From positions 40,784-104,783 of the forward strand of contig CALSSJ010000013.1 in the NCBI GenBank assembly GCA_943788985.1: a stretch of 64,000 bases of DNA, in the 5' to 3' direction. Positions 1 through 64,000 of the stretch are shown here, one piece after another (the first letter of the stretch is position 1; every line of letters starts with the position of its first letter). Both the position numbers and the translations under genes were made by a program. Source of the DNA: an uncultured Lentisphaerales bacterium (GTDB lineage: Bacteria > Verrucomicrobiota > Lentisphaeria > JABSQK01 > UBA12247). The notes beneath the pieces are model-generated. The model had not been told where the DNA came from. It did no database searches and saw only the letters and a list, made by a program, of their open reading frames with translations.

Positions 1-261
1 CCAACGCAGACCGCCCGACGGGCAGGGCACGCCCAACTGGATCGGGAGCGAAGCGCCAATCTCCAGTTTCCAAGTGAGGGCCGTAGGAAGCGTGCTCCAC
101 GCCGTTGGATATTGGACACATCGACTCGATGCAGCTACTGTTCCCGGGAAGGGCCTGGCATTTAAACCTAGCTGAGTGACCCTACACCGAAGGATCGAAT
201 TATCCCACTATTTGAGCATATCCGGCACCAACCTCCACGCACGCTGACGCAGGAAAGACCG

Positions 262-702
262 TTGATGATCGCCTGTTGTCCCTTGCGTAGCCATGTGAAT
301 CTATCGACTATTATTCGGACGGCGGGCTGCAGCGGCGTCCGCGACGTGATCGCTACAGGTGCCGCCAAGCTGGTGAACAAGATCACGCGTGACGGTGCCG
401 AGCATGTGACGCTGACGGTTCGCAACAGCCTACCGCCGGTGCTAAGGGAACTGAAGCAGCAAGGCTTTACGCTTGTGGGGCTGGAGCAGACGACAAATTC
501 CACCCTGCTTTGCGAATACGCCTTTCCGCGCGAATCTGTGATCGTTGTGGGCTCCGAGCGCGAAGGTCTGTCAGATGCCTGCCTGGCACTGTTAGACGCT
601 GTAGTCGAAATTCCCGTGTGGGGCATGCCCTATTCGTATAACGTGGCCACTGCGACATCGCTGGCGATCTACGAATATTGTCGACAACATCCAGACGGTT
701 GA
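262..702 (+). CDS. TrmH/SpoU family RNA methyltransferase (true start probably ~60 nt upstream)
   Basis: NLSTIIRTAGC, VIVVGSEREGL and IPVWGMPYSYNVATA SPOUT motifs; frame is open upstream to about 172. Confidence 0.85.
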   Translation: MMIACCPLRSHVNLSTIIRTAGCSGVRDVIATGAAKLVNKITRDGAEHVTLTVRNSLPPVLRELKQQGFTLVGLEQTTNSTLLCEYAFPRESVIVVGSEREGLSDACLALLDAVVEIPVWGMPYSYNVATATSLAIYEYCRQHPDG

Positions 703-1476
703 GTGCGAACCGTCAGCCCGATTGGCCGGGTACACGGGGAGAGATAACCCGCCGAACACGCGCAATGACGCCGGAACAATGGCTAGAAGATTAGCAGTAG
801 TGTGCTGTTGCTGGGGCGCAACCTTTTCGTGTGTTTGCCGGGCAATTTTTCATGCACCATTCGGACAGCCCCTAGCCAGTACGCAGGTCGCATATCACCC
901 CTGAAACAATTAGCCCAGCCACAACCTCGCGAAGAGCGTGACATATGAACAATAGGCGATGGTGTGCGGTTGACCGCTGGTGGGCCGCTGGTTTCCATCC
1001 TGTGATCCTGTCAAAAAGCAGCCAATGGCTGACATTCGATTGTAACTGGTCGGAGGATTGGGGACGTTTTACCAGTGATCGCGGTGGTCACTCTGCGGGA
1101 GGTCACCAATCTGATCGTGGCGTTTGGCTCGGTGCTAGTGGGGAAGCCGCTGATTAGCCGAAGTTTGGGGAGGTGGACGGTCTTCGTAGTTGCTCCGAGA
1201 TCTCTGCTATTTACCGTGGCGTCGGTAAAAATTTCACTGACCGAGGACTGGCCCATTCTGGTTGAATTAGTGGTCGCGGGTTGGGACTGGACTGATGAGC
1301 TGGCCAAGTATAGGCAACAAAGGAGCTCGGCTAATCGAAGGATTGAGCGGGCTTGGAAAACCAGAATCTCTCTTCGCACGGCTGCTTCGGGTTCTCTTTT
1401 GCGTTTTTCAGGCTATACTGATAGTCTCATCAGGGGCGCACCCTGCGCAATCACAAAGACACAGGAAGACAGAGAC

Positions 1477-2127
1477 ATGGCACAGCTGAAAACCACATTA
1501 CTCGCAGTTCTCGTATGTATTGCCACAATGAGCCTAGTTTCTGGTTGCGGTAGTAAAGAAAAGCCAGCCGACACGCGAGCAAGCCAGACAGGTGATACTG
1601 GAGACGCTGCAGCTCAAGCAGAGGCCGTAGCCGCGAAGGCCCAGGCAGAATCCGAGGCGCTTGACGCTGCCGCAGAAGCCGTCGTACAGAAAGCCGTTCA
1701 GGAGGCAGCCGCAGCAAAGGCCAAGGCTGATGCGGAAGCGATGGCACGCAAGGCAGCTGCAGAAGTAGCTGCACAGAAAGCTGCCCAAGAGGCAGCCGCA
1801 GCAACGGCCGCGGAGGAGGCACGCAAGGCAGCTGCCGCTATCCAAGCAGCCGCTCTGAAAGCCGCACAGGGCAAGTACGATGGTGCACTCGCGGTCATCA
1901 ATACGTATATTGCCAGCGGCGACTATCCAGCCGCGCTGAAGGGAATCCAGGACACTCTGTCGCTGTCGAATCTCTCCAACCCTCAGCAGAGTACGCTCAA
2001 TACCCTCATGGGGACAGTCAAGGAGAAGATGGCTGCCGCTGCGCTCAAGGAAGCGGGCGTCGACGAAGCCACGCAGAAGGCCGCAACTGGCGCAGCCAAG
2101 GCCCTCGGCGGTTTGCTCAACAAGTAG
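1477..2127 (+). CDS. Ala-rich predicted lipoprotein (helical/coiled-coil)
   Basis: Signal peptide with lipobox-like VSG-C; repeats of QKAAQEAAAA type; ATG at 1477 chosen over the upstream extension. Confidence 0.75.
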   Translation: MAQLKTTLLAVLVCIATMSLVSGCGSKEKPADTRASQTGDTGDAAAQAEAVAAKAQAESEALDAAAEAVVQKAVQEAAAAKAKADAEAMARKAAAEVAAQKAAQEAAAATAAEEARKAAAAIQAAALKAAQGKYDGALAVINTYIASGDYPAALKGIQDTLSLSNLSNPQQSTLNTLMGTVKEKMAAAALKEAGVDEATQKAATGAAKALGGLLNK

Positions 2128-2153
2128 GGCTGCGACAAGGCTCTTCGATCATG

Positions 2154-2173
2154 CCCCGCACTCGGCGGGGTTT
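2154..2173 (+). terminator. Probable intrinsic terminator
   Basis: CCCCGC-actcg-GCGGGG hairpin followed by TTT, about 26 nt after the stop codon. Confidence 0.55.
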
Positions 2174-2572
2174 GATTGGAGCACGCCGGAGGTCGTCTAG
2201 CATCCTGGCGGACATAGCGTCGCCGGCTGCAAACCTCCTACATTTGCAATTTTTTCCAGCGATTGCGGTTACTCATTCACGATATGCGCCCTTCAGTCGC
2301 TGAAATCTGCACGACATTGATACAATTTTTTGCTTCGTCGACGACAGACTGCTAGTCTGTATAATTGACGCGACTGGCTGCACCTCTGATCCGGAGTCAC
2401 TAGGAATCAGTTTTCGCCAGCTAGATAAGTTTGTGGGAAGATACGAGGGCCTTTCGGTACTCCACAATACTGGCAACACCTCGCCGATGGCCACCGACGC
2501 AGGGCAGGGGAGTTGCCGAGCCAGCGCGCCTGAGTAGCGTTTGCTGTCCACAATCACCACAGGCTGACTGAT

Positions 2573-3382
2573 ATGCTCGATTATTTGTTCTACGCCTCGC
2601 TGCCTTTCGCCTTGGTGGGCTTGATTGCCTACGGAGTCTTTGGTTCCAATGGCAACGAGCGCATCTTCCGGGTGGCCGCGATGTGCTCGGTTGTTTCGTT
2701 TGCTCTGCTGTCTGGAGCCCTCATCCTGCTTGTCATTCAGCAAGGGACACAGCTGGTCGCCAATTCTGTGGCACGCTACGTCCTGGCTGCCTGGTTCTCG
2801 ATGTTGGTGAACCTGATTGCGGTGCATCGTTTCGGCGTGCGGCTGCTTGGTGCCATCGTCATGCCGGTCTCCTTCCTGTTGCTGTTGCATGCCGTGTTCA
2901 CGGCGCAAGACCCCATACCCACACTGGCGCACGTGCAAGGCCTTCCGGTGTACCTGCATATCATTTTCGTCTTCCTCGGGCTGGCATTAGTCTTGGTCGC
3001 GTTCGGCGCTGCGATGCTGCGGATCTGGAAAGCACGAAATCTGAAGGGCCATCGCCTCGATGATCGCCTTCCCTCTCTGGCTACCTTAGATCGGCAAATG
3101 GCGGTGGCCTTCGATGGTGGTTTTCTGCTGTTGACGCTGGGGGTCTTGCTTGGGTTTGCCTCTGGCTGGATGTGGGATGCGAAAGTCGTGACAGCAGCGA
3201 TGATTTGGGCCGTTTATGCCGGGGTGTTTGTTGCGCACCACTTAGGCCAGTTAGGGTTTGGCGGACTCGCACGGTCGGTCGTTGCACTGTTCCTTGGCAT
3301 CTCGCTGTCGTTCGTCTTCGCAGGGCATAGCGATCAGCAGGGCCAGCAGGAAATGCCTGCGGAACAGTCGGAAGCGCCATGA
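2573..3382 (+). CDS. Cytochrome c assembly CcsA/HemX-like membrane protein
   Basis: About 8 TM segments, LHIIF, RLPSLATLD and WMWDAK motifs; overlaps hemA (ATGA). Confidence 0.8.
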   Translation: MLDYLFYASLPFALVGLIAYGVFGSNGNERIFRVAAMCSVVSFALLSGALILLVIQQGTQLVANSVARYVLAAWFSMLVNLIAVHRFGVRLLGAIVMPVSFLLLLHAVFTAQDPIPTLAHVQGLPVYLHIIFVFLGLALVLVAFGAAMLRIWKARNLKGHRLDDRLPSLATLDRQMAVAFDGGFLLLTLGVLLGFASGWMWDAKVVTAAMIWAVYAGVFVAHHLGQLGFGGLARSVVALFLGISLSFVFAGHSDQQGQQEMPAEQSEAP

Positions 3383-4635
3383 TCCCATATGTCGTCGGAC
3401 TCAACCATGAGCATGCAGGTGTTGAAGTCCGTGAGAAGCTTGCGTTTTCGGACAGCAAAAAGACCTCGGTCGGACGCGAAATTCGTGCTGCGATCGGCGA
3501 GGTGGTGGTCGTTTGTACCTGCAACCGCACGGAAATATTTGGCCTTGCCGTCGACGCTGGTGGGGTGAATAGGGCAGGGCAGTTGTTGGGCCAAGCTGCC
3601 GATTTTTCTGACGAGATGCGCGCGAACATGTTTTACACGCACACTGGCGACGCAGCACTCGAGCACGTCTATCGGGTAGCAGCGGGCCTCGAGTCAATGG
3701 TGATCGGAGAGCCTCAGATTCTGGGACAGATCAAGGATGCGTTTACGCATGCCGAGGAAGTCAAAATTAGCGCTGATGTCATGGGCAAAATCCAGCAGCA
3801 TTTACTGGAGACCGTGAAGCGGGCGCGCCATGAGTCGCGCGTGGGCTTCGGCCAGGTTTCAATCAGCACACTCGCTGTACAACTGGCACGTGACATCTTC
3901 GAGTGCCTCGCGGACAAGACCATTACCTTGGTCGGCGCGGGTGAGATGGCTGAACTCGCCGCCCAGCATTTCGCGGCGGCTGGCGGGCGTATCGTCGTCG
4001 TCAACAGAAGTGAGGAGCGAGGCCAAGCGCTGGCGGGCCGATTTAACGGGTCGTATCGACCATGGGAATCTCTAGGCGCGAGCCTGAGCCAGGCCGATGT
4101 GGTGGTTTGTTCAACGGCAAGCGAGGAGCCGGTTTTGACCCGAGAGCTCGTCGCCGGTGCTATGCGCCGACGGAAGACGCCGCTTTTCGTCATCGACATT
4201 GCCATCCCCCGTGATGTGGCGGCAGACGTCAGCGATCTGCGCGAAGTCTATGTCTATAATCTGGATGACCTACAGAAGTTGATCGCAGAAAACCAGCAGC
4301 GGCGACAGGAGTGCGCCGCGATTGCCTCGCGAATCATCCGTGAGGCGCTAGCCAAGGGTTCACCGCTTGCTTCTGACATCGTCGGGCCGGTCATCTCGTC
4401 GCTCCGCTCGCGGGTGAGCAGCGTCAGCGATGGAGAGCTTGCGCGCCTGTTTCAGAAGCATCCGGATTGGAACGAGCGCGAACGTGAGGCCGTCCGGCAA
4501 GCTGTGACCAGAATCACAAACAAGGTGCTTCATGATCCGATCATCGCGCTGCGAAGTGATTCATCAGGCGAAAGCCATCAGCGATCGACGTTGCTGGTGA
4601 ACTTTAAGCGGTTCTTCAATTTGGACGACGGCTAG
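3379..4635 (+). CDS. hemA: Glutamyl-tRNA reductase
   Basis: GLNH..A.VEVREKLAF, CTCNRTE, GLESMVIGEPQILGQ, GAGEMA, DIAIPRDV. Confidence 0.97.
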   Translation: MIPYVVGLNHEHAGVEVREKLAFSDSKKTSVGREIRAAIGEVVVVCTCNRTEIFGLAVDAGGVNRAGQLLGQAADFSDEMRANMFYTHTGDAALEHVYRVAAGLESMVIGEPQILGQIKDAFTHAEEVKISADVMGKIQQHLLETVKRARHESRVGFGQVSISTLAVQLARDIFECLADKTITLVGAGEMAELAAQHFAAAGGRIVVVNRSEERGQALAGRFNGSYRPWESLGASLSQADVVVCSTASEEPVLTRELVAGAMRRRKTPLFVIDIAIPRDVAADVSDLREVYVYNLDDLQKLIAENQQRRQECAAIASRIIREALAKGSPLASDIVGPVISSLRSRVSSVSDGELARLFQKHPDWNEREREAVRQAVTRITNKVLHDPIIALRSDSSGESHQRSTLLVNFKRFFNLDDG

Positions 4636-4864
4636 CAGAAGCCGCTGGTCATGGCAGCAGATCCTGGGCTTGGTCCGCGAGTTGCGAATTCCTCGAGGAT
4701 GCGCCGGCTCCGCAGAACGAAGCTATTCTGCGCCAATCGGGAAACTGCCGCTGGTTCTCGACAGGTTATCAACAGTCGATGTTTGCAGACTTGTCAACAG
4801 GCAGCTTAAGTTCCATCATATCAATGACTTAGGTTGATTAAATGAACTCCATCGCCGAACCTCA

Positions 4865-4892
4865 ATTAAACATAACATATATTATGCGACGT
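4865..4892 (-). other. dif: dif site (XerC/XerD chromosome dimer resolution)
   Basis: Minus strand ACGTCGCATAA-TATATG-TTATGTTTAAT vs E. coli GGTGCGCATAA-TGTATA-TTATGTTAAAT (21/28; XerD arm 10/11); intergenic; KOPS orientation flips here. Confidence 0.85.
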
Positions 4893-5049
4893 AGCAATGA
4901 GAACCCGCTAGGCGTCTTGGGCTACTCGCTTTTCATTTTCACGGTCCTAAGGTGTCCAGACGTTCTAAACCTGACCTTGGAGATTCGCGCTGTAAGAATC
5001 CACGGGCTCCGGTTTAGTGTTCAGCAGTTCATCAGCAAGGGATTTTGTC

Positions 5050-5871
5050 ATGAGTAAGTTGCGTCTTAATCTGTTGCTCCTTGGCTGGCTGGTAAGCCTG
5101 TGGGCAACGTCTGCCCAGGAATCAATCCGCTATAGCGTGCTTTACTATCCGTACGACGTGTCGCAGGAGCGAGCGATTGCGCGGCCGCATCCTGATTATT
5201 CGGGGTGGCCCGACACTCGCATGACCCGCGATATCGAGCGCATTGCCAGATCAGGGATTCAAGAGATTATCGTCTTCTACCAGCCAGATGAAGTGCGCGA
5301 CAAGGAGCGCCTGTCGCGGCTGCGACGCTTTCACGAGCTTGCCTCCGTACAAAAGGGCCTGCTCGTGCAAGTGGTCGTGAATTGCGCAGGGATTCCTTTG
5401 GCTGGGTATGAGAGCTTTCTCAATCGCTTGGCGGCTCTAAATCTGCAAGGTTTTAGCAGTACAGCCCAGCAGCAACGCAAGCCTGTCCTGATGCTGCGTG
5501 ATGCCGGCCATCTGAAACTGGTTAGTCACCCGGCACTCAGAATGGAGACCTATCCTTGGACTCGTGCCTTTGAGTCGAAGCGAGTGGCAGGCGCGCTGGT
5601 CAGCGGAGAGCACAACGACGGCGGGATCGTGATCCCGGTGGCACGCATTGACACCGAGCAATGGGCACAAGGCAAGGAAGTGTGGCTGATCAAACGCCGC
5701 CGCGCGCGGGCGCTGATCCGCAGCCTGAAGGGAGCCCAGGAACTGGGCTTCACACGCGTGATCCTGGACAGCTGGAACAACTACCGGACGGGGAGCTTTC
5801 TCGAGCCCAATCTGCTCGATGGGGACACCGTCCTACAGGCGCTGCGGAAGCATCTTGGCCTTGAGGAATAG
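5050..5871 (+). CDS. Exported GH99/GH71-like TIM-barrel protein, catalytic motif degenerate
   Basis: Signal peptide; LYYPYD, RDIERIARSGI and C-terminal ILDSWNNYRTGSFLEP resembling GH99 ITSFNEWHEGTQIEP. Confidence 0.5.
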   Translation: MSKLRLNLLLLGWLVSLWATSAQESIRYSVLYYPYDVSQERAIARPHPDYSGWPDTRMTRDIERIARSGIQEIIVFYQPDEVRDKERLSRLRRFHELASVQKGLLVQVVVNCAGIPLAGYESFLNRLAALNLQGFSSTAQQQRKPVLMLRDAGHLKLVSHPALRMETYPWTRAFESKRVAGALVSGEHNDGGIVIPVARIDTEQWAQGKEVWLIKRRRARALIRSLKGAQELGFTRVILDSWNNYRTGSFLEPNLLDGDTVLQALRKHLGLEE

Positions 5872-5886
5872 GCTCCCTCCCCTACC

Positions 5887-7725
5887 GTGAGTGTCATTCG
5901 CATACTGCCGGAAGAGGTCAGCAACCGCATTGCTGCGGGGGAAGTCGTGGAGCGACCAGCCTCGGTCGTCAAGGAGCTCGCAGAAAATGCCCTTGATGCC
6001 GGTGCCGGCCGCATCGCGATCCAGATCCAACGAGGTGGCCGGAGCCTGATCCGTGTGATCGACAACGGCTGCGGCATGGATGCGGAAGACGCCCAGCTAT
6101 GCCTGGAGGCGCATGCTACCAGCAAACTCAAAACGGCGGATGATATCTCGCAGATCGCGACGATGGGGTTTCGCGGAGAGGCCATTCCCAGTATTGCCTC
6201 GGTCAGCCGATTCGCACTGCAGACACGCACGGTGAGCAACGATGTGGGGGTGGAACTCTCTGTAGCTGGTGGCGTACTGGAGGACTTGGTGGATTGCGGT
6301 TGCGCCCCGGGGACTTCTGTGACCGTGCGGAATTTGTTCTACAATGTACCAGCGCGCCAGAAGTTTCTACGGGCGATTCGCACCGAGGAAACCCACATCG
6401 AAGCCCTAGTAGTGATGCTGGCGCTTTCACATCCTGACGTGGCTTTTCAACTGACGTTCGATGGCCGCGTGATTATCGATGTGCATAAGAACACCGATCT
6501 GGCTACGCGCGTGCACCTGCTGCTGGGACGAGACCTCTCGGACGTCTTGCTCCCGGTGGACTTTCAGGAACTTGCCGTCCGGGTGCATGGCTTTGTGGCC
6601 CGACCTGGGTTAACCCGGAGCTCTCGGAAGGAGCAGCGCACGTTTGTGAATGGCCGGCCAGTTGAGGCCCGGGCCATCTATGCGGGTATCCGAGATGCGT
6701 ACCACACTCTCGTCACCAAGGGGCGCTATCCGCCGGTCGTTCTGTTCGTCGAGCTCCCGCCTGAGCAGGTTGATATCAACGTGCATCCGGCTAAGCGCGA
6801 GGTTCGTTTTTTCAACGATCGCATCGTGACGCAGACGGTTTGCACTGGAGTTCAACGCTCACTTCGGGCTCTGGTCACCACCCCTGACTTCTTACCCGGA
6901 CCTGCGGTGCAGGCACCGCAGGCTGCCACGAGTTCCCCTCCCGAGGCTGCTCCCGCTGCGGCAGGAGCTCTGGGAGTTTCGCCCCCCGGCCCGACAGCAC
7001 CGCAACCGAGGGCACCAGTCACAGTTCCCCTTCCGCGAATCCCCTCCCCTGCGCCACACCAACCAGACCTACCCCGCCCGCCGGCATCATCCCGGTCGGC
7101 GACTGCTCTGCCGGTAGGCCCGCAGCCGGGTAGTGCCGCTAGTGGAGAGCTCAAGGCGCTCACAACGGTAGGGCGTCTGGGACGGTCGCTGGTTCTGGCT
7201 GAAGGCAAGGATGGTCTGGTCGTGCTCGATGTCCGTGCTGCCCATGAACGCATCGTCTTTGAGCGCATGCTCGAAGGCTTGGGAGAGGCCCAGGCACCAT
7301 CCCAGGGACTGCTTATCCCTTTGACCATAGATCTGACGCCAGCTGACTCGCGGACACTGGGACGTAACATGCAAGAATTGGAACGCCTGGGGTTTGCCAT
7401 CGAGGAAATCAGCGGCAATAGTTTTCTGGTTTCCGCGGTGCCAACCTTGTTTCCCAATGAGAATTTGCATGGCATGCTGCGCGAAATCCTGGATGAATTG
7501 GCGGAAGAATCAGCCAAGCGGAAACGCGGAGATGAACGGCGCGTGGCGCGCATTGCCTGTCGAGCAGCAGCCGGTGCCCGGGGGGATTTCAGCGATGAGG
7601 AAGTGCAGGTGCTGATGGCCGATTTGCTCAAAACCCAGATGCCCTACACGTGCCCAGCTGGACGTCCTACCATGATCAGTATATCAAATCGAGAGTTGGA
7701 GCGTAGATTTGGACGTCAGCTATGA
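5887..7725 (+). CDS. mutL: DNA mismatch repair protein MutL
   Basis: IAAGEVVERPASVVKEL, HATSK, MGFRGEA, VDINVHPAKREV; Pro-rich linker; C-terminal AHER and CPAGRP. Confidence 0.97.
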   Translation: MSVIRILPEEVSNRIAAGEVVERPASVVKELAENALDAGAGRIAIQIQRGGRSLIRVIDNGCGMDAEDAQLCLEAHATSKLKTADDISQIATMGFRGEAIPSIASVSRFALQTRTVSNDVGVELSVAGGVLEDLVDCGCAPGTSVTVRNLFYNVPARQKFLRAIRTEETHIEALVVMLALSHPDVAFQLTFDGRVIIDVHKNTDLATRVHLLLGRDLSDVLLPVDFQELAVRVHGFVARPGLTRSSRKEQRTFVNGRPVEARAIYAGIRDAYHTLVTKGRYPPVVLFVELPPEQVDINVHPAKREVRFFNDRIVTQTVCTGVQRSLRALVTTPDFLPGPAVQAPQAATSSPPEAAPAAAGALGVSPPGPTAPQPRAPVTVPLPRIPSPAPHQPDLPRPPASSRSATALPVGPQPGSAASGELKALTTVGRLGRSLVLAEGKDGLVVLDVRAAHERIVFERMLEGLGEAQAPSQGLLIPLTIDLTPADSRTLGRNMQELERLGFAIEEISGNSFLVSAVPTLFPNENLHGMLREILDELAEESAKRKRGDERRVARIACRAAAGARGDFSDEEVQVLMADLLKTQMPYTCPAGRPTMISISNRELERRFGRQL

Positions 7726-7744
7726 AGCCGCCCCGGTGTCAACG

Positions 7745-8113
7745 ATGAGTGTTCGTCTTCTTCCGTTTCTTGTCATTAGCGTGCTGCTTTTTGGCTGTCT
7801 GCATGTCGAGCCCCGGTCGCCCGGTGATCTTCTGCACCATGTCGTTCTCTGCTGGCTTCATGACAGTGGAAATTCAGCGCAACAGGCCGCTATTATTGAG
7901 ACTTCGCGCACCTTTTCCCAGATCCCTGGCGTGGTCTCGGTGACTGCTGGTGAGATGGTTCCCAGCTCACGTGCGCTGGTCGATAGCAGCTTCGATGTCG
8001 GGATTTGCCTGACGTTCAGGAACCAGGCAGACCTCGATACCTGTCTGACGCATCCGCTGCACCTGGCTGCGGTTAAGACCGTGCTTAGGCCCATCGTGTC
8101 GAAACGTGTATGA
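7745..8113 (+). CDS. Dabb (stress-responsive A/B barrel) lipoprotein
   Basis: Lipobox LFG-C; LHHVVLCWL, FDVGICLTF, HPLH; the expected VYDF end lies in another frame (8107-8118), suggesting a late frameshift. Confidence 0.75.
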   Translation: MSVRLLPFLVISVLLFGCLHVEPRSPGDLLHHVVLCWLHDSGNSAQQAAIIETSRTFSQIPGVVSVTAGEMVPSSRALVDSSFDVGICLTFRNQADLDTCLTHPLHLAAVKTVLRPIVSKRV

Positions 8114-10346
8114 TTTTGGCGGAAAGTGATACAGATTCGCGGCAGCCGTGGGTGCCAGCTCAGCGGTACCTGATCGGCAGAGTCATCGCTAAAGACGATA
8201 TCTGGGGCCTGTATGAGGCCGAGGAGACTCCCTCCGGGCGCACCGTGGTGGTCAAAGTCTGCCACTCTAAAAACGAAGCCCACATTGAACGCTTTCGCAC
8301 GAAGCAGAATACGATCGCGCTGCTTGATCATCCCGGTGTCGCCCCGATCCATTCAACAGGCATTTCACCAGAGGGCGAGCCCTTCTATGCCACGAAGTTT
8401 CTCGACGGCATGAGCATGCGGCGGGTTCTTGCCGATTTGCGCAATGGCCAGCAAAGTGCCATCAATGGCTACCCGCTCGTCCATCTCATCGAGGCTTTCC
8501 TCAAGGCCTGCGCTACAATTCAGCATGCCCACACCCATGAGATTGTGCATGGCGCGCTGGACAGCCATCGCCTGCTACTGGGGCCGTGCGGTGAACTGAC
8601 AGTCACTGGCTGGGGACGAGCCGAACCTGACGCGGCCAAGACCGACGATATCCAGGCCCTTGGCAAGATTCTTTACGGGATCGTGACCCTCCAAGAGTAT
8701 GTCGATGATTTCACCGCGCGCGGGATGATTCAGAATGTCGTCAGCGGCAGAATTCTCGGGCCAGCCTGCCACAACCAGCAGCTTCCGATAGCCGTGACCG
8801 TCGTCATCAGCGCCTCACTGGGACTGGACCAGACGTACCGCTACTCTGACGTCGCGAGGTTGATCGAGGACATCGGAGGCTTCGTCGAGGGCAACGCCGA
8901 TAGCGCCTTTACTCAATCCGTATCCCATCCAGCGGAAGTAGATGCCCCCGAGACCTCCTATTGGCAGCTGGTCTGCGCCTGCGTCATCCTCATTCTTCTG
9001 GCTGCCATTGCCCAGCAGACCTATGTCCGGCACCAGGCCACGGCAAAGCTACATGAGTTTCAATCAGCCGTAGAGCAGGTTGCAGCGGAGCGTACTGAGA
9101 ACGCGCCGAAGTTCCTCCAGAAGGCCGAGGAAGCGATCGTTCTGGGAGAGCTGGACCAGGCCTTGGTACAGCTTCGTGCGGCGCTCGATTACTCACCGAG
9201 TATGTCAGAGGCGCATCTACTCCTGGCCCAGATTGAAGCCGCTCGTCAGAACTTCCCCGGTGCCACGTCCGCCATTGAAAGCTGCCTACAAGTCGAGCCC
9301 GGTAACGCCGCGGCAGCGGCGCTCCGAGACAGCGTGCAGGCTCTCATTGCGACCGACACCGGCCAGCCATCTGCCGATCACCTTGAGCGCCTTGCAGCGC
9401 TGCTGGAAGCCCAAGACCAGGAACTTCTAGCCCGACACTTCACGAAAGATATTTACGAGAAGCGCGAACGGGCCTTCGCCACCTTTCGCGCGGCCCATTC
9501 TGAGTACGCCGCACGGCTCACCGTCACCCAGCCTTCGGATCGCGCGACGCTGGATTTGTCCGGCACGCCCATTGAAGATCTCGCCATACTCCGGGACCTG
9601 CCGCTTTGGCAGCTGATTCTCGACCATTCCAATGTCACCGATCTCACCCCCCTGCAGACCTTAAATCTCCACACCCTGTCACTGCGTGGCTCCAAAGTCA
9701 CCGATCTGTCGCCTCTCGCTGGCATACCGCTGCGTAAGCTCACCGCAGCCGAGACCAAAGTCTCCAATATTCAGGCGTTGCGGAGTTCGCAAATCACGGA
9801 CCTCAACCTGGCGGACACGCGGGGTGCGAGACCTATCCCCCGCTGGAAGGACTCGAGCTGCAGATGCTTGTCTTGACCGGCGCGCCCGTCTCAGACCTGC
9901 GCCCCCTCGCAAACATCAAGCTACAGTTTCTGAATCTGGGTGACACCAGCGTCGTCGACCTGCGGCCGCTTGCTGGGATGCCCTTGGAGTTTCTGCGGAC
10001 CTCATCCTTCGTCAAAGACCTCTCGCCGCTGCGAGCGCTTCCGCTCAAGCAATTGAACATCAGCGGTGCGAAGATCGCAGATCTGAGCCCACTCCGAGAC
10101 ATGAGGCTGAACGCGCTAGTCGCAAACTACACCAATGTTGCGGACCTGAACCCGCTGCGCAATCACCCACTCCACTTGCTCCGCATCGAAGGCTCGAAAG
10201 TAACCGACCTGACGCCTATTTTGAATCTTCCGCTGCAGACTCTGGTGTTTGAACCGGAACGGATCAAAGTGGGGCTTCAGGAAATCCGCGCTAAGAAGTC
10301 GCTGCGCCGTCTGGGCTGGAGTCAGCCTCTTGTTTTCGGCAGCTGA
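8110..10346 (+). CDS. Ser/Thr kinase-like (pseudokinase) - TM - TPR - LRR protein, split by a frameshift near 9820
   Basis: LDHPGVAPIH, PFYATKFLDG, HAHTHEIVH kinase subdomains; TM around aa 285-303; TPRs; DLSPLAGIPL-type LRRs continue in ORF 9864-10346. Confidence 0.8.
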
Positions 10347-10397
10347 GTTTTGGGAAGCGTTTGATCAAGGCCGTCGTATTGAGGAGGCACACCGCTA

Positions 10398-11294
10398 GTG
10401 ACGAAAGAGTCCCTATTGGACCCGAAGGTATTGAGCCGTGTCAGCAATTATCCGTTGTTGGCCCGCACCACCGTGGAGGGCTTTATATCTGGCCTCCACC
10501 GCAGCCTTTATCATGGCTTTGGCAGTGAGTTTGTGCAGTATCGCCACTACATGCGTGGCGATGATCTCAAGTACTTAGATTGGAAAGTCCTGGCTCGTCA
10601 GGATAAGCTGCAGATCAAGGTCTTCCAAGAAGAGACCAACACCAACTGCTACGTGGTGCTGGACTGCAGCGCCTCCATGGCCTATGCCGGAGAGTCTGGG
10701 ATCAGCAAGCTCCACTATGGCTCAACGGTTGCGGCCGCCCTTGCCTACTTGGTGACTCGGCAGGGGGACAACATCGGCATGAGCGCCTATAGCGAGCAAC
10801 TTCTGACTAGCATTCCGCCAGGGCACCGAAGCGGACAGTTCAACACCATCTGCGAAGAACTGGCCCGGCTCAAAGCGGCAGGAGCCTGTCAACACGCTGG
10901 CACCTTCGACCGTCTCGGCGAGAGCTTCTCCAGGCGTGGCCTTATCGTCCTCATCGGGGACTTCCTCGACCCCGATCCAGCCCTGCGCCAAGGAATCAGC
11001 CGGCTTCGCTTCAGTAATCATGACTGCGTGCTGATCCAGATTTTACACGAGGACGAAGTAAACTTCTCATTCGACAAGACCATCCATTTTGTCGACAGCG
11101 AGACTCAGGAGGAGCTTATCACTGCTCCGGAAGTGGTGCGCAAGCAATATCAGGAGGGCCTCCAGGCCGACCTTGACGACCTGCGCCGGTTCTGCCTCGC
11201 AAACGAGATCGACCACGTGCGCCTGCACACTGGCGAGCCTCTCGATGCCGCCTTGGCGACCTACCTCCATCGCCGAGAGCAGCACCGCAAATAG
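10398..11294 (+). CDS. DUF58 family protein (MoxR-associated, vWA-like)
   Basis: GLHRS..HGFGSEFVQYRHY..GDDLKYLDWK, EETN, LDCSASM. Confidence 0.93.
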   Translation: MTKESLLDPKVLSRVSNYPLLARTTVEGFISGLHRSLYHGFGSEFVQYRHYMRGDDLKYLDWKVLARQDKLQIKVFQEETNTNCYVVLDCSASMAYAGESGISKLHYGSTVAAALAYLVTRQGDNIGMSAYSEQLLTSIPPGHRSGQFNTICEELARLKAAGACQHAGTFDRLGESFSRRGLIVLIGDFLDPDPALRQGISRLRFSNHDCVLIQILHEDEVNFSFDKTIHFVDSETQEELITAPEVVRKQYQEGLQADLDDLRRFCLANEIDHVRLHTGEPLDAALATYLHRREQHRK

Positions 11295-11405
11295 TCCCCT
11301 GCCCTGCGACTCTGGACTGGCGATGCAGCCCGCCGGGGTTCACAGTCGCCGGATCAAGCTCGCCTTCAAAAAATAGCTCATCCGCAGGCCCCGTAGCACC
11401 GCAGT

Positions 11406-11740
11406 TCATAGAGCTTTGCGATCTCCGCACCGTAAACGAAATCCGTCCTCGGCCTTGGTCAGGACCATATAGGATTTCCAAGTCTGGATCGCAAACATTT
11501 GCGGACCGTGCGCCTGTAGCACGTAACAACCGTCAAGATTTGCAGCTGCGCTGAGGTCGTGATCGAGTTGCTCCCAAAGAAGCTGACCATCGCAATGCTC
11601 AATGCTGTAGTAACGCGCGCCCCGGCTGTGCCGCTCACGGAGGCGGCCAATGGCTTGCTCGATCTTCTCAGGATCCTTTAGTTTTCCCTCGCTGATTCGC
11701 TTGGCCAGCTTCTCCAGGCCGTCCTTCCTGCGTACGCCTA
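11406..11740 (-). mobile_element. IS1634-family transposase fragment
   Basis: LKDPEKIEQAIGRLRERHSR, LDGCYVL, WKSYMVLTKAEDGFR; homologous to 58820-59100. Confidence 0.75.
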
Positions 11741-11741
11741 C

Positions 11742-12147
11742 ATGCGAGAGGAGTGGCAGTGCACCTACTTCAAGCTCGACGCCAATAGGTGGAGTGCCCT
11801 GCCCTTCGGTTGGATGATGGATCTCAATGCCACGCAGGTCGATGCCTATCGCGCTGGCAGGCATGCAGTCATCGACGGCGCAGGCCCGGACACCTTTATC
11901 CTCGACTGCAATGCGCCAATGTGGCCCTCCGTCTGGCATCGCGGCACAGTTCGAGGATCACACATTTTGCCTGGGGCGCATCGTTCGCCCTGATGGCGAG
12001 ATCCTCTGCCTGTTCAACCGGGACGACACGCCGCGCCAGGCCGAACTTCCCGCTGGCACCTGGACCGACTTTTGGACCGATGCGCCAGTCACAGGCCCAC
12101 TGGACCTGCCCGCTCACAGCGCCCGCGTGCTCCGCAGTCCTACCTAA
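11742..12147 (+). pseudogene. GH36-like (alpha-galactosidase) C-terminal remnant with internal deletion
   Basis: YFKLDAN, VDAYRAG, TFILDCNAPMWPS joined out of frame to LCLFN..WTDFWT...LPAHSARVL; 5' end abuts the IS fragment. Confidence 0.6.
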
Positions 12148-12225
12148 GACTGGCAGAAATGCCCCGGTGATGTTGCTCCGTCACTAAGTCATCAAGTTCC
12201 CCCTGAAACGAGCAGTAGTCATGGG

Positions 12226-12444
12226 CTAATAATGCGGAGGACGCTCGTCTTCCGGCCGACGGGGTCCAGACGAGGCCTCTTGGACATCCGAGATGGAGTC
12301 AGTTAACTGCTCAACCATCTTCTCCAAGCGATCAATTTGGCCCTGCTGTCGGGTCACGACCTCATTGAGATCATCCAGCATCTGCTCTTGGTAGCCAAGT
12401 TTCACCTCAAGGTCCACGACACGTGCATCATCCATTCCAACCAC
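12226..12444 (-). CDS. slyX: SlyX family protein
   Basis: RVVDLEVKLGYQEQMLDDLNEVV..QQ; C-terminal DERPPHY. Confidence 0.93.
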   Translation of the reverse strand: MVGMDDARVVDLEVKLGYQEQMLDDLNEVVTRQQGQIDRLEKMVEQLTDSISDVQEASSGPRRPEDERPPHY

Positions 12445-12741
12445 CCTTCATCGATTCAATTCCTGCGCGGTCAATCAGCGTCATCCAGTCTTCGCCGAAC
12501 GCATGGTGCTCCTGCTTGGCAAGCAAGCTAAGGGCCCGCGCGGGAATACCTTCACATCTTGCTTCTGAGCATTTTGGCTTCTTTGCCCCGTTTGATTCAG
12601 TGCCCAGACCAGACAACGGGGGCTTGCAGATCTGGGGGGGGGGGGTATACTCATTCCTGAATAATTGCATAAGCCCGGCTGTGTCGCTGGGCGGATATCA
12701 GAATGCGATTACCCCACTTTTTTATCTTAGGGAATGTCCAC

Positions 12742-14550
12742 ATGAAGACTCCAACACAAGTGGCGTTGTTGTGCCTTGCCGCGAGCCTGTACGTGACAAC
12801 TGTCGCAAACGCGGGCACGGCCAATTACCGAAACACGGTGTTGGGGGATAGCCCCCTCGTCTATTACGAGTTTGATGAGACCAGCGGCACCACTGCGACC
12901 AATAGCGGGACCCTGGGCGCTACGCATCACGGCACCATCGTCAGCACTGTGGCGCTCAACCAGGCGAGCTTTGCCAAGGGCGGCACTGCCTATGACTTCG
13001 GTGGTGGCTGGGTCGCGGCGGCGGCAGCGGCCTCTTCGTTAACCGAATGGACGGTGGAAGCGTGGATCAACTGGGACTCGACGAAGACCACCAGGTCCCA
13101 CATTTTCGGCAACGACCAAAGCGGCTGGAACGATGATGTTCTGCTTGGAATCGGTGTTGAAGTCGGGGGGCAAGGTGTCCCAGCCAGTAATGTCGGCTGC
13201 ATTCAACAGGGCAGCCCGGGCAGCACTCGCGACTTTGTGACAGAGCCCCTGGCTCACAGTGAGTGGCACCATGTTGTCGCTACCGGCAGTACCACTGCTG
13301 GCGAACTCAAGCTGTACGTCGATGGCGTGCTCGTGGATACGGACAGTTCGCTCGCCAACGGGGTGACATTGAACGGAACGGGTGGCATCGGCTCGCCCTC
13401 TGTTTTTGTGGGGAAAGATGGTTACGCCAATCGCACATTCGACGGACTGATTGACGAATTTGCGCTCTACGACACGGTGCTCGACGCCACGAGGGTGGAG
13501 GCGCACTATGTGGCGGGCCAAACGGAGGTGTTGCTGGTCGATATCGACATCAACGGCACCACGTCGGGCACCGTCCTGAACCAATCGGGCACCGACACGA
13601 TCGTCATCGATGCGAGCAACAGTGGCGACAAGCGGATGACCGTCAATGGATCGCACCTGACGCAGACGCGTGGCGTGGCCATCGCCGTGCCGACGGCGTT
13701 GGGGATCTCCCTACCACGGCAGGTGATCAATGTCACCGGCGAACTGACCAATCCGGGGACATCCGGTTTCCCCGGTATCTGGTTCGCGACAAACGACATC
13801 TCCGGCGGCGGCGCTGAAGCGAACTACGATTTCGCTGTGGCGCATTTTCCATTTTCTGGCGGCTGGATCGCTGGCACGGTGGATCAGGACGGCACCGTCC
13901 TGGCGGGCAACACGACGGACGTCACAATCACCAAGCGATCCGGGGCCGGCGTCACCAGCGGCAACTACTCGCTCGACATCGCCGGCGTGAATCCTTCGAC
14001 CGACGGCTACCTGTTCACCATTGGGGCGCAGAATGAAACCAGCGGCAACTACGCGCCGACTCGCATTCAGCCGGACAATTCCGGGTGGGACATCACCATC
14101 AGCGATCAGGGCGGCGACGCCAATGACGGAACCAACGGCGAGAACGACGACTGGAGTTTCGTCTACATTCCTGAGAACGCTCGTAACCTGATCGCCGGGC
14201 GCATTGACGACGATGCGACCGTGTTGGACAGCGTCGGCAGCTTCAGCGTCGCGTCGCAGCCCACCACCGGCGAGTATCTCTTGACGATCCCGGACGGGGT
14301 GGGCGGGTTCCTGGGCAAAGACGACGGCGTCCTGCTGCTCAACGTGACCAAGGACGGGGCGCCTGCCTTCGATGGCGCCGATGACAACTTCCTGCTTCAG
14401 GCGTACAGCAGTGCGGACGAGGGCTTCATCGTCTCGTCGCACGATCTTGCGGCAGCCAGCGACCAGACCACCGAGTGGTCGTTCGCTTTCCTGCAGTTCG
14501 ACTCGCCGGCGCGCATTCCCGTGCCGGGCGCTGTCATCCTATTGTACTAA
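12742..14550 (+). CDS. Secreted LamG/ConA-like domain protein with short C-terminal PGAVILLY tail
   Basis: Signal peptide; YYEFDETSG, WTVEAWI, WHHVVAT, LYVDG, FDGLIDEFALY; acidic beta-rich C-terminal half. Confidence 0.85.
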   Translation: MKTPTQVALLCLAASLYVTTVANAGTANYRNTVLGDSPLVYYEFDETSGTTATNSGTLGATHHGTIVSTVALNQASFAKGGTAYDFGGGWVAAAAAASSLTEWTVEAWINWDSTKTTRSHIFGNDQSGWNDDVLLGIGVEVGGQGVPASNVGCIQQGSPGSTRDFVTEPLAHSEWHHVVATGSTTAGELKLYVDGVLVDTDSSLANGVTLNGTGGIGSPSVFVGKDGYANRTFDGLIDEFALYDTVLDATRVEAHYVAGQTEVLLVDIDINGTTSGTVLNQSGTDTIVIDASNSGDKRMTVNGSHLTQTRGVAIAVPTALGISLPRQVINVTGELTNPGTSGFPGIWFATNDISGGGAEANYDFAVAHFPFSGGWIAGTVDQDGTVLAGNTTDVTITKRSGAGVTSGNYSLDIAGVNPSTDGYLFTIGAQNETSGNYAPTRIQPDNSGWDITISDQGGDANDGTNGENDDWSFVYIPENARNLIAGRIDDDATVLDSVGSFSVASQPTTGEYLLTIPDGVGGFLGKDDGVLLLNVTKDGAPAFDGADDNFLLQAYSSADEGFIVSSHDLAAASDQTTEWSFAFLQFDSPARIPVPGAVILLY

Positions 14551-14568
14551 TGCCCAGCGGTCGGAGGC

Positions 14569-15658
14569 ATGGCGCATATCGACGGTAGGACATTGCGAAA
14601 GCGATTTACTCTGATCGAATTATTGGTCGTGATCGTCATCATCGCCATACTGGTGTCCCTGCTGCTCCCGGCGCTGTCGCGCGCCAGGTACACAGCTCGG
14701 CTGGCCGCCTGCACTAGTGAGCTCCATCAATGGGGTATTGGCCTCACTGCGTGGGCAGGGGAGCACGACAGTTATCTGCCCGAACGCTCTGTTTACTCGA
14801 ACGGCAATCGGCAGCCACATTTGCTGAAGTCGGGTGGAGCCGATGATCGACAGCTTTTCGACGACGTGCTCGGGCTCCCGCGTACAAACTGTACGTTTGT
14901 TGGCGAGCCCCCTTATGACATCGCTACAGTGGGAGGCCCGTATGTGCTTTCAAGCTATGAATTTTGAGCGGGCGCGGAAATCGACCATAGGCAACCCGCC
15001 TCGAGCATGTTGCGCATTGGCGACACCATGAATTGGACTTCATGCAGCACGAACTATGAGTTTGACATCTTAGGGCCCACGCGGAAATAACGTTACATTT
15101 TGGCGGGAGCGCCGGATGGTCATATGCAAGGCGCGTGGAGCGATGCGTACCCGTAGGTACGTATGCGACACGCAACGCCGCAGATGGCTGTCCGCCGCCC
15201 CGCCCCGCAGGGCAGGGCTGCGACTGTTTTGCCCCCTGGCGGCGTTGCCTCGCTCGAGATATACCTACAGGTATACCCGCTCGCTCGCGCCTTGCCAGGA
15301 ACCAAAACAGCCAGCAGCAAAATGTAACGTAATATCCGCGCGGGCCCTTAGTGGCAGACATGGACCGCACACGTCTGGCGTCCAGTAACTCGGTGATGTC
15401 TTCGCATCCACAGACAGTGCTGGGTTGCTCCCTTTGCAGTTGATAGCCCCCGGATACAAGATCTATACCTACTTCTCATCGGGCGGAGTGCGCGGAACGG
15501 TGGATCGGAACTTCCTTCACTCTGACGGCTCAGTCAGTCGTATGACAAAGGTTCTCGCTCCTACGCCTACCAACTGGGATTCACGGCTCGTACGCGTTCC
15601 CTATCAATCGAACAGGCCTGCCGATTCGCCTTCCGGCTATCTGCCGACGGCTGACTGA
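14569..15658 (+). pseudogene. Prepilin-type N-terminal cleavage/methylation (pseudopilin) gene, disrupted
   Basis: [27 protein letters not shown]...C; in-frame TGA at 14965, MITE insertion at 15073, frameshift near 15410; C-terminal NFLHSDGSV. Confidence 0.85.
15073..15347. mobile_element. 275-bp MITE with 30-bp TIRs and TTA target duplication
   Basis: Left GGGCCCACGCGGAAATAACGTTACATTTTG; right end (reverse complement) GGGCCCGCGCGGATATTACGTTACATTTTG (27/30); TTA at 15070-72 and 15348-50; removal restores FDIL-VADMD. Confidence 0.9.
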
Positions 15659-16284
15659 CTGGCACCGCCCCGCCCCACTCCAACGGTGCCTTTCCTGTCC
15701 TACTGCTGCGGCGATAGTTTTTCTTGGATGGCAGTCGCCAATCTAGATCTCACATCTGGATACGGCCTACCAATCGCCCTGCTTGCACTCTCCCATTTCT
15801 CGCCTAGGTTGGACTGCTTCAGCAACCTCACCGAACGCCTGCCACTAATTCCGCTGGCTGTTCAGATGCCCACTTCTTAGATCGTATTAAACGATCCCCG
15901 CGCCAAACACTGCATAGAGAGGAATTGACAATGACAATATGCCCAATCGCCTTAGTAGCCGGCTGCAAGAAATGTCTGCTATTCAAGGTCTGCCCCTTGA
16001 AAAGTGTCATTGGTGATCACAAGAAACTGGACGAAACGCAAACAAAGCAGCACGCCGAGAACGACGAAAGTAGGGACCAGTAGCCGAAGACGAGGGCATA
16101 AAAAATATTGGAGAACTGAGTCCCTCCTTTTATTTTTCTCCCTTTCATTTTTCTGCCAAATTCTTTTGATTCCCTGAAATAGGACTGGCCCGCGCGGGCG
16201 CAACCTGGGACAGATGTCCCGCTGGCTTAGAGGCTTACAGGCAGAGCCCGACCGACTGGATCGGGGGTGAAACGCAAAATGATT

Positions 16285-16560
16285 GGTCGCCAGCGGTGGC
16301 ATGGTCCTTGCCAGCGATCGGATGATGGATCTCACTGCTGACCACGCAGCTCGCCTTGCCAAGCTGATCCCCCGTCTGGCATCGCAGCCCAGTTCGACGA
16401 CCACACATTTCGCCTAGGACGCATTCCTCATCCCGATGGCGCCATTCTCTGCCTGTTCAACTGGGACGACACCCCGCGCCAGGCAGAACTACCCGCTGGC
16501 AGTTGGACCGTCTTTTGGACCGGCGAGCCAGTCGCGGGACCACTGGCCCTTGCCGCTGCT
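16285..16560 (+). pseudogene. Second GH36-like C-terminal remnant
   Basis: SGGMVLASD followed by a diverged copy of 11929-12100. Confidence 0.6.
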
Positions 16561-16617
16561 TGCAGGCAAGTTAGGGCGTGGCACAGGAATAACTTCAGAT
16601 GCTGCTAACGCGCGGGA

Positions 16618-16914
16618 TTGTGGGAGGCCGGAAGCGATAAAAACTCTGCGGCAACACGCCTGAGGCGCTTGGGCAATCGACCACAGTTTATCAGCCAGGA
16701 GAAAAGTGTGGCGGCCACAAAGACGTATCTTGAGAACGCATGTCCGTCAGGAAATTTCACCTTCCAGGCACTGCCCTTCCCCAATCACACAGATGCCTGG
16801 GTGCTTCGGGATATTCCAGAAAGAAAAGTGATTCGGGATTGGTTCAAGCAAGTTCTTAAAGAAAAAAGCCAGCAGGGCGCTGAAGGCGACGCGGCAAAGC
16901 GCACCGGCTGGTAG
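16618..16914 (+). pseudogene. C-terminal fragment of a hydrolase-like hypothetical protein
   Basis: RLRRLGNRPQFISQE...FPNHTDAWVL; no convincing start; lower GC. Confidence 0.35.
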
Positions 16915-17358
16915 CTTGAACGGTCGCATGAAGGATTTGGGACAAGAATATTTTGAGGACAAGAAAATGGGACTGTGGTTCGGTGCAGCATGTTTGACGT
17001 TGCGCTCCGAATCCAGTTAGTTCGGGCCTATCCCCACGGGATGGTTTGGCCCTTATTTTTCTTGTCCTATCCAAGCTGCAGCTTCCGGAGTCCGTAGGCC
17101 CCGTCCACCACCACACCGTAGCCCCAATCAGGCGCTGCTGCCTGACGGCTATCTATCGCCGCATCAGTAGTCGCGAGTCACTGGTCCCAAAACAAAACTG
17201 GCTGGCTAGCAGATCGTATGAGAAGGCGCGTCATTTTTTAGCGCCAACTGGTTATCCGTTGCGACGCGCGCCTGGTAGGTTACGTCTTTCTTTCTCTGCC
17301 GCTTATCCGAAAGGGCCGTGGCTAAACTCGACCATCCCATCATCCCAGAAGGCGCATC

Positions 17359-20300
17359 GTGCAAATCCAGAAATGCTATCAGTCTAAAGCCCGCGGAAAG
17401 CGAGCCCTCCCCGGGGCCCTGGCCATCCTGTTTATCCTCTGCGCGTTACTGGCCAGTGAAGCGGCAGCAGCACGCAAAAAGGTCCTGTTTATCGCAGGAC
17501 ACCCCAGCCATAGCAATGGTGAACATGAGTTTCGCGCGGGCTGCATGCTGCTGGCTAAGGCGATCAATGATAGTGGCCTAGATATTGAAGCCGTGGTCCA
17601 TTCGTATGACTGGCCTAAAGATGAAAGCATCTTCGAGGGCGTCGACGCGGTGGTGATTTATGCGGATGCGGGCGGGCCGATCCGGAACAAGCTCACCTTT
17701 CTTGATGAGAAAGTAAAGGCGGGCATGGGCATCATGTTCATGCATTACGGTGTGCACCCGCCCAAACAGATTGGCCAAGACTATTTTTTGGACTGGATCG
17801 GCGGCTACTTTGAGACGGGTTGGTCGGTCAATCCCCATTGGATTGCGGACCTGGCCCCGAAGGCCAATCACCCGGTGGGCAATGGTATCGACAAGCCCGT
17901 GAAAGCCTATGACGAGTTCTATTTCAACATGCGCTTTCCCACGGATTGTGACGAGTGCTATCCGCTGGTGACGGCCAGCCCGCAACCAGATCGGATGGTG
18001 CGCTATATCAACCTCTGGAATGAACACGGCGATGCCGCCTTTGGTAAGCCACAGGCGTTGATGTGGTGCAGAGACCCGAAGAGCGGCGGACGCGGAATCG
18101 GTTTCACCGGTGGCCACTACCACAAGAACTGGGCCATTGACGACTTTCGCAAGCTGGCGCTCAACAGCATTGTCTGGCTCGCTCGTGGTGAGGTCCCCGC
18201 AACCGGCGTGCCGTCCCAGCCCCTTACCCAGGAGCACCTCAACGCGAATCTGGACCGGCCAAAGCCCGGCGAGGTCCTGCCCCTGCCGGATGGCTCAGAG
18301 TTGACCCAAAAGCCCATGGCGCGTCCGCAGGACCCGGCCAATTACGGGCGCAAGGGGAAGACCAAGCCGAAAGCGTCTAAGGCGAAGAAGAAGGCACGAA
18401 AATCCAACAAGGCCAAAGCCGCAGCGCCGGATGCCGCCTCGCCCCAGGCTTGGACGCGGCCACTGTTGAGCAGCGACAAAGAGCGATTGGTGCAGGTGGA
18501 ACTGATGGTGAAAGGCCTCAAGGAGATTTATCTAACCGTGGATGACCTGCATGAAGACAGTCATGATTGGGCGGATTGGCTAAACCCGCGGTTTGTCGAT
18601 GCCCAGGGCAAGGAGACGCTTCTCGGGCAATCGCAGATTGTCAAGGCCACGCAAGGCTGGGGAAAACTGAAACACGACATGAGCGTGGGTGGCAAGCCGC
18701 TTAAGGTCGCGGGCAAGACCTACAAACAGGGACTGGGCACGCACGCCCCGTCCAACATCGCTGTGACTGTGCCAAAGGGCGCAGTGAAATTTCTTACCTC
18801 AGTAGGGATCGACGACGGCGGTGCGCTGCGAAACGGTAAGCCGACCCCCGCTGGCATGCGCTTTGGCGTGCTCGCACAACCTTGGAGCGGAAAGAGCGCG
18901 GAGACGGCGGGCAAGCTCACCAGCAAAACGCTCGTTCCTGCGGACTACCTGACCGCGACCGGCGACCTCGAGGTCACGCTCTGGGCCAGTAGCCCACTGC
19001 TCCATAACCCGACCAACATGGACACTGATGCCGATGGCCGCATCTGGGTCGCGGAGGGCGTGAACTATCGCAGGCATGGAAATCGGGCTCCGAAAGGAGA
19101 CCGGATCGTGGTCTTGGAAGACACCAATGGCGATGGCCAGGCCGATACCTCCAGCGTCTTTGTACAAGACCCGGAGTTAGCTGCGCCGCTGGGCGTGAGC
19201 GTCTTTGGCAACAAAATTGTGGTTGCCCAACCACCCAACCTCCTGGTCTATACAGACGTCAATCACAACCGCGTATTCGAGAAAGGCATCGACACCCGCG
19301 AGGTGCTGCTGACTGGCTTCAATGCCAAGCAGCACGATCATTCCCTGCACTCGGTCACCGCTGGCCCCGACGGCCAGTGGTATCTGAACCAAGGCAATTG
19401 CGGCGCAGTCTTTACGGCTACCGACGGGAAGACCTTTCGGCTCGGCAGCCCCTATAAAGGCGGCGGTGGCGAATGGTTCGTGGATCAAAAAGCAGCGGCG
19501 GGCCAGCCCAGCGATGACGGCCATGTCTGGATTGCTGGCTTTATCGCCCGAATGAACCCCGATGGCAGTAATGTCGAAATTGTCGGCCACAACTTCCGCA
19601 ATTCGTACGAAAACACGGTCAACTCCTACGGGGAAGTCTTTCAGAACGACAATGATGACCCGCCCGCTTGCCGCACCTCCTATGTGCTGGAATACGGGAA
19701 CGCCGGCTTCTTTTCAGCAGACGGCAAGCGCACCTGGCAGGTGGATCGCCGTCCCGGCCAATCCACCCCGACCGCACACTGGCGTCAGGAAGACCCCGGC
19801 ACGATGCCGTCTGGGGATGTCTACGGGCGCGGCTCACCCACAGGAATCGCCTTTTATGAGAACGGTGCCTTGCCCACATCCTACCGCGGTACGCTGTTGA
19901 GCGGGCAGGCAGCCCTCCGCTTGATATTTGGCTACCAGCCAGAGCCCGACGGCGCTGGCTACAAACTGGAGCGCTCGCACTTCGTCGCGGCCACTGGCCC
20001 GAAGGATCCGGCTCTGCAAGGCGATAAGGTCTGGTACAACTTTCGGCCGTCGGATGTCATGGTAGGTGCAGATGGCGCGATCTATGTCGCAGATTGGTTT
20101 GACCCGGGGGTTGGCGGACACGGCGATCGTGACGCGGCAACCGCGGGTGCTATCTACCGCATCGCGCCCAAGGGCTTCAAGAGTGCCCCGAAAAAGATCG
20201 ATCTGACGACCTTGGAGGGGGCGGCCACCGCCCTGGAATCACCAGCGGTGAACGTACGCTACGGTGGCTTTGTGGCGCTCCGCGAGCGCGGCGCCGCGGC

Positions 20301-21501
20301 ACTTCCTACCGTGACTAGGTTGATGAAACACGAGAATCCCTGGATTGCGGCGCGCGGTGTCTGGTTGCTGCCGTATCTGGGCGAAGCCGGGCTGGTTCAG
20401 TGTGTTGCCTTGCTTGCCTCGGAGGATCCTTGGCTGCGGCTGACCGCGTACCGTGCGCTGCGCCGGGCCAACCGCCCTATCCTCCCCTACGCTGAGCAAT
20501 TGGCAAGCGATCCGGATCCACGTGTGGGCCGAGATGTCGCCCTTTCCTTGCGCGACGTGCCGCTGGCACAAACGGCCGAGATCTTCCTCAAACTAGCGGA
20601 CCAATGGGACGGCAAGGACCGCACCTATCTCGAGGCACTTGGCCTCGGGCTGGTCAAGCAAGAAGCTCCTTTCTGGGACATGCTAAAAGCCCGCGAGACC
20701 GCCACTGCCAAACAGTGGACGCCCGCGTTCGCACGCCTGACTTGGCGCTTACATCCGCCCGCTGCCTTGCCGTTTCTGCTGCAACGGGCCCAGGCCCTAA
20801 GCCTGAGCAGCGAGGCACGCAAACTCGCGCTCGATACGATCGCCTTTACGCCTGGACCAGAAGCCCCGCGCGCCATGCTGCAGGTCTACGGCGCTGGCGG
20901 CCCAGAGGCCGCCTATGCCAGGATGTGGCTGAATATGCGCTATTTTGGCGGTGGCTGGGATGACCTTATGCCACGCTCAGATGCGGAGGCCGCTGGCGCC
21001 ATCGCACCATTGGCAGTGATCCAACCCATCACAGTGCCACCCAAGCCGAAAGAGCCAAAGCTCCCGCCCATGAAGGAAATCCTAGCGTTGACCGGTGACA
21101 CAGCGAAGGGTAAAATGGTGGCAGCCCGCTGCTACATCTGCCACAAGTTTGACGGCAACGGGATTGCCTACGGTCCCACGCTAGACGGCTGGGGCAAAGC
21201 GCGTTCTCGCGAGGAAGTACTGCGAGCGGTCTATAATCCAGACGCCGCCATCGCACACGGCTACGACGGGTCCAAGATCCTCAGAAGAGGCAAGCCTGAG
21301 CTTCACGGCCGAGTGCTCAACCATGACGACTTTGTGTTGACCGTCCAGTCGACTGGCGGCGTCGTGCAGAAGGTCCGTAGCAAAGACGTCCATCGCATTG
21401 TCCCGCTGAAGCGCAGCCTGATGTTCTATCCCCAGCAACTGGGGCTGACGCAGGCCCAGGACTTCGCTGACCTAGTCAGCTTTCTGCGAGAGCTCAAGTA
21501 A
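17359..21501 (+). CDS. PVC-type heme-binding CxxCH protein (ThuA-like, NPCBM, glucose/sorbosone dehydrogenase-like propeller, HEAT, cytochrome c)
   Basis: KKVLFIAG..SH..GEHE; GLGTHAPS..VGIDD; NPTNMDTDADGRIWVAEGVNYR, HNFRNSYE, FRPSDVMVGADGAIYVADW; CYICH..GPTL. Confidence 0.9.
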   Translation: MQIQKCYQSKARGKRALPGALAILFILCALLASEAAAARKKVLFIAGHPSHSNGEHEFRAGCMLLAKAINDSGLDIEAVVHSYDWPKDESIFEGVDAVVIYADAGGPIRNKLTFLDEKVKAGMGIMFMHYGVHPPKQIGQDYFLDWIGGYFETGWSVNPHWIADLAPKANHPVGNGIDKPVKAYDEFYFNMRFPTDCDECYPLVTASPQPDRMVRYINLWNEHGDAAFGKPQALMWCRDPKSGGRGIGFTGGHYHKNWAIDDFRKLALNSIVWLARGEVPATGVPSQPLTQEHLNANLDRPKPGEVLPLPDGSELTQKPMARPQDPANYGRKGKTKPKASKAKKKARKSNKAKAAAPDAASPQAWTRPLLSSDKERLVQVELMVKGLKEIYLTVDDLHEDSHDWADWLNPRFVDAQGKETLLGQSQIVKATQGWGKLKHDMSVGGKPLKVAGKTYKQGLGTHAPSNIAVTVPKGAVKFLTSVGIDDGGALRNGKPTPAGMRFGVLAQPWSGKSAETAGKLTSKTLVPADYLTATGDLEVTLWASSPLLHNPTNMDTDADGRIWVAEGVNYRRHGNRAPKGDRIVVLEDTNGDGQADTSSVFVQDPELAAPLGVSVFGNKIVVAQPPNLLVYTDVNHNRVFEKGIDTREVLLTGFNAKQHDHSLHSVTAGPDGQWYLNQGNCGAVFTATDGKTFRLGSPYKGGGGEWFVDQKAAAGQPSDDGHVWIAGFIARMNPDGSNVEIVGHNFRNSYENTVNSYGEVFQNDNDDPPACRTSYVLEYGNAGFFSADGKRTWQVDRRPGQSTPTAHWRQEDPGTMPSGDVYGRGSPTGIAFYENGALPTSYRGTLLSGQAALRLIFGYQPEPDGAGYKLERSHFVAATGPKDPALQGDKVWYNFRPSDVMVGADGAIYVADWFDPGVGGHGDRDAATAGAIYRIAPKGFKSAPKKIDLTTLEGAATALESPAVNVRYGGFVALRERGAAALPTVTRLMKHENPWIAARGVWLLPYLGEAGLVQCVALLASEDPWLRLTAYRALRRANRPILPYAEQLASDPDPRVGRDVALSLRDVPLAQTAEIFLKLADQWDGKDRTYLEALGLGLVKQEAPFWDMLKARETATAKQWTPAFARLTWRLHPPAALPFLLQRAQALSLSSEARKLALDTIAFTPGPEAPRAMLQVYGAGGPEAAYARMWLNMRYFGGGWDDLMPRSDAEAAGAIAPLAVIQPITVPPKPKEPKLPPMKEILALTGDTAKGKMVAARCYICHKFDGNGIAYGPTLDGWGKARSREEVLRAVYNPDAAIAHGYDGSKILRRGKPELHGRVLNHDDFVLTVQSTGGVVQKVRSKDVHRIVPLKRSLMFYPQQLGLTQAQDFADLVSFLRELK

Positions 21502-21701
21502 GCCGGGCCTAATGCGGCGGCTCAAGCGCGCGGTTGATGTGTTCGGACTAGCGACCAGCGATTGGCGACCAACGATTTTTAAGGAGTTCGTCGATCAGTC
21601 ATCCCCGTCACCGCGTCTATTCTGCGCATCGCTGGTCGTGAGTCGCTAGTCGAAAAAAAAAGAAAACAACTGCCACCACGAGCTCCAGCACGCTCCACAC
21701 A

Positions 21702-22382
21702 ATGATGATAACATCGGTCTATATCCCCACTAACTTGGACGGCTTCATTGCTGGTGGGACGGTTGCATCGACTGGCTCGATAAAAGCGGCCTCGCAGAGA
21801 ATACCATCGTCATCTACAACCCAGCCCAGGACTTCTACCTCGGGGGCACGGCTGGAGTGATAAGCGCCTAAAGCACGAGGCATCTTTGCGAATGCCGCTT
21901 CTCATCCGCTGGCCCCAGCGCGTGAAGCCAGGCACCCGGATCAACGCCATGATACAAAATGTCGATTATGCCCCGACCTTTTTGGAGATCGCTGGCCTAC
22001 CAGCTCCAGAAGTTATCCAGGGACGCTCGCTGTTGTCGCTACGCCGGCAGACTGGCGTACCGCCATCTACTACCACTCCCCCCCCCACAGCGGTGCTTAT
22101 AACCTGCCCAAGATCGAGGGCGTCCGCGGCGACCGCTTCAAGCTGATCGGCTATTACGACCACCCGAAGCTAAAGTTGGGCGAGCAATGGGAGCTATTCG
22201 AACTTGAACAAGATCCGCAGGAACTTCACTCTCAGCATGCCAATCCAGAATTCGCAGCCCCGCGCACGTGGCTCGAAGCGGAGCTTCAGCGCCTACGCCA
22301 CGACTACGGCGTCCCAAGATTGGAAGCCTCCTCCCCTCCCCTCCTTGCAGACAAAACCTCCTGCGTCACATTCGCCAGATGA
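21702..22382 (+). pseudogene. Mosaic remnant: DHFR/RibD-like N-terminus fused to sulfatase C-terminus
   Basis: MITSVYIPTNLDGFIAG..IDWL then DKSGLAENTIVIY, LRMPLLIRWP, NVDYAPTFLE, WELFELEQDPQEL; multiple frameshifts. Confidence 0.7.
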
Positions 22383-22827
22383 ATCCGGCGCGCCCAGTCT
22401 CCCGTAACGCGCTCCGGTCCCATTTCTTCGGGGGCAGCAGGTGCTGGATCGTCTTCAACGCTTGGCTGAAGTCAAAGTGAACTGTGATACCGTTGGCCGG
22501 CTTGTAGCGTCCTAGGTCATGTCTTGGGTTGGATGCGTTATGACAGCGGATGCAGAGCTTGCAACTGCCGCGATGCCCGCGTTACATTGGCTGGGGCTGC
22601 CTACCTGTCCGGCGCCAATCCAGCCACGCTCATTTCGCCCTGATCCCTTGAATCCTGTACTCCGCCAGCCTATGTTCGCGGTAGCGCGAAAAGTCTTGCG
22701 CTTGCCGTTGCCTGAATTCGTTCCTTGAATGACAACATTCATCCCCGTCTTATTAGATAACTTTATCGGGTTGCCAGTCACTAGCCCGGCTTTCCGCGTT
22801 GTGATTGTGCACGGAGGTGCGGCGAAA

Positions 22828-23892
22828 ATGCGAGTGAATGCCCACATACAAGCGATCGGAACCGCAGTGCCCCCATGGCGCTACGATCAGCTCGAACTGG
22901 CAACCAGCCTCGCAACAATCCTGGGCGTTCCAAGGTCGAGCCGGATCCTAGCAGAGCTTGCCCGAAATACGGCAATAGCGAGCCGCTACTCCGTACTGCC
23001 CGACTTCTCGCCTACCTGCCAAGAGCCTCTGCTCTATGGCCAGGAAGCTCCTACCACCGCGACCCGCAATCGGATCTATGAGCAGTTGGCCGCACCACTA
23101 GCCGCCCGGGCCGCCAGTGCAACCCTTGCCAGCGCCAAAATCTCGGCCTGCGAGGTCACTCACCTAATTACCGTCTCCTGTACTGGCTTCTCTGCACCAG
23201 GCATCGATGTCGGCCTGATCCATTCCCTGAAACTCGCCCCACATGTGCAACGGTTTCACTTGGGTTTCATGGGCTGCTTCGCTGGTCTTCCGGCGTTGCA
23301 TCTGGCCTCTCAGATTGTCATCGCGCAGCCAGGCGCGGTGGTCCTAGTGGTTTGCTGCGAGCTGTGCTCGCTGCACTTTCAGCCAACCAACGAGCGCAAC
23401 AATCTACTCTCCGCCAGCATTTTTGCAGATGGTGCGGGGGCCGCACTAGTGAGTGCCGATCCCACGGGCCCTTTTCGCCTCGGCACCCACGGTTCAATCC
23501 TTATCCCCGACAGCACAGGTGCCATGTCCTGGCAAGTTGGCGATACCGGCTTTATCATGGGATTGTCGCGCGAAGTGCCACGACTGATCAGCGACGGACT
23601 GCGCACCCGGCTCGCCGCAGCCGACGGGCCGCTGTTTACCACCCCGGAAGCACTCATTTGGGCCGTACATCCAGGCGGCGCTGCCATCCTCGAGGCATGC
23701 GCCACCGGCCTGAGCCTCCCCACGACGGCACTGGCAAATTCCTATCGGGTCCTCCGCGACTACGGCAATCTCAGCAGCGCCACGATTCTCTTTGTGCTCA
23801 AAGAACTGCTGGCCGACAACCGAACAGGCCCCGGCTGCGCCCTCGCCTTTGGCCCCGGCCTCACAGCAAACTGGCTCACCTTTCACCGATGA
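22828..23892 (+). CDS. Type III polyketide synthase
   Basis: Cys-His-Asn triad in MGCFAG, WAVHPGG, YGNLSSAT; ELCSLHF, FADGA, AFGPGL; RBS GGAGGT upstream. Confidence 0.95.
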   Translation: MRVNAHIQAIGTAVPPWRYDQLELATSLATILGVPRSSRILAELARNTAIASRYSVLPDFSPTCQEPLLYGQEAPTTATRNRIYEQLAAPLAARAASATLASAKISACEVTHLITVSCTGFSAPGIDVGLIHSLKLAPHVQRFHLGFMGCFAGLPALHLASQIVIAQPGAVVLVVCCELCSLHFQPTNERNNLLSASIFADGAGAALVSADPTGPFRLGTHGSILIPDSTGAMSWQVGDTGFIMGLSREVPRLISDGLRTRLAAADGPLFTTPEALIWAVHPGGAAILEACATGLSLPTTALANSYRVLRDYGNLSSATILFVLKELLADNRTGPGCALAFGPGLTANWLTFHR

Positions 23893-24563
23893 ATCTCTCC
23901 CGCCGCGATGAACAGCTAGTGGAAGCGATGGACGACTCCAACTGCGACCAAGGCCTTTTTCTGCGCACTCATCGTCAGCTTGCCACCATCAATTCCCTGC
24001 TCTGCCGCTGGCGCTGGCTGTACCTACACCATATTCGGTCTCAGTGCCTACCGGGCCAAAGCTATCGCCTGCTTGATGTCGGCTGCGGCACCGGTCATCT
24101 TCTGATCACCCTGGCTGACTGGGCCCGGCAGGATCAGATCGACTTTGAACCCATCGGCATCGATCTCGACGCACGCGCTTTCGCCATCGCTGCTTCCGGT
24201 CTCACCCTCCGCCAGCAATCCATTCAAGACCTGGCAGCCGATAACGAGACGTTCGACTTTGTCGTCTGCAATCATGTCCTGCATCATTTGCCCACGAACG
24301 AAATCACTGAGTTTCTGGCTGCAATTACTGCCGTTACCCGCCGCTGTGCCATCGTCAACGACATTGCCCGCAGCAACTTCGCCTACCGCACCTTTCCGCT
24401 GGTCGGTTGCTGCTTCCGCAACAGCTGGATTCTGCCGGATGGGCTCCTCTCTATTCGCCGCAGCTTCACCCCGCATGAACTCCTCCCGCTGCTGCCGCCA
24501 GCATGGCGCATCCAGACACTGCCACCAAGCCGCCTCGTGGCACGGTATAATGCCAGCCTATGA
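23889..24563 (+). CDS. Class I SAM-dependent methyltransferase
   Basis: EAMDD, LLDVGCGTG, FDFVVCNHVLHH, DGLLSIRRSF; ATGA overlap with the PKS. Confidence 0.9.
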   Translation: MNLSRRDEQLVEAMDDSNCDQGLFLRTHRQLATINSLLCRWRWLYLHHIRSQCLPGQSYRLLDVGCGTGHLLITLADWARQDQIDFEPIGIDLDARAFAIAASGLTLRQQSIQDLAADNETFDFVVCNHVLHHLPTNEITEFLAAITAVTRRCAIVNDIARSNFAYRTFPLVGCCFRNSWILPDGLLSIRRSFTPHELLPLLPPAWRIQTLPPSRLVARYNASL

Positions 24564-25653
24564 CTTCGTCATTTGCGGGGCCGGGCCCGTCGGCCTGTAC
24601 GCAGCCTGCCTCCTGCACGCCCGCGGGCACAGCTGCTGTGTGCTCGAGAAAGACGCAGCCCTGCCGCCCCAGTCGCGCGCCATCGGCATCCATCCGCCCA
24701 GCCTGCGGCTGTTCGCCGAACTAGATCTCGCCGACCGCATCATTGCTGCCGGTTACTCGCTTGATCAGGCGCGCGTTTACGTCGATCGCCGCGAAATCAC
24801 CACGCTAGACTTCAGCGGACTCAACCATCCGTTCCCCTTCATCCTATCGTTGCCGCAAGCCAATCTTCTGCGCATCCTGCACCAGCACCTGCTTGATCTC
24901 GGGGTGCCCATTCTGTGGCAGCATGAAGTTGCCAGCCTAAGCCAGTCCAACACTGAGGTGACGGTGCAGTCGGTCCATGGCATCAGCATTAGCGGCCGAT
25001 ACCTGCTAGCCTGTGATGGTGCCCACAGTAGCATCCGCACATTCCTTGGCATCAACTGGCGCGCCACAACCTACCCCGACACCTATCTCATGGGCGACTT
25101 CCAAGACCAGACGCCCGCCGGCGCAGCTGCCGCCATTCACCTCGGCACGGACGGCCTGGTAGAGTCGTTCCCGCTGCCCGCTGGCCTGCGGCGTTGGGTA
25201 GTCCGCCAGCAAGCGCCATGTCCCCAAGCAGGATGCCAGGAGCTGCGTGCTGCTGTCGCCCAGCGAACCGGCCACACCGATCTGGGAACAGCGGATGGCG
25301 AAGCCTCGTTCTTCCGCGTCCACGGCTGCTCCGCCGACACGCTCTATCAAAACCGAGTCATTCTCCTCGGCGATGCTGCCCATGTAGTTAGTCCCATCGG
25401 CGGCCAAGGCATGAATCTGGGCTGGCTCCGGGCCCATAAGCTTCTCAACGACTTCACTCCCGGCAACCTCCCCGAATGGCAGCAAACCACCCTCCGCTTC
25501 GCCGATCGCATCCGCCGTCAGGCAGTCTGGAACATGCGCCTGGGGCGCCCTCAATCCAGCCCGCGCCTCCTCGCCTGCCTTCTCCGCCTCTACTTCGGAC
25601 CACTGTTCGTTGCCAGTTTTCGGCGCCGCTTCACCATGACGCAGCGCCGTTGA
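24550..25653 (+). CDS. FAD-dependent monooxygenase
   Basis: GAGPVGL, ACDGAHSSIR, LLGDAAHVVSPIGGQGMNLG. Confidence 0.93.
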   Translation: MPAYDFVICGAGPVGLYAACLLHARGHSCCVLEKDAALPPQSRAIGIHPPSLRLFAELDLADRIIAAGYSLDQARVYVDRREITTLDFSGLNHPFPFILSLPQANLLRILHQHLLDLGVPILWQHEVASLSQSNTEVTVQSVHGISISGRYLLACDGAHSSIRTFLGINWRATTYPDTYLMGDFQDQTPAGAAAAIHLGTDGLVESFPLPAGLRRWVVRQQAPCPQAGCQELRAAVAQRTGHTDLGTADGEASFFRVHGCSADTLYQNRVILLGDAAHVVSPIGGQGMNLGWLRAHKLLNDFTPGNLPEWQQTTLRFADRIRRQAVWNMRLGRPQSSPRLLACLLRLYFGPLFVASFRRRFTMTQRR

Positions 25654-25659
25654 AAGCAA

Positions 25660-26007
25660 GTTGCCCCCCGTTGCCTGCGAACATCGCAAAAAGTTCGAAC
25701 CCCGCCAGATCCTTGGTTTCAGCCGAAAAACAGTAGAGTTTGGCTTTTCGCCGATAAATACCTGGTGGTCAAACACAAACTTCTCTTGCTCGCCAAAGAT
25801 GCCGGCGGCAACAATGTGCTGCTGCGTGGCCTTAAGGCGATAGAAAAGGCGGCTGCCGCAGACACTGCACAATCCACGTTCGGCCCACAGCGACGAGTCG
25901 AACACCGAGACACCGCCTTGGATTGTAACATTCGTGCCCCCATCCAACGCCATAAACGGCCCAACACCCCAGCGTCGCCCCGATGCGAATCTTGCTTCAA
26001 CCGCCAT
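25660..26007 (-). pseudogene. GFA/CENP-V family remnant
   Basis: RRWGVGPFMAL, SSLWAERGLCSVCGSRLFYR, QVFIGEKP; N-terminal Cys motif missing; frameshift. Confidence 0.75.
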
Positions 26008-26253
26008 CCCGATCTGCTTGGTCGCTCGCAGTATGGCTATCGTTCAGGCAACTCCAGCCCCGCCAAGGAAGTCCAGCAAGAGCCATAAAGCTCATCAAAT
26101 ACCGAAGGAAGCTAGCGGATGACGGAAAGCGAAGCGAGGAGCACATCGCAGACCTACTCAAGGTGAGAACATCAGCAGAACTCACGATGCAGGCTATCAT
26201 CCCGGCGTAAAGTCTTTATTGCCATTCCTCAATTGAGAAGATGTGCCATCGGT

Positions 26254-27183
26254 TCAGCAAATCATGCCTTTCTTGGCATTGGCCCCGTGTCCTACAGGGG
26301 CAGCGCCAATCCAGCGCTCGTCTGCAGGCTCCGAGGCAAGCTGGTACCTTGAATCGGTTGAAAGCCTAAAGCGGCTGGTATGGTTGTCGGCCGAGGCGTG
26401 CAAGGTATGCATGCCAAACGTTAGGATATCCCCGGCCTGAAACTCGGTGCTCAACCAGCGCTGCTTGAATCGAGACTGAAGCTTGATTGTGTCAGGATCG
26501 AAGATACCTGCGCTTTTGTCGGCGCGCCAAGCCGGCAGGTTCGCTGCGTTTTCAGCTGCGGTGGGCTTCGTCTCACAGTAGGTGTCCACATCATTGGTCC
26601 AGTAGTCTGCCAGCAGGTCCTCCCGAGTGTGAGAGTTCTCCAGAATCATCAAGCCACCCAGCTCGTAAGGCACATCCATTAGCGGCGTCCACGTCGTATA
26701 GAGATCCGGTGTGCCACGGCCCATATACACGGTATCGCAGTGTGGTGGCGTGTTCCGCCCTGCGGTACCATTCCGGAACCAGGTAAAGTCGAAATGGCGG
26801 ACCGAATCGCCCAGAAACCGCGCCCAAAAGCTCATCATCTCTGCTTCGTACAGCAGTTGGAATACTTCCGGCACGCCATTGGCGATCGCCACAGTATTGA
26901 CTGCTGGCTTGCCGGAGCGGACCTGCCCTTCTACGCGACGGGCGGCAGGATCGAGGCACCCGAGCCGATCAAGTTGCTCCAACATGGCATCACGAGCAGC
27001 GGCCACTCGCGTCGTGTCGAGCAAGCCGGGGAGGTAAAGATAGCCATCACCCACCATACGCTCACGTAGCGCGTCCACATCGTCTTGAACATCGTCTGAG
27101 CGTCTCAACTCTCCAAATGCCCCCGGAAGTTCGGTGAGGTAGGTGCCGTCGATACTGGGGCCTGTTTTTGAATCTATATCCAT
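26254..27183 (-). CDS. Phytanoyl-CoA dioxygenase family (Fe/2OG) protein
   Basis: DGYLYLPG, PPHCD (HxD), WTPL, GGLMILENSH, GDIL..HTLHAS, RLSTDSRYQ. Confidence 0.9.
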   Translation of the reverse strand: MDIDSKTGPSIDGTYLTELPGAFGELRRSDDVQDDVDALRERMVGDGYLYLPGLLDTTRVAAARDAMLEQLDRLGCLDPAARRVEGQVRSGKPAVNTVAIANGVPEVFQLLYEAEMMSFWARFLGDSVRHFDFTWFRNGTAGRNTPPHCDTVYMGRGTPDLYTTWTPLMDVPYELGGLMILENSHTREDLLADYWTNDVDTYCETKPTAAENAANLPAWRADKSAGIFDPDTIKLQSRFKQRWLSTEFQAGDILTFGMHTLHASADNHTSRFRLSTDSRYQLASEPADERWIGAAPVGHGANAKKGMIC

Positions 27184-27312
27184 TGTGGCATCCTTCTAAA
27201 TAGTGCGGCACATACCAATACAAAGAAAGTTGAGCATTGTAAACCGTGCATCCATGCCGAATTTGGCCAAAATCATGAGTAATTTGGTAGACCTGAGTCA
27301 AAACTCGGTCAG

Positions 27313-27950
27313 CTACTTGAGCGACGGCGCAAAGCGCCCTCTCTTCCGTAGCATCGCCGGCGACCCGTCGGCGACAAAAGCCGACGTGGGCGCGCTGTTA
27401 AGGAAGGCAGGAAACTCGATCATAGAAACTGCTGAGGTCTTCCTCGGCCAGATAACTTGAGGCAGGCCAAACCCTCCACTGGGGATGTTCGACGTGGTAC
27501 TCAACCGTGCCACCATCGCGTTGTATTGAGTACCCCCTGTAGTGCTCGGCGATGAATTTCTCCTCGGAGCAAGTATCGAAAAACGCAGCCTCTCCCGAAC
27601 ACTGGGCACCAATTAACAACCAGTCGCCGCGATACTGCCAGCCGTATTCAAGGCTACGCACACCGTTGTTTTTCCGCTCGTTCGTATCCTGTTGGGCAAG
27701 CGAAGTTATTCTCATTGTGGAGCCAGCGCGCCGCGGAAGCAATGGCGAGGCGCGAGACAACTTCCTTGATGAAGACGACACCGCGCCACCAGCCATCCGG
27801 CCCCTTCGCACGCACAGAAAAGCGAAGGTTTATCTCTTCGAAATCACGATGCAGGGGATCGGCACGCCCTTCACCCGCGTCTTCAAAAAGGAGAACGCGA
27901 CCAAGCTTACGAAGGTGGTGCAATTCCAGCTATCCAGCTCTATGCCTTTG
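27313..27950 (-). pseudogene. DUF2071/YqjF family remnant
   Basis: FEEINLRF, RGVVFIKE, FIAEHYRGY, EYHVEHPQW, SAFVADGS spread over three frames. Confidence 0.8.
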
Positions 27951-28021
27951 GGGATGTGGGGGCCAGGGATCGCCGGATCGACCGCATAACGAGGTCACGC
28001 CACTCGGCAGAATATTTCTCT

Positions 28022-29836
28022 TCATTGGGCGCTTTCCTTGGGGATCTTGAGCGTGGTGACGAGCTCGCCGGGGAGCGGCTCGGCTGCGTGCAGCGAGCGA
28101 GCATATTGCCGTTGAAGATCAATGATCAGCGAGACATTCTGCGCAGCCTCGACCGTCCAACGATAGGTGTGATCCGTTGCGAGTGGCAGCTGAAGAACCA
28201 CCCAGGTCAGCCCCTCGTTCACGTCAGTTTTCTTCCCGTTTACTTCGATGGTCTGCGGGTGTGGACTTGCGACTGCGAACTCGATCGCAACCTCGCGGCC
28301 AGTGTTTGCTGCCTCTGGAACCACAAACTGCTTCTCCCACTGCCCAGCCGCTGGCTTATGACGAATCCAGCCGCCGAATGCCATCGGGCCGTGATCTTTG
28401 CACTCGTAGCGATCCAGCAGGTCCAGTTGCACCCCATTCGGTCGCACCAACGCAACAGCTGGTGCTTCTACCACCAGCCTGTAGTAATCGAAGCCCCCCA
28501 GGACGGTACTGCTCGCCACCCCGAAACAACCGAGCAGCAGGATCAGCTCCCGTCGTGGCCGCGGCCAGCGCTTGCAGACACGCAGGGTCCGGTCCACCGC
28601 TACGCCTGCGAACATTGCAAACAGTGGCACAACCGGCACCCGAAATCGCGCCAGGATATAAAATAGTACGATAGACGCGGCATAGGTGACAGCCAGGGCC
28701 CCACAGAACAGCACCGCCGGGCGATGCCTCCCGCGCAGGAGGGTCAGCGCCATCCCCATCAACCCCAGCGTTCCCAAAAGCCCGAAGCCGACGAGAAACG
28801 GCAACTGGATGGCTCTGGACGGCACCCAGCGACCATCGGGCGACCTCAGCGATACGTTATTGGGGATTTCAGAACGATGCAGGAACAGCAATCCCATACG
28901 GAGCTTCAACTCCAGATAGGCCATTGGCTCGCGCTGGGCCCAGTCGACGATACTGCGGCCCACACTCCGTTGGTCCGCGCCTGTGGCCTTCGCGCGTGCC
29001 ACCCAGTCTGAGTAGCTGGCCGGATAACTCATCGGGCCCGGCCCGGTGTCTGCTTCCCGTCCGCCTGGCGGTGCCTCTGGCGTGTTGCCAAGCGCGAGCA
29101 CATTGCCGCCTGCCGTACTGGTCACCCATTTTCCTGTGGCCCGATGATTCAGCCAGGAATACGGCACCTGAGGGAGCATTACACCCGCCAGAATTAGCGC
29201 TGTGATCGCGAACTGCCTTTTTCGCTCACTGCGAAAACGCCACAGCGCCAGAGCCACACACAGCGGCGTAAACAACAAGGCATTGCCACGTGTCACAATG
29301 GCCAGCCCGTTGACCAACCCCAGCGCCGCCCACCACGGCCAACGTCGCAGCCGATATGCCTGTACCCCGAGCCAGCTAAGCACAGCCATCCAAAACGTCT
29401 GAACGGTTGCGATCATCGCAAACGGCGCATAAAGAATGGACATCCGATGCAGGCCTATTCCGGCAGCTGCGACCAGCCCCGCACGACGCCCAAACAGATG
29501 CGCCGCAGTGAGTCCCGTCAACAATACCGTCAGAGTCCCCAGCGCCACCTGTACCATCGCCAGACCTGCCGTTCCGCCCAGCCACAGTCCAACAGGCACC
29601 AGGACGGTGTAGTAGAAGGGCTGATAGTAGAATCCTTCTGCCCATGGATAGTCACCATGCAGCACATCTCGCCCTAAAGCAAGATAAGTCGCCATATCCG
29701 TGAATTTAGACGGAAGTTGAACAGACGGATGCGCTCGAAAAAGCTCGGCCGCGCACCATCCCCGCAGGGCACAGGAAACTACCGTAATTCCGCCAAGCAA
29801 CAACAACCATTTTCGAGTTCGAAGAGTAAAGTTCAT
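28022..29836 (-). CDS. GT-C fold membrane glycosyltransferase (ArnT/PMT-like)
   Basis: DMATYL, FYYQPFY, multiple TM helices, TRGN, GGNVLALGN, ARFRVP. Confidence 0.8.
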   Translation of the reverse strand: MNFTLRTRKWLLLLGGITVVSCALRGWCAAELFRAHPSVQLPSKFTDMATYLALGRDVLHGDYPWAEGFYYQPFYYTVLVPVGLWLGGTAGLAMVQVALGTLTVLLTGLTAAHLFGRRAGLVAAAGIGLHRMSILYAPFAMIATVQTFWMAVLSWLGVQAYRLRRWPWWAALGLVNGLAIVTRGNALLFTPLCVALALWRFRSERKRQFAITALILAGVMLPQVPYSWLNHRATGKWVTSTAGGNVLALGNTPEAPPGGREADTGPGPMSYPASYSDWVARAKATGADQRSVGRSIVDWAQREPMAYLELKLRMGLLFLHRSEIPNNVSLRSPDGRWVPSRAIQLPFLVGFGLLGTLGLMGMALTLLRGRHRPAVLFCGALAVTYAASIVLFYILARFRVPVVPLFAMFAGVAVDRTLRVCKRWPRPRRELILLLGCFGVASSTVLGGFDYYRLVVEAPAVALVRPNGVQLDLLDRYECKDHGPMAFGGWIRHKPAAGQWEKQFVVPEAANTGREVAIEFAVASPHPQTIEVNGKKTDVNEGLTWVVLQLPLATDHTYRWTVEAAQNVSLIIDLQRQYARSLHAAEPLPGELVTTLKIPKESAQ

Positions 29837-29983
29837 GAAGTGCACTAAAAGCCTGATGATTTCTCGAAAAACATGCCCGGTCGGCCGAATTGCTGTAGCC
29901 GTCAAGCAGAGCGGGAGCTAATGTAGAACCCATCAGGAACTCCAGCAACCTAACGGTATATTTTTGAACTGATGAGACACGAT

Positions 29984-30940
29984 ATGGGCAACTTGGACGA
30001 ACGCCAGTCCGGTATTTTGAAGGCCATGGGCGAGGAAACGCGTTTGCGCATCCTCCGCCTCCTCCAGAAAGAGACACTGAACGTTAACGAACTGTGTGAC
30101 ATTCTAGACATGGCGCAACCAAAGGTAAGTCGGCATTTATCGATCCTGCGCAACGTCAAGTTAGTCAAGGATCAGCGCGAGGGAAGTAGAGTCTACTACA
30201 GCCTCTCGCCAATGGATGGCGAGATGAAGTGGATTGGGCGCTACATTCAAAATTTGGCCACAGGCAATCATCCTGATTTTGCCAGATTAAAGGCGGTGCT
30301 TGACCAGCGTGTTCGCCAGAGTGAAGAGTTTGCCCGCGAGAAATCCCATGTCTGGGATCGCGTTGGCGGTCAGATCCACAGTTCGACTGCCGCACTGCTG
30401 GCGTTGGCCTCTCTCGCGCCGCGAGGAATCACCATTGCTGATCTGGGCACAGGAACAGGCCTGATGCTTCCTGTACTATCCACGTTTGCAGAGAAGGTCT
30501 ATGCCGTAGACCACTCCCCCGAGATGCTGGAGTATGCTAAGCAGCGGGCCCAACACACGGAGTTGACCAATGTCGAGTTTGTAAATTGCGATTTGGAGGA
30601 TGTAGACCGCAGACTCCCGACACGCTGCGATTGCGCATTTCTCCACTTCGTCATGCACCAAGCCGCGCGTCCACCTGCTATTTTGGAGAAAGCGGCCGAT
30701 ATACTCAAGCCTGGTGGCCGCCTCGTGGTCGTCGACTATCTACCGCATCAGGATGACTCCGTGCGGGCAAAGTATGGCTCGCTCTGGCTGGGATTTGACC
30801 AAGAACGTGTCGAACGCTGGCTGGAAGATGCTGGCCTACAGCGCGAGACCTTTCAGATCCTGAAGAAGACCGGGCACGAAGAGCGCAAGAAAGACTCTCG
30901 AACGATCTTTATTGCCTGTGCCGTCCGCCCGACTTCCTGA
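29984..30940 (+). CDS. ArsR-family regulator fused to a methyltransferase domain (SahR-like)
   Basis: KAMGEETRLRIL..VSRHLSIL HTH; ADLGTGTG, AVDHSPEML, LKPGGRLVVVD. Confidence 0.9.
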   Translation: MGNLDERQSGILKAMGEETRLRILRLLQKETLNVNELCDILDMAQPKVSRHLSILRNVKLVKDQREGSRVYYSLSPMDGEMKWIGRYIQNLATGNHPDFARLKAVLDQRVRQSEEFAREKSHVWDRVGGQIHSSTAALLALASLAPRGITIADLGTGTGLMLPVLSTFAEKVYAVDHSPEMLEYAKQRAQHTELTNVEFVNCDLEDVDRRLPTRCDCAFLHFVMHQAARPPAILEKAADILKPGGRLVVVDYLPHQDDSVRAKYGSLWLGFDQERVERWLEDAGLQRETFQILKKTGHEERKKDSRTIFIACAVRPTS

Positions 30941-30949
30941 CCCACCAGA

Positions 30950-31573
30950 CTAGAGCACCGAGAGTCTGCCGCTTAAGAAGGCTGCCTGCTGGGCCGCCAA
31001 CTCTGGGGAGAAGTGGACGCCGTCCCGAAAGCTCTCGTCGTTCAAATCCAAGGCTGCTGAGAATGTGAACAGATCCGCGGTTGGCACTGCGTGCAGTGCC
31101 GCTGCGGCATCCGCAATTTCATTGTAGGCATCGACATCTGCTTCGACCCGGTCGAAGGGGAACTGACTGCGGTGCCGCACCTCGTCCACAGGCGTTGTGC
31201 GCACCCAAAGGACACGGTCGGCTAGGCGCTTGGCCAACGGAAAAATCTTCTCCAGATTCGCCTGATAGTGTCGCAGCGAAACCTGATTCTTTCCGCTCTC
31301 GCGGTCACATTTCAAGTCATGCAGCCCGCAGTTTAGTGCTAGGATGCTTGCTGAGAAGTCTCCGGTCTCATGCAAAGCTTGCAAATATTGCAGAAGACGA
31401 AAACTGTCGCCACCGTTCGGTCCGGCTGGGTGGCCTGCATCGTGCAAGGCTGCTTCCATCCCGGTCTTGCGAGCATAGCGAATCGTGGGAGCAATCATTT
31501 GCTCCAAATACGTCCCATAGCCGATCGAGATGCTGTCGCCGACCACAAAGAGAAGCGGTTTATTAGTGGTCAT
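30950..31573 (-). CDS. SGNH/GDSL hydrolase
   Basis: GDSIS, NGGDS, NCGLHD, DGVHF. Confidence 0.9.
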   Translation of the reverse strand: MTTNKPLLFVVGDSISIGYGTYLEQMIAPTIRYARKTGMEAALHDAGHPAGPNGGDSFRLLQYLQALHETGDFSASILALNCGLHDLKCDRESGKNQVSLRHYQANLEKIFPLAKRLADRVLWVRTTPVDEVRHRSQFPFDRVEADVDAYNEIADAAAALHAVPTADLFTFSAALDLNDESFRDGVHFSPELAAQQAAFLSGRLSVL

Positions 31574-31655
31574 TGCGGGTCCTGATTGTCGCTGAATAAA
31601 AGCTGGGTAAGGTACACGACTACCTCCAACAAAGCGAGTTACGAACAACTGCTAT

Positions 31656-33626
31656 ATGCCTAGAAGAGAAAAACGAGCCAGCAGAAAGGACGCAGCCTTG
31701 ACGCCGCACCGGACATCACTCGTAGCGCTCTGTTGCCTTTTCGCCCTGACGGTTTTGGTTTACGGCAGTATTTGGCAGGCAGAGTTTGTCAGCTTCGATG
31801 ACCCACAACTGATACTCGAGAACCCGCAGTTACGGGATCTTTCTCCAGCTGGTCTCGTTGCCATCTTCACGCCGCGTCCCGGCGCATCGTATCAGCCGTT
31901 GCGTGTCCTTAGCTACGGGATCGACTGGAAACTCTTCGGCACATCGGCAACTGGCTACCACGCGCATAACCTCCTTCTTCATCTGCTGGCAGCGTGCTGT
32001 TTCTTCTTGTTTCTGCAGCAGTTGCTCGCGGATCGTGACCGGGAAATGCGGGTGACTATCGGACTCTTCGCGACCGCCCTGTTTCTCCTGCACCCGGTCC
32101 AGGTGGAATCCGTCGCCTGGGCTTCCTCTCGGAAATATGGCCTGCTCGTCGTTTGCGTCCTCGGCTCCTGCTACTGCCTGCTGCGCTGGGTTCGGAGCAA
32201 ACACTGGCCGTGGTATGTAGCGTCACTTGCATTGGCCATCGCGTCCGCGGGTGCCAGCCCGTTCGGGACCACGATGGTCGCTGTGGTCTGGGCAATACTT
32301 GCCATGCAGCCTGGTCTATCATGGCGCAAGACATTCTTGGGCGCCCTCCCCTTCTCGATCTGTATGGTCGCTGCTCTGCCCCTGTTCATGACATCCGAAG
32401 CCACAGCGGCAGATCAGGACCTGTCGGTGATCAAAGGGAGCAGTGTAACGAATTGCGGGCTGGGGCTACGTACCTTTGCCATGCTTGGGACCTACGTGCG
32501 AAGCCTGGGGATGCCGGCCTGGCTGAATGCGCGCTATGTTGATGTGGTCCAGATCTCGTGGACATTCCCCTTGCTCTGGCTGGGCGCAGTCGCGGCCTGC
32601 GGACTTATAGCGCTCACCATCGTCTGCTGGCGAAAGGGGGAGCGCCTTCCGGCTTTCTGCCTCTTCTGGATCACCGCCACTGGCGCGCCTGTTTCGGGGC
32701 TGGTGCCAATCTCTACCCTGGTCGCTGATCGCTACGTCTATCTTCCTGGAGTCGGTGTCTGGCTCCTGGTCGGTTATGGCTTGGCGCGGGCGGTAAGGCC
32801 GCCAACCAGCCGGCTCATCGTCCTAGCTCTCCTAGCCTGTATCCTGGCAGTGCCGACTCGTAGTCGAACGCAGGTCTGGCAGAACAGTATCGCCCTCTGG
32901 GAAGACTGCGTGCGTAAGGATGCCCGCAATCACCGCGCCCATTCCAGCCTGGCTACGGAGTACGGCAGCATCGGCAGAACAGAGCTGGCACTGGAGCATT
33001 TCCAAAAAGCGATCCAACTCAATGACCACGATGCGTTCTCCTACTACAACCTTGGACTGTTGCTGGCCCAATTGGGAAGAGATGCAGAGGCACAGCTGCA
33101 ATTCTCACATGCCCTCAAGCTCAAGCCCAACCACTCTGACGTGCTGAATAACCTCGGCGTGACTCACCTGCGCCTGGGCCAGCTGGACCAAGCCAGGCAG
33201 CTCTTCCTGCGTGCCACAGAACAGGAGGCCCAACTCGCCCTGCCCCACATCCACCTTGGCGGAATCCTCGCCACCAAGGGTGACTTCACCGGCGCAGCTG
33301 CCCACTACCAAACTGCGCTCTCGCTCGAACCCGGATCACTCAAGGCACTTGATGGCGTTGCCCGGCTCGCCCAGACGCAAGGGAACCATGAAGATGCCAT
33401 CGAGCCGTTGCGCAGCATTCTACGAGAACGCCCGAACCATGCGCCAGCTCACAACTCGCTAGGGAACGTACTCATGCAACTTGGCCGCTACCGCGAAGCG
33501 GCCGAGTGTTACCAAGCTGCGGCCACGCTCCGGCCCGATCTTGCCGGGCTGCGCCAGAACCTGGAGAAAGCCCGGGCCATGGCAGAATCGCCAGGACCCG
33601 ACACGAATATCCAATTGCCAAATTAA
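31656..33626 (+). CDS. TMTC-like membrane glycosyltransferase with C-terminal TPRs
   Basis: FVSFDD..ILEN, YQPLR, HPVQVESVAW, ADRYVYLP, VWQNS, followed by about 7 TPRs. Confidence 0.88.
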   Translation: MPRREKRASRKDAALTPHRTSLVALCCLFALTVLVYGSIWQAEFVSFDDPQLILENPQLRDLSPAGLVAIFTPRPGASYQPLRVLSYGIDWKLFGTSATGYHAHNLLLHLLAACCFFLFLQQLLADRDREMRVTIGLFATALFLLHPVQVESVAWASSRKYGLLVVCVLGSCYCLLRWVRSKHWPWYVASLALAIASAGASPFGTTMVAVVWAILAMQPGLSWRKTFLGALPFSICMVAALPLFMTSEATAADQDLSVIKGSSVTNCGLGLRTFAMLGTYVRSLGMPAWLNARYVDVVQISWTFPLLWLGAVAACGLIALTIVCWRKGERLPAFCLFWITATGAPVSGLVPISTLVADRYVYLPGVGVWLLVGYGLARAVRPPTSRLIVLALLACILAVPTRSRTQVWQNSIALWEDCVRKDARNHRAHSSLATEYGSIGRTELALEHFQKAIQLNDHDAFSYYNLGLLLAQLGRDAEAQLQFSHALKLKPNHSDVLNNLGVTHLRLGQLDQARQLFLRATEQEAQLALPHIHLGGILATKGDFTGAAAHYQTALSLEPGSLKALDGVARLAQTQGNHEDAIEPLRSILRERPNHAPAHNSLGNVLMQLGRYREAAECYQAAATLRPDLAGLRQNLEKARAMAESPGPDTNIQLPN

Positions 33627-33737
33627 AAAGATCAAGACTGTGGCGCACGCACTCCACAGCAACCCACGTTTTCCATTCGCAAGTTCCGGAATACGTAACC
33701 GACCGTCTTAATTTGATGCTTGGACATTCAGTCTTGA

Positions 33738-35171
33738 TCAGACTGGGAGATCCGTAGGTTGCCGCCCAGCAGGTAGGACCACGTGAAAGATGGCCCCCCC
33801 ACCATCCCCGTTTGACTCCACGTAGATTCGCCCATTATGCCGGTCCACGATTCGGCGGCAGACAGCCAGGCCAATTCCCGTTCCATCATAGTCTTCAGCC
33901 GCATGCAAGCGTTGGAACACGGCAAAAATTCGAGTCGCGTGCGCATCGGCAATGCCAATGCCGTTGTCCCGGACTTGGATATCCCAGTCGTCACCGCAGG
34001 CCGTCGCCGTGATGTGTACGCGGGGCTTACGCTCATCACGAAACTTGATGCCGTTGCCGATCAAGTTCTGGAACAACTGGACAAGCTGCGTTCGATCTCC
34101 ATAAATCTCCGGCAACTCGCCAGTCGTCACCTCTGCGCCAGCCTCCGCGATCGCCGTCTGCAAATTCGCGACGGCATGGTCGATCACCTCAGCGCACTTC
34201 AACTGGCGGCAGGCGTGTGTTGCCGTCGAAAGTTTTGAATATTCAAGCAAGTCTCGAATCAGCGTCTGCATGCGCGCAGCGCCGTCCACCGCAAAGTGTA
34301 GGTATTCGCGGCAGCGGTCATCAAGCTGATCGCTGGCGCGACGCTCCAACAATTGCAGGAAGCTCTTAATCGTCCGCGTCGGCTCGCTAAGGTCATGGCT
34401 CGCGATCGACGCATATTCCTCCAACTCCCGGTTCGACTGCTTCAACGCCCGGTGCGACGTCTGCAGTCGCGAAGTCATTTCGTCAAAGCTCGCAGCCAGC
34501 TCGCCGAACTCGTCTGGGCTGACCATATCCACCCTGTGATCCAAGTCGCCATCGGCAACCACCCGCATGCCACGATGTAGCGCTTCCAACCGAATCACCA
34601 CCGTGTTTCTCAGCCACAGCGCGCTCCAGGCAATCACGCCCACCAGCGCCGCCACGGACAGCAACATCAGCATAATGAAACGCCGCGTTACCTGCAGTTG
34701 ACGGCGACTCTCGATCGTGGATAGCGTAAGCGCATTCCGCACTAGGTTCTCGCTGTCAGTCAGGAAGTAAATGACTAATGTCCTGCGTTCAAATTCCTGA
34801 CCGCGACTCTGCTCACTAAAGACCCCCAGCGCCATCAGTTCATCAAACAAGATCGACAGTTGATTCAGAGCCTCGACTGCGTTATCCAGCACCTGCTGTT
34901 CATAGCGACTCCTGGGGCCGTAGCTTTTTAGCAGCCGCTCCAGATCGCCTGATGTCTGCGTCCATGTTTCCCGCGAGACAATCTGCGAACGCGAGTACTC
35001 GTAGACGATATTATTGAGCGCGAAGACCGCGTTTACGATCTTGTTTGTCGTCTGATTCGCAACCGCCTCGCGGCGTAGCTGGCGCAGGGTGACAATCCCA
35101 GCGACCAGTGAAAGAGAAATTGCCACGAGAACAGGGACTAGATAGAACTTGTAGCGATCGCGGATTCGCAT
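33738..35171 (-). CDS. Membrane sensor histidine kinase (HAMP-HisKA-HATPase)
   Basis: 2 TM helices, DEFGELA, ASHDLSEP, QNLIGNGIKF, DNGIG, GTGIGLA. Confidence 0.95.
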   Translation of the reverse strand: MRIRDRYKFYLVPVLVAISLSLVAGIVTLRQLRREAVANQTTNKIVNAVFALNNIVYEYSRSQIVSRETWTQTSGDLERLLKSYGPRSRYEQQVLDNAVEALNQLSILFDELMALGVFSEQSRGQEFERRTLVIYFLTDSENLVRNALTLSTIESRRQLQVTRRFIMLMLLSVAALVGVIAWSALWLRNTVVIRLEALHRGMRVVADGDLDHRVDMVSPDEFGELAASFDEMTSRLQTSHRALKQSNRELEEYASIASHDLSEPTRTIKSFLQLLERRASDQLDDRCREYLHFAVDGAARMQTLIRDLLEYSKLSTATHACRQLKCAEVIDHAVANLQTAIAEAGAEVTTGELPEIYGDRTQLVQLFQNLIGNGIKFRDERKPRVHITATACGDDWDIQVRDNGIGIADAHATRIFAVFQRLHAAEDYDGTGIGLAVCRRIVDRHNGRIYVESNGDGGGAIFHVVLPAGRQPTDLPV

Positions 35172-35174
35172 GAT

Positions 35175-35951
35175 TTAGCTTGGATAATTCATGCTATTGC
35201 TGCAGCGACTGCGACACCCTGCGTGCCACGGGCCCTCGAGGTCCTCAGGGGTGTCGACTCCCTGGACCGATTGCTCAGCCACCAGCACGCGAATGCGCGC
35301 GCCGTGCTCCAGCGCACGTAGCTGCTCCAGCTTCTCACAACGCTCCAGCGCCGTCGGTGCCCAGCTTACAAACCGCTTCAGAAATTCCCGACGATAGGCG
35401 TAGATCCCCCAATGATGTAGCGGTGCCACTTGGGCATCGCCATCACGACAGAATGGGATCGCGGCCCTGCTAAAATAGAGGGCCTGCTGCTCCTGCCCAA
35501 GCACGACTTTCACTGCGTTCGCATCCGCTGGATCTGCACCAGAGATTGAAAACGGCACTGCCGCTGTAGCCATGTCCGTGTTTGTATCTGTTGCCACCAG
35601 CGCGACCAAACGGTCGATCACCGCAGGCGGAATCAACGGCTCATCTCCTTGGACGTTCACCACCACATCCACGCCTCGGGCAAGTGCGACCTCTGCGATT
35701 CTATCGGTGCCAGTCTCATGATCCGCACGGGTCATGATCACCTCCCCGCCAAATGCCTGCACAGCCTTGATAATCCTGGCATCGTCCGTTGCCACCACCA
35801 CGTCATTGACGCCGCTCGCAGCGGCTGCCTCATAGGTCCACTGAATCAATGGCCTTCCACAGAGATCAGCAAGCGGCTTGCCCGGAAACCTAGTACTGGC
35901 AAACCGGGCAGGAATGACCGCCAGTGTGCGGAGTTCGCAGCTGCTTCCCAT
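35175..35951 (-). CDS. kdsB: 3-deoxy-manno-octulosonate cytidylyltransferase
   Basis: IPARFASTRFPGKPL, GTDRIAE, NVQGDEP, ALYFSR, EKLEQLRALE, GVDTPEDL. Confidence 0.96.
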   Translation of the reverse strand: MGSSCELRTLAVIPARFASTRFPGKPLADLCGRPLIQWTYEAAAASGVNDVVVATDDARIIKAVQAFGGEVIMTRADHETGTDRIAEVALARGVDVVVNVQGDEPLIPPAVIDRLVALVATDTNTDMATAAVPFSISGADPADANAVKVVLGQEQQALYFSRAAIPFCRDGDAQVAPLHHWGIYAYRREFLKRFVSWAPTALERCEKLEQLRALEHGARIRVLVAEQSVQGVDTPEDLEGPWHAGCRSRCSNSMNYPS

Positions 35952-35953
35952 AA

Positions 35954-37898
35954 TCAGGGCTGCAGATGCTGCATCAGGTTCTTATGCACTCGCAGTAGCT
36001 CCGAGACGCTCCAAGCCTGCGTAATGCAGCCGTTAGGATGTTGCGGTGCGGTCGCGTCGAAAATCTCAGAAATGCCACCAATCCCTGCCTGCCGCACGTG
36101 TTCGTCCCACAATGGCCGGAGGTAGTCCATCAGTTCTGCCGCGCGATGCTCCGGATCCCTAGAGAGCGCCAGTTCGGCATCCACGTAGGCACCGATTAGC
36201 CATGGCCAGACAGTCCCCTGGTGATACGCAGAGTCGCGCTGGTCCGAATCGCCCGAGTAACGCGCGCAAAAACCGGGATCCTTGGGCGCCAATGTTCGCA
36301 GTCCGAACGGCGTGAGCAGGTTGTCGCGCACGGCGCGCAACGCGCGTTCCCCCAGCTCGTCTGGGAAAGCGCGATAGGGCAATGCCAGCGCGAAAACCTG
36401 ATTAGGCCGCAGCAGGCCGTTCTGGCCGTGCTCGTTTACGACATCGGCAAAGTGCCCGGCACTTTCCATCCAAAACGTGCGGACGAATCGACCTTGCAGC
36501 TGTTCGCGCACTTCGCCCATCCGTGGGTCGGCCGCGGGATGCCCACTCTGGGCCAGCTCATCGCGGAAGCAAAGGGCATTGAACCAAAGTGCATTCAGCT
36601 CGATCGCAAATCCGTGGCGCGGCGTAACCGGGCGCCCGTAGGCGTTCGCGTCCATCCACGTCAATTGTGTGTCCACCGAGCCCGCCCAAATGGCGCCGCT
36701 CTCCAAATGAGCATACGGAACTAGGTCGTCGAGGTAGGCTTTAATGATGCTGCTCAATGCCCGCACGAGCGTAGCTGGCACCTGTGCTGGGCCGACGACC
36801 TGTGCATAGAGCTGAAGCGCCCGTGTGAACCATAGCGATGCGTCAATGGAATTGTACGAATGGCTGTCGTTGCTGGTAGCAGCCAGGTAGTTCGGGATCA
36901 GCCCATCCTTCTCATGCAAGGCGTACGTCTCGAGAATCTCACGAGCCAGCTCTGGCAAATCGCGCGCCAAGGTGAGGCCCGGAAGGGCAATCATCGCATC
37001 ACGGCCCCATTCGCCAAACCAGTGATAGCCAGCAATAATCGAACGTTCGTTCCGACCGTTGGTGACAATAAAATCATCGGCCTTGGCTGCAAGGAGTTCG
37101 ATCGGATTCCCATTCACCCGATGGTTCGGGGAGGCGAGCGCCCAGGCAGCAGCTGGCGTATCCTTGGGGTTTTCAATCGTGAACCGGACCACGTTTGCAT
37201 CACTGGCGGTCTGCCGCCAGCTAAACGTCCCGGGCGTAGGCAGGTCTTCGTGATGGTCGAAGCCGCGGTCGCGTTCCCAGCCGTATTCGTTGTTGTAGTA
37301 CCACGCCGCGCCTTCCTGGAAATCCAGCGGAATTGCCGCATCGATCAGCATCCGCGGCAACCCAGGATAGGGACTCAGCGTCGCGCGGCCCCTCGCTTAG
37401 CTGCACACTAAGGTCGATGGTGTCATTGCGCTTGGTCAGGCAATGCATCGAGCGATACCCCGTGAACGGCCGCATTGAAAAGGAAACCTGCTGCGAGCCT
37501 CGCACCGCAAAACGTACTAGCGTTGTTGCCTGGTCTCGCGGCATCAAAAATGATTGCGTGATCTCGACCGGTCCGCAAGAATGGGTAATGGAAGGCACCG
37601 GGTCACACTCCACCGTTTTGATCAGAGCATGCCCACGGGGCGCAATCGCACCGGGATAGCACGCTGTGCCCAATTCATAGACTTGGCCATCGACAGTGGC
37701 TGTGACCTCAAGGCGGTTCAGAAATACGAGCTTGCCAGCATCTGGCAGCGCAGCCACCAACAAGCCGTGATACTTCCGCGTGTTGCAACCAGCCACTGTG
37801 GTCGACGCATAGCCGCCACGTCCGTTCGTCAGAATCCACTCCTGAGAGAATAGCGCACTTTCGCGTTCATTTTCTTGGGTAGGAACAGTCAGAATCAT
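35954..37898 (-). CDS. Amylo-alpha-1,6-glucosidase (glycogen debranching enzyme), frameshift near 37390
   Basis: EWILTNGRGGYAS, TRKYHGLL; IAGYHWFGEWGRD, QLTWMDA, YHQGTVWPW, QAWSVSE. Confidence 0.92.
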
Positions 37899-38073
37899 GA
37901 GTCAAACCTTGCTTCAAGCATACGTTCAATAAGGGGGCAGTCTGCTGAACTCACAGCCGGCGCAAAAATTGCCACCAGTTGCGCAGCCACAGCAATTACG
38001 GCAGGCGTCCATCAGGCCGCCTGATTAACTACGGTTGGCGCAATCTATCGGAAGCGTACCGGAGCGCAAGACG

Positions 38074-39172
38074 CTACTCGCAGCGCTGTAACAGTTCATC
38101 TATGTCTACGTTCTCCCGGCACAACTGCTGGGAGAGCTTAATTTTTGCCTTGTCGGTCACTTGTATCTTCACCAACAAGTCGTGAACCTGCGAGGCTGTC
38201 TGAAAGGTATCTAGTTTGGTCATCAGCACGGGGACGTTCGATTTCCTTACCACCTGCGTCACGAAACGGCCGGGCTTGTGGTCACCCGTCACGACCAGGC
38301 ACGAGATCCGCTTCTGCCGGTTCGCATCCGCCAAGTTCCAACTCAACGCAGCCAAGATGATGTCCTCGCGGTCTCCAGGCGTGATCACCAGAGTTTTGCG
38401 TTTGATGTGTGACAGGAAGTGCGCCACCGACATAGCACCCACAATCGCGTTCTCCGCATAGTCCTGGGCATGATCCTCGCCGGCTAGGTATTCGGCCTTC
38501 AGAACATCCTTCACCTGGGTGATTGATGGCGCACCCAACGCTGGGCGAAACGGCAACACGCCTAGCAGCGGCAGCCCAATACGATCCAGCCCACGCCGTA
38601 CGTAATCCGATACCTCATCGTACTTGTCTTGGAATACCTTATTCAGGATGACACCCACCACCGGGACACCCACCGCGTCAAACAGCGCCTTATTCAGATT
38701 CAACTGGTCAATCGCGCGCCCAATTCCCCCGTCTGTCACCAGCACGACCTTGCTGCCCAGCATGCGCGCGACATCCGCATTCGAGGTCTCAAACACAGAG
38801 CCCACACCCGCGTGCCCGGTTCCCTCGATCAGGACAAAATCTCGGTCCGCCTCAATTCGCTCATACGCTTCCGTGATTTCCCGATGAATGCGGTTGCTGT
38901 CGCCGCCGTCGATATGCTCACGCGTGAACCCACTGGGGACCGACACCGGATTCATATCCTGCAACTCACACCCCGGCTTGTAGGTCTGATGAATCAGCCA
39001 CGAGTCCTCATCGATCATCGAGCCTTGGCGCCGCACATAGCGCTGGGCCGACAGGCTTTATAAAGCCCACATGGAAGTCTCGCGACCGTAGCCGATCGAA
39101 CAAGCCTAGGCAATTGGTCGTCTTTCCTACGTTCTGGCCAGTCGCAGCCACAAACACGTTCTTAGCTCGCAT
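38074..39172 (-). CDS. BioD-like AAA_26/DRTGG protein (Pta N-terminal-like), frameshift near 39045
   Basis: FVAATGQNVGKTT, GFIKPVG; IEGTGHAGVGS, ITPGDRED. Confidence 0.88.
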
Positions 39173-39215
39173 ACCCTTATTTCCTCTTCGCTGTGTTCTG
39201 GCCCGCCTGGGACTC

Positions 39216-41675
39216 TCAGAGCTCGCCAGCGTAGCGCTCTTCGAGACTCCCACGAACGTTCACCTGTAGATCCTGAATCTTCCATGCATTGGCCCGTTCC
39301 ACATCCCGTGGATCGGCCTTAAGCTTCTGAGTCGCAGACAGCACTAGCTTCAGGCAGCCGTCACTCGCAGCCCCCCAAGCTCCGCCAAGATTACTAAACA
39401 CGTGCTTGTTACCACCTCGGCTCGTCGCTTGCAGACGTTTGCCATCCGCGACATCAGGCTCAGCCAGTGCAAGCTCCCAGCGAATATTCGCCCCTCGGTT
39501 TGTGGTTGCCAGCGTCACCACCACCTCGTCCACGGACAAGTGGCAAAGAAGCGGCGGTAACCAAACCTGGAAAACTCCCTCCAGAACGTCGGCGGTCTGT
39601 ACTACCTTCGCCCACCCCTGCGGGCCTCGCAGCAGTCTCGAGCGAAACCCCAAAGGCTCGACGCGCACGAACGCCCCGGGGACGTAAATTTCCCCCGCCG
39701 AAGCGGCGAGCGTGGTCGGCAATAGGCGCAACTGCCTGCCCCCTGCTGAGAATCCCGCGTACACAGAATCCGATGACGTCAGTGGCCGTTCTATTGCCAG
39801 AACTGTCGTCGCCCACGCCTCTGAACATCCCTGAAACAAAGCCCCATCCGCGCTGCCCTTTGCGAACTCCGCAAGCCCCAAGCTGCCGTCAGCAGTCTGC
39901 TCCACGCCCATCGCTCTCGCAGGCGCGATTAAACCCAGTTTTGCGGACTCCGCAACCCCCTCCGGAATTGCGCGTAGGCTGGGAATCGCAGGCCCAAACT
40001 GTACGGTGCCTCTCCCGGGCCCCACCGCCTGCGTGCCGCCGCCCAGGCGGGCCAGTCGCTTCGCTGCCCGAGGCCGCAGTTCGGTCTCTCGCAGCCGCAG
40101 TCGTCCGGCGTCGAATGTGAGAAGCAAAGGATCTCTCAGCCCGATTCCCGTACCTGCCTCGTGTGCTCGAGTTGCCCCAGGTTCTTCTCTCTTCTCCTTG
40201 GCATCCTTCTTGCGCTTCCTCGGTTGCATATTCCGGTTTTTCTTCAGGCGCGTGCTGCGGTCCAGCGGCACCAGAGGACGAAGGCGTTCATCGCAGTTGG
40301 CCGCGCTAATATCTACCGAGGTTGCTTTTTGTACGTAAAGCGAGACGAACGACTCTGTGCACAGCTCCTCAGTCCCGACGTTGCGCAGCTCGATCATGCT
40401 TTGCATGCGACGATCCTGGGCCGCCCCTCGGTTCGCCTCGTCAAAGATCAGCGCCGTCGCTGCTCCCCCCAGTACCACTGCCGACCCCCAGGCCACCGTG
40501 CGACGGCTGGTGATCTTGCCTGCCACCAGAAGCAGCAACAGCGCAACCGCGTAGGCAGCAATCAGCTTGGCAATCGAGTTCGTCGAAGGAATCGCCACAC
40601 CGGTCATGGCGTCCAACGCCTTGTCGAATTTTGGGGCTGGCGCCGACGATAGTGCCGTAGTCTGCCCACCAAACGCCAGTAGATGTCGCCACAGCAGCGT
40701 ATGCGTCCCTGAGTCATTGAGTTCATCGGAACTTGTGTTGATGGCGATTAGCCCAACCACGCCGAGCCCATACCGCTTCCAGCTCACCAGCGGGAAATCC
40801 CCGGCGTACAAACTCACATACGCGTCTTCGTCAATCGCGCACTGCGCAAATGGCATCCCTAACGGCCATTCCACCGTCTTGCCTCCCAGATCCGCAAAGC
40901 TCAACGCCTCCACCTCTGTTAACCGAATGGGCGTAACCGGCAAGAGATCCGCCAGCGGGCTATCCAGCGCCTCAACGGCAGTCACTGGATCCGCAAAAAT
41001 AACACAGCCACCGCGGGCCACGTACCCGCGAATCGCCTCAATACTGCGCTGGTTCATCTTTTGAAAGTCCGGGGCTAGAAGCACCAGCGCAAAGGCGGAG
41101 TCATAGCCACTCCAATGCACTGGTATCTTGTGTGACTGAACCGCCACAGTCTTTACCTCTCCCCGCTGCCCTTTGGTCAGAGAGCGGAAGCTCATATCCA
41201 AGTCGTCACGCAAGATCCAAATCAGCCGCGTCTCCGCGGGCATCGTCTGGGCAATAATCTCGTCCGCGCCAGCCAGACTGCTACGTACCATCTGTCCGTT
41301 CTGGTAGCACGCCGTGCGGTAGCGGCTGTCCACCGATGCAGTGACTGGAAGCCAAGAATTCAGTCGATGCTGCGGCGGAACCGTAATGGTTTGCTGAAAC
41401 GTCCCCGCGTAGTTCCGCGACGCCGGGGTCAAGTTCACATCGAACGTGACCATCTCATCGGACTTATTCTGGGCAGAACAAAGCCAATCGGCCCATGAGT
41501 TCGCCTTCAGGCGGGGAATCGACTGGCCAAGCTGTATCGCGGTCGCTCTCAGCAGTTCAGCCCTTTCACTGACGATCTTGCCTTGCTGCGGTAAGTCATC
41601 TCTGGCCGCAGACGACAACGGTAGAAGCGCAAGCAACAACAGACAGCAAACCAGCGGCAAGACTGCCGACGTCAT
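39216..41675 (-). CDS. Large exported/membrane hypothetical protein with GATase-like domain
   Basis: Signal peptide; PVHWSGYDS, YVARGG, LLPV, YGLGVV; two central TM helices. Confidence 0.65.
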   Translation of the reverse strand: MTSAVLPLVCCLLLLALLPLSSAARDDLPQQGKIVSERAELLRATAIQLGQSIPRLKANSWADWLCSAQNKSDEMVTFDVNLTPASRNYAGTFQQTITVPPQHRLNSWLPVTASVDSRYRTACYQNGQMVRSSLAGADEIIAQTMPAETRLIWILRDDLDMSFRSLTKGQRGEVKTVAVQSHKIPVHWSGYDSAFALVLLAPDFQKMNQRSIEAIRGYVARGGCVIFADPVTAVEALDSPLADLLPVTPIRLTEVEALSFADLGGKTVEWPLGMPFAQCAIDEDAYVSLYAGDFPLVSWKRYGLGVVGLIAINTSSDELNDSGTHTLLWRHLLAFGGQTTALSSAPAPKFDKALDAMTGVAIPSTNSIAKLIAAYAVALLLLLVAGKITSRRTVAWGSAVVLGGAATALIFDEANRGAAQDRRMQSMIELRNVGTEELCTESFVSLYVQKATSVDISAANCDERLRPLVPLDRSTRLKKNRNMQPRKRKKDAKEKREEPGATRAHEAGTGIGLRDPLLLTFDAGRLRLRETELRPRAAKRLARLGGGTQAVGPGRGTVQFGPAIPSLRAIPEGVAESAKLGLIAPARAMGVEQTADGSLGLAEFAKGSADGALFQGCSEAWATTVLAIERPLTSSDSVYAGFSAGGRQLRLLPTTLAASAGEIYVPGAFVRVEPLGFRSRLLRGPQGWAKVVQTADVLEGVFQVWLPPLLCHLSVDEVVVTLATTNRGANIRWELALAEPDVADGKRLQATSRGGNKHVFSNLGGAWGAASDGCLKLVLSATQKLKADPRDVERANAWKIQDLQVNVRGSLEERYAGEL

Positions 41676-42085
41676 GCCGCTTTGATACTCGCTCAATTGA
41701 TGGTCGCTACGCATGCTTTCGCATTCCCAGGCAGATGAATGTCACAAGTCCATGCGAGCAATTTTCCTCTATGGCAAAGCAGCGCCACGCACGACGCTAG
41801 GACAGTAGCAGTACGCGCACGCTCGTCTACGGGCTATCAGCGGGTCCCTCCCCTGCCTGCTACAGTAAACCCTTGACTATTGCCAGCAGCCATCAATCAT
41901 CGAGCGTTCCGTTCTCACATCTGGACTTGGGTGCGAACTACGCAACCACGCTGGCGCTGTCACAACAATCTGGAATGGCAGTGGTGGCACGGACACCTTG
42001 GAAGACAGCATGGGGACCGATACAATTATCGTAACTGGCTTAGGCTGAAGCACGGTCGGCAGCTTTTCCTTCACCGGCGTTGAAC

Positions 42086-42296
42086 CGATCAAATGCTGGC
42101 TTAAACTCGTAAATCCTTGAAGGTCGACGGCCAAGTCGTGCTCGTCGAGTTTCGCACCGAAGACCCCGAGGTGCCGATCAAACCCGATCACAAGATGTCC
42201 AGCGACCAAGTGCTCAAGTCAAACAGCTTTGAACTCGCTCGCTCGTTCGACAAACTCCTCTGGCAACACATGATGTTTTTCACGAAAACGAAATAG
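42086..42296 (+). pseudogene. C-terminal remnant of a SAM-dependent methyltransferase
   Basis: LKVDGQVVLVEFRTEDPEVPIKPDHKMS...WQHMMFF with an in-frame stop upstream. Confidence 0.6.
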
Positions 42297-42427
42297 GGGT
42301 CACCGCGTTTCAATTTGGGACCGCCGTTGTCTCTGCGAAAAGACCCGTCAATTTTATCGACATCACTGATTGCATTTTTGGTGTTATCGCGTGGCGTCCT
42401 CCTGTTAACCGGAGATTAATAAAGGAA

Positions 42428-43450
42428 ATGGCACAGTGGCTTGAGCGTGGCAGACGCAAGCCACTGGTGCTTCGGGGCGCCAGCCAGGTGGGAAAAACCT
42501 GGCCCGTTCGCGAACTGGCTCGACGTGCGGGCTTAGAATTGGTTGAACTGAATTTCGAAGAGCAACTGGTGTCGTTCCTATCGACAGCAACCACGGAACA
42601 ACCGTCGGTCCCTGTGCATGACAAACTCATGCGATTGTATCGGGAGTATACCGTTGTCGGTGGCATGCCAGATGCGGTCATGGAGTGGCTTGATACGCAC
42701 TCGGCCGTGGCCGTGGCCGTGGCCGACGTCCACCAAAACTTGATTCGGACCTATCGCGAGGACTTTAACAAATACCCCTCGCGATTGGAATTTGGAGCGA
42801 TCGAGAAGGTCATGGCAGCAGTGCCGCAACTGCTTGGGCAGAAGTTCAAGTACAGCAACGTCGATCGCGAGTCGAGAGTTGAGCCCCTACGGCGAAGCCT
42901 TGAACTGCTGACAACAGCACGTGTGTGCCACACCATTCGACACACGAGCGGCAACGGCATTCCATTGGCCGCAGAAGAAAGCCAGCGAATCTTCAAGACC
43001 ATCTTGCTCGGTGTCGTTCTCGTATCATCCATGCAGGGGATTGTGTTGGAAAACGATGCAGAGATTGCTCGGCTCATTCGTGCGAAAGCCGGTGGGATTG
43101 CTGAATAGGCCGGAGGGCAGATGCTGCGCGCTGCAGTCGAATCCTTCGTTGATCCAGCCGTGTATTACAATCGCCGCGAGAAAAAGGGATCCGAGGCCGA
43201 GTTAGGCTATTTCCTGGCACATGGCTCGCGCGTCGTTCCGCTCGAGGTAACGGCAGGTGCGACCGGCAGCCTGAAGGCATTGCACCATTTCATGCATCGT
43301 CGACAATTGCTACTGGCGGTACGAATCAACGCCGATCCCATTTCTGCTACCCCCCGTCGAGATGCGCCTCAATGGCGGCGATATGGCTCGGTATACGCTG
43401 CTCTCAATTCCATTCTATCTCACCGGGCAAGTCAGGCACCTGCTGCCTGA
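42428..43450 (+). pseudogene. AAA_14/DUF4143 ATPase pseudogene
   Basis: RKPLVLRGASQVGKT, VGGMP, PLEV..G..GSLKALH; large internal deletion after ELNFE; in-frame TAG at 43106. Confidence 0.85.
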
Positions 43451-43492
43451 GCTCTAACGCGACCTTGACCCGGCCGAATTTTCTCCAAGAGC

Positions 43493-46400
43493 CTACTGAT
43501 ACACGAACCAGGCTGTAGCAGTCACGTCTTTGTCGGCGGTCACGCGTACCCAATGGGCCGCGTAGCCTTCTGGGAATTTGTGGGTCAGCGTTCTGCCAGC
43601 TTCGACCTGAAAGGTCTGGTACGTGTGGAAACCAGTCCAATGGTCGATGTCCACCGCAACGGTAATGGCACAGTCCTGATTCGCACTCAGTTCCAGGGTC
43701 TTCTGGTCGTACCCGGTCATCAGATAAGGATCGGAAGGAACGCCAGCCGTGACCGCGGTATCCTTCCAGGGTCCGCCGACGCCGACTGGCTTACCCAACT
43801 TCCACAGATCGTCGATGCCTCCCAACCAAAGGGATGTGCCGCCGTCTGCAGATTTGTAGACATGGTTGGACTCTTGCGCATCCGCCTTTAGCCCTGCCAG
43901 AACCAGCAGGCCATTCCAGGTAGTGAAGTCGCTGATCTGTTTGTTGTGCGAGCAGACAGGGCGCATCTTGGTGTACAGAGCGGGCTGCCCCACGATCCAG
44001 AATGGAACTTCGTAGAATGTGCCGTGAATGTTGGCCATCATCCGCTCGGACTCGATTTCCCGGTGCATACGCGGATGCCCAAACTCGAACGGCCGATCGT
44101 AGCGATCTGACCCTTTGGGCAGGCGCAGCACGGTGCGATTGCCCTTCTTGCCGACAATGGCCCGGTTTTCGTGGCTGATCAGGATCACAGAGGCGTCGTC
44201 CACCTCGAACTCTGGCCGAACCGTCAGCTTCTTCTTCAGGCCTGCGTCAGCGTGAGTTGCCTGAAAGTCGAAGCCAAACTTGGTAAAGTCATACCACGAA
44301 TCGCCATTGATCACACGCAGGTGGCGATTGCGTTTCGCAGGGAACAGCAGAGCACTGGTCACCGTTTGATCGTCGAGCTCGGCGACAGCCTGAAATAGCT
44401 CGGCACCGGCAGCAGCATTTTGGTAGGTGTCGTCCGTAAGGTGGAACGAGACGGTAGCGTTGCAATCCCGGTTTGCCGTGACCCGAATCCACTGCGCAGC
44501 GAAATCCTCGGGTAATAGGTGCGCGCGGTAGCCATCGACCTCGAAGGTTTTGTAGTCGCTGAAGCTCCCGTCCCCGTTCTTGTCAATCTGCAGCGTGTAG
44601 CTGACGGGCCGGTCGGCCGCCAGGTGAACGACGCAACGCGGAAAGCCATTCATCAGAAATGGAGCGGATGCAACTCCAGCTCCGATCGGGTCATTCATGT
44701 AGATGGAACCAGCGCCGTTACGCGGTCCCCACTGCTTCAGGTCCTCGAACTTGCCGAACCACAGATTTGACTGGGGCTGCCCGACCAGCGGATTGCCCTG
44801 AATGCTGGCTTCGTCCGTTGCCAGTACCAGTTGTCCGTTCCAAGAGCAGAAGTCGGGGATGTAGCGGATGTGGCTGGCAATCGGCTCGATTCCAGCGCAG
44901 TTGCCTGCGGTGAAGCGTTTCGGGAATGCAAAAAACAGACCGTGCATATCCATCATCAGGGCATCTTGGCCGATGTCACGGATGCGCGGCCACTCGGTGA
45001 ACCAGCCGTGCTCTGCATCGTTATTGAGGCAGCCTTTGGGCAGCAGAAAGGTGGTAAAGGCCCCATCCTCCATGACCTGCAAGCGCAGGGAACGCTTATC
45101 CCAGCCGATGGCCCAGACTGGATCGTTCTTGCCCTCGGCAGTCGGTGCCACCCCCTGCGGCCCGGTGACCTCCGTATACTGCCGCCGTTCGATCACCTCC
45201 CAAGTTGAACCGTCGAAGGTGGCCAGGCAACCGCGGTCCTCCGGACCTTTCTTCTTGTACGAAGCGGGCACCTGCCAGAGCCCCCGGTGATCCAGCTTCC
45301 CGCCGGTTTCCCCGTTGTTGCTAACCACGACTTTGCCTTGGGCCGTGAAGCCGCCTTTTCCATGATAGCCGGGGATTGGGTCTTCGAAGAGGCGCGTGAA
45401 TTCAAGGCTGTGCACATTCACCTCATAGAACATATTCTCCATATCATAGAGATAGACGTAGTTGGCTGGATCGACCAGGTGCCGCATGATCGCAGTTACT
45501 CGTGCTGGCATCTTTTTCGGATCAATGACCCGAATCTTCCCCTGCTTATCAATCGCATAATGCGCGATAAAGAGTTGCTCGGATTCCTCGTGGATCATCC
45601 GGGCGGCAGGCGTCCCACCCACGCTCTCTGCGTGAATGGTCATGGTCAACTCGGCATCGATCGAGTAAAGCTTGTGGTCTGATCCCAGCGGTTGATGCGG
45701 CGCGTAGGTAATCATCCACAGCTTGTCCGCCCACGGTATGATTCCGCCGATCCCGCACTCTTGGTGAGCCTTCTTGAAGAAACGCCCGTCTTTACGGCTT
45801 TGGGAATAGGTCGTGAAATGCGGATAGACGCCGCTGATCAAGCGAGTACCGCTCGCGGAGACCATCTGAGCTTCATTCTTCACCGGGGCAAACCTAACTT
45901 CGCTGCCCCCTCGGCCCAGCGAAGATTCGTAGGTTTCATGATTCGGACGTTCCGGCATTGCAGCGGGCGGCTCAGGGACCAGAGCCGCATCCTCACTGAC
46001 GCCGGTTCCGAGCCTCGGCAATTCAGTGCCTGCAGGCCATACCACCAACTCACGAACGCGGATCTGATCTGCTGACGACACCAGACGCAGGGCATCGGTG
46101 GTGACCACCTCGCCAAACGCGATGGCCAGGCGCATCTGCGTGTTGTCTGAAACCGCGCCCCCGGGCACTTTTTGCCAGGCTCCGGCTTTGCGATACTCGA
46201 GTTCGAGTGCTGAGATCGCCTGGCCCGCCCGCCATCCTGAGTAGAGGTGCACGCCGGCAATGCCTACGGGCTTGCCAAACTCCGCGATCAGCCAATGCGG
46301 CTGGTCACTCTTGGCACTCACCCACCGGGACCTATCACTGACCTGCCCGTCGACCGCGTTCCCGGCCGTGTAGCCCGCCAGCACCGACGATGCTGCCACC

Positions 46401-46510
46401 GATTTCACGAACACGGCCTCCACCGGCGTGCTACAAACGCTGACCGCCTGAAGTGCCAGGCACAGGGCTGCAGCCGAAGCCGCAAAAGATGGAAAAAGGC
46501 GGGGATTCAT
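43493..46510 (-). CDS. Secreted protein: discoidin (F5/8-like) domain plus uncharacterised propeller-like body with internal duplication
   Basis: Signal peptide; AGNAVDG..SRWVS..WL; ECGIGGIIPWADKLW, PGYHGKG; two homologous halves. Confidence 0.8.
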   Translation of the reverse strand: MNPRLFPSFAASAAALCLALQAVSVCSTPVEAVFVKSVAASSVLAGYTAGNAVDGQVSDRSRWVSAKSDQPHWLIAEFGKPVGIAGVHLYSGWRAGQAISALELEYRKAGAWQKVPGGAVSDNTQMRLAIAFGEVVTTDALRLVSSADQIRVRELVVWPAGTELPRLGTGVSEDAALVPEPPAAMPERPNHETYESSLGRGGSEVRFAPVKNEAQMVSASGTRLISGVYPHFTTYSQSRKDGRFFKKAHQECGIGGIIPWADKLWMITYAPHQPLGSDHKLYSIDAELTMTIHAESVGGTPAARMIHEESEQLFIAHYAIDKQGKIRVIDPKKMPARVTAIMRHLVDPANYVYLYDMENMFYEVNVHSLEFTRLFEDPIPGYHGKGGFTAQGKVVVSNNGETGGKLDHRGLWQVPASYKKKGPEDRGCLATFDGSTWEVIERRQYTEVTGPQGVAPTAEGKNDPVWAIGWDKRSLRLQVMEDGAFTTFLLPKGCLNNDAEHGWFTEWPRIRDIGQDALMMDMHGLFFAFPKRFTAGNCAGIEPIASHIRYIPDFCSWNGQLVLATDEASIQGNPLVGQPQSNLWFGKFEDLKQWGPRNGAGSIYMNDPIGAGVASAPFLMNGFPRCVVHLAADRPVSYTLQIDKNGDGSFSDYKTFEVDGYRAHLLPEDFAAQWIRVTANRDCNATVSFHLTDDTYQNAAAGAELFQAVAELDDQTVTSALLFPAKRNRHLRVINGDSWYDFTKFGFDFQATHADAGLKKKLTVRPEFEVDDASVILISHENRAIVGKKGNRTVLRLPKGSDRYDRPFEFGHPRMHREIESERMMANIHGTFYEVPFWIVGQPALYTKMRPVCSHNKQISDFTTWNGLLVLAGLKADAQESNHVYKSADGGTSLWLGGIDDLWKLGKPVGVGGPWKDTAVTAGVPSDPYLMTGYDQKTLELSANQDCAITVAVDIDHWTGFHTYQTFQVEAGRTLTHKFPEGYAAHWVRVTADKDVTATAWFVYQ

Positions 46511-46740
46511 GAGACTCCCTTCTGGGTGCTTAACAGGGACCACACAGAAAACTACCGTCGCGAGCGTCCCAGTACAAACCGGCACACTTACTCGTTTCCC
46601 TCAATCTGCTTATAGATTTTCATCATAGGAACCGTCAAGGTGCGGCATCCGGAAAAAAGACGATTCAGGGCGAAAGATTATGGTGAGAGATTAAGGTGAA
46701 ACAATCTGGGACACTGCTTTTCGGCCCTAGCCCTCTCCGC

Positions 46741-47622
46741 CTACCCCGGCATCTTGTCGCGTATATACTCCCGCGGCGACTGCTCGGAGAGCTTCTTGAA
46801 CCACTTGGAAAAATGCGATAAGTAGGAAAATCCGAGTTCGATCGCAACTTCATTGGCCCGAACGTCGGGCATCCGCAGACGCCGGTAGGCATAGTCGATT
46901 CGACGGTTTTCAAAGTACTGCCTGGGTGTGGTCTGGAGGTCGTGATGGCAGAGCCGCGTGAGGTGCACCAAGCTCAGGCCGACTTGGCGGGCCAGCGCTT
47001 CCTGGTTCAGCGGCTCCCCCAGCGGATGGCTGTCGAGCAGATTCACGGCCTTCATCACGCGCTCGTCAATGTTCGTCCGGCCCCCCGGGGTGATGCCATG
47101 GGCGATCAGGATTTCTACCAGGATCAGAAACCAGTCGTTCAGACTGCGCTCGAGTTGCAGAAACTGGCGGTAGTCGACTGGATGCTTCCGGGCGTCCCAT
47201 TGGTCGTCTGGGACGTGGCTCATTATTCGCGCCATCGGCTTGGCCTTGCATTCCAGGGCCGGATGTTCATGGGCGTCGATCACTAAGGGCAGGCCTTTGT
47301 CCAGCCAGTGGGTCCCATCGGGCCAGGCTGCTTCGAAGGAGACCGACAGCAGATGGCTGTCGACGGCAAAGGACTGCGAGCGTTGCCCGGGCTTGACGAT
47401 TAACCATTGCCCGGGATTTGCCCGGAAGACCTGGTCGCCATAGGTCACCTGAGCCCAGCCGGAGCGGACCAGCCAGGCACCGTTATTCCCGTACTCGCTG
47501 CTGCGATGGACCGGGCCCTGCTCTCGGTCGCAGAAAATGGCATGATCATAGCACCAGAGCAAATGCGCCCGTAAGTTCAGCCAGTCGCGATACAGGATGT
47601 GCTTGGTCCTTGCCAGTGTCAT
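46741..47622 (-). CDS. AraC-family transcriptional regulator
   Basis: LARQVGLSLVHLTRL, TPRQY, EVAIELGFSYLSHFSKWFKK..SPREY. Confidence 0.93.
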   Translation of the reverse strand: MTLARTKHILYRDWLNLRAHLLWCYDHAIFCDREQGPVHRSSEYGNNGAWLVRSGWAQVTYGDQVFRANPGQWLIVKPGQRSQSFAVDSHLLSVSFEAAWPDGTHWLDKGLPLVIDAHEHPALECKAKPMARIMSHVPDDQWDARKHPVDYRQFLQLERSLNDWFLILVEILIAHGITPGGRTNIDERVMKAVNLLDSHPLGEPLNQEALARQVGLSLVHLTRLCHHDLQTTPRQYFENRRIDYAYRRLRMPDVRANEVAIELGFSYLSHFSKWFKKLSEQSPREYIRDKMPG

Positions 47623-47778
47623 GAGGCAGATTCCTGGTCTTCAGGGTTCGGGGCTGGACATGGATGAAAAAGTATAAGCTTTTGAGAAGAAGATGCAAAT
47701 GTAGCCGTTTGTCCCAGCCGGGTCATCAGAGTAGTTTTTACTGCATGATCTCAACGCAGCTTACTCTGGATACATCTC

Positions 47779-49137
47779 ATGAAGAAGTGCTTCTTCCAAA
47801 ATTCCGCCGCGGCGGTCGCCACACTTTGCCTGGTGTTCCACGCAACCATCCTATCGGCAGTCCCGGTGGCATTGAATTCAGAGAAGGAATCTTTTATTCG
47901 CCAAAGCCAGGCCACGACCAATCAGGGGCAAGCTCGCCTGCTCTTCGGTGGCCAAGGCACAAGCGCGCAGTTTCGAACGATGATGCAATTCTCGCTGGAT
48001 GACCTAGTGGCCGCCACTGGCGGCGGAAATGTGATCATCAATTCTGTCTCGCTGGATACCGGCGATTCTTTTGTAAAGTCTGGAACGTTTGGTGGAGACG
48101 CCACCTATGATGCCTACTCTTGGTCTGTCAATGACTTCGATGTCGCGGACAACACCTGGAACGATCCGCAGGGTAGTCTCGGCACAGACGGTCCTGGGGC
48201 GACCCTCGGGACCAAACTGGCAAGTGAGGTCTTTGGTGCCGGCACTCCTGAGGGTGATTTCGTCTTTCCCTCGGCAGCGCCCTTCATCGCCTTCGTCCAG
48301 GGAGCCTATGACAGCTACACAGCAGGCGACAAACTGAACCTGCTTCTGGTCATTGAGAACACCGCCCTAAACCACTTTGCGCGCACTGATTCTGGCGCCG
48401 TAACCGGCATTGGCACAGCTGCTCTCACCATTGACTTTTCTGTTGATGCCAGAGCCGTTCTCGTCACAGAAAATTTTCAAGACGCCTTGACCGGCACATC
48501 TGCCGAAACCTTTCACGCGGATGTCACTGCCGCCGGTGGATCTGCCAGCTGGGGAGCATCCAGCCGCTTCACAGCGAACGGTGTCGTCGACGGTGCGGTC
48601 GGAACTGGCGATCGCTGTGGCTATCTCAATCTCGGTTCCTACATCAATGATACGAAAGGACGGGGCGATGGTCTGTTTGAGCTGACGATGACGATCTCGG
48701 AGGTAGGCGGGAATGCCGCCGGAGACCTGATCGCGCTTGGGTTCTCGGCGAAAAGTACCGCACCTAATATCGGCGGTGACTTTGTCAATCAGACCGGGAT
48801 TGGCACCATTGCCTATCGTCAGAGTGGCGAACTCGACATGTGGGGCGGGAGCGGGGTCGCTAACGGAGTTGACGGGCCTAATGGCAACAGTGGGCCCCGG
48901 GTACTGACGGCGGCTCTGGATCTCACCCCAGCAGGCGGGTATGACGGGGCGACTAATTTTGGGACGGTCAGTTGGTCAGACGGTGCTCTAGGAGCACTTG
49001 GGACTCACACCTTTACCGCCGCTACGGACTTTAATTGGATCTTGCTTTCATCCAGGAGCGATGCGTCCGGTACGATCAGTAGCTTGTCCCTGAAGCAGCA
49101 AGCCTTTATCCCGGGCGCAATTATTCTTGTCAGGTAA
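47779..49137 (+). CDS. Secreted acidic beta-rich protein with short C-terminal PGAIILVR tail
   Basis: Signal peptide; DNRLRE-like N-terminal region (ESFIR..TTNQG..MMQFSL..INSVSL..NTWN); G/T/D-rich. Confidence 0.8.
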   Translation: MKKCFFQNSAAAVATLCLVFHATILSAVPVALNSEKESFIRQSQATTNQGQARLLFGGQGTSAQFRTMMQFSLDDLVAATGGGNVIINSVSLDTGDSFVKSGTFGGDATYDAYSWSVNDFDVADNTWNDPQGSLGTDGPGATLGTKLASEVFGAGTPEGDFVFPSAAPFIAFVQGAYDSYTAGDKLNLLLVIENTALNHFARTDSGAVTGIGTAALTIDFSVDARAVLVTENFQDALTGTSAETFHADVTAAGGSASWGASSRFTANGVVDGAVGTGDRCGYLNLGSYINDTKGRGDGLFELTMTISEVGGNAAGDLIALGFSAKSTAPNIGGDFVNQTGIGTIAYRQSGELDMWGGSGVANGVDGPNGNSGPRVLTAALDLTPAGGYDGATNFGTVSWSDGALGALGTHTFTAATDFNWILLSSRSDASGTISSLSLKQQAFIPGAIILVR

Positions 49138-49160
49138 CGCACTGTCACACGGAGGCGCTG

Positions 49161-50858
49161 ATGCCAGCCGCTGATTGGACCATTCTATCCCTCTATCTCG
49201 CTAGCACGGTGTTTGTCGGCGTGTTCCTGGGACGCTTTGTAAAAAATGCGTCGGACATGTTCGCGGCTGGCGGTCAGTCGCCGTGGTGGCTCAGTGGGCT
49301 GAGCGCCTTCATGACCATGTTTTCGGCCAATACCTTTGTAGTCTGGGGCGGCATTGCCTATCAACACGGGGTGGTGGCGATCGCCATCAATCTCTGCTAC
49401 GGGATTGCGGCAATCGCAGCCGGCTACACGGTCGCGGGCAAGTGGAAGGCCATGGGCATCGAGACCCCAGCCGACTACATCGAGACCCGCTTCGGGCGCC
49501 CAGCACTGCATTTCTACACCTGGTTTATGATGGTGTTCCGGATCGTGGGTACCGGCGGCGCGCTCTATGCCATTGCCCGGCTGACGCTTGCGGTAATGAG
49601 CGGTGGCGGCAGTGCTGGAGACGGGGCCCTAACCGGCGCTGACCTGAACACCGCGATCCTGGTCTTTGCCCTGATCGTGGTCGGCTATACCATGATCGGC
49701 GGCTTGTGGGCGGTGCTGATGACCGACACGCTCCAATTTATCATCCTCAATCTGGCCGTGCTATTTGTCATCCCCCTGGCACTGGCGCGTACTGGTGGCT
49801 TCTCGACCTTTCTCGAAAAGGCACCAGACGGTTTTCTGGCGGTCACCAACGACAAATACACCTTTCTTTTCCTGGCTGGCTGGGTGGCGATCCACTACTT
49901 CATGATTGGCGCGGAGTGGGCGTTTGTGCAGCGCTTTCTCTGCGTGCCCTCGCCCAAGGATGCCCGCAAAAGCACCTTTCTGTTTGGCGGGCTCTATCTG
50001 TTCAGTCCTTTCCTCTGGCTGCTGCCGCCTCTGCTCTGGCGAGTACAATCCCCGATTCCAGAAGGCGCAAGCCCGGAGACCGTGACTCGAATGGCGGAGA
50101 CCGCCTACATCCTCTCCTGCAAGGCCGTGCTGCCGATCGGCATGCTCGGGCTGATGCTCGCCGCCCTGTTCTCGGCCACCGCCAGCATGATCAGCTCGCA
50201 GCTGAACGTGTTCTCTGGCGTGCTCACCGAAAACATCTACAAGCCACTTGCCCAAAACCCGTCCGAAAAGCGGCTGGTCCATATGGGGCGGGTGTTCACG
50301 CTGGTGCTCGGGATCATCGTGGCCCTGGTGGCTATCGCCACACCGTATCTTGGGGGCGCGGCCAAAGTCATCATCTCCGTGACCCAGGTTATGGTCACGC
50401 CGCTGTTGGCGCCTACTCTACTGGCGCTGTTCATTCCACGGCTGGGTGTGAACACGATCTGGGCGACGGTCGGAATCTGCTTCCCGCTCGGTCTCTTGAC
50501 TAAGTTCACCACGGTGCTGGAGAATACCTGGCTGGCCGACAGTACGGTCACCGGAGTTTTCCTGCCCTTGGCCGTGATCGCTGTCATGCTCCTGCTGTCT
50601 CGCAAAGAAGCTCCGGGCTGGGCTGGAGTCCGCGAGTTGGAGGCGCAGGCAGCCGGGCGAGACCAACCGCAATCGAGCGCCTTTCCGGCTTTGATAGTCA
50701 GCATCAGCCTCGTGCTTTCTGCGATCACGCTATTGGCTTTAATTCCACTAAACGACGCCAACCACGGACTGCTTGTGGGTTTCGCGGTCGTGCTGCTGAT
50801 CCTGGCAGCGCTGTTGTTCTGGCTGGCGAAACGCATGAAAGGACAAGAATCGGCATGA
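49161..50858 (+). CDS. Sodium:solute symporter (SSS) family transporter
   Basis: AAGGQSPWW..GLS, YIETRFG, GGLWAVLMTDTLQF, VQRFL, GLMLAALFSATAS. Confidence 0.95.
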   Translation: MPAADWTILSLYLASTVFVGVFLGRFVKNASDMFAAGGQSPWWLSGLSAFMTMFSANTFVVWGGIAYQHGVVAIAINLCYGIAAIAAGYTVAGKWKAMGIETPADYIETRFGRPALHFYTWFMMVFRIVGTGGALYAIARLTLAVMSGGGSAGDGALTGADLNTAILVFALIVVGYTMIGGLWAVLMTDTLQFIILNLAVLFVIPLALARTGGFSTFLEKAPDGFLAVTNDKYTFLFLAGWVAIHYFMIGAEWAFVQRFLCVPSPKDARKSTFLFGGLYLFSPFLWLLPPLLWRVQSPIPEGASPETVTRMAETAYILSCKAVLPIGMLGLMLAALFSATASMISSQLNVFSGVLTENIYKPLAQNPSEKRLVHMGRVFTLVLGIIVALVAIATPYLGGAAKVIISVTQVMVTPLLAPTLLALFIPRLGVNTIWATVGICFPLGLLTKFTTVLENTWLADSTVTGVFLPLAVIAVMLLLSRKEAPGWAGVRELEAQAAGRDQPQSSAFPALIVSISLVLSAITLLALIPLNDANHGLLVGFAVVLLILAALLFWLAKRMKGQESA

Positions 50859-53137
50859 TTAGAGCAGACGCAATCGCGGGGATGCGCGAACTTCGCAACG
50901 AGACACTAGCGGTCGATTTCGCGGTCATTGGTGGTGGCCTGGCCGGGGTCTGCGCGGCGGTAACCGCCGCGCGCCAGGGGCTGCAGGTCGTCTTAGTCCA
51001 AGATCGTCCGGTGCTAGGCGGAAACTCATCAAGCGAGGTACGGCTGTGGGCTCTGGGTGCCACCTCGCATCAGGGCAACAACAACCGCTGGGCCCGCGAA
51101 GGGGGCCTGGTCGACGAGATTCTGGTCGAGAACATGTACCGCAACAAGGAGGGCAACCCGGTCATCTTCGACACGGTGCTACTAGACCTCGTGACGCGAG
51201 AGCCCAACCTCCGCCTGCTGCTCAATACTGCCGTCTACGACGTCGAGAAGTCGGCCCCCGACACCATCGCCAGCGTGACGGGATTTTGCAGCCAGAATTC
51301 TACCCGCTACAGGGTCGAGGCGCCCTATTTCTGTGATGCATCCGGAGACGGCATTGTCGGCTTTCAGGCTGGGGCCGCGTTTCGCATGGGCGCCGAGAAA
51401 CCCGAGGAGTTTGGCGAGGGCTTCGCTCCAGATGAGGGGTATGGCGAGTTGCTCGGCCACACCATCTATTTCTACAGCAAGGATACCGGTAAACCGATTC
51501 AATTTGTCGCACCGGAATACGCGCTGAAAGACATCGCCGAGATTCCACGCTATCGCTGGTTCAATGTCCGGGACCACGGCTGCTGTCTGTGGTGGCTCGA
51601 ATACGGCGGCCGGCGCGACACCGTCCACGACACTGAAGAGATCAAGTGGGAGCTGTGGAAAGTCGTCTACGGGGTTTGGGACCATATCAAGAACTCCGGC
51701 GAGTTTCCCGAGGCCGAGAATCTGACCCTAGAATGGGTCGGGACCATCCCGGGAAAACGCGAGAGTCGCCGCTTCGAGGGCGACCACATGCTCACCCAGC
51801 AGGACGTGATCGAGCAACGCGTACACCCGGATGCAGTCGCGGTCGGCGGTTGGTCCCTGGACCTGCACCCGTCCGACGCGATCTACAGTGAGAAGACGCC
51901 GTGCAATCAGTGGCACAGCAAGGGCGTCTACGGCATTCCCTACCGCTGCTCCTACAGCCGTAATATCAGTAACCTCTTTCTTGCTGGGCGCATCATCAGC
52001 GCTTCGCATGTCGCCTTTGGCTCGAGCCGCGTGATGCTGACCTGTGCCCATGGTGCCACGGCGGTCGGCATGGCTGCGGCCCACTGCCAACGCGACGGCC
52101 TACTCCCCCGCGGCCTGACCGAACCAGAACGCATGACGGCGCTACAAACCGCGCTCAATCGAGCCGGACAAGGTATCTCGGGCGTACCACTCGCGGGCGA
52201 CGGCGACCTTGCGGAGTCCGCAACGCTGACGGCCTCCTCGACCTATGAGTTGACTGCGCTCGCCGCAGATGGCATCTGGCTGGATCTTACCTGCCCCGTA
52301 GCGCAGATGCTGCCGCTGGCGCCCGAGGACCGCCCTACCCTGTCCTTGACGGTGCGCGCCGCCGAGCCTTGCCAATTGCGCATCGCACTGCAGGTAAGCG
52401 ATAAAGTCGCGAACTTCACCCCGGAGACAACCCTCTGTGAGCAGGCCTTTGCGCTATCCGCGGGAGAGCAGATCATCGCCTTCCCCATCGGCACCAGCGT
52501 CGATACACCGCGCTACGGCTTCCTCTGCCTCTATGGCGACGAGAGCATCGAAGTCGCCTGCTCGCAACAGCGCCTCACCGGCCTACTCAGCGTGCGAAAG
52601 CGATTCAACAAAGCGGTATCCAACTTTGGCGAACAGGTCCCGCCCGACGGGATCGGGATCGAGCGCTTTGAGTTCTGGACACCAGCTCGCCGTCCGGACG
52701 GGCACAATCTCGCCCTCCAGTTGTCGACGCCGCTCAAGGCGTTCGACGCCTCACAGCTGCGCAGCGGCTGGTTCCGACCCACAACAGCCACAAATGCTTG
52801 GGCCGCAAGCCCGGACGATCCGAGCCCACGACTTGATTTCCGGTGGAACACAGCACAAAGAATCGGCGAAATCGTACTGCACTTCGACGCGGATTGGGAC
52901 CATGCCATGGAGACGGCCCAATATGGCCACCCTGAGAACGTGATGCCATTCTGTGTGCGCGACTACGTGATCCGCGATGCCGACGGCACAGAACTGCACC
53001 GTTGCTCCGGCAACTACCAGACCATCAATCGCATCCGCTTCGCCGAACCTGTTGACACCCGAGCCATCTCCATCGAACTAGCACACCCATCGAGGCAGGT
53101 TTCCGCGTCTCTATTTGGCGTCCGAGTTTATTCATAA
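50855..53137 (+). CDS. FAD-dependent oxidoreductase (FAD_oxidored family) with C-terminal beta domain
   Basis: GGGLAGVCAA, DRPVLGGNSSSE, DASGDG, GKRESRR, IPYRC, AGRIISASHVAFGSSRVM. Confidence 0.93.
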   Translation: MIRADAIAGMRELRNETLAVDFAVIGGGLAGVCAAVTAARQGLQVVLVQDRPVLGGNSSSEVRLWALGATSHQGNNNRWAREGGLVDEILVENMYRNKEGNPVIFDTVLLDLVTREPNLRLLLNTAVYDVEKSAPDTIASVTGFCSQNSTRYRVEAPYFCDASGDGIVGFQAGAAFRMGAEKPEEFGEGFAPDEGYGELLGHTIYFYSKDTGKPIQFVAPEYALKDIAEIPRYRWFNVRDHGCCLWWLEYGGRRDTVHDTEEIKWELWKVVYGVWDHIKNSGEFPEAENLTLEWVGTIPGKRESRRFEGDHMLTQQDVIEQRVHPDAVAVGGWSLDLHPSDAIYSEKTPCNQWHSKGVYGIPYRCSYSRNISNLFLAGRIISASHVAFGSSRVMLTCAHGATAVGMAAAHCQRDGLLPRGLTEPERMTALQTALNRAGQGISGVPLAGDGDLAESATLTASSTYELTALAADGIWLDLTCPVAQMLPLAPEDRPTLSLTVRAAEPCQLRIALQVSDKVANFTPETTLCEQAFALSAGEQIIAFPIGTSVDTPRYGFLCLYGDESIEVACSQQRLTGLLSVRKRFNKAVSNFGEQVPPDGIGIERFEFWTPARRPDGHNLALQLSTPLKAFDASQLRSGWFRPTTATNAWAASPDDPSPRLDFRWNTAQRIGEIVLHFDADWDHAMETAQYGHPENVMPFCVRDYVIRDADGTELHRCSGNYQTINRIRFAEPVDTRAISIELAHPSRQVSASLFGVRVYS

Positions 53138-53245
53138 ACTCGCTGAAATGATGACGATCGCTTTGTGATCTCAGTTTGATTTCCAGATGGAATTGGACCA
53201 TAGTGCATACGCTCGACTCTCCCTGTATTAATCACCGGGCACATT

Positions 53246-54109
53246 ATGATGCACCCCCGTTACCAGCATTTTCAATTAACTTCTCAGCGACACAAAACGA
53301 CCGGCACGTCCGCGTTCACGTTGATCGAGCTGCTGGTTGTGATCATGATTATCACCATTCTTGCCTCGCTGCTATTGCCCTCGCTGGCGAACGCTAGGCA
53401 GAGCGGTAGGAAATCCGCTTGCGTGTCCAATTTGCGCCAGCTCGCCTTGACCCTCACGATGTATACCGGCGACAATGTCGACCAATACCCGACAACGGGC
53501 TGGGGCCCCCTTGGCCGGATAGTCTGGGACGACTTGGTCGCCGGCTACGATGGCCGCCCGGCATTACCACGCTACGGACGCCTGTTTGCCGACCAGGCCT
53601 CCGCTCTGCTGACTCGCACCACTTGGGGCGAGAAATACGGCGAGGTCTACAAGTGCCCGGATGACACTCTCCAAAGTTTCTATGGGACCAGCACCGACAC
53701 CTATGCGCGCTCTTACTCGATCACCTCGTTGGTCCTGTTTCCCGTTGCTGGCTATGAGGCTGCCAACCATCTTGGGATTTCCGGCTACGCCACCAGTACC
53801 GGCCAGAAGCTAACGCGTAAAAGCAGCGGACTCGTCAAACCAAGCGAAACCATCGTCCTGTCGGAGTATCATAGTCCTTCGAATTTTCTCGGCAACGGCT
53901 GGCAACATAGCGCTGCAGCATACACCATCGAAAATCGCCAGCTCAGCGGCTATTGGGCTCATGGTCGATCGGCAAACTATCTGATCGCTGATGGCCATGT
54001 TGAGGCACCGGACTTTTATGACACCCTGGCCACGCCGGACGGCTCTGTGTCCAGCCCTGCCAGCAGCGTCGCTGACACCATGTGGGACTCAAGCCCCGGC
54101 AGAGACTGA
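53246..54109 (+). CDS. Prepilin-type N-terminal cleavage/methylation protein with H-X9-DG domain
   Basis: [51 protein letters not shown]. Confidence 0.93.
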
Positions 54110-54190
54110 TTTATCCAGGCTATCGAGTCGGGACGATCGCTGGCGAGTAGTCCAGTTTCCGGTCCTGTGCCCCCTCGAAAAAGGTACTGA

Positions 54191-54997
54191 TCACGTCTCG
54201 TTCTCAACACTCCAATTGCTCTCAATCCGGCCGTCTCCAAGCACGATGCGGTCCAGTTCATTCCGAAACCAATCAGCCAGCTTGAGGTAGCGCGGATCGT
54301 TCGCGACATTGGCCTGCTCACCAGGATCATCGCGCAGATCAAATAGCGCCAACGCCACGTCTTCCCGTGGGCCTTCAAGCCCCCATTTGGTGTCCTCGCC
54401 AGCGGCATTGCCCACTTCTCCCCCGTCTTTCCATCTTTTCGCCGTACTCGCATTGAGAATGCAAAATCATCTGTGCGAAGATAGGCCCGTGGCCCGATCA
54501 CCTGATTCATCTCGCCAATCACATAGTCCCGGTGAGCCTGGCCCATACAGCCTAACGTCCACCGGAAAGCCCTCCGAGTGCGCGTAGGCACCCTCAGCCA
54601 GGTCAGCGCCCCCGCCCTCAGGATGGTCGGGGAAAATCAAAAAACTCATGACTCACCTTCCCGGCAGGCCACGTTTTCTTGTTCGACGACATGGCAATGA
54701 CGGCGCAATGATTCGACATGCTGTAGGGACCGGACTTGGCCTCGATTCTAGTTTTCCCAAGTGCCAGCCGTGATCGCCGATCACGTACAGGATCAAGAAG
54801 CCGCGACCGCTCTTGCGACTGAACGCCTTGAAGCTCTTAAACGCAGCTGTGATCTGCCGATTCATCGTCATCTGAGTCGTTGCCGGGCTGACGCCGCCGA
54901 GGATGACGTTCGGATTGCTGCGCGCATACGAACGCAGGATGTCCAAACGCTCATCGACCGCGAGTTGCTGCTCGATGATCTCCGTTGGCAGTTTCAC
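54191..54997 (-). pseudogene. Sulfatase remnant (fragmented)
   Basis: [40 protein letters not shown]. Confidence 0.65.
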
Positions 54998-55192
54998 CTT
55001 CCACGCGGCCTTCTTGTCAATCGCCTAGGACAGCAGAGTCGGCTCCCCAGAAAACCTTCTTTATGGTTTTCTGGGGAGGTAGCTTGTATGCCCAGACGTC
55101 AAGTCGCCGTTGAATATCCGCACTGAACCGCTAGAAAAGTTCCCAGGCAGCATTAGCATAACGGCGTTCCCTGCACGAAATCGGAGACCCGG

Positions 55193-56161
55193 ATGCAGTC
55201 GCTACATCCCTGCCGCAACACACCTCTTGCTCTCGTCACTCTCCTAGCTGCGCAGCTCTTTGTCCAGGCAAGCACAGCTCCGAATGCCCAGATCGACCGT
55301 GCCATCAGAGAGGCGCTCGACGAGCTGGTTAACGCGCGGATCGATCCTAGAGCGCTCGCGGCCTCCATCGAACTCCCCTACCCTGTCCCCGCTGTGACAG
55401 CGCCGCTCGGCGAAGTCGAGGCCAAGCTCAAAGCAGCCGCCCAAAAAAAGGTCAACACCACGCAGAGCGCCACAACCGCCGAGATTGAGCGGGATGCCAT
55501 AGAACGCTATCCCTTGTACAAGACCGGCGACACGGTCGCACTCACACTCCGACGCGGATTCGTCGTCAAGGGCACCTTACGCACCGTTGCCCCCTCATAC
55601 ATCATCGTTGGCAGTCGTCGTTATGCCAAAGTGGATCTCACCGATGAGACCCGTTGCGCCCTCGACGCCAGCATCAATCAGGCAAAGCGCGAGCGATATA
55701 TTCGCAACAAAATGCTACTCCGAGAAGATCGCCGCCAGGAAGCCGAGCGCTTGGCTGCTTCCGGCCTGGCCAGCAAAATCTACCTCGCCCACGGCTACAT
55801 GCGCTACAAAGACAGCTGGCGGCCCGCCCGGCCCCTCTTCAATCGCTACCTTGCTGCAAAGCGGAAGCGCCTGCGTTCCGAGCTGCGCCAGAAAGTCGAA
55901 AACGAGCTGTATCCACAGTTTGGCTACCGTCGCCAGAGCGGCCGTTGGGTCTACCCCACCCAGCCCACAGCACGCGAGCAAACCGGGGCTTTCGACATCT
56001 TCGCCGATCCCGACCCTGATCCGCCTCCCGCAGTGGAAAAAGAACAGGAGGCAGAGCCCGAAGCTCCCCCGGCCCCGGCAAAGACCCCGCGAGCGCGCGA
56101 CACCGTCCTCGACGCACTCAAAAAACAGGGGGCCGTGGAACACGTGCCCCCTGCGGAGTAG
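55193..56161 (+). CDS. Exported basic hypothetical protein
   Basis: Signal peptide; two GY....G/S.W motifs; Pro/Glu-rich tail. Confidence 0.6.
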   Translation: MQSLHPCRNTPLALVTLLAAQLFVQASTAPNAQIDRAIREALDELVNARIDPRALAASIELPYPVPAVTAPLGEVEAKLKAAAQKKVNTTQSATTAEIERDAIERYPLYKTGDTVALTLRRGFVVKGTLRTVAPSYIIVGSRRYAKVDLTDETRCALDASINQAKRERYIRNKMLLREDRRQEAERLAASGLASKIYLAHGYMRYKDSWRPARPLFNRYLAAKRKRLRSELRQKVENELYPQFGYRRQSGRWVYPTQPTAREQTGAFDIFADPDPDPPPAVEKEQEAEPEAPPAPAKTPRARDTVLDALKKQGAVEHVPPAE

Positions 56162-56187
56162 CCGGTTTGCGAACTCCGCAAAACCGC

Positions 56188-57157
56188 TGATGCTGCCGCT
56201 CTCCCCCATCGAACGGGAGTGCTCGATCCCCAAGTCCGGGTTCTCGCGCTTCTGTGTCTTGGCCGCGGCCCATATGGCGCCGGCCGTGGCGATGCGTTTC
56301 GAAAGTCTACTCGCCACCGGCCACGCTGTCTTGACGTGGCTCGCCGGCCTCTACTGCGCCCTCAGCAGGGGCGTCGCTGCGCCGGTCTATGTGTGTGCGT
56401 ACATCACAGGTGCCGAGGCTCTGTGGCGCATGTCCCGAGGCGCCCCTGCCCGGGAGTTTGGCAAGTACGCATGCCTGCTGGCCTTGGCGATCACCATGGT
56501 TCGGCCTGGCCGCACTAAGCCGCCTATCTGGCCCCTCGCCTTACTCGGCCTGCCGCTACCCGCCATGGCCATGCCGCCGATCGAGGAAGGCTGGGCTGCG
56601 CGACAAGACATCAGCTTCAACCTCTCCGGCCACTACCCTTCGCCGTTGCCGCCACCTTCTTCCGCAGCCTACGCATCGCCCCGCGAGAGTTCGCAGCACT
56701 CTGCCTCGCTCTGGCCATGCCCACCTCCGTGATCGGCCTTACCTTCGTCGTCGTGATCCTGCTCGTGTTCGTCCGGCCGCAGTTGGACCAGATCTCCGAT
56801 GGTACGCTCAGTGCGCGCTACAGCGTGGTCGAGCTGACCGGCCGCGGCCGGATCATGGCCGAAGAGTTCGTCGCCTGGCTTGCGCATCCTTGGTTTGGCA
56901 TCGGCGCATGGCAAGTCAAATACTGGCATAAAAAAAACAGCGGCAAAGCCTCCGCTGCGCGCACGAGAGAGACACCCCACACGCGCGCCATCACCGCAAT
57001 GTTCGTGATTTGGGCCGTGTTGTACATGACCGTGAATGCCATGCGCATCGCCGCGCCGGCGATCTGCCTCGCCATCGGCTTCGCCAGGCTCTTTCCGTTG
57101 CAAACTCCGCAAGTTTATCAGCAACCCGCCGAGCTGGTGCCATGCCCCGAGTCCTGA
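56188..57157 (+). pseudogene. O-antigen ligase/polymerase-like membrane protein remnant
   Basis: YITGAEALWRM..EFGKY, ISFNLSG, LTGR, HPWFGIG, AMRIAAP; frameshifts and deletions. Confidence 0.65.
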
Positions 57158-58173
57158 TCATCAGCAACTTTCTATCCGAGAAGAGTGGCACACATGGGGT
57201 CTGCGAAGAGCTCGCCGCGCGCTTGCCAGCAAAAGGCTGGGAGGTGGAGACCACCTCATCCGTGCGCAATCGTCCACTTCGCCTGTTAGACATGCTGCGT
57301 ACCGTGCGACGGCTTCGAGTTTCGCTTGACGTCGCGCAAATCGACATCTTCAGCGGGCTGGCCTTTCGCTGGGCCGAAGCCATCACAAGACTTCTGGCCA
57401 AGAAAAACGTCCCCATCGTCATGACACTCAATGGCGGGAATCTCCCGGCCTTCGCCAAGCGCAATCCGGCCCGCGTGCGCCGCCTCCTGGCCCACGCAAA
57501 TATGGTCGTCGCGCCATCCGCGTATCTGCGCGATGCGCTCCAGGAGTTCCGCTACCACATTCAGATCATCCCGAACGCCATCGACGTCAACCGCTACAGC
57601 TTTCGTTCGCGCCTAGCTCACGCGCCGCGCTTGGTCTGGCTGCGTGCCTTTCACGAGATCTACAACCCCGCCCTTGCCGTCGCCGTGACGCACAAGCTGC
57701 TGAATGTTTACCCAGACGTTCATCTCACCATGATCGGCCCAGACAAAGGCCAGCGCCGCATGATTGAGCGGGCGCTCATTGCCCACGACCTTAGCGATCA
57801 CATCGAGCTGCGCGGCCCCATCGAGAAGTCCGAGGTGCCCGCAGCGCTAAACGATGCGGAGATCTTTCTCAACACCAGCAATATCGACAATACGCCAGTC
57901 TCCGTACTAGAAGCCCAGGCAGCCGGCCTCTGCGTCGTCAGCACCAATGTCGGCGGGCTCCCGCACGTGATCGATCATGGCAAGACCGGACTCCTAGCCC
58001 CGCCCAATGACCTGATGGCCTGTGCCGCGCACATCCACGCCATCCTGCAAAACCCGGTCCTGGCAAACGAGCTCTCAGAAGGCGCCCATCGCCGGGCCCA
58101 GTCATTCGACTGGGCAGCGGTCTTAGACCGCTGGCACGAAGTTCTCACGGAGTCGGCGAGCAGCAAGCAATAG
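57142..58173 (+). CDS. Glycosyltransferase family 4
   Basis: IIPNAID, FLNTSNIDNTPVSVLEA, STNVGGLP, GKTGLL. Confidence 0.92.
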   Translation: MPRVLIISNFLSEKSGTHGVCEELAARLPAKGWEVETTSSVRNRPLRLLDMLRTVRRLRVSLDVAQIDIFSGLAFRWAEAITRLLAKKNVPIVMTLNGGNLPAFAKRNPARVRRLLAHANMVVAPSAYLRDALQEFRYHIQIIPNAIDVNRYSFRSRLAHAPRLVWLRAFHEIYNPALAVAVTHKLLNVYPDVHLTMIGPDKGQRRMIERALIAHDLSDHIELRGPIEKSEVPAALNDAEIFLNTSNIDNTPVSVLEAQAAGLCVVSTNVGGLPHVIDHGKTGLLAPPNDLMACAAHIHAILQNPVLANELSEGAHRRAQSFDWAAVLDRWHEVLTESASSKQ

Positions 58174-58208
58174 TCAGCCAACGCGATACGCTGCACGGTT
58201 CTGGGAGA

Positions 58209-58270
58209 TTGCCGCAAAAGAACACAAGGAACGCAGGGAAAGGCCAGTCGCCCCTTTTTGTGTTCCTTAG
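58209..58270. repeat. REP-like imperfect palindrome truncated at the IS end
   Basis: AAGAACACAAGGAACGCA...TTTGTGTTCCTT. Confidence 0.4.
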
Positions 58271-59513
58271 CCCGAGTTTCGTACTTAAATTCGGATTTTG
58301 TGGAATTTTGGGCATATTTAGGCTTCTTGCTCACCGGCGCGGGAGCGAGCTTCGTCGTTACTGCAATGTCAATCATTCTCATTGATCTCGCTACATGACC
58401 GTGCCATCATATTCTCATGTACCTCGCCACACGCACATCTCGAGGCAAGCAGATCCTGCAACTGCTTGAATCCTATCGCAATGCAGGCGGCCAACCACGC
58501 AACCGCGTGGTCTTATCCTTGGGGATGCGTGAACTCGATAAGGCTCGCGGAAAACTCATCGCCCAAGTCACCGACGCGGAACTCTATTGCCGCCCTCTGC
58601 TACTTCTCATACCAACTGATGTCGTCGAAGAAGCTAACGAAATCGTTGGAGCCATTCGACGCAGGGGAACCTGGGCGCCAATCGGCGAACGCAAGCAGCC
58701 CACGGAGGAGAACGATGCAGACAACCAGCCTCGGACCAGAGTTACTGGCCTTGCATGCTTGGCGTGAAATGAACATGAATTCTCTTCTCGAACACCTCAA
58801 ATTCAACTCCGCCTAACGCCAAGCGGCCATCGTTCAAATCATCGGCCGGATTGTCGCCCGAGGAAGCGACCAGGCCATCGGCCGTTTGCGAGAGCGTCAC
58901 AGCCGAGTGGCTTGCTACTATCAGATTTCGCGCAAAAACGCGGCGCTCAGCTGGGAGCATGACGACGCCAACATGGCCCAGGCCGCGACTCTCGATGGTT
59001 GCTACGTGCTCCAGCCCCATGCACCGACGCTGTCGGCTGTTGAGCTCTGGCGCAGCTACATGGTGCTGACAAAGGCCGAGGCCGGTTTTCGCTGTCTGAA
59101 ACGGGCAGCTCGGGCTCCGGCCGAACTTTCACCGCCTCGCGCACCGCGTCGACGGCCATATTTTCATTTCGCTGCTGGCCTACCAGCTGATGCGCTTTGT
59201 CTGCTACAGGCTTGCGCAGTGTGGGGACCGGCGCGACTGGGCGACGCTGCGCGACATTCTCGCGGTCGCATCGCTACGCGACCAGCCGAGCTACCGACGT
59301 CTCAGTGGCGAGGTGCATCGCGTCCGCAAGCCCGGTCGGCCCGAGCCTATCCACCGTCAGATCCACAGCCATCCTCGGGAGCGATTTGTCAGCGCTTCCG
59401 ACTCAGCATTCGTGCTACCGACAGCCGGACTGAACGCAGTCGTTTTGTGTAGTGACTCGCGTCGATTTCTCCGATTTTTACGCTTGAGTGTAGGCTATAG
59501 TGCGAAACTCGGG
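58271..59513 (+). mobile_element. IS1634-family element, internally deleted
   Basis: TIRs CCCGAGTTTCGTACT / AGTGCGAAACTCGGG (14/15); LQLLESYRNAGGQPRNRVVLSLG N-terminus; LDGCYVL, LTKAEAGFRCLK C-terminus; central DDE region missing. Confidence 0.85.
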
Positions 59514-59633
59514 CAAACCAAGACGCATCCAGAAAAGACCAAAGCCCTTCGCCGTTGGGAACGCAGCGTCAACGCGCCGGCGCCCACGCCAAATCCCCAA
59601 TTACTCACTCGATTGATACTTGGTTTGACCGGT

Positions 59634-60453
59634 CTAGAGGACGACGGCCGGGAAGCGAAGCCAGGTAGGCTCGGGGAGACACGCCGATGACGCTGCGGAA
59701 AAGACGGGAAAAGTTTTCCGAGGTCGTAGTAGCCGCGACCCGTATGCAACAGACTTGATGGATTGCCCGATCTCCAACTCGCGGGCGATCGTAAGCATGC
59801 GACAGCGCTGCAGAAAAGCTGCTGGCGTACTCTCCAAGCTCTCTCGAAAGCGAGCGCGAAAATGGCTATAGCTAATGCCGAGGTCACGAGCCAAGTGGGG
59901 GTAATACCAGTTCCGAAAAGGCTCTGCTCTGATCTGCGCCGCCAGTACATTAAGTTGGTCGTGCAAGCCATCGCGACGGTCAGCTCGGAGGCGAGTGCTC
60001 TGCGCGATCCAGAGCAGGCGCTCAAGCAGCAATACGCATTCTGCGTGGTCGGGCGGGGTTTCCATGCACCACCAGTCGGGCGAAACGGTCAAAGAGGTCG
60101 GCAGCGGGCTGCTTCTGAAGCAGTCGCACGGCTGGGCAGGGCAACTCTGGCATCAAGCCGCCGGCGATCAGGCGGTCACAGCGTGCCCCGCTGAAAGCGA
60201 CCCAGGAGTGGATCCAAGGCGCATCGCCAATAGACCAGTAGCGCCAGTGTGGCTGCGGGGCCAGGGTCCAATAGATCGCGGGTGCCTCCAGACGAGTCAG
60301 CGGTTGCTCGTCGCGGCCAAACTCAATGGCGCCGCTGTACAGAAAATTGATCACCCAAAGACCGCCCAGCTGATGGTCTACCACAGCATCACAGGCATAG
60401 GCCGTGTGGGCGCTGACAAAACTCAGGTCATCGAAATAAGACAGGACATCCAT
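59634..60453 (-). CDS. AraC-family regulator (frameshifted near 60070 and 59745)
   Basis: Cupin-like N-terminus (WIHSWVAFSG); LARDLGISYSHFRARFRE..TPAAFL; SIKSVAY. Confidence 0.8.
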
Positions 60454-60553
60454 GAAGCAAATATGACAAGCTAAAGTCAATTGTGAGAATTTCAGGTTAA
60501 GACTACCCACCGCTATCATATAGCAAGCAGAACAATTATCCTAGGAAGAACCG

Positions 60554-61310
60554 ATGAAAATACCAGAAAACGCCCCTGCTCCAGTATCGCGAGGAAGGGT
60601 ATACCATTATCGGCCGCGTACTGGATGACGCCTTGCTCGCAGCCATGCGCGAGGAAGAAGCACGGTTTCGTAATTTTGAGCCCTACGAGCCCCACACCAC
60701 CATCTTCCGCAGCCAGCTGACGGCCTACTCGTCGGTCATTCGGCAGGTTGTCACCTCGCCAGCTCTGGTGAGCGCTGCCACCCAGCTGGTCGGCCCAAAT
60801 CTATCCCTTTGGTTTAACCAGTTCGTCACCAAAATGCCCGACGGCGATGCAGGAAAAAGCGCCTTCCCCTGGCATCAAGACAATGGCTATGCGTCCCTCG
60901 AGCCGGCCACCAACGTCACATTCTGGATTGCCTTGGATGATGTGGATACCGAGAACGGTTGCGTTTGGGTGCAGCCGGGCAGCCACAAGTTGGGGCTCCT
61001 AGATCACCGCCGTGCCAATACTGACAATTGGCATCTCACGCTGGATGTAGAGGGTGATGGTCTGCCAGCTGTGCTCAAGGCAGGCGAAGCGGTCGCCTTT
61101 ACTGGGCTGACTCTACACCGTTCCAAGCTCAATCACAGCCAACTGCCGCGGCGCGGCTTTTTTATCGAGTATGCCGATCCCGCAGCGACCTACTACCGCC
61201 AGCAGGATCCCAATCAAACAGAACCAACGCCCATCAGCCAAGAACCTCAAACCTGGCTCGTTGCCGGTCAACTCCCCTGGCCCAAAAGCAAAGCTACCCA
61301 CGAAAACTAA
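60554..61310 (+). CDS. Phytanoyl-CoA dioxygenase family protein (frameshift near 60575)
   Basis: QYREEGY, FPWHQD, WIALDD..ENGC..PGSH, TLHRS; divergent from the AraC gene. Confidence 0.88.
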
Positions 61311-61920
61311 GCTCCAGGTATCCCTGATGTGCGCTCACACAAGCCCTGCTGGCCTCGCAACCCACCATGACATGTGCATTTGAGGCCAAGTGCCGATACC
61401 GATGAGGGGAAGAGCGCACTACCGGTAGCAGGCCAGCTGGCCGACTTGGGTGGCACCGTCTCCAGCCAGGTCGCCTCATCAAAACCTAGGTCATGCCGGT
61501 GCCGCGCTCCGGTGGCATCGTGCTGCTCAAGCAGTAGGATCGAATCGATATGGCGTGGCATCTTCCTCGCCCCCGTTAGCCCGACGTTCGATCTAGGCGA
61601 TGGCTCGAGTTCTATACGTAAATCACGTGTATATCAAAAAAAATGCGTCGCGTGCTTCGTCTGATGATCGTAGATTAAGGTGCCGCCAGCCCGTTGCACC
61701 TCGACCACGCTGCGCTTTGCATCTCTTGCGTTCAAGAATACGGCCCAAAACTCCTTGTCAACCTGGAGCTTATTGCTCGCTACTTGGACTGAGCCAATCC
61801 ACGCTCCGCGTGAACTCATGATCAACTACCGGTGCAGATTCTCGCCATCCTATGCGCGGCGTCCGAAAAGAGATTTCCGATCAGTATTTTTCTCTTGGGT
61901 GGCACAAAATCAGGCTGGCC

Positions 61921-61945
61921 GCGAGTCGGGAAATCCCCGGCTCGC
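61921..61945 (-). terminator. Hairpin downstream of the porin gene
   Basis: GCGAGTCGGG-AAAT-CCCCGGCTCGC, 20 nt after the porin stop codon. Confidence 0.45.
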
Positions 61946-61965
61946 ACCCAGCAACGGTAGCTGGT

Positions 61966-63255
61966 TCAGAACTTGTATTTGAGGTCCAACTGATAATACT
62001 TGGCATCGCGGGAAGGCCCTTCGATGCGATCGTAGAACATGCTGTTCAAGCCCAGTTCCACAGAGTTGAGCAGCTTGTAGCCGATGTAGACGGTGTGCCC
62101 TTCGACATTGGTGTTGCCGCTGGCCCCGACGCCACTGCCGAAATCGCTGTCGGTCAGACTGCCGATTACGGAATCTGCCTCAATATGACGGTAGGCATAT
62201 TTCAGTTTGAACTTAGCGATGCCAGCTTGGGCGCCGATGGTCCAGGCAAGGTCATTGTCATCCGCCTGCTCGCCAGCGACGAGGCTGGCGCCGTCGGCAC
62301 CGAAGTTCAGTGCGGCATGGCCGAAGACTTTCAGATCTACGTCACCAAGATCGGTGTTCAGCCAAGCATAGAGGTCGCCCACCTGCGCATCGTACTCATC
62401 ACTTGCAGCGACAGAGAGATGCGTGTCCACAGCCTCGTTTCCAGCCATGTAACCAAGAGCAGCGCCCCAGCTGGCATCTTCGCTTTCGGCCTCGAAGCCG
62501 ACCTGGCCAGCGACAATCAGAGCATCGTCGTTGTAGTCCTGTCCGCTACCGGTGCTGTCGCCGCGATGGGCATCGAACCAAGCGAGGGTGGCGAACATGC
62601 CGTCGTTATCGTAGCCGACAGCTGCACCGACCGGACGAATGTCACCGTCCCAGACCAGATTGGTGGTTTTGAAGGGGTTCTTCATCTGACCAACGGTAAG
62701 GGAGAGTTGGTCCCAGGAGTGAGTCGCATACGCGTAATCCAGAAAGATATCGAGCGAGGAGAAGGTGCCGCTGTTATTCAAGGTCTGGTTCGCGCTGTCA
62801 TGGTCATCGCTGCCGACTTCCAAGCCGAGTCCAAACTTCCAGTTTTCGGTCTTGTTGGTGTAGGTGCCGCCAAGACGAAGACGCAGACGAAGGCGCTCGC
62901 GGTTAGCGGCCTCATTGTCGCGATCGCGAACTTCGTAGCGGAAACGTGCGTCGTTCTTCAGCGCTAGCCCGTCGACATTCTTGCCAAATGTCAACAGCTC
63001 AGACTCTTTGAGCGCAGCCATCATTTCGCCCTCGAGGTTGTCCTGGCTCACCTCGAAATCCGCGGCCAGTGTCACCGATTCTTCCTGATGGTCGCGGAGT
63101 GCGCTGATTTCTTGCTGCTGTTGCTTTATCGTCTGTTGTTGCTGCTGGACGAGAGCCTCCAAGCGCGCAAGGCGAGCCTGAAAATCTGATTGGTTGGCTT
63201 GCCCGAGAATAGAGAAGGCGAGGCCCGTGATAAGATAGGTAAAGAGCTTACTCAT
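61966..63255 (-). CDS. Putative outer-membrane porin with N-terminal coiled coil
   Basis: Signal peptide; Q-rich coil; DARFRYE, RERLRLRLRLG, LDYAY, GQMKNPF, LVWDGD; C-terminal beta signal QLDLKYKF. Confidence 0.88.
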   Translation of the reverse strand: MSKLFTYLITGLAFSILGQANQSDFQARLARLEALVQQQQQTIKQQQQEISALRDHQEESVTLAADFEVSQDNLEGEMMAALKESELLTFGKNVDGLALKNDARFRYEVRDRDNEAANRERLRLRLRLGGTYTNKTENWKFGLGLEVGSDDHDSANQTLNNSGTFSSLDIFLDYAYATHSWDQLSLTVGQMKNPFKTTNLVWDGDIRPVGAAVGYDNDGMFATLAWFDAHRGDSTGSGQDYNDDALIVAGQVGFEAESEDASWGAALGYMAGNEAVDTHLSVAASDEYDAQVGDLYAWLNTDLGDVDLKVFGHAALNFGADGASLVAGEQADDNDLAWTIGAQAGIAKFKLKYAYRHIEADSVIGSLTDSDFGSGVGASGNTNVEGHTVYIGYKLLNSVELGLNSMFYDRIEGPSRDAKYYQLDLKYKF

Positions 63256-63481
63256 GATGATTCCGTAGTGTTTGAGTCAGTGAAATTGCAATGCACCGCC
63301 GCGAGTGGCTGCTGCTCCGGCTAGATAAATCGTCTTCCTTGCTGTGTGGGCTTGGTAAATCAGGGGGTACTTTGGGCGCATCTTTCGGAATTGCTCAGTA
63401 AGCTTCCCGCCCTAAACGCCTTCTTAATAAACGTTCGGTCAGCTAATCGGGCGTGGCGTGTGCCTTTCCTGCCTTGCGTCC

Positions 63482-63499
63482 TTAACACAACATTAACAC
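63482..63499 (+). promoter_or_regulatory. Pho-box-like direct repeat
   Basis: TTAACAC twice with 11-bp period, in the porin/sulfatase divergent intergenic region. Confidence 0.4.
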
Positions 63500-63610
63500 T
63501 GCGTGAGACACCGTGCCCTCACAACCTCCGCGGACCGAGTTCGATTTCGCTGGCGCGGCCACTACGTTCCGGGCTTTTAACATGTTACATCAGCAGGTAT
63601 GGGTAGATCA

Positions 63611-64000
63611 TTGAACCTCACGAAGACCATTATGGCGACGATCTTGTTGATTGTGTCTCCAAGCATCGCTTTCGGATCAAGTCAAAAGCCCAACATCGTC
63701 TACATCCTGGCGGATGACCTTGGCTACGGCGATGTGCAGTGCCTAAATCCGGATCGCGGGAAGATTCCGACGCCACACATGGATAAACTCGCAGCCGACG
63801 GGATGATTTTCACCGATGCGCACACGAGTTCATCGGTGTGCACGCCGAGTCGCTATGGCCTGCTCACTGGTCGGTATAACTGGCGCACAGGCCTACAACA
63901 GGGCGTACTGTGGGGCTACAGCGCCCCTCTGATTGCGCCGGATCGCTTAACCGTACCGGGCTTTTTGAAGCAGCACGGCTACAACACGGCTATCGTTGGC
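63611..64000 (+). CDS. Arylsulfatase (formylglycine-dependent), runs off the window
   Basis: PNIVYILADDLGYGD, TPHMD, CTPSRYGLLTGR. Confidence 0.95.
   Translation, partial: MNLTKTIMATILLIVSPSIAFGSSQKPNIVYILADDLGYGDVQCLNPDRGKIPTPHMDKLAADGMIFTDAHTSSSVCTPSRYGLLTGRYNWRTGLQQGVLWGYSAPLIAPDRLTVPGFLKQHGYNTAIVG

Follow-up and report, generated by a model that had tools for sequence, protein, structure and literature searches.

In a 64,000-nucleotide stretch of DNA from an uncultured Lentisphaerales bacterium (the window in the following), two unrelated secreted proteins of sugar-binding type end in a short C-terminal tail. It is probably a surface tag without a membrane helix, docking as a predicted free β-strand on a putative envelope receptor and taking the place of PEP-CTERM. 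Both tails, PGAVILLY and PGAIILVR, were read directly in the sequence (Table 1), as the initial annotation had claimed, and both proteins have signal-peptide-like N-termini; in the first, a LamG domain (PF13385) was matched. The eight-residue P-G-A pattern proposed in the same annotation does not describe the other carriers: position -8 may be K, S or G and position -6 may be T, L, V or S, which rules out 'PGA' as the motif. The actual motif is instead based on Gly -7 and spans seven residues at the exact C-terminus, Gly-x-x-hydrophobic-x-hydrophobic-Arg (G-x-x-h-x-h-R), with its hydrophobic register at -4/-2. The tail had rightly been described as free of a transmembrane helix and a basic cluster, as it consists of these seven residues with one Arg. 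The genome also has a tail style of its own (GAVILVR, GTVIRFR). The first tail is unchanged in the contigs of four runs, which were drawn from three studies and include an RNA run of the possible source study.

Table 1. Features around the two tail genes of the window
Feature	Position	Strand	Basis
Secreted acidic protein with LamG domain and unnamed second domain, tail-ending; alternative start 12703	12742..14550	+	Domain match; 17 of 20 homologues PEP-CTERM
Tail 1, P-G-A-V-I-L-L-Y-stop; Gly at -7, Tyr where Arg is usual	14524..14550	+	Sequence; unchanged in contigs of other runs
5' part of broken H-X9-DG-type prepilin gene, early stop TGA 14965-14967	14569..14967	+	TIGR02532, reading frames
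MITE-like insertion with 34-nt inverted ends, interrupting the pilin pseudogene; the genome has related copies at other sites	15069..15351		Sequence, genome matches
3' pilin remnant with DG motif (NFLHSDGSV), other frame	15425..15658	+	Translation
AraC-family regulator, divergent from second tail gene	46741..47622	-	PF12833
Secreted acidic two-domain protein, tail-ending; second domain predicted as ConA/lectin-like β-sandwich	47779..49137	+	Homologues, model
Tail 2, P-G-A-I-I-L-V-R-stop; not part of the folded domain as modelled	49111..49137	+	Sequence, model
Sodium:solute symporter	49161..50858	+	Domain matches
FAD-dependent oxidoreductase	50855..53137	+	PF12831
Intact DUF1559 / H-X9-DG-type prepilin-like protein	53246..54109	+	TIGR02532, domain matches

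The tail extends beyond the two window proteins. The genome holds 19 tail sites, namely ten intact carriers, at least eight of them additional to the two described above, and nine broken or remnant copies. With a tight pattern, 19 of 144,741 stop-to-stop frames end in the tail, compared with 1-3 when the pattern is shifted by 1-7 residues from the stop; with a relaxed one, 11 frames longer than 200 amino acids do so, compared with 0-2. Both patterns were derived from this genome's own matches, and the loosest pattern yields only 10 of 2647 genes against 1-7 in the shifted controls, and the support that does not depend on these patterns is supplied by other genomes. Nine of the ten intact carriers pass a crude signal-peptide test, and they are otherwise unrelated, with a single weak cross-match among them.

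This separate support comes from Kiritimatiellia-type genomes, in which the tail is plentiful. In one of these (G260), 33 of 891 complete ORFs carry it (0-3 when shifted), and signal-like N-termini are found in 30 of these 33 and in 320 of the 858 others; the enrichment among signal-peptide proteins for which the initial annotation had suggested looking is thus present. Among the 151 genomes of its class, the genome studied here alone is a clear carrier (10 matches, versus 0-4 in the others), and 15 of 36 comparison genomes have neither a PEP-CTERM match nor a tail excess. Several apparent excesses dissolved on inspection: none of 30 loci in G286 and G158 is a real tail gene, none of 18 in the class-mates G058, G090 and G307 (chance frames), and 3 of 12 in G320 and G178 are real. 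The Solirubrobacterales matches, 18 of the 80 loci of an all-genome scan, are unrelated small membrane proteins that end in the same letters. What is new is the tail outside the Kiritimatiellia, occupying the PEP-CTERM slot. At the level of literature records, we found neither a description of the tail nor anything that joins Kiritimatiellia with PEP-CTERM.

Judged by sequence comparison, the tail swaps with PEP-CTERM in both protein families, and at the same junction. Among 20 homologues of the second domain of the 12742-14550 protein, PEP-CTERM forms the end of 17 and follows the domain immediately in 13; one PEP-CTERM homologue has 86% identity across the region, and a relative at 91% carries a variant of the tail. 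For the 47779-49137 protein, 89 of 149 homologues were assigned PEP-CTERM by regular expression, about 9 of 149 carry the tail and others end in dockerin-like repeats; in two (P0140, P0155), a PEP-like remnant is followed by the tail. A 30-row tree, for which five direct tail carriers and 25 of 85 PEP-labelled rows were hand-picked after a first tree (130 rows total) had been viewed, requires at least three changes for the five carriers and rejects a single clade (p-AU 9.25e-5); a few of the PEP labels on the tree rows are errors of the regular expression. Furthermore, of 22 proteins scanned, two have a choice-of-anchor Q domain immediately before the tail. The genome itself, 83.6% complete, has no PEP-CTERM (PF07589) match, an EpsH-type exosortase match broken by internal stops and three short exosortase-like matches. 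Tail-rich genomes have 0-7 PEP-CTERM matches, compared with up to 106 elsewhere; many of them retain some PEP-CTERM proteins, so the two systems are not exclusive. No CTERM model in NCBIfam or Pfam matches the two window proteins or 20 further tail proteins, which means that the search proposed at the outset turned up no library model that covers the tail.

In several respects, the tail resembles the PEP-CTERM/exosortase system (PF07589, PF09721), for which, together with GlyGly-CTERM and MYXO-CTERM, the criteria of a tripartite signal were taken from 10.1101/2023.06.07.544157. Both occupy the very C-terminus of signal-peptide cargo that shares no other homology, and both recur many times in a genome; they use the same cargo families and junction, and the same gene slot before H-X9-DG pilins. 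The tail differs in its length of only seven residues and in having neither a membrane helix nor a basic cluster. No cognate intramembrane protease or other processing enzyme was found for it in this 83.6% complete genome, whose EpsH-type exosortase match is broken. The architecture is also that of the choice-of-anchor domains (NF041518), in which a cargo domain precedes an interchangeable anchor, and the tail directly follows such a domain; it is not, however, one of the anchors for which a library model exists.

Taken together, the initial idea of a short C-terminal signal for export or attachment stands in so far as the tail is free of a membrane helix, swaps with PEP-CTERM, is enriched in signal-peptide proteins and lacks a library model; the specific link to pseudopilins did not hold. 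In the sequence of events that we consider, the cargo would be exported by Sec, consistent with its signal peptide, and would fold as a lectin-like β-sandwich that leaves the tail free. In the structural model of the 47779-49137 protein, whose underlying alignment contains PEP-CTERM rows that bias it, pLDDT falls from ~98 to 68 and 49 at the tail. The cargo may then cross the outer membrane by way of a general secretin machine of the T2SS/T4P type; secretins are present, and GlyGly-CTERM and MYXO-CTERM proteins are reported to take this path. At the surface, it would be retained non-covalently by strand addition through Gly(-7), the residues at -4 and -2 and the terminal Arg, as we infer from the way its residues are conserved and anchors are swapped. 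By gene order, the H-X9-DG pilin gene shares a putative nutrient-capture cassette with the cargo gene, irrespective of the anchor on the cargo.

A bolder version of this reading, which we offer only tentatively, is that the seven-residue free C-terminal strand could be a complete, enzyme-free surface address for a secretin-type machine (T2SS/Tad) or its receptor to read, and that it took over from the PEP-CTERM lipid anchor on many occasions, cargo-pilin nutrient-capture cassettes included. If so, we would know of no shorter outer-membrane sorting signal, and a class of machines whose substrate recognition, as far as we know, has long been open would have a portable linear signal. The tripartite surface signals described in diderm bacteria depend on a membrane helix together with a protease, and those of the T9SS are folded domains. 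The exchange of PEP-CTERM for the tail suggests that abundant polysaccharide degraders of the gut and the sea have a route of surface display that has gone unrecognised; the tail would label tens of proteins in each genome as surface cargo and may serve as a minimal peptide bait for the receptor. The present genome is a natural experiment in this respect: it has the tail outside the main lineage, no PEP-CTERM was found in it, and the cargo-pilin cassette is kept.

The 485 ORFs at 63 tail loci yielded no prominent family of conserved neighbours, and the 453 reciprocal best hits with G260 (1.51 of ~2.1 Mb, 72%, covered) held no convincing receptor candidate. The tail could also be a translocation signal and not an anchor, a linear strand read by T2SS/Tad or an Omp85 protein, with the cargo released or otherwise held, although we regard this as rather unlikely. 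The β-signal has the spacing G-x-x-h-x-h, to which the tail, with its -4/-2 register, adds one Arg; secretins and BamA are present in 5/5 tail genomes tested, and some carriers resemble autotransporter passengers (TIGR02601) whose repeats are not followed by a barrel. However, only 3/5 genomes gave a second Omp85-like match, and the partners with which the tail is swapped, PEP-CTERM and dockerin-like repeats, are retention devices. The Tad component CpaB is present in 18/18 tail-rich and 13/36 other genomes, but must be regarded as background because 135 of 301 genomes of the phylum have it, mostly without a tail excess; as a dedicated partner, Tad was retained as no more than a weak lead. It is most improbable that the tail is the last strand of a T9SS type B sorting domain, isolated from the rest and recognised by a shuttle of T9SS type. 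Type B substrates are described (PMC12618676, PMC12635249) as bound non-covalently to a carrier at the surface; the all-genome scan yielded, by inspection, type B domains with the same seven letters at 11 of 80 loci, and TIGR04131 scored just under its cut-off in two type B proteins scanned. Tail and type B end alike, in G-x-x-x-x-h-R over the last seven residues (among type B ends, Gly at -7 in 25/27, a hydrophobic residue at -2, and Arg at -1 in 21/27). Type B, however, is a folded domain of ~85 residues (TIGR04131), which the tail proteins tested lack, and its register is -5/-3, while the tail is free; 8/27 type B ends fit the tail pattern and 2/36 tails the type B pattern. SprA gave no match over cut-off in 20 tail genomes, with two Bacteroidota controls positive, and PorP/SprF was not found in six genomes, the genomes searched for these proteins being 84-99% complete where given; PorV matches in tail genomes are weak and FadL-like, with none in this genome. 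The T9SS was rejected on these grounds.

Two further readings concern this genome more directly. The tail may be functional in Kiritimatiellia and here be baggage carried by genes that were gained horizontally and are now disappearing, which we consider unlikely: in keeping with it, the genome is the sole clear carrier of its class, and with 9/19 its tail sites are more often broken than its pilins (7/34, p 0.06) or sulfatases (13/61, p 0.04), a crude count that is not like-for-like but suggests that the tail system may be decaying here. Against it stand the ten unrelated genes with intact tail and signal peptide, the genome-specific tail style, the lack of any PEP-CTERM protein found to take over the role, and the frequent breakage of other accessory genes. 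The initial annotation itself had the tail bind a cognate H-X9-DG pseudopilin as a dedicated sorting module, and this we now judge very unlikely. Near pilins, tail sites are indeed over-represented in this genome: 3/19 lie directly upstream of one (p 1e-5) and 8/19 within 5 kb, versus 6-8% in the background and 10/61 for sulfatases (p 0.03). In tail-rich genomes, the pilin motif occurs at only 1/26 and 0/38 tail loci, and 17 of these genomes have only 1-3 such pilins each for tens of tails. Genomes from the class of the present one contain as many as 153 pilins but have no excess of the tail, and in a tail-poor relative (G091), 41 of 89 PEP-CTERM genes lie directly before a pilin, a stronger adjacency. 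At the genome level, the pseudopilin model is thus largely refuted, while the gene pair of surface cargo followed by pilin is real and independent of the anchor type. The window pilins belong to the DUF1559 / H-X9-DG family (PF07596), which follows surface-cargo genes in sugar-use loci and whose abundance across genomes is opposite to that of the tail, this genome excepted.

In the window, both tail genes lie upstream of a prepilin-type start (14569 and 53246, TIGR02532 above cut-off) on the same strand, as had been noted, but one of these pilins is a pseudogene and the other lies 4.1 kb downstream, beyond the symporter and the oxidoreductase. The latter, intact protein contains H239-X9-D249-G250; TIGR04294, which we take to be the name of the H-X9-DG prepilin-like family, is not among its listed matches. 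The pilin beside the first tail is dead, while the tail gene is intact: the in-frame TGA at 14965 is followed by the 283-nt insertion and then a frameshift. An assembly error can be dismissed as its source, with the TGA and both insertion junctions kept in the contigs of other runs. Contigs of the RNA run span this locus, a coverage that is no proof of transcription, and those of two runs carry a further 1-nt deletion at 14795.

Both endings proposed in the initial annotation are present on the two secreted proteins of the window (see table), the first with Tyr in place of the Arg that usually closes the tail, a seven-residue stretch of the form Gly-x-x-hydrophobic-x-hydrophobic-Arg (positions -7 to -1 from the stop). 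In the second protein, the C-terminal domain is predicted with high confidence as a beta-sandwich, weakly similar to SPRY domains and ConA lectins; the final 11 residues lie outside this modelled sandwich. A prepilin-type gene does lie downstream of each tail gene, as had been claimed, but the one after the first is a pseudogene, with a TGA, an insertion and its 3' part in a shifted frame. Four marine or estuary runs, drawn from three studies, have contigs in which tail 1, this TGA and the insertion junctions are retained. Related copies of the MITE-like element occur on 11 contigs of this genome, and other runs show further insertion sites. Around tail 2, the gene order is AraC, tail gene, symporter, oxidoreductase and, at the end, pilin. 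We use 'pilin' for H-X9-DG/DUF1559-type prepilin-like genes; TIGR04294 we take to be the name of the H-X9-DG prepilin-like family.

Features of the window, and loci on contigs of this genome (G000) and of the comparison genome G155
Feature	Location	Coordinates	Detail
First protein	window	12742-14550	LamG domain
Tail 1	window	14524-14550	PGAVILLY*, end of first protein
Pilin (pseudogene)	window	from 14569	
TGA in this pilin	window	14965	
Insertion, MITE-like	window	15069-15351	34-nt inverted ends; inside pilin pseudogene
PVC-type heme-binding CxxCH protein	window	17359-21501	ThuA and NPCBM domains
Type III polyketide synthase	window	22729-23892	beside FAD-binding enzyme
Second protein	window	47779-49137	no Pfam match
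Tail 2	window	49111-49137	PGAIILVR*, end of second protein
Pilin	window	from 53246	
EpsH-type exosortase match (L141)	G000, C2	119888-120343	broken
Tad-like cluster	G000, C13	1742-5967	
Tad-like cluster	G000, C7	396-2604	
Protein with weak Omp85 match (L218)	G000, C10	335193-340085	1,630 aa
Giant ORF	G000, C23	144893-174913	10,006 aa
Giant ORF	G000, C18	116237-135703	6,488 aa
Secretin match and tail gene (L176/L205)	G155, C3	420357-424254	

Across this genome (4.58 Mb, 83.6% complete), the pattern G-[TASVL]-[VIL]-[IVL]-x-[IVLF]-R terminates 19 frames, as compared with 1-3 when shifted off the stop, and the loosest version 10 genes, as compared with 1-7, the patterns being derived from hits in this same genome. 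Inspection left 10 intact carriers, all non-enzymatic-looking and rich in Gly, Thr, Ser, Ala and Asn, nine of which pass a crude signal-peptide test, and nine broken or remnant sites, one of these uncertain; a likely hydrolase with a poor motif match at its end (C5:100850) was excluded from the carrier count. The 'PGA' originally taken as the shared pattern does not hold, since Pro and Ala vary among tails. Frameshifts and truncations affect many accessory genes of this genome, with 7 of 34 pilin starts and 13 of 61 sulfatase motifs on short frames, and at the single locus checked the breaks are also present in other runs. Giant ORFs occur as well, those of 3,300-4,100 aa lying on contigs C5, C10, C19 and C41, and no clear tail was found at the end of any giant ORF of this genome.

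The DNA tail pattern has 10 matches here, versus 0-4 in each of 150 class-mates, this genome being assigned to the Lentisphaeria. In a set of 300 other genomes from the phylum, 5-18 matches (controls 0-3) occur in 17, all of them outside this class. An exact scan of all species genomes gave, among the 80 loci listed, 26 Kiritimatiellia-type exported proteins by our own reading (11 of them named Kiritimatiellae or Kiritimatiellia), 11 T9SS type B-like proteins, 18 small Actinomycetota membrane proteins and 25 other or chance matches; one named Kiritimatiellae genome has 66 tail matches against 4 controls. In the tail-rich genome G260 (1.51 Mb examined), G-x-x-h-x-h-[RK] terminates 33 of 891 complete ORFs, and 0-3 when shifted; 30 of the 33 are signal-like against a background of 37%, an enrichment in signal-peptide-like proteins. 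That the tail-rich genomes are Kiritimatiellia we infer from five of six named-record neighbours being nearer to G260 than to this genome. PVC marker families were found in this genome, and the occurrence of the tail in a class other than Kiritimatiellia is new. In line with the initial annotation, which named no described family, the tail is matched by none of the NCBIfam or Pfam models, and no description was found in literature searches that had most subscription journals outside their scope.

Also new are direct swaps between the tail and PEP-CTERM, the exosortase-linked C-terminal surface anchor, in both window protein families, with apparently multiple origins in one. Among 20 non-self homologues of the first protein (residues 262-602), 17 carry a PEP-CTERM end, 13 of them directly after the shared domain; the remaining three comprise one tail variant and two other ends. 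The second protein has 149 homologues, of which 89 have a PEP-CTERM end by regular expression and about nine a tail (five by regular expression, four by eye; one named Kiritimatiellae), while the others have dockerin-like repeats or other ends, or are fragments. At two homologue junctions, IPEPPKGTVILLQ and IPESAKGMVLTVR, the tail comes after a PEP-like remnant. Tail carriers are scattered in the shared-domain tree of this family, and a single clade of them is rejected (p-AU 9.25e-5, 30-row subset). The tail also directly follows a choice-of-anchor Q domain in two proteins. The earlier statement that both window proteins lack PEP-CTERM and bear a short tail instead is strengthened by homologues that carry PEP-CTERM at that very junction. 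Homologues of the second protein (P0030, P0038, P0042, P0046, P0072, P0075 and others) often close with a different short segment that recurs among them and bears an F[YF]R[VL] or FARF motif, possibly a further anchor without a library model.

No PEP-CTERM match was found in this genome at its 83.6% completeness, and internal stops interrupt its EpsH-type exosortase match; three further short exosortase-like matches lie on contigs C14, C12 and C36. Tail-rich genomes have 0-7 PEP-CTERM matches each and others 0-106, so that tail and PEP-CTERM tend to run opposite to each other without being mutually exclusive.

In this genome the proposed association of tail and pilin stands: a pilin is found no more than 5 kb away from 8 of 19 tail sites, compared with a background of 6-8% and with 10 of 61 sulfatases, and three sites have one directly downstream. 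It does not hold at tail loci of other genomes, where the pilin motif occurs at 1 of 26 and 0 of 38. A tail-specific pairing is made unlikely by these loci, by pilin numbers (1-3 per genome in 17 tail-rich genomes, up to 153 in tail-poor class-mates) and by G091, a relative without tail excess. Of the 112 PEP-CTERM genes of G091, 89 lie on contigs that the 100 listed pilins (of 122) cover, and for 41 of these 89 a pilin stands within 600 nt on the same strand (chance 0.6%). Because PEP-CTERM genes of G091 also adjoin pilins, the cassette is, judging by gene order, 'surface cargo then pilin', with the tail occupying the anchor slot. The evidence that the pilin would go with the cargo and not with the tail is likewise new. 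In PMC2754498, the function of DUF1559 is called unknown.

We lean towards reading the tail as a non-covalent surface tag. The direct basis is tail position, conservation, cargo class, swapping and gene order, and we infer all cellular steps: the cargo would be exported by Sec, fold, pass through a general secretin machine and be retained by strand addition to an envelope receptor. Secretins and BamA are present in all five tail genomes tested. On a less likely reading, the tail would be a translocation signal, and it fits the beta-signal spacing G-x-x-h-x-h. In 10.1101/2023.06.07.544157, GlyGly-CTERM and MYXO-CTERM proteins take the T2SS route, and criteria for tripartite C-terminal signals are defined.

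T9SS type B domains close with a strand that has Gly(-7), Arg(-1) and a hydrophobic residue at -2 in common with the tail, but its register is -5/-3 as opposed to -4/-2 (27 type B ends from 30 loci), a difference that likewise appears to be new. Type B substrates are carrier-bound according to PMC12635249 and PMC12618676. None of 20 tail genomes gave a SprA match above cut-off, with two controls positive, and PorP/SprF was not found in the six genomes searched; weak PorV matches proved to be FadL-like. The Tad component CpaB occurs in 18 of 18 tail-rich genomes, yet 135 of 301 genomes across the phylum have it as well; no CpaB was found in f34, f36 and f38, the largest three of the families sampled. 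No tail-receptor candidate came from neighbour clustering of tail loci or from a reciprocal-best-hit comparison that covered 72% of G260 and gave 453 pairs.

A conserved Tad-like cluster (contigs C13 and C7 of this genome; loci L269 and L306-L310) includes an ATPase with, by eye, an FHA-like N-terminal part, and no adjoining secretin was seen. As single cases, a tail gene in G155 closely follows a secretin match on the same strand, and cpaB lies directly downstream of a tail gene in G288 (L308). The protein at L218 combines a long N-terminal part with a weak C-terminal Omp85 match, and similar weak matches occur in G155 and G343.
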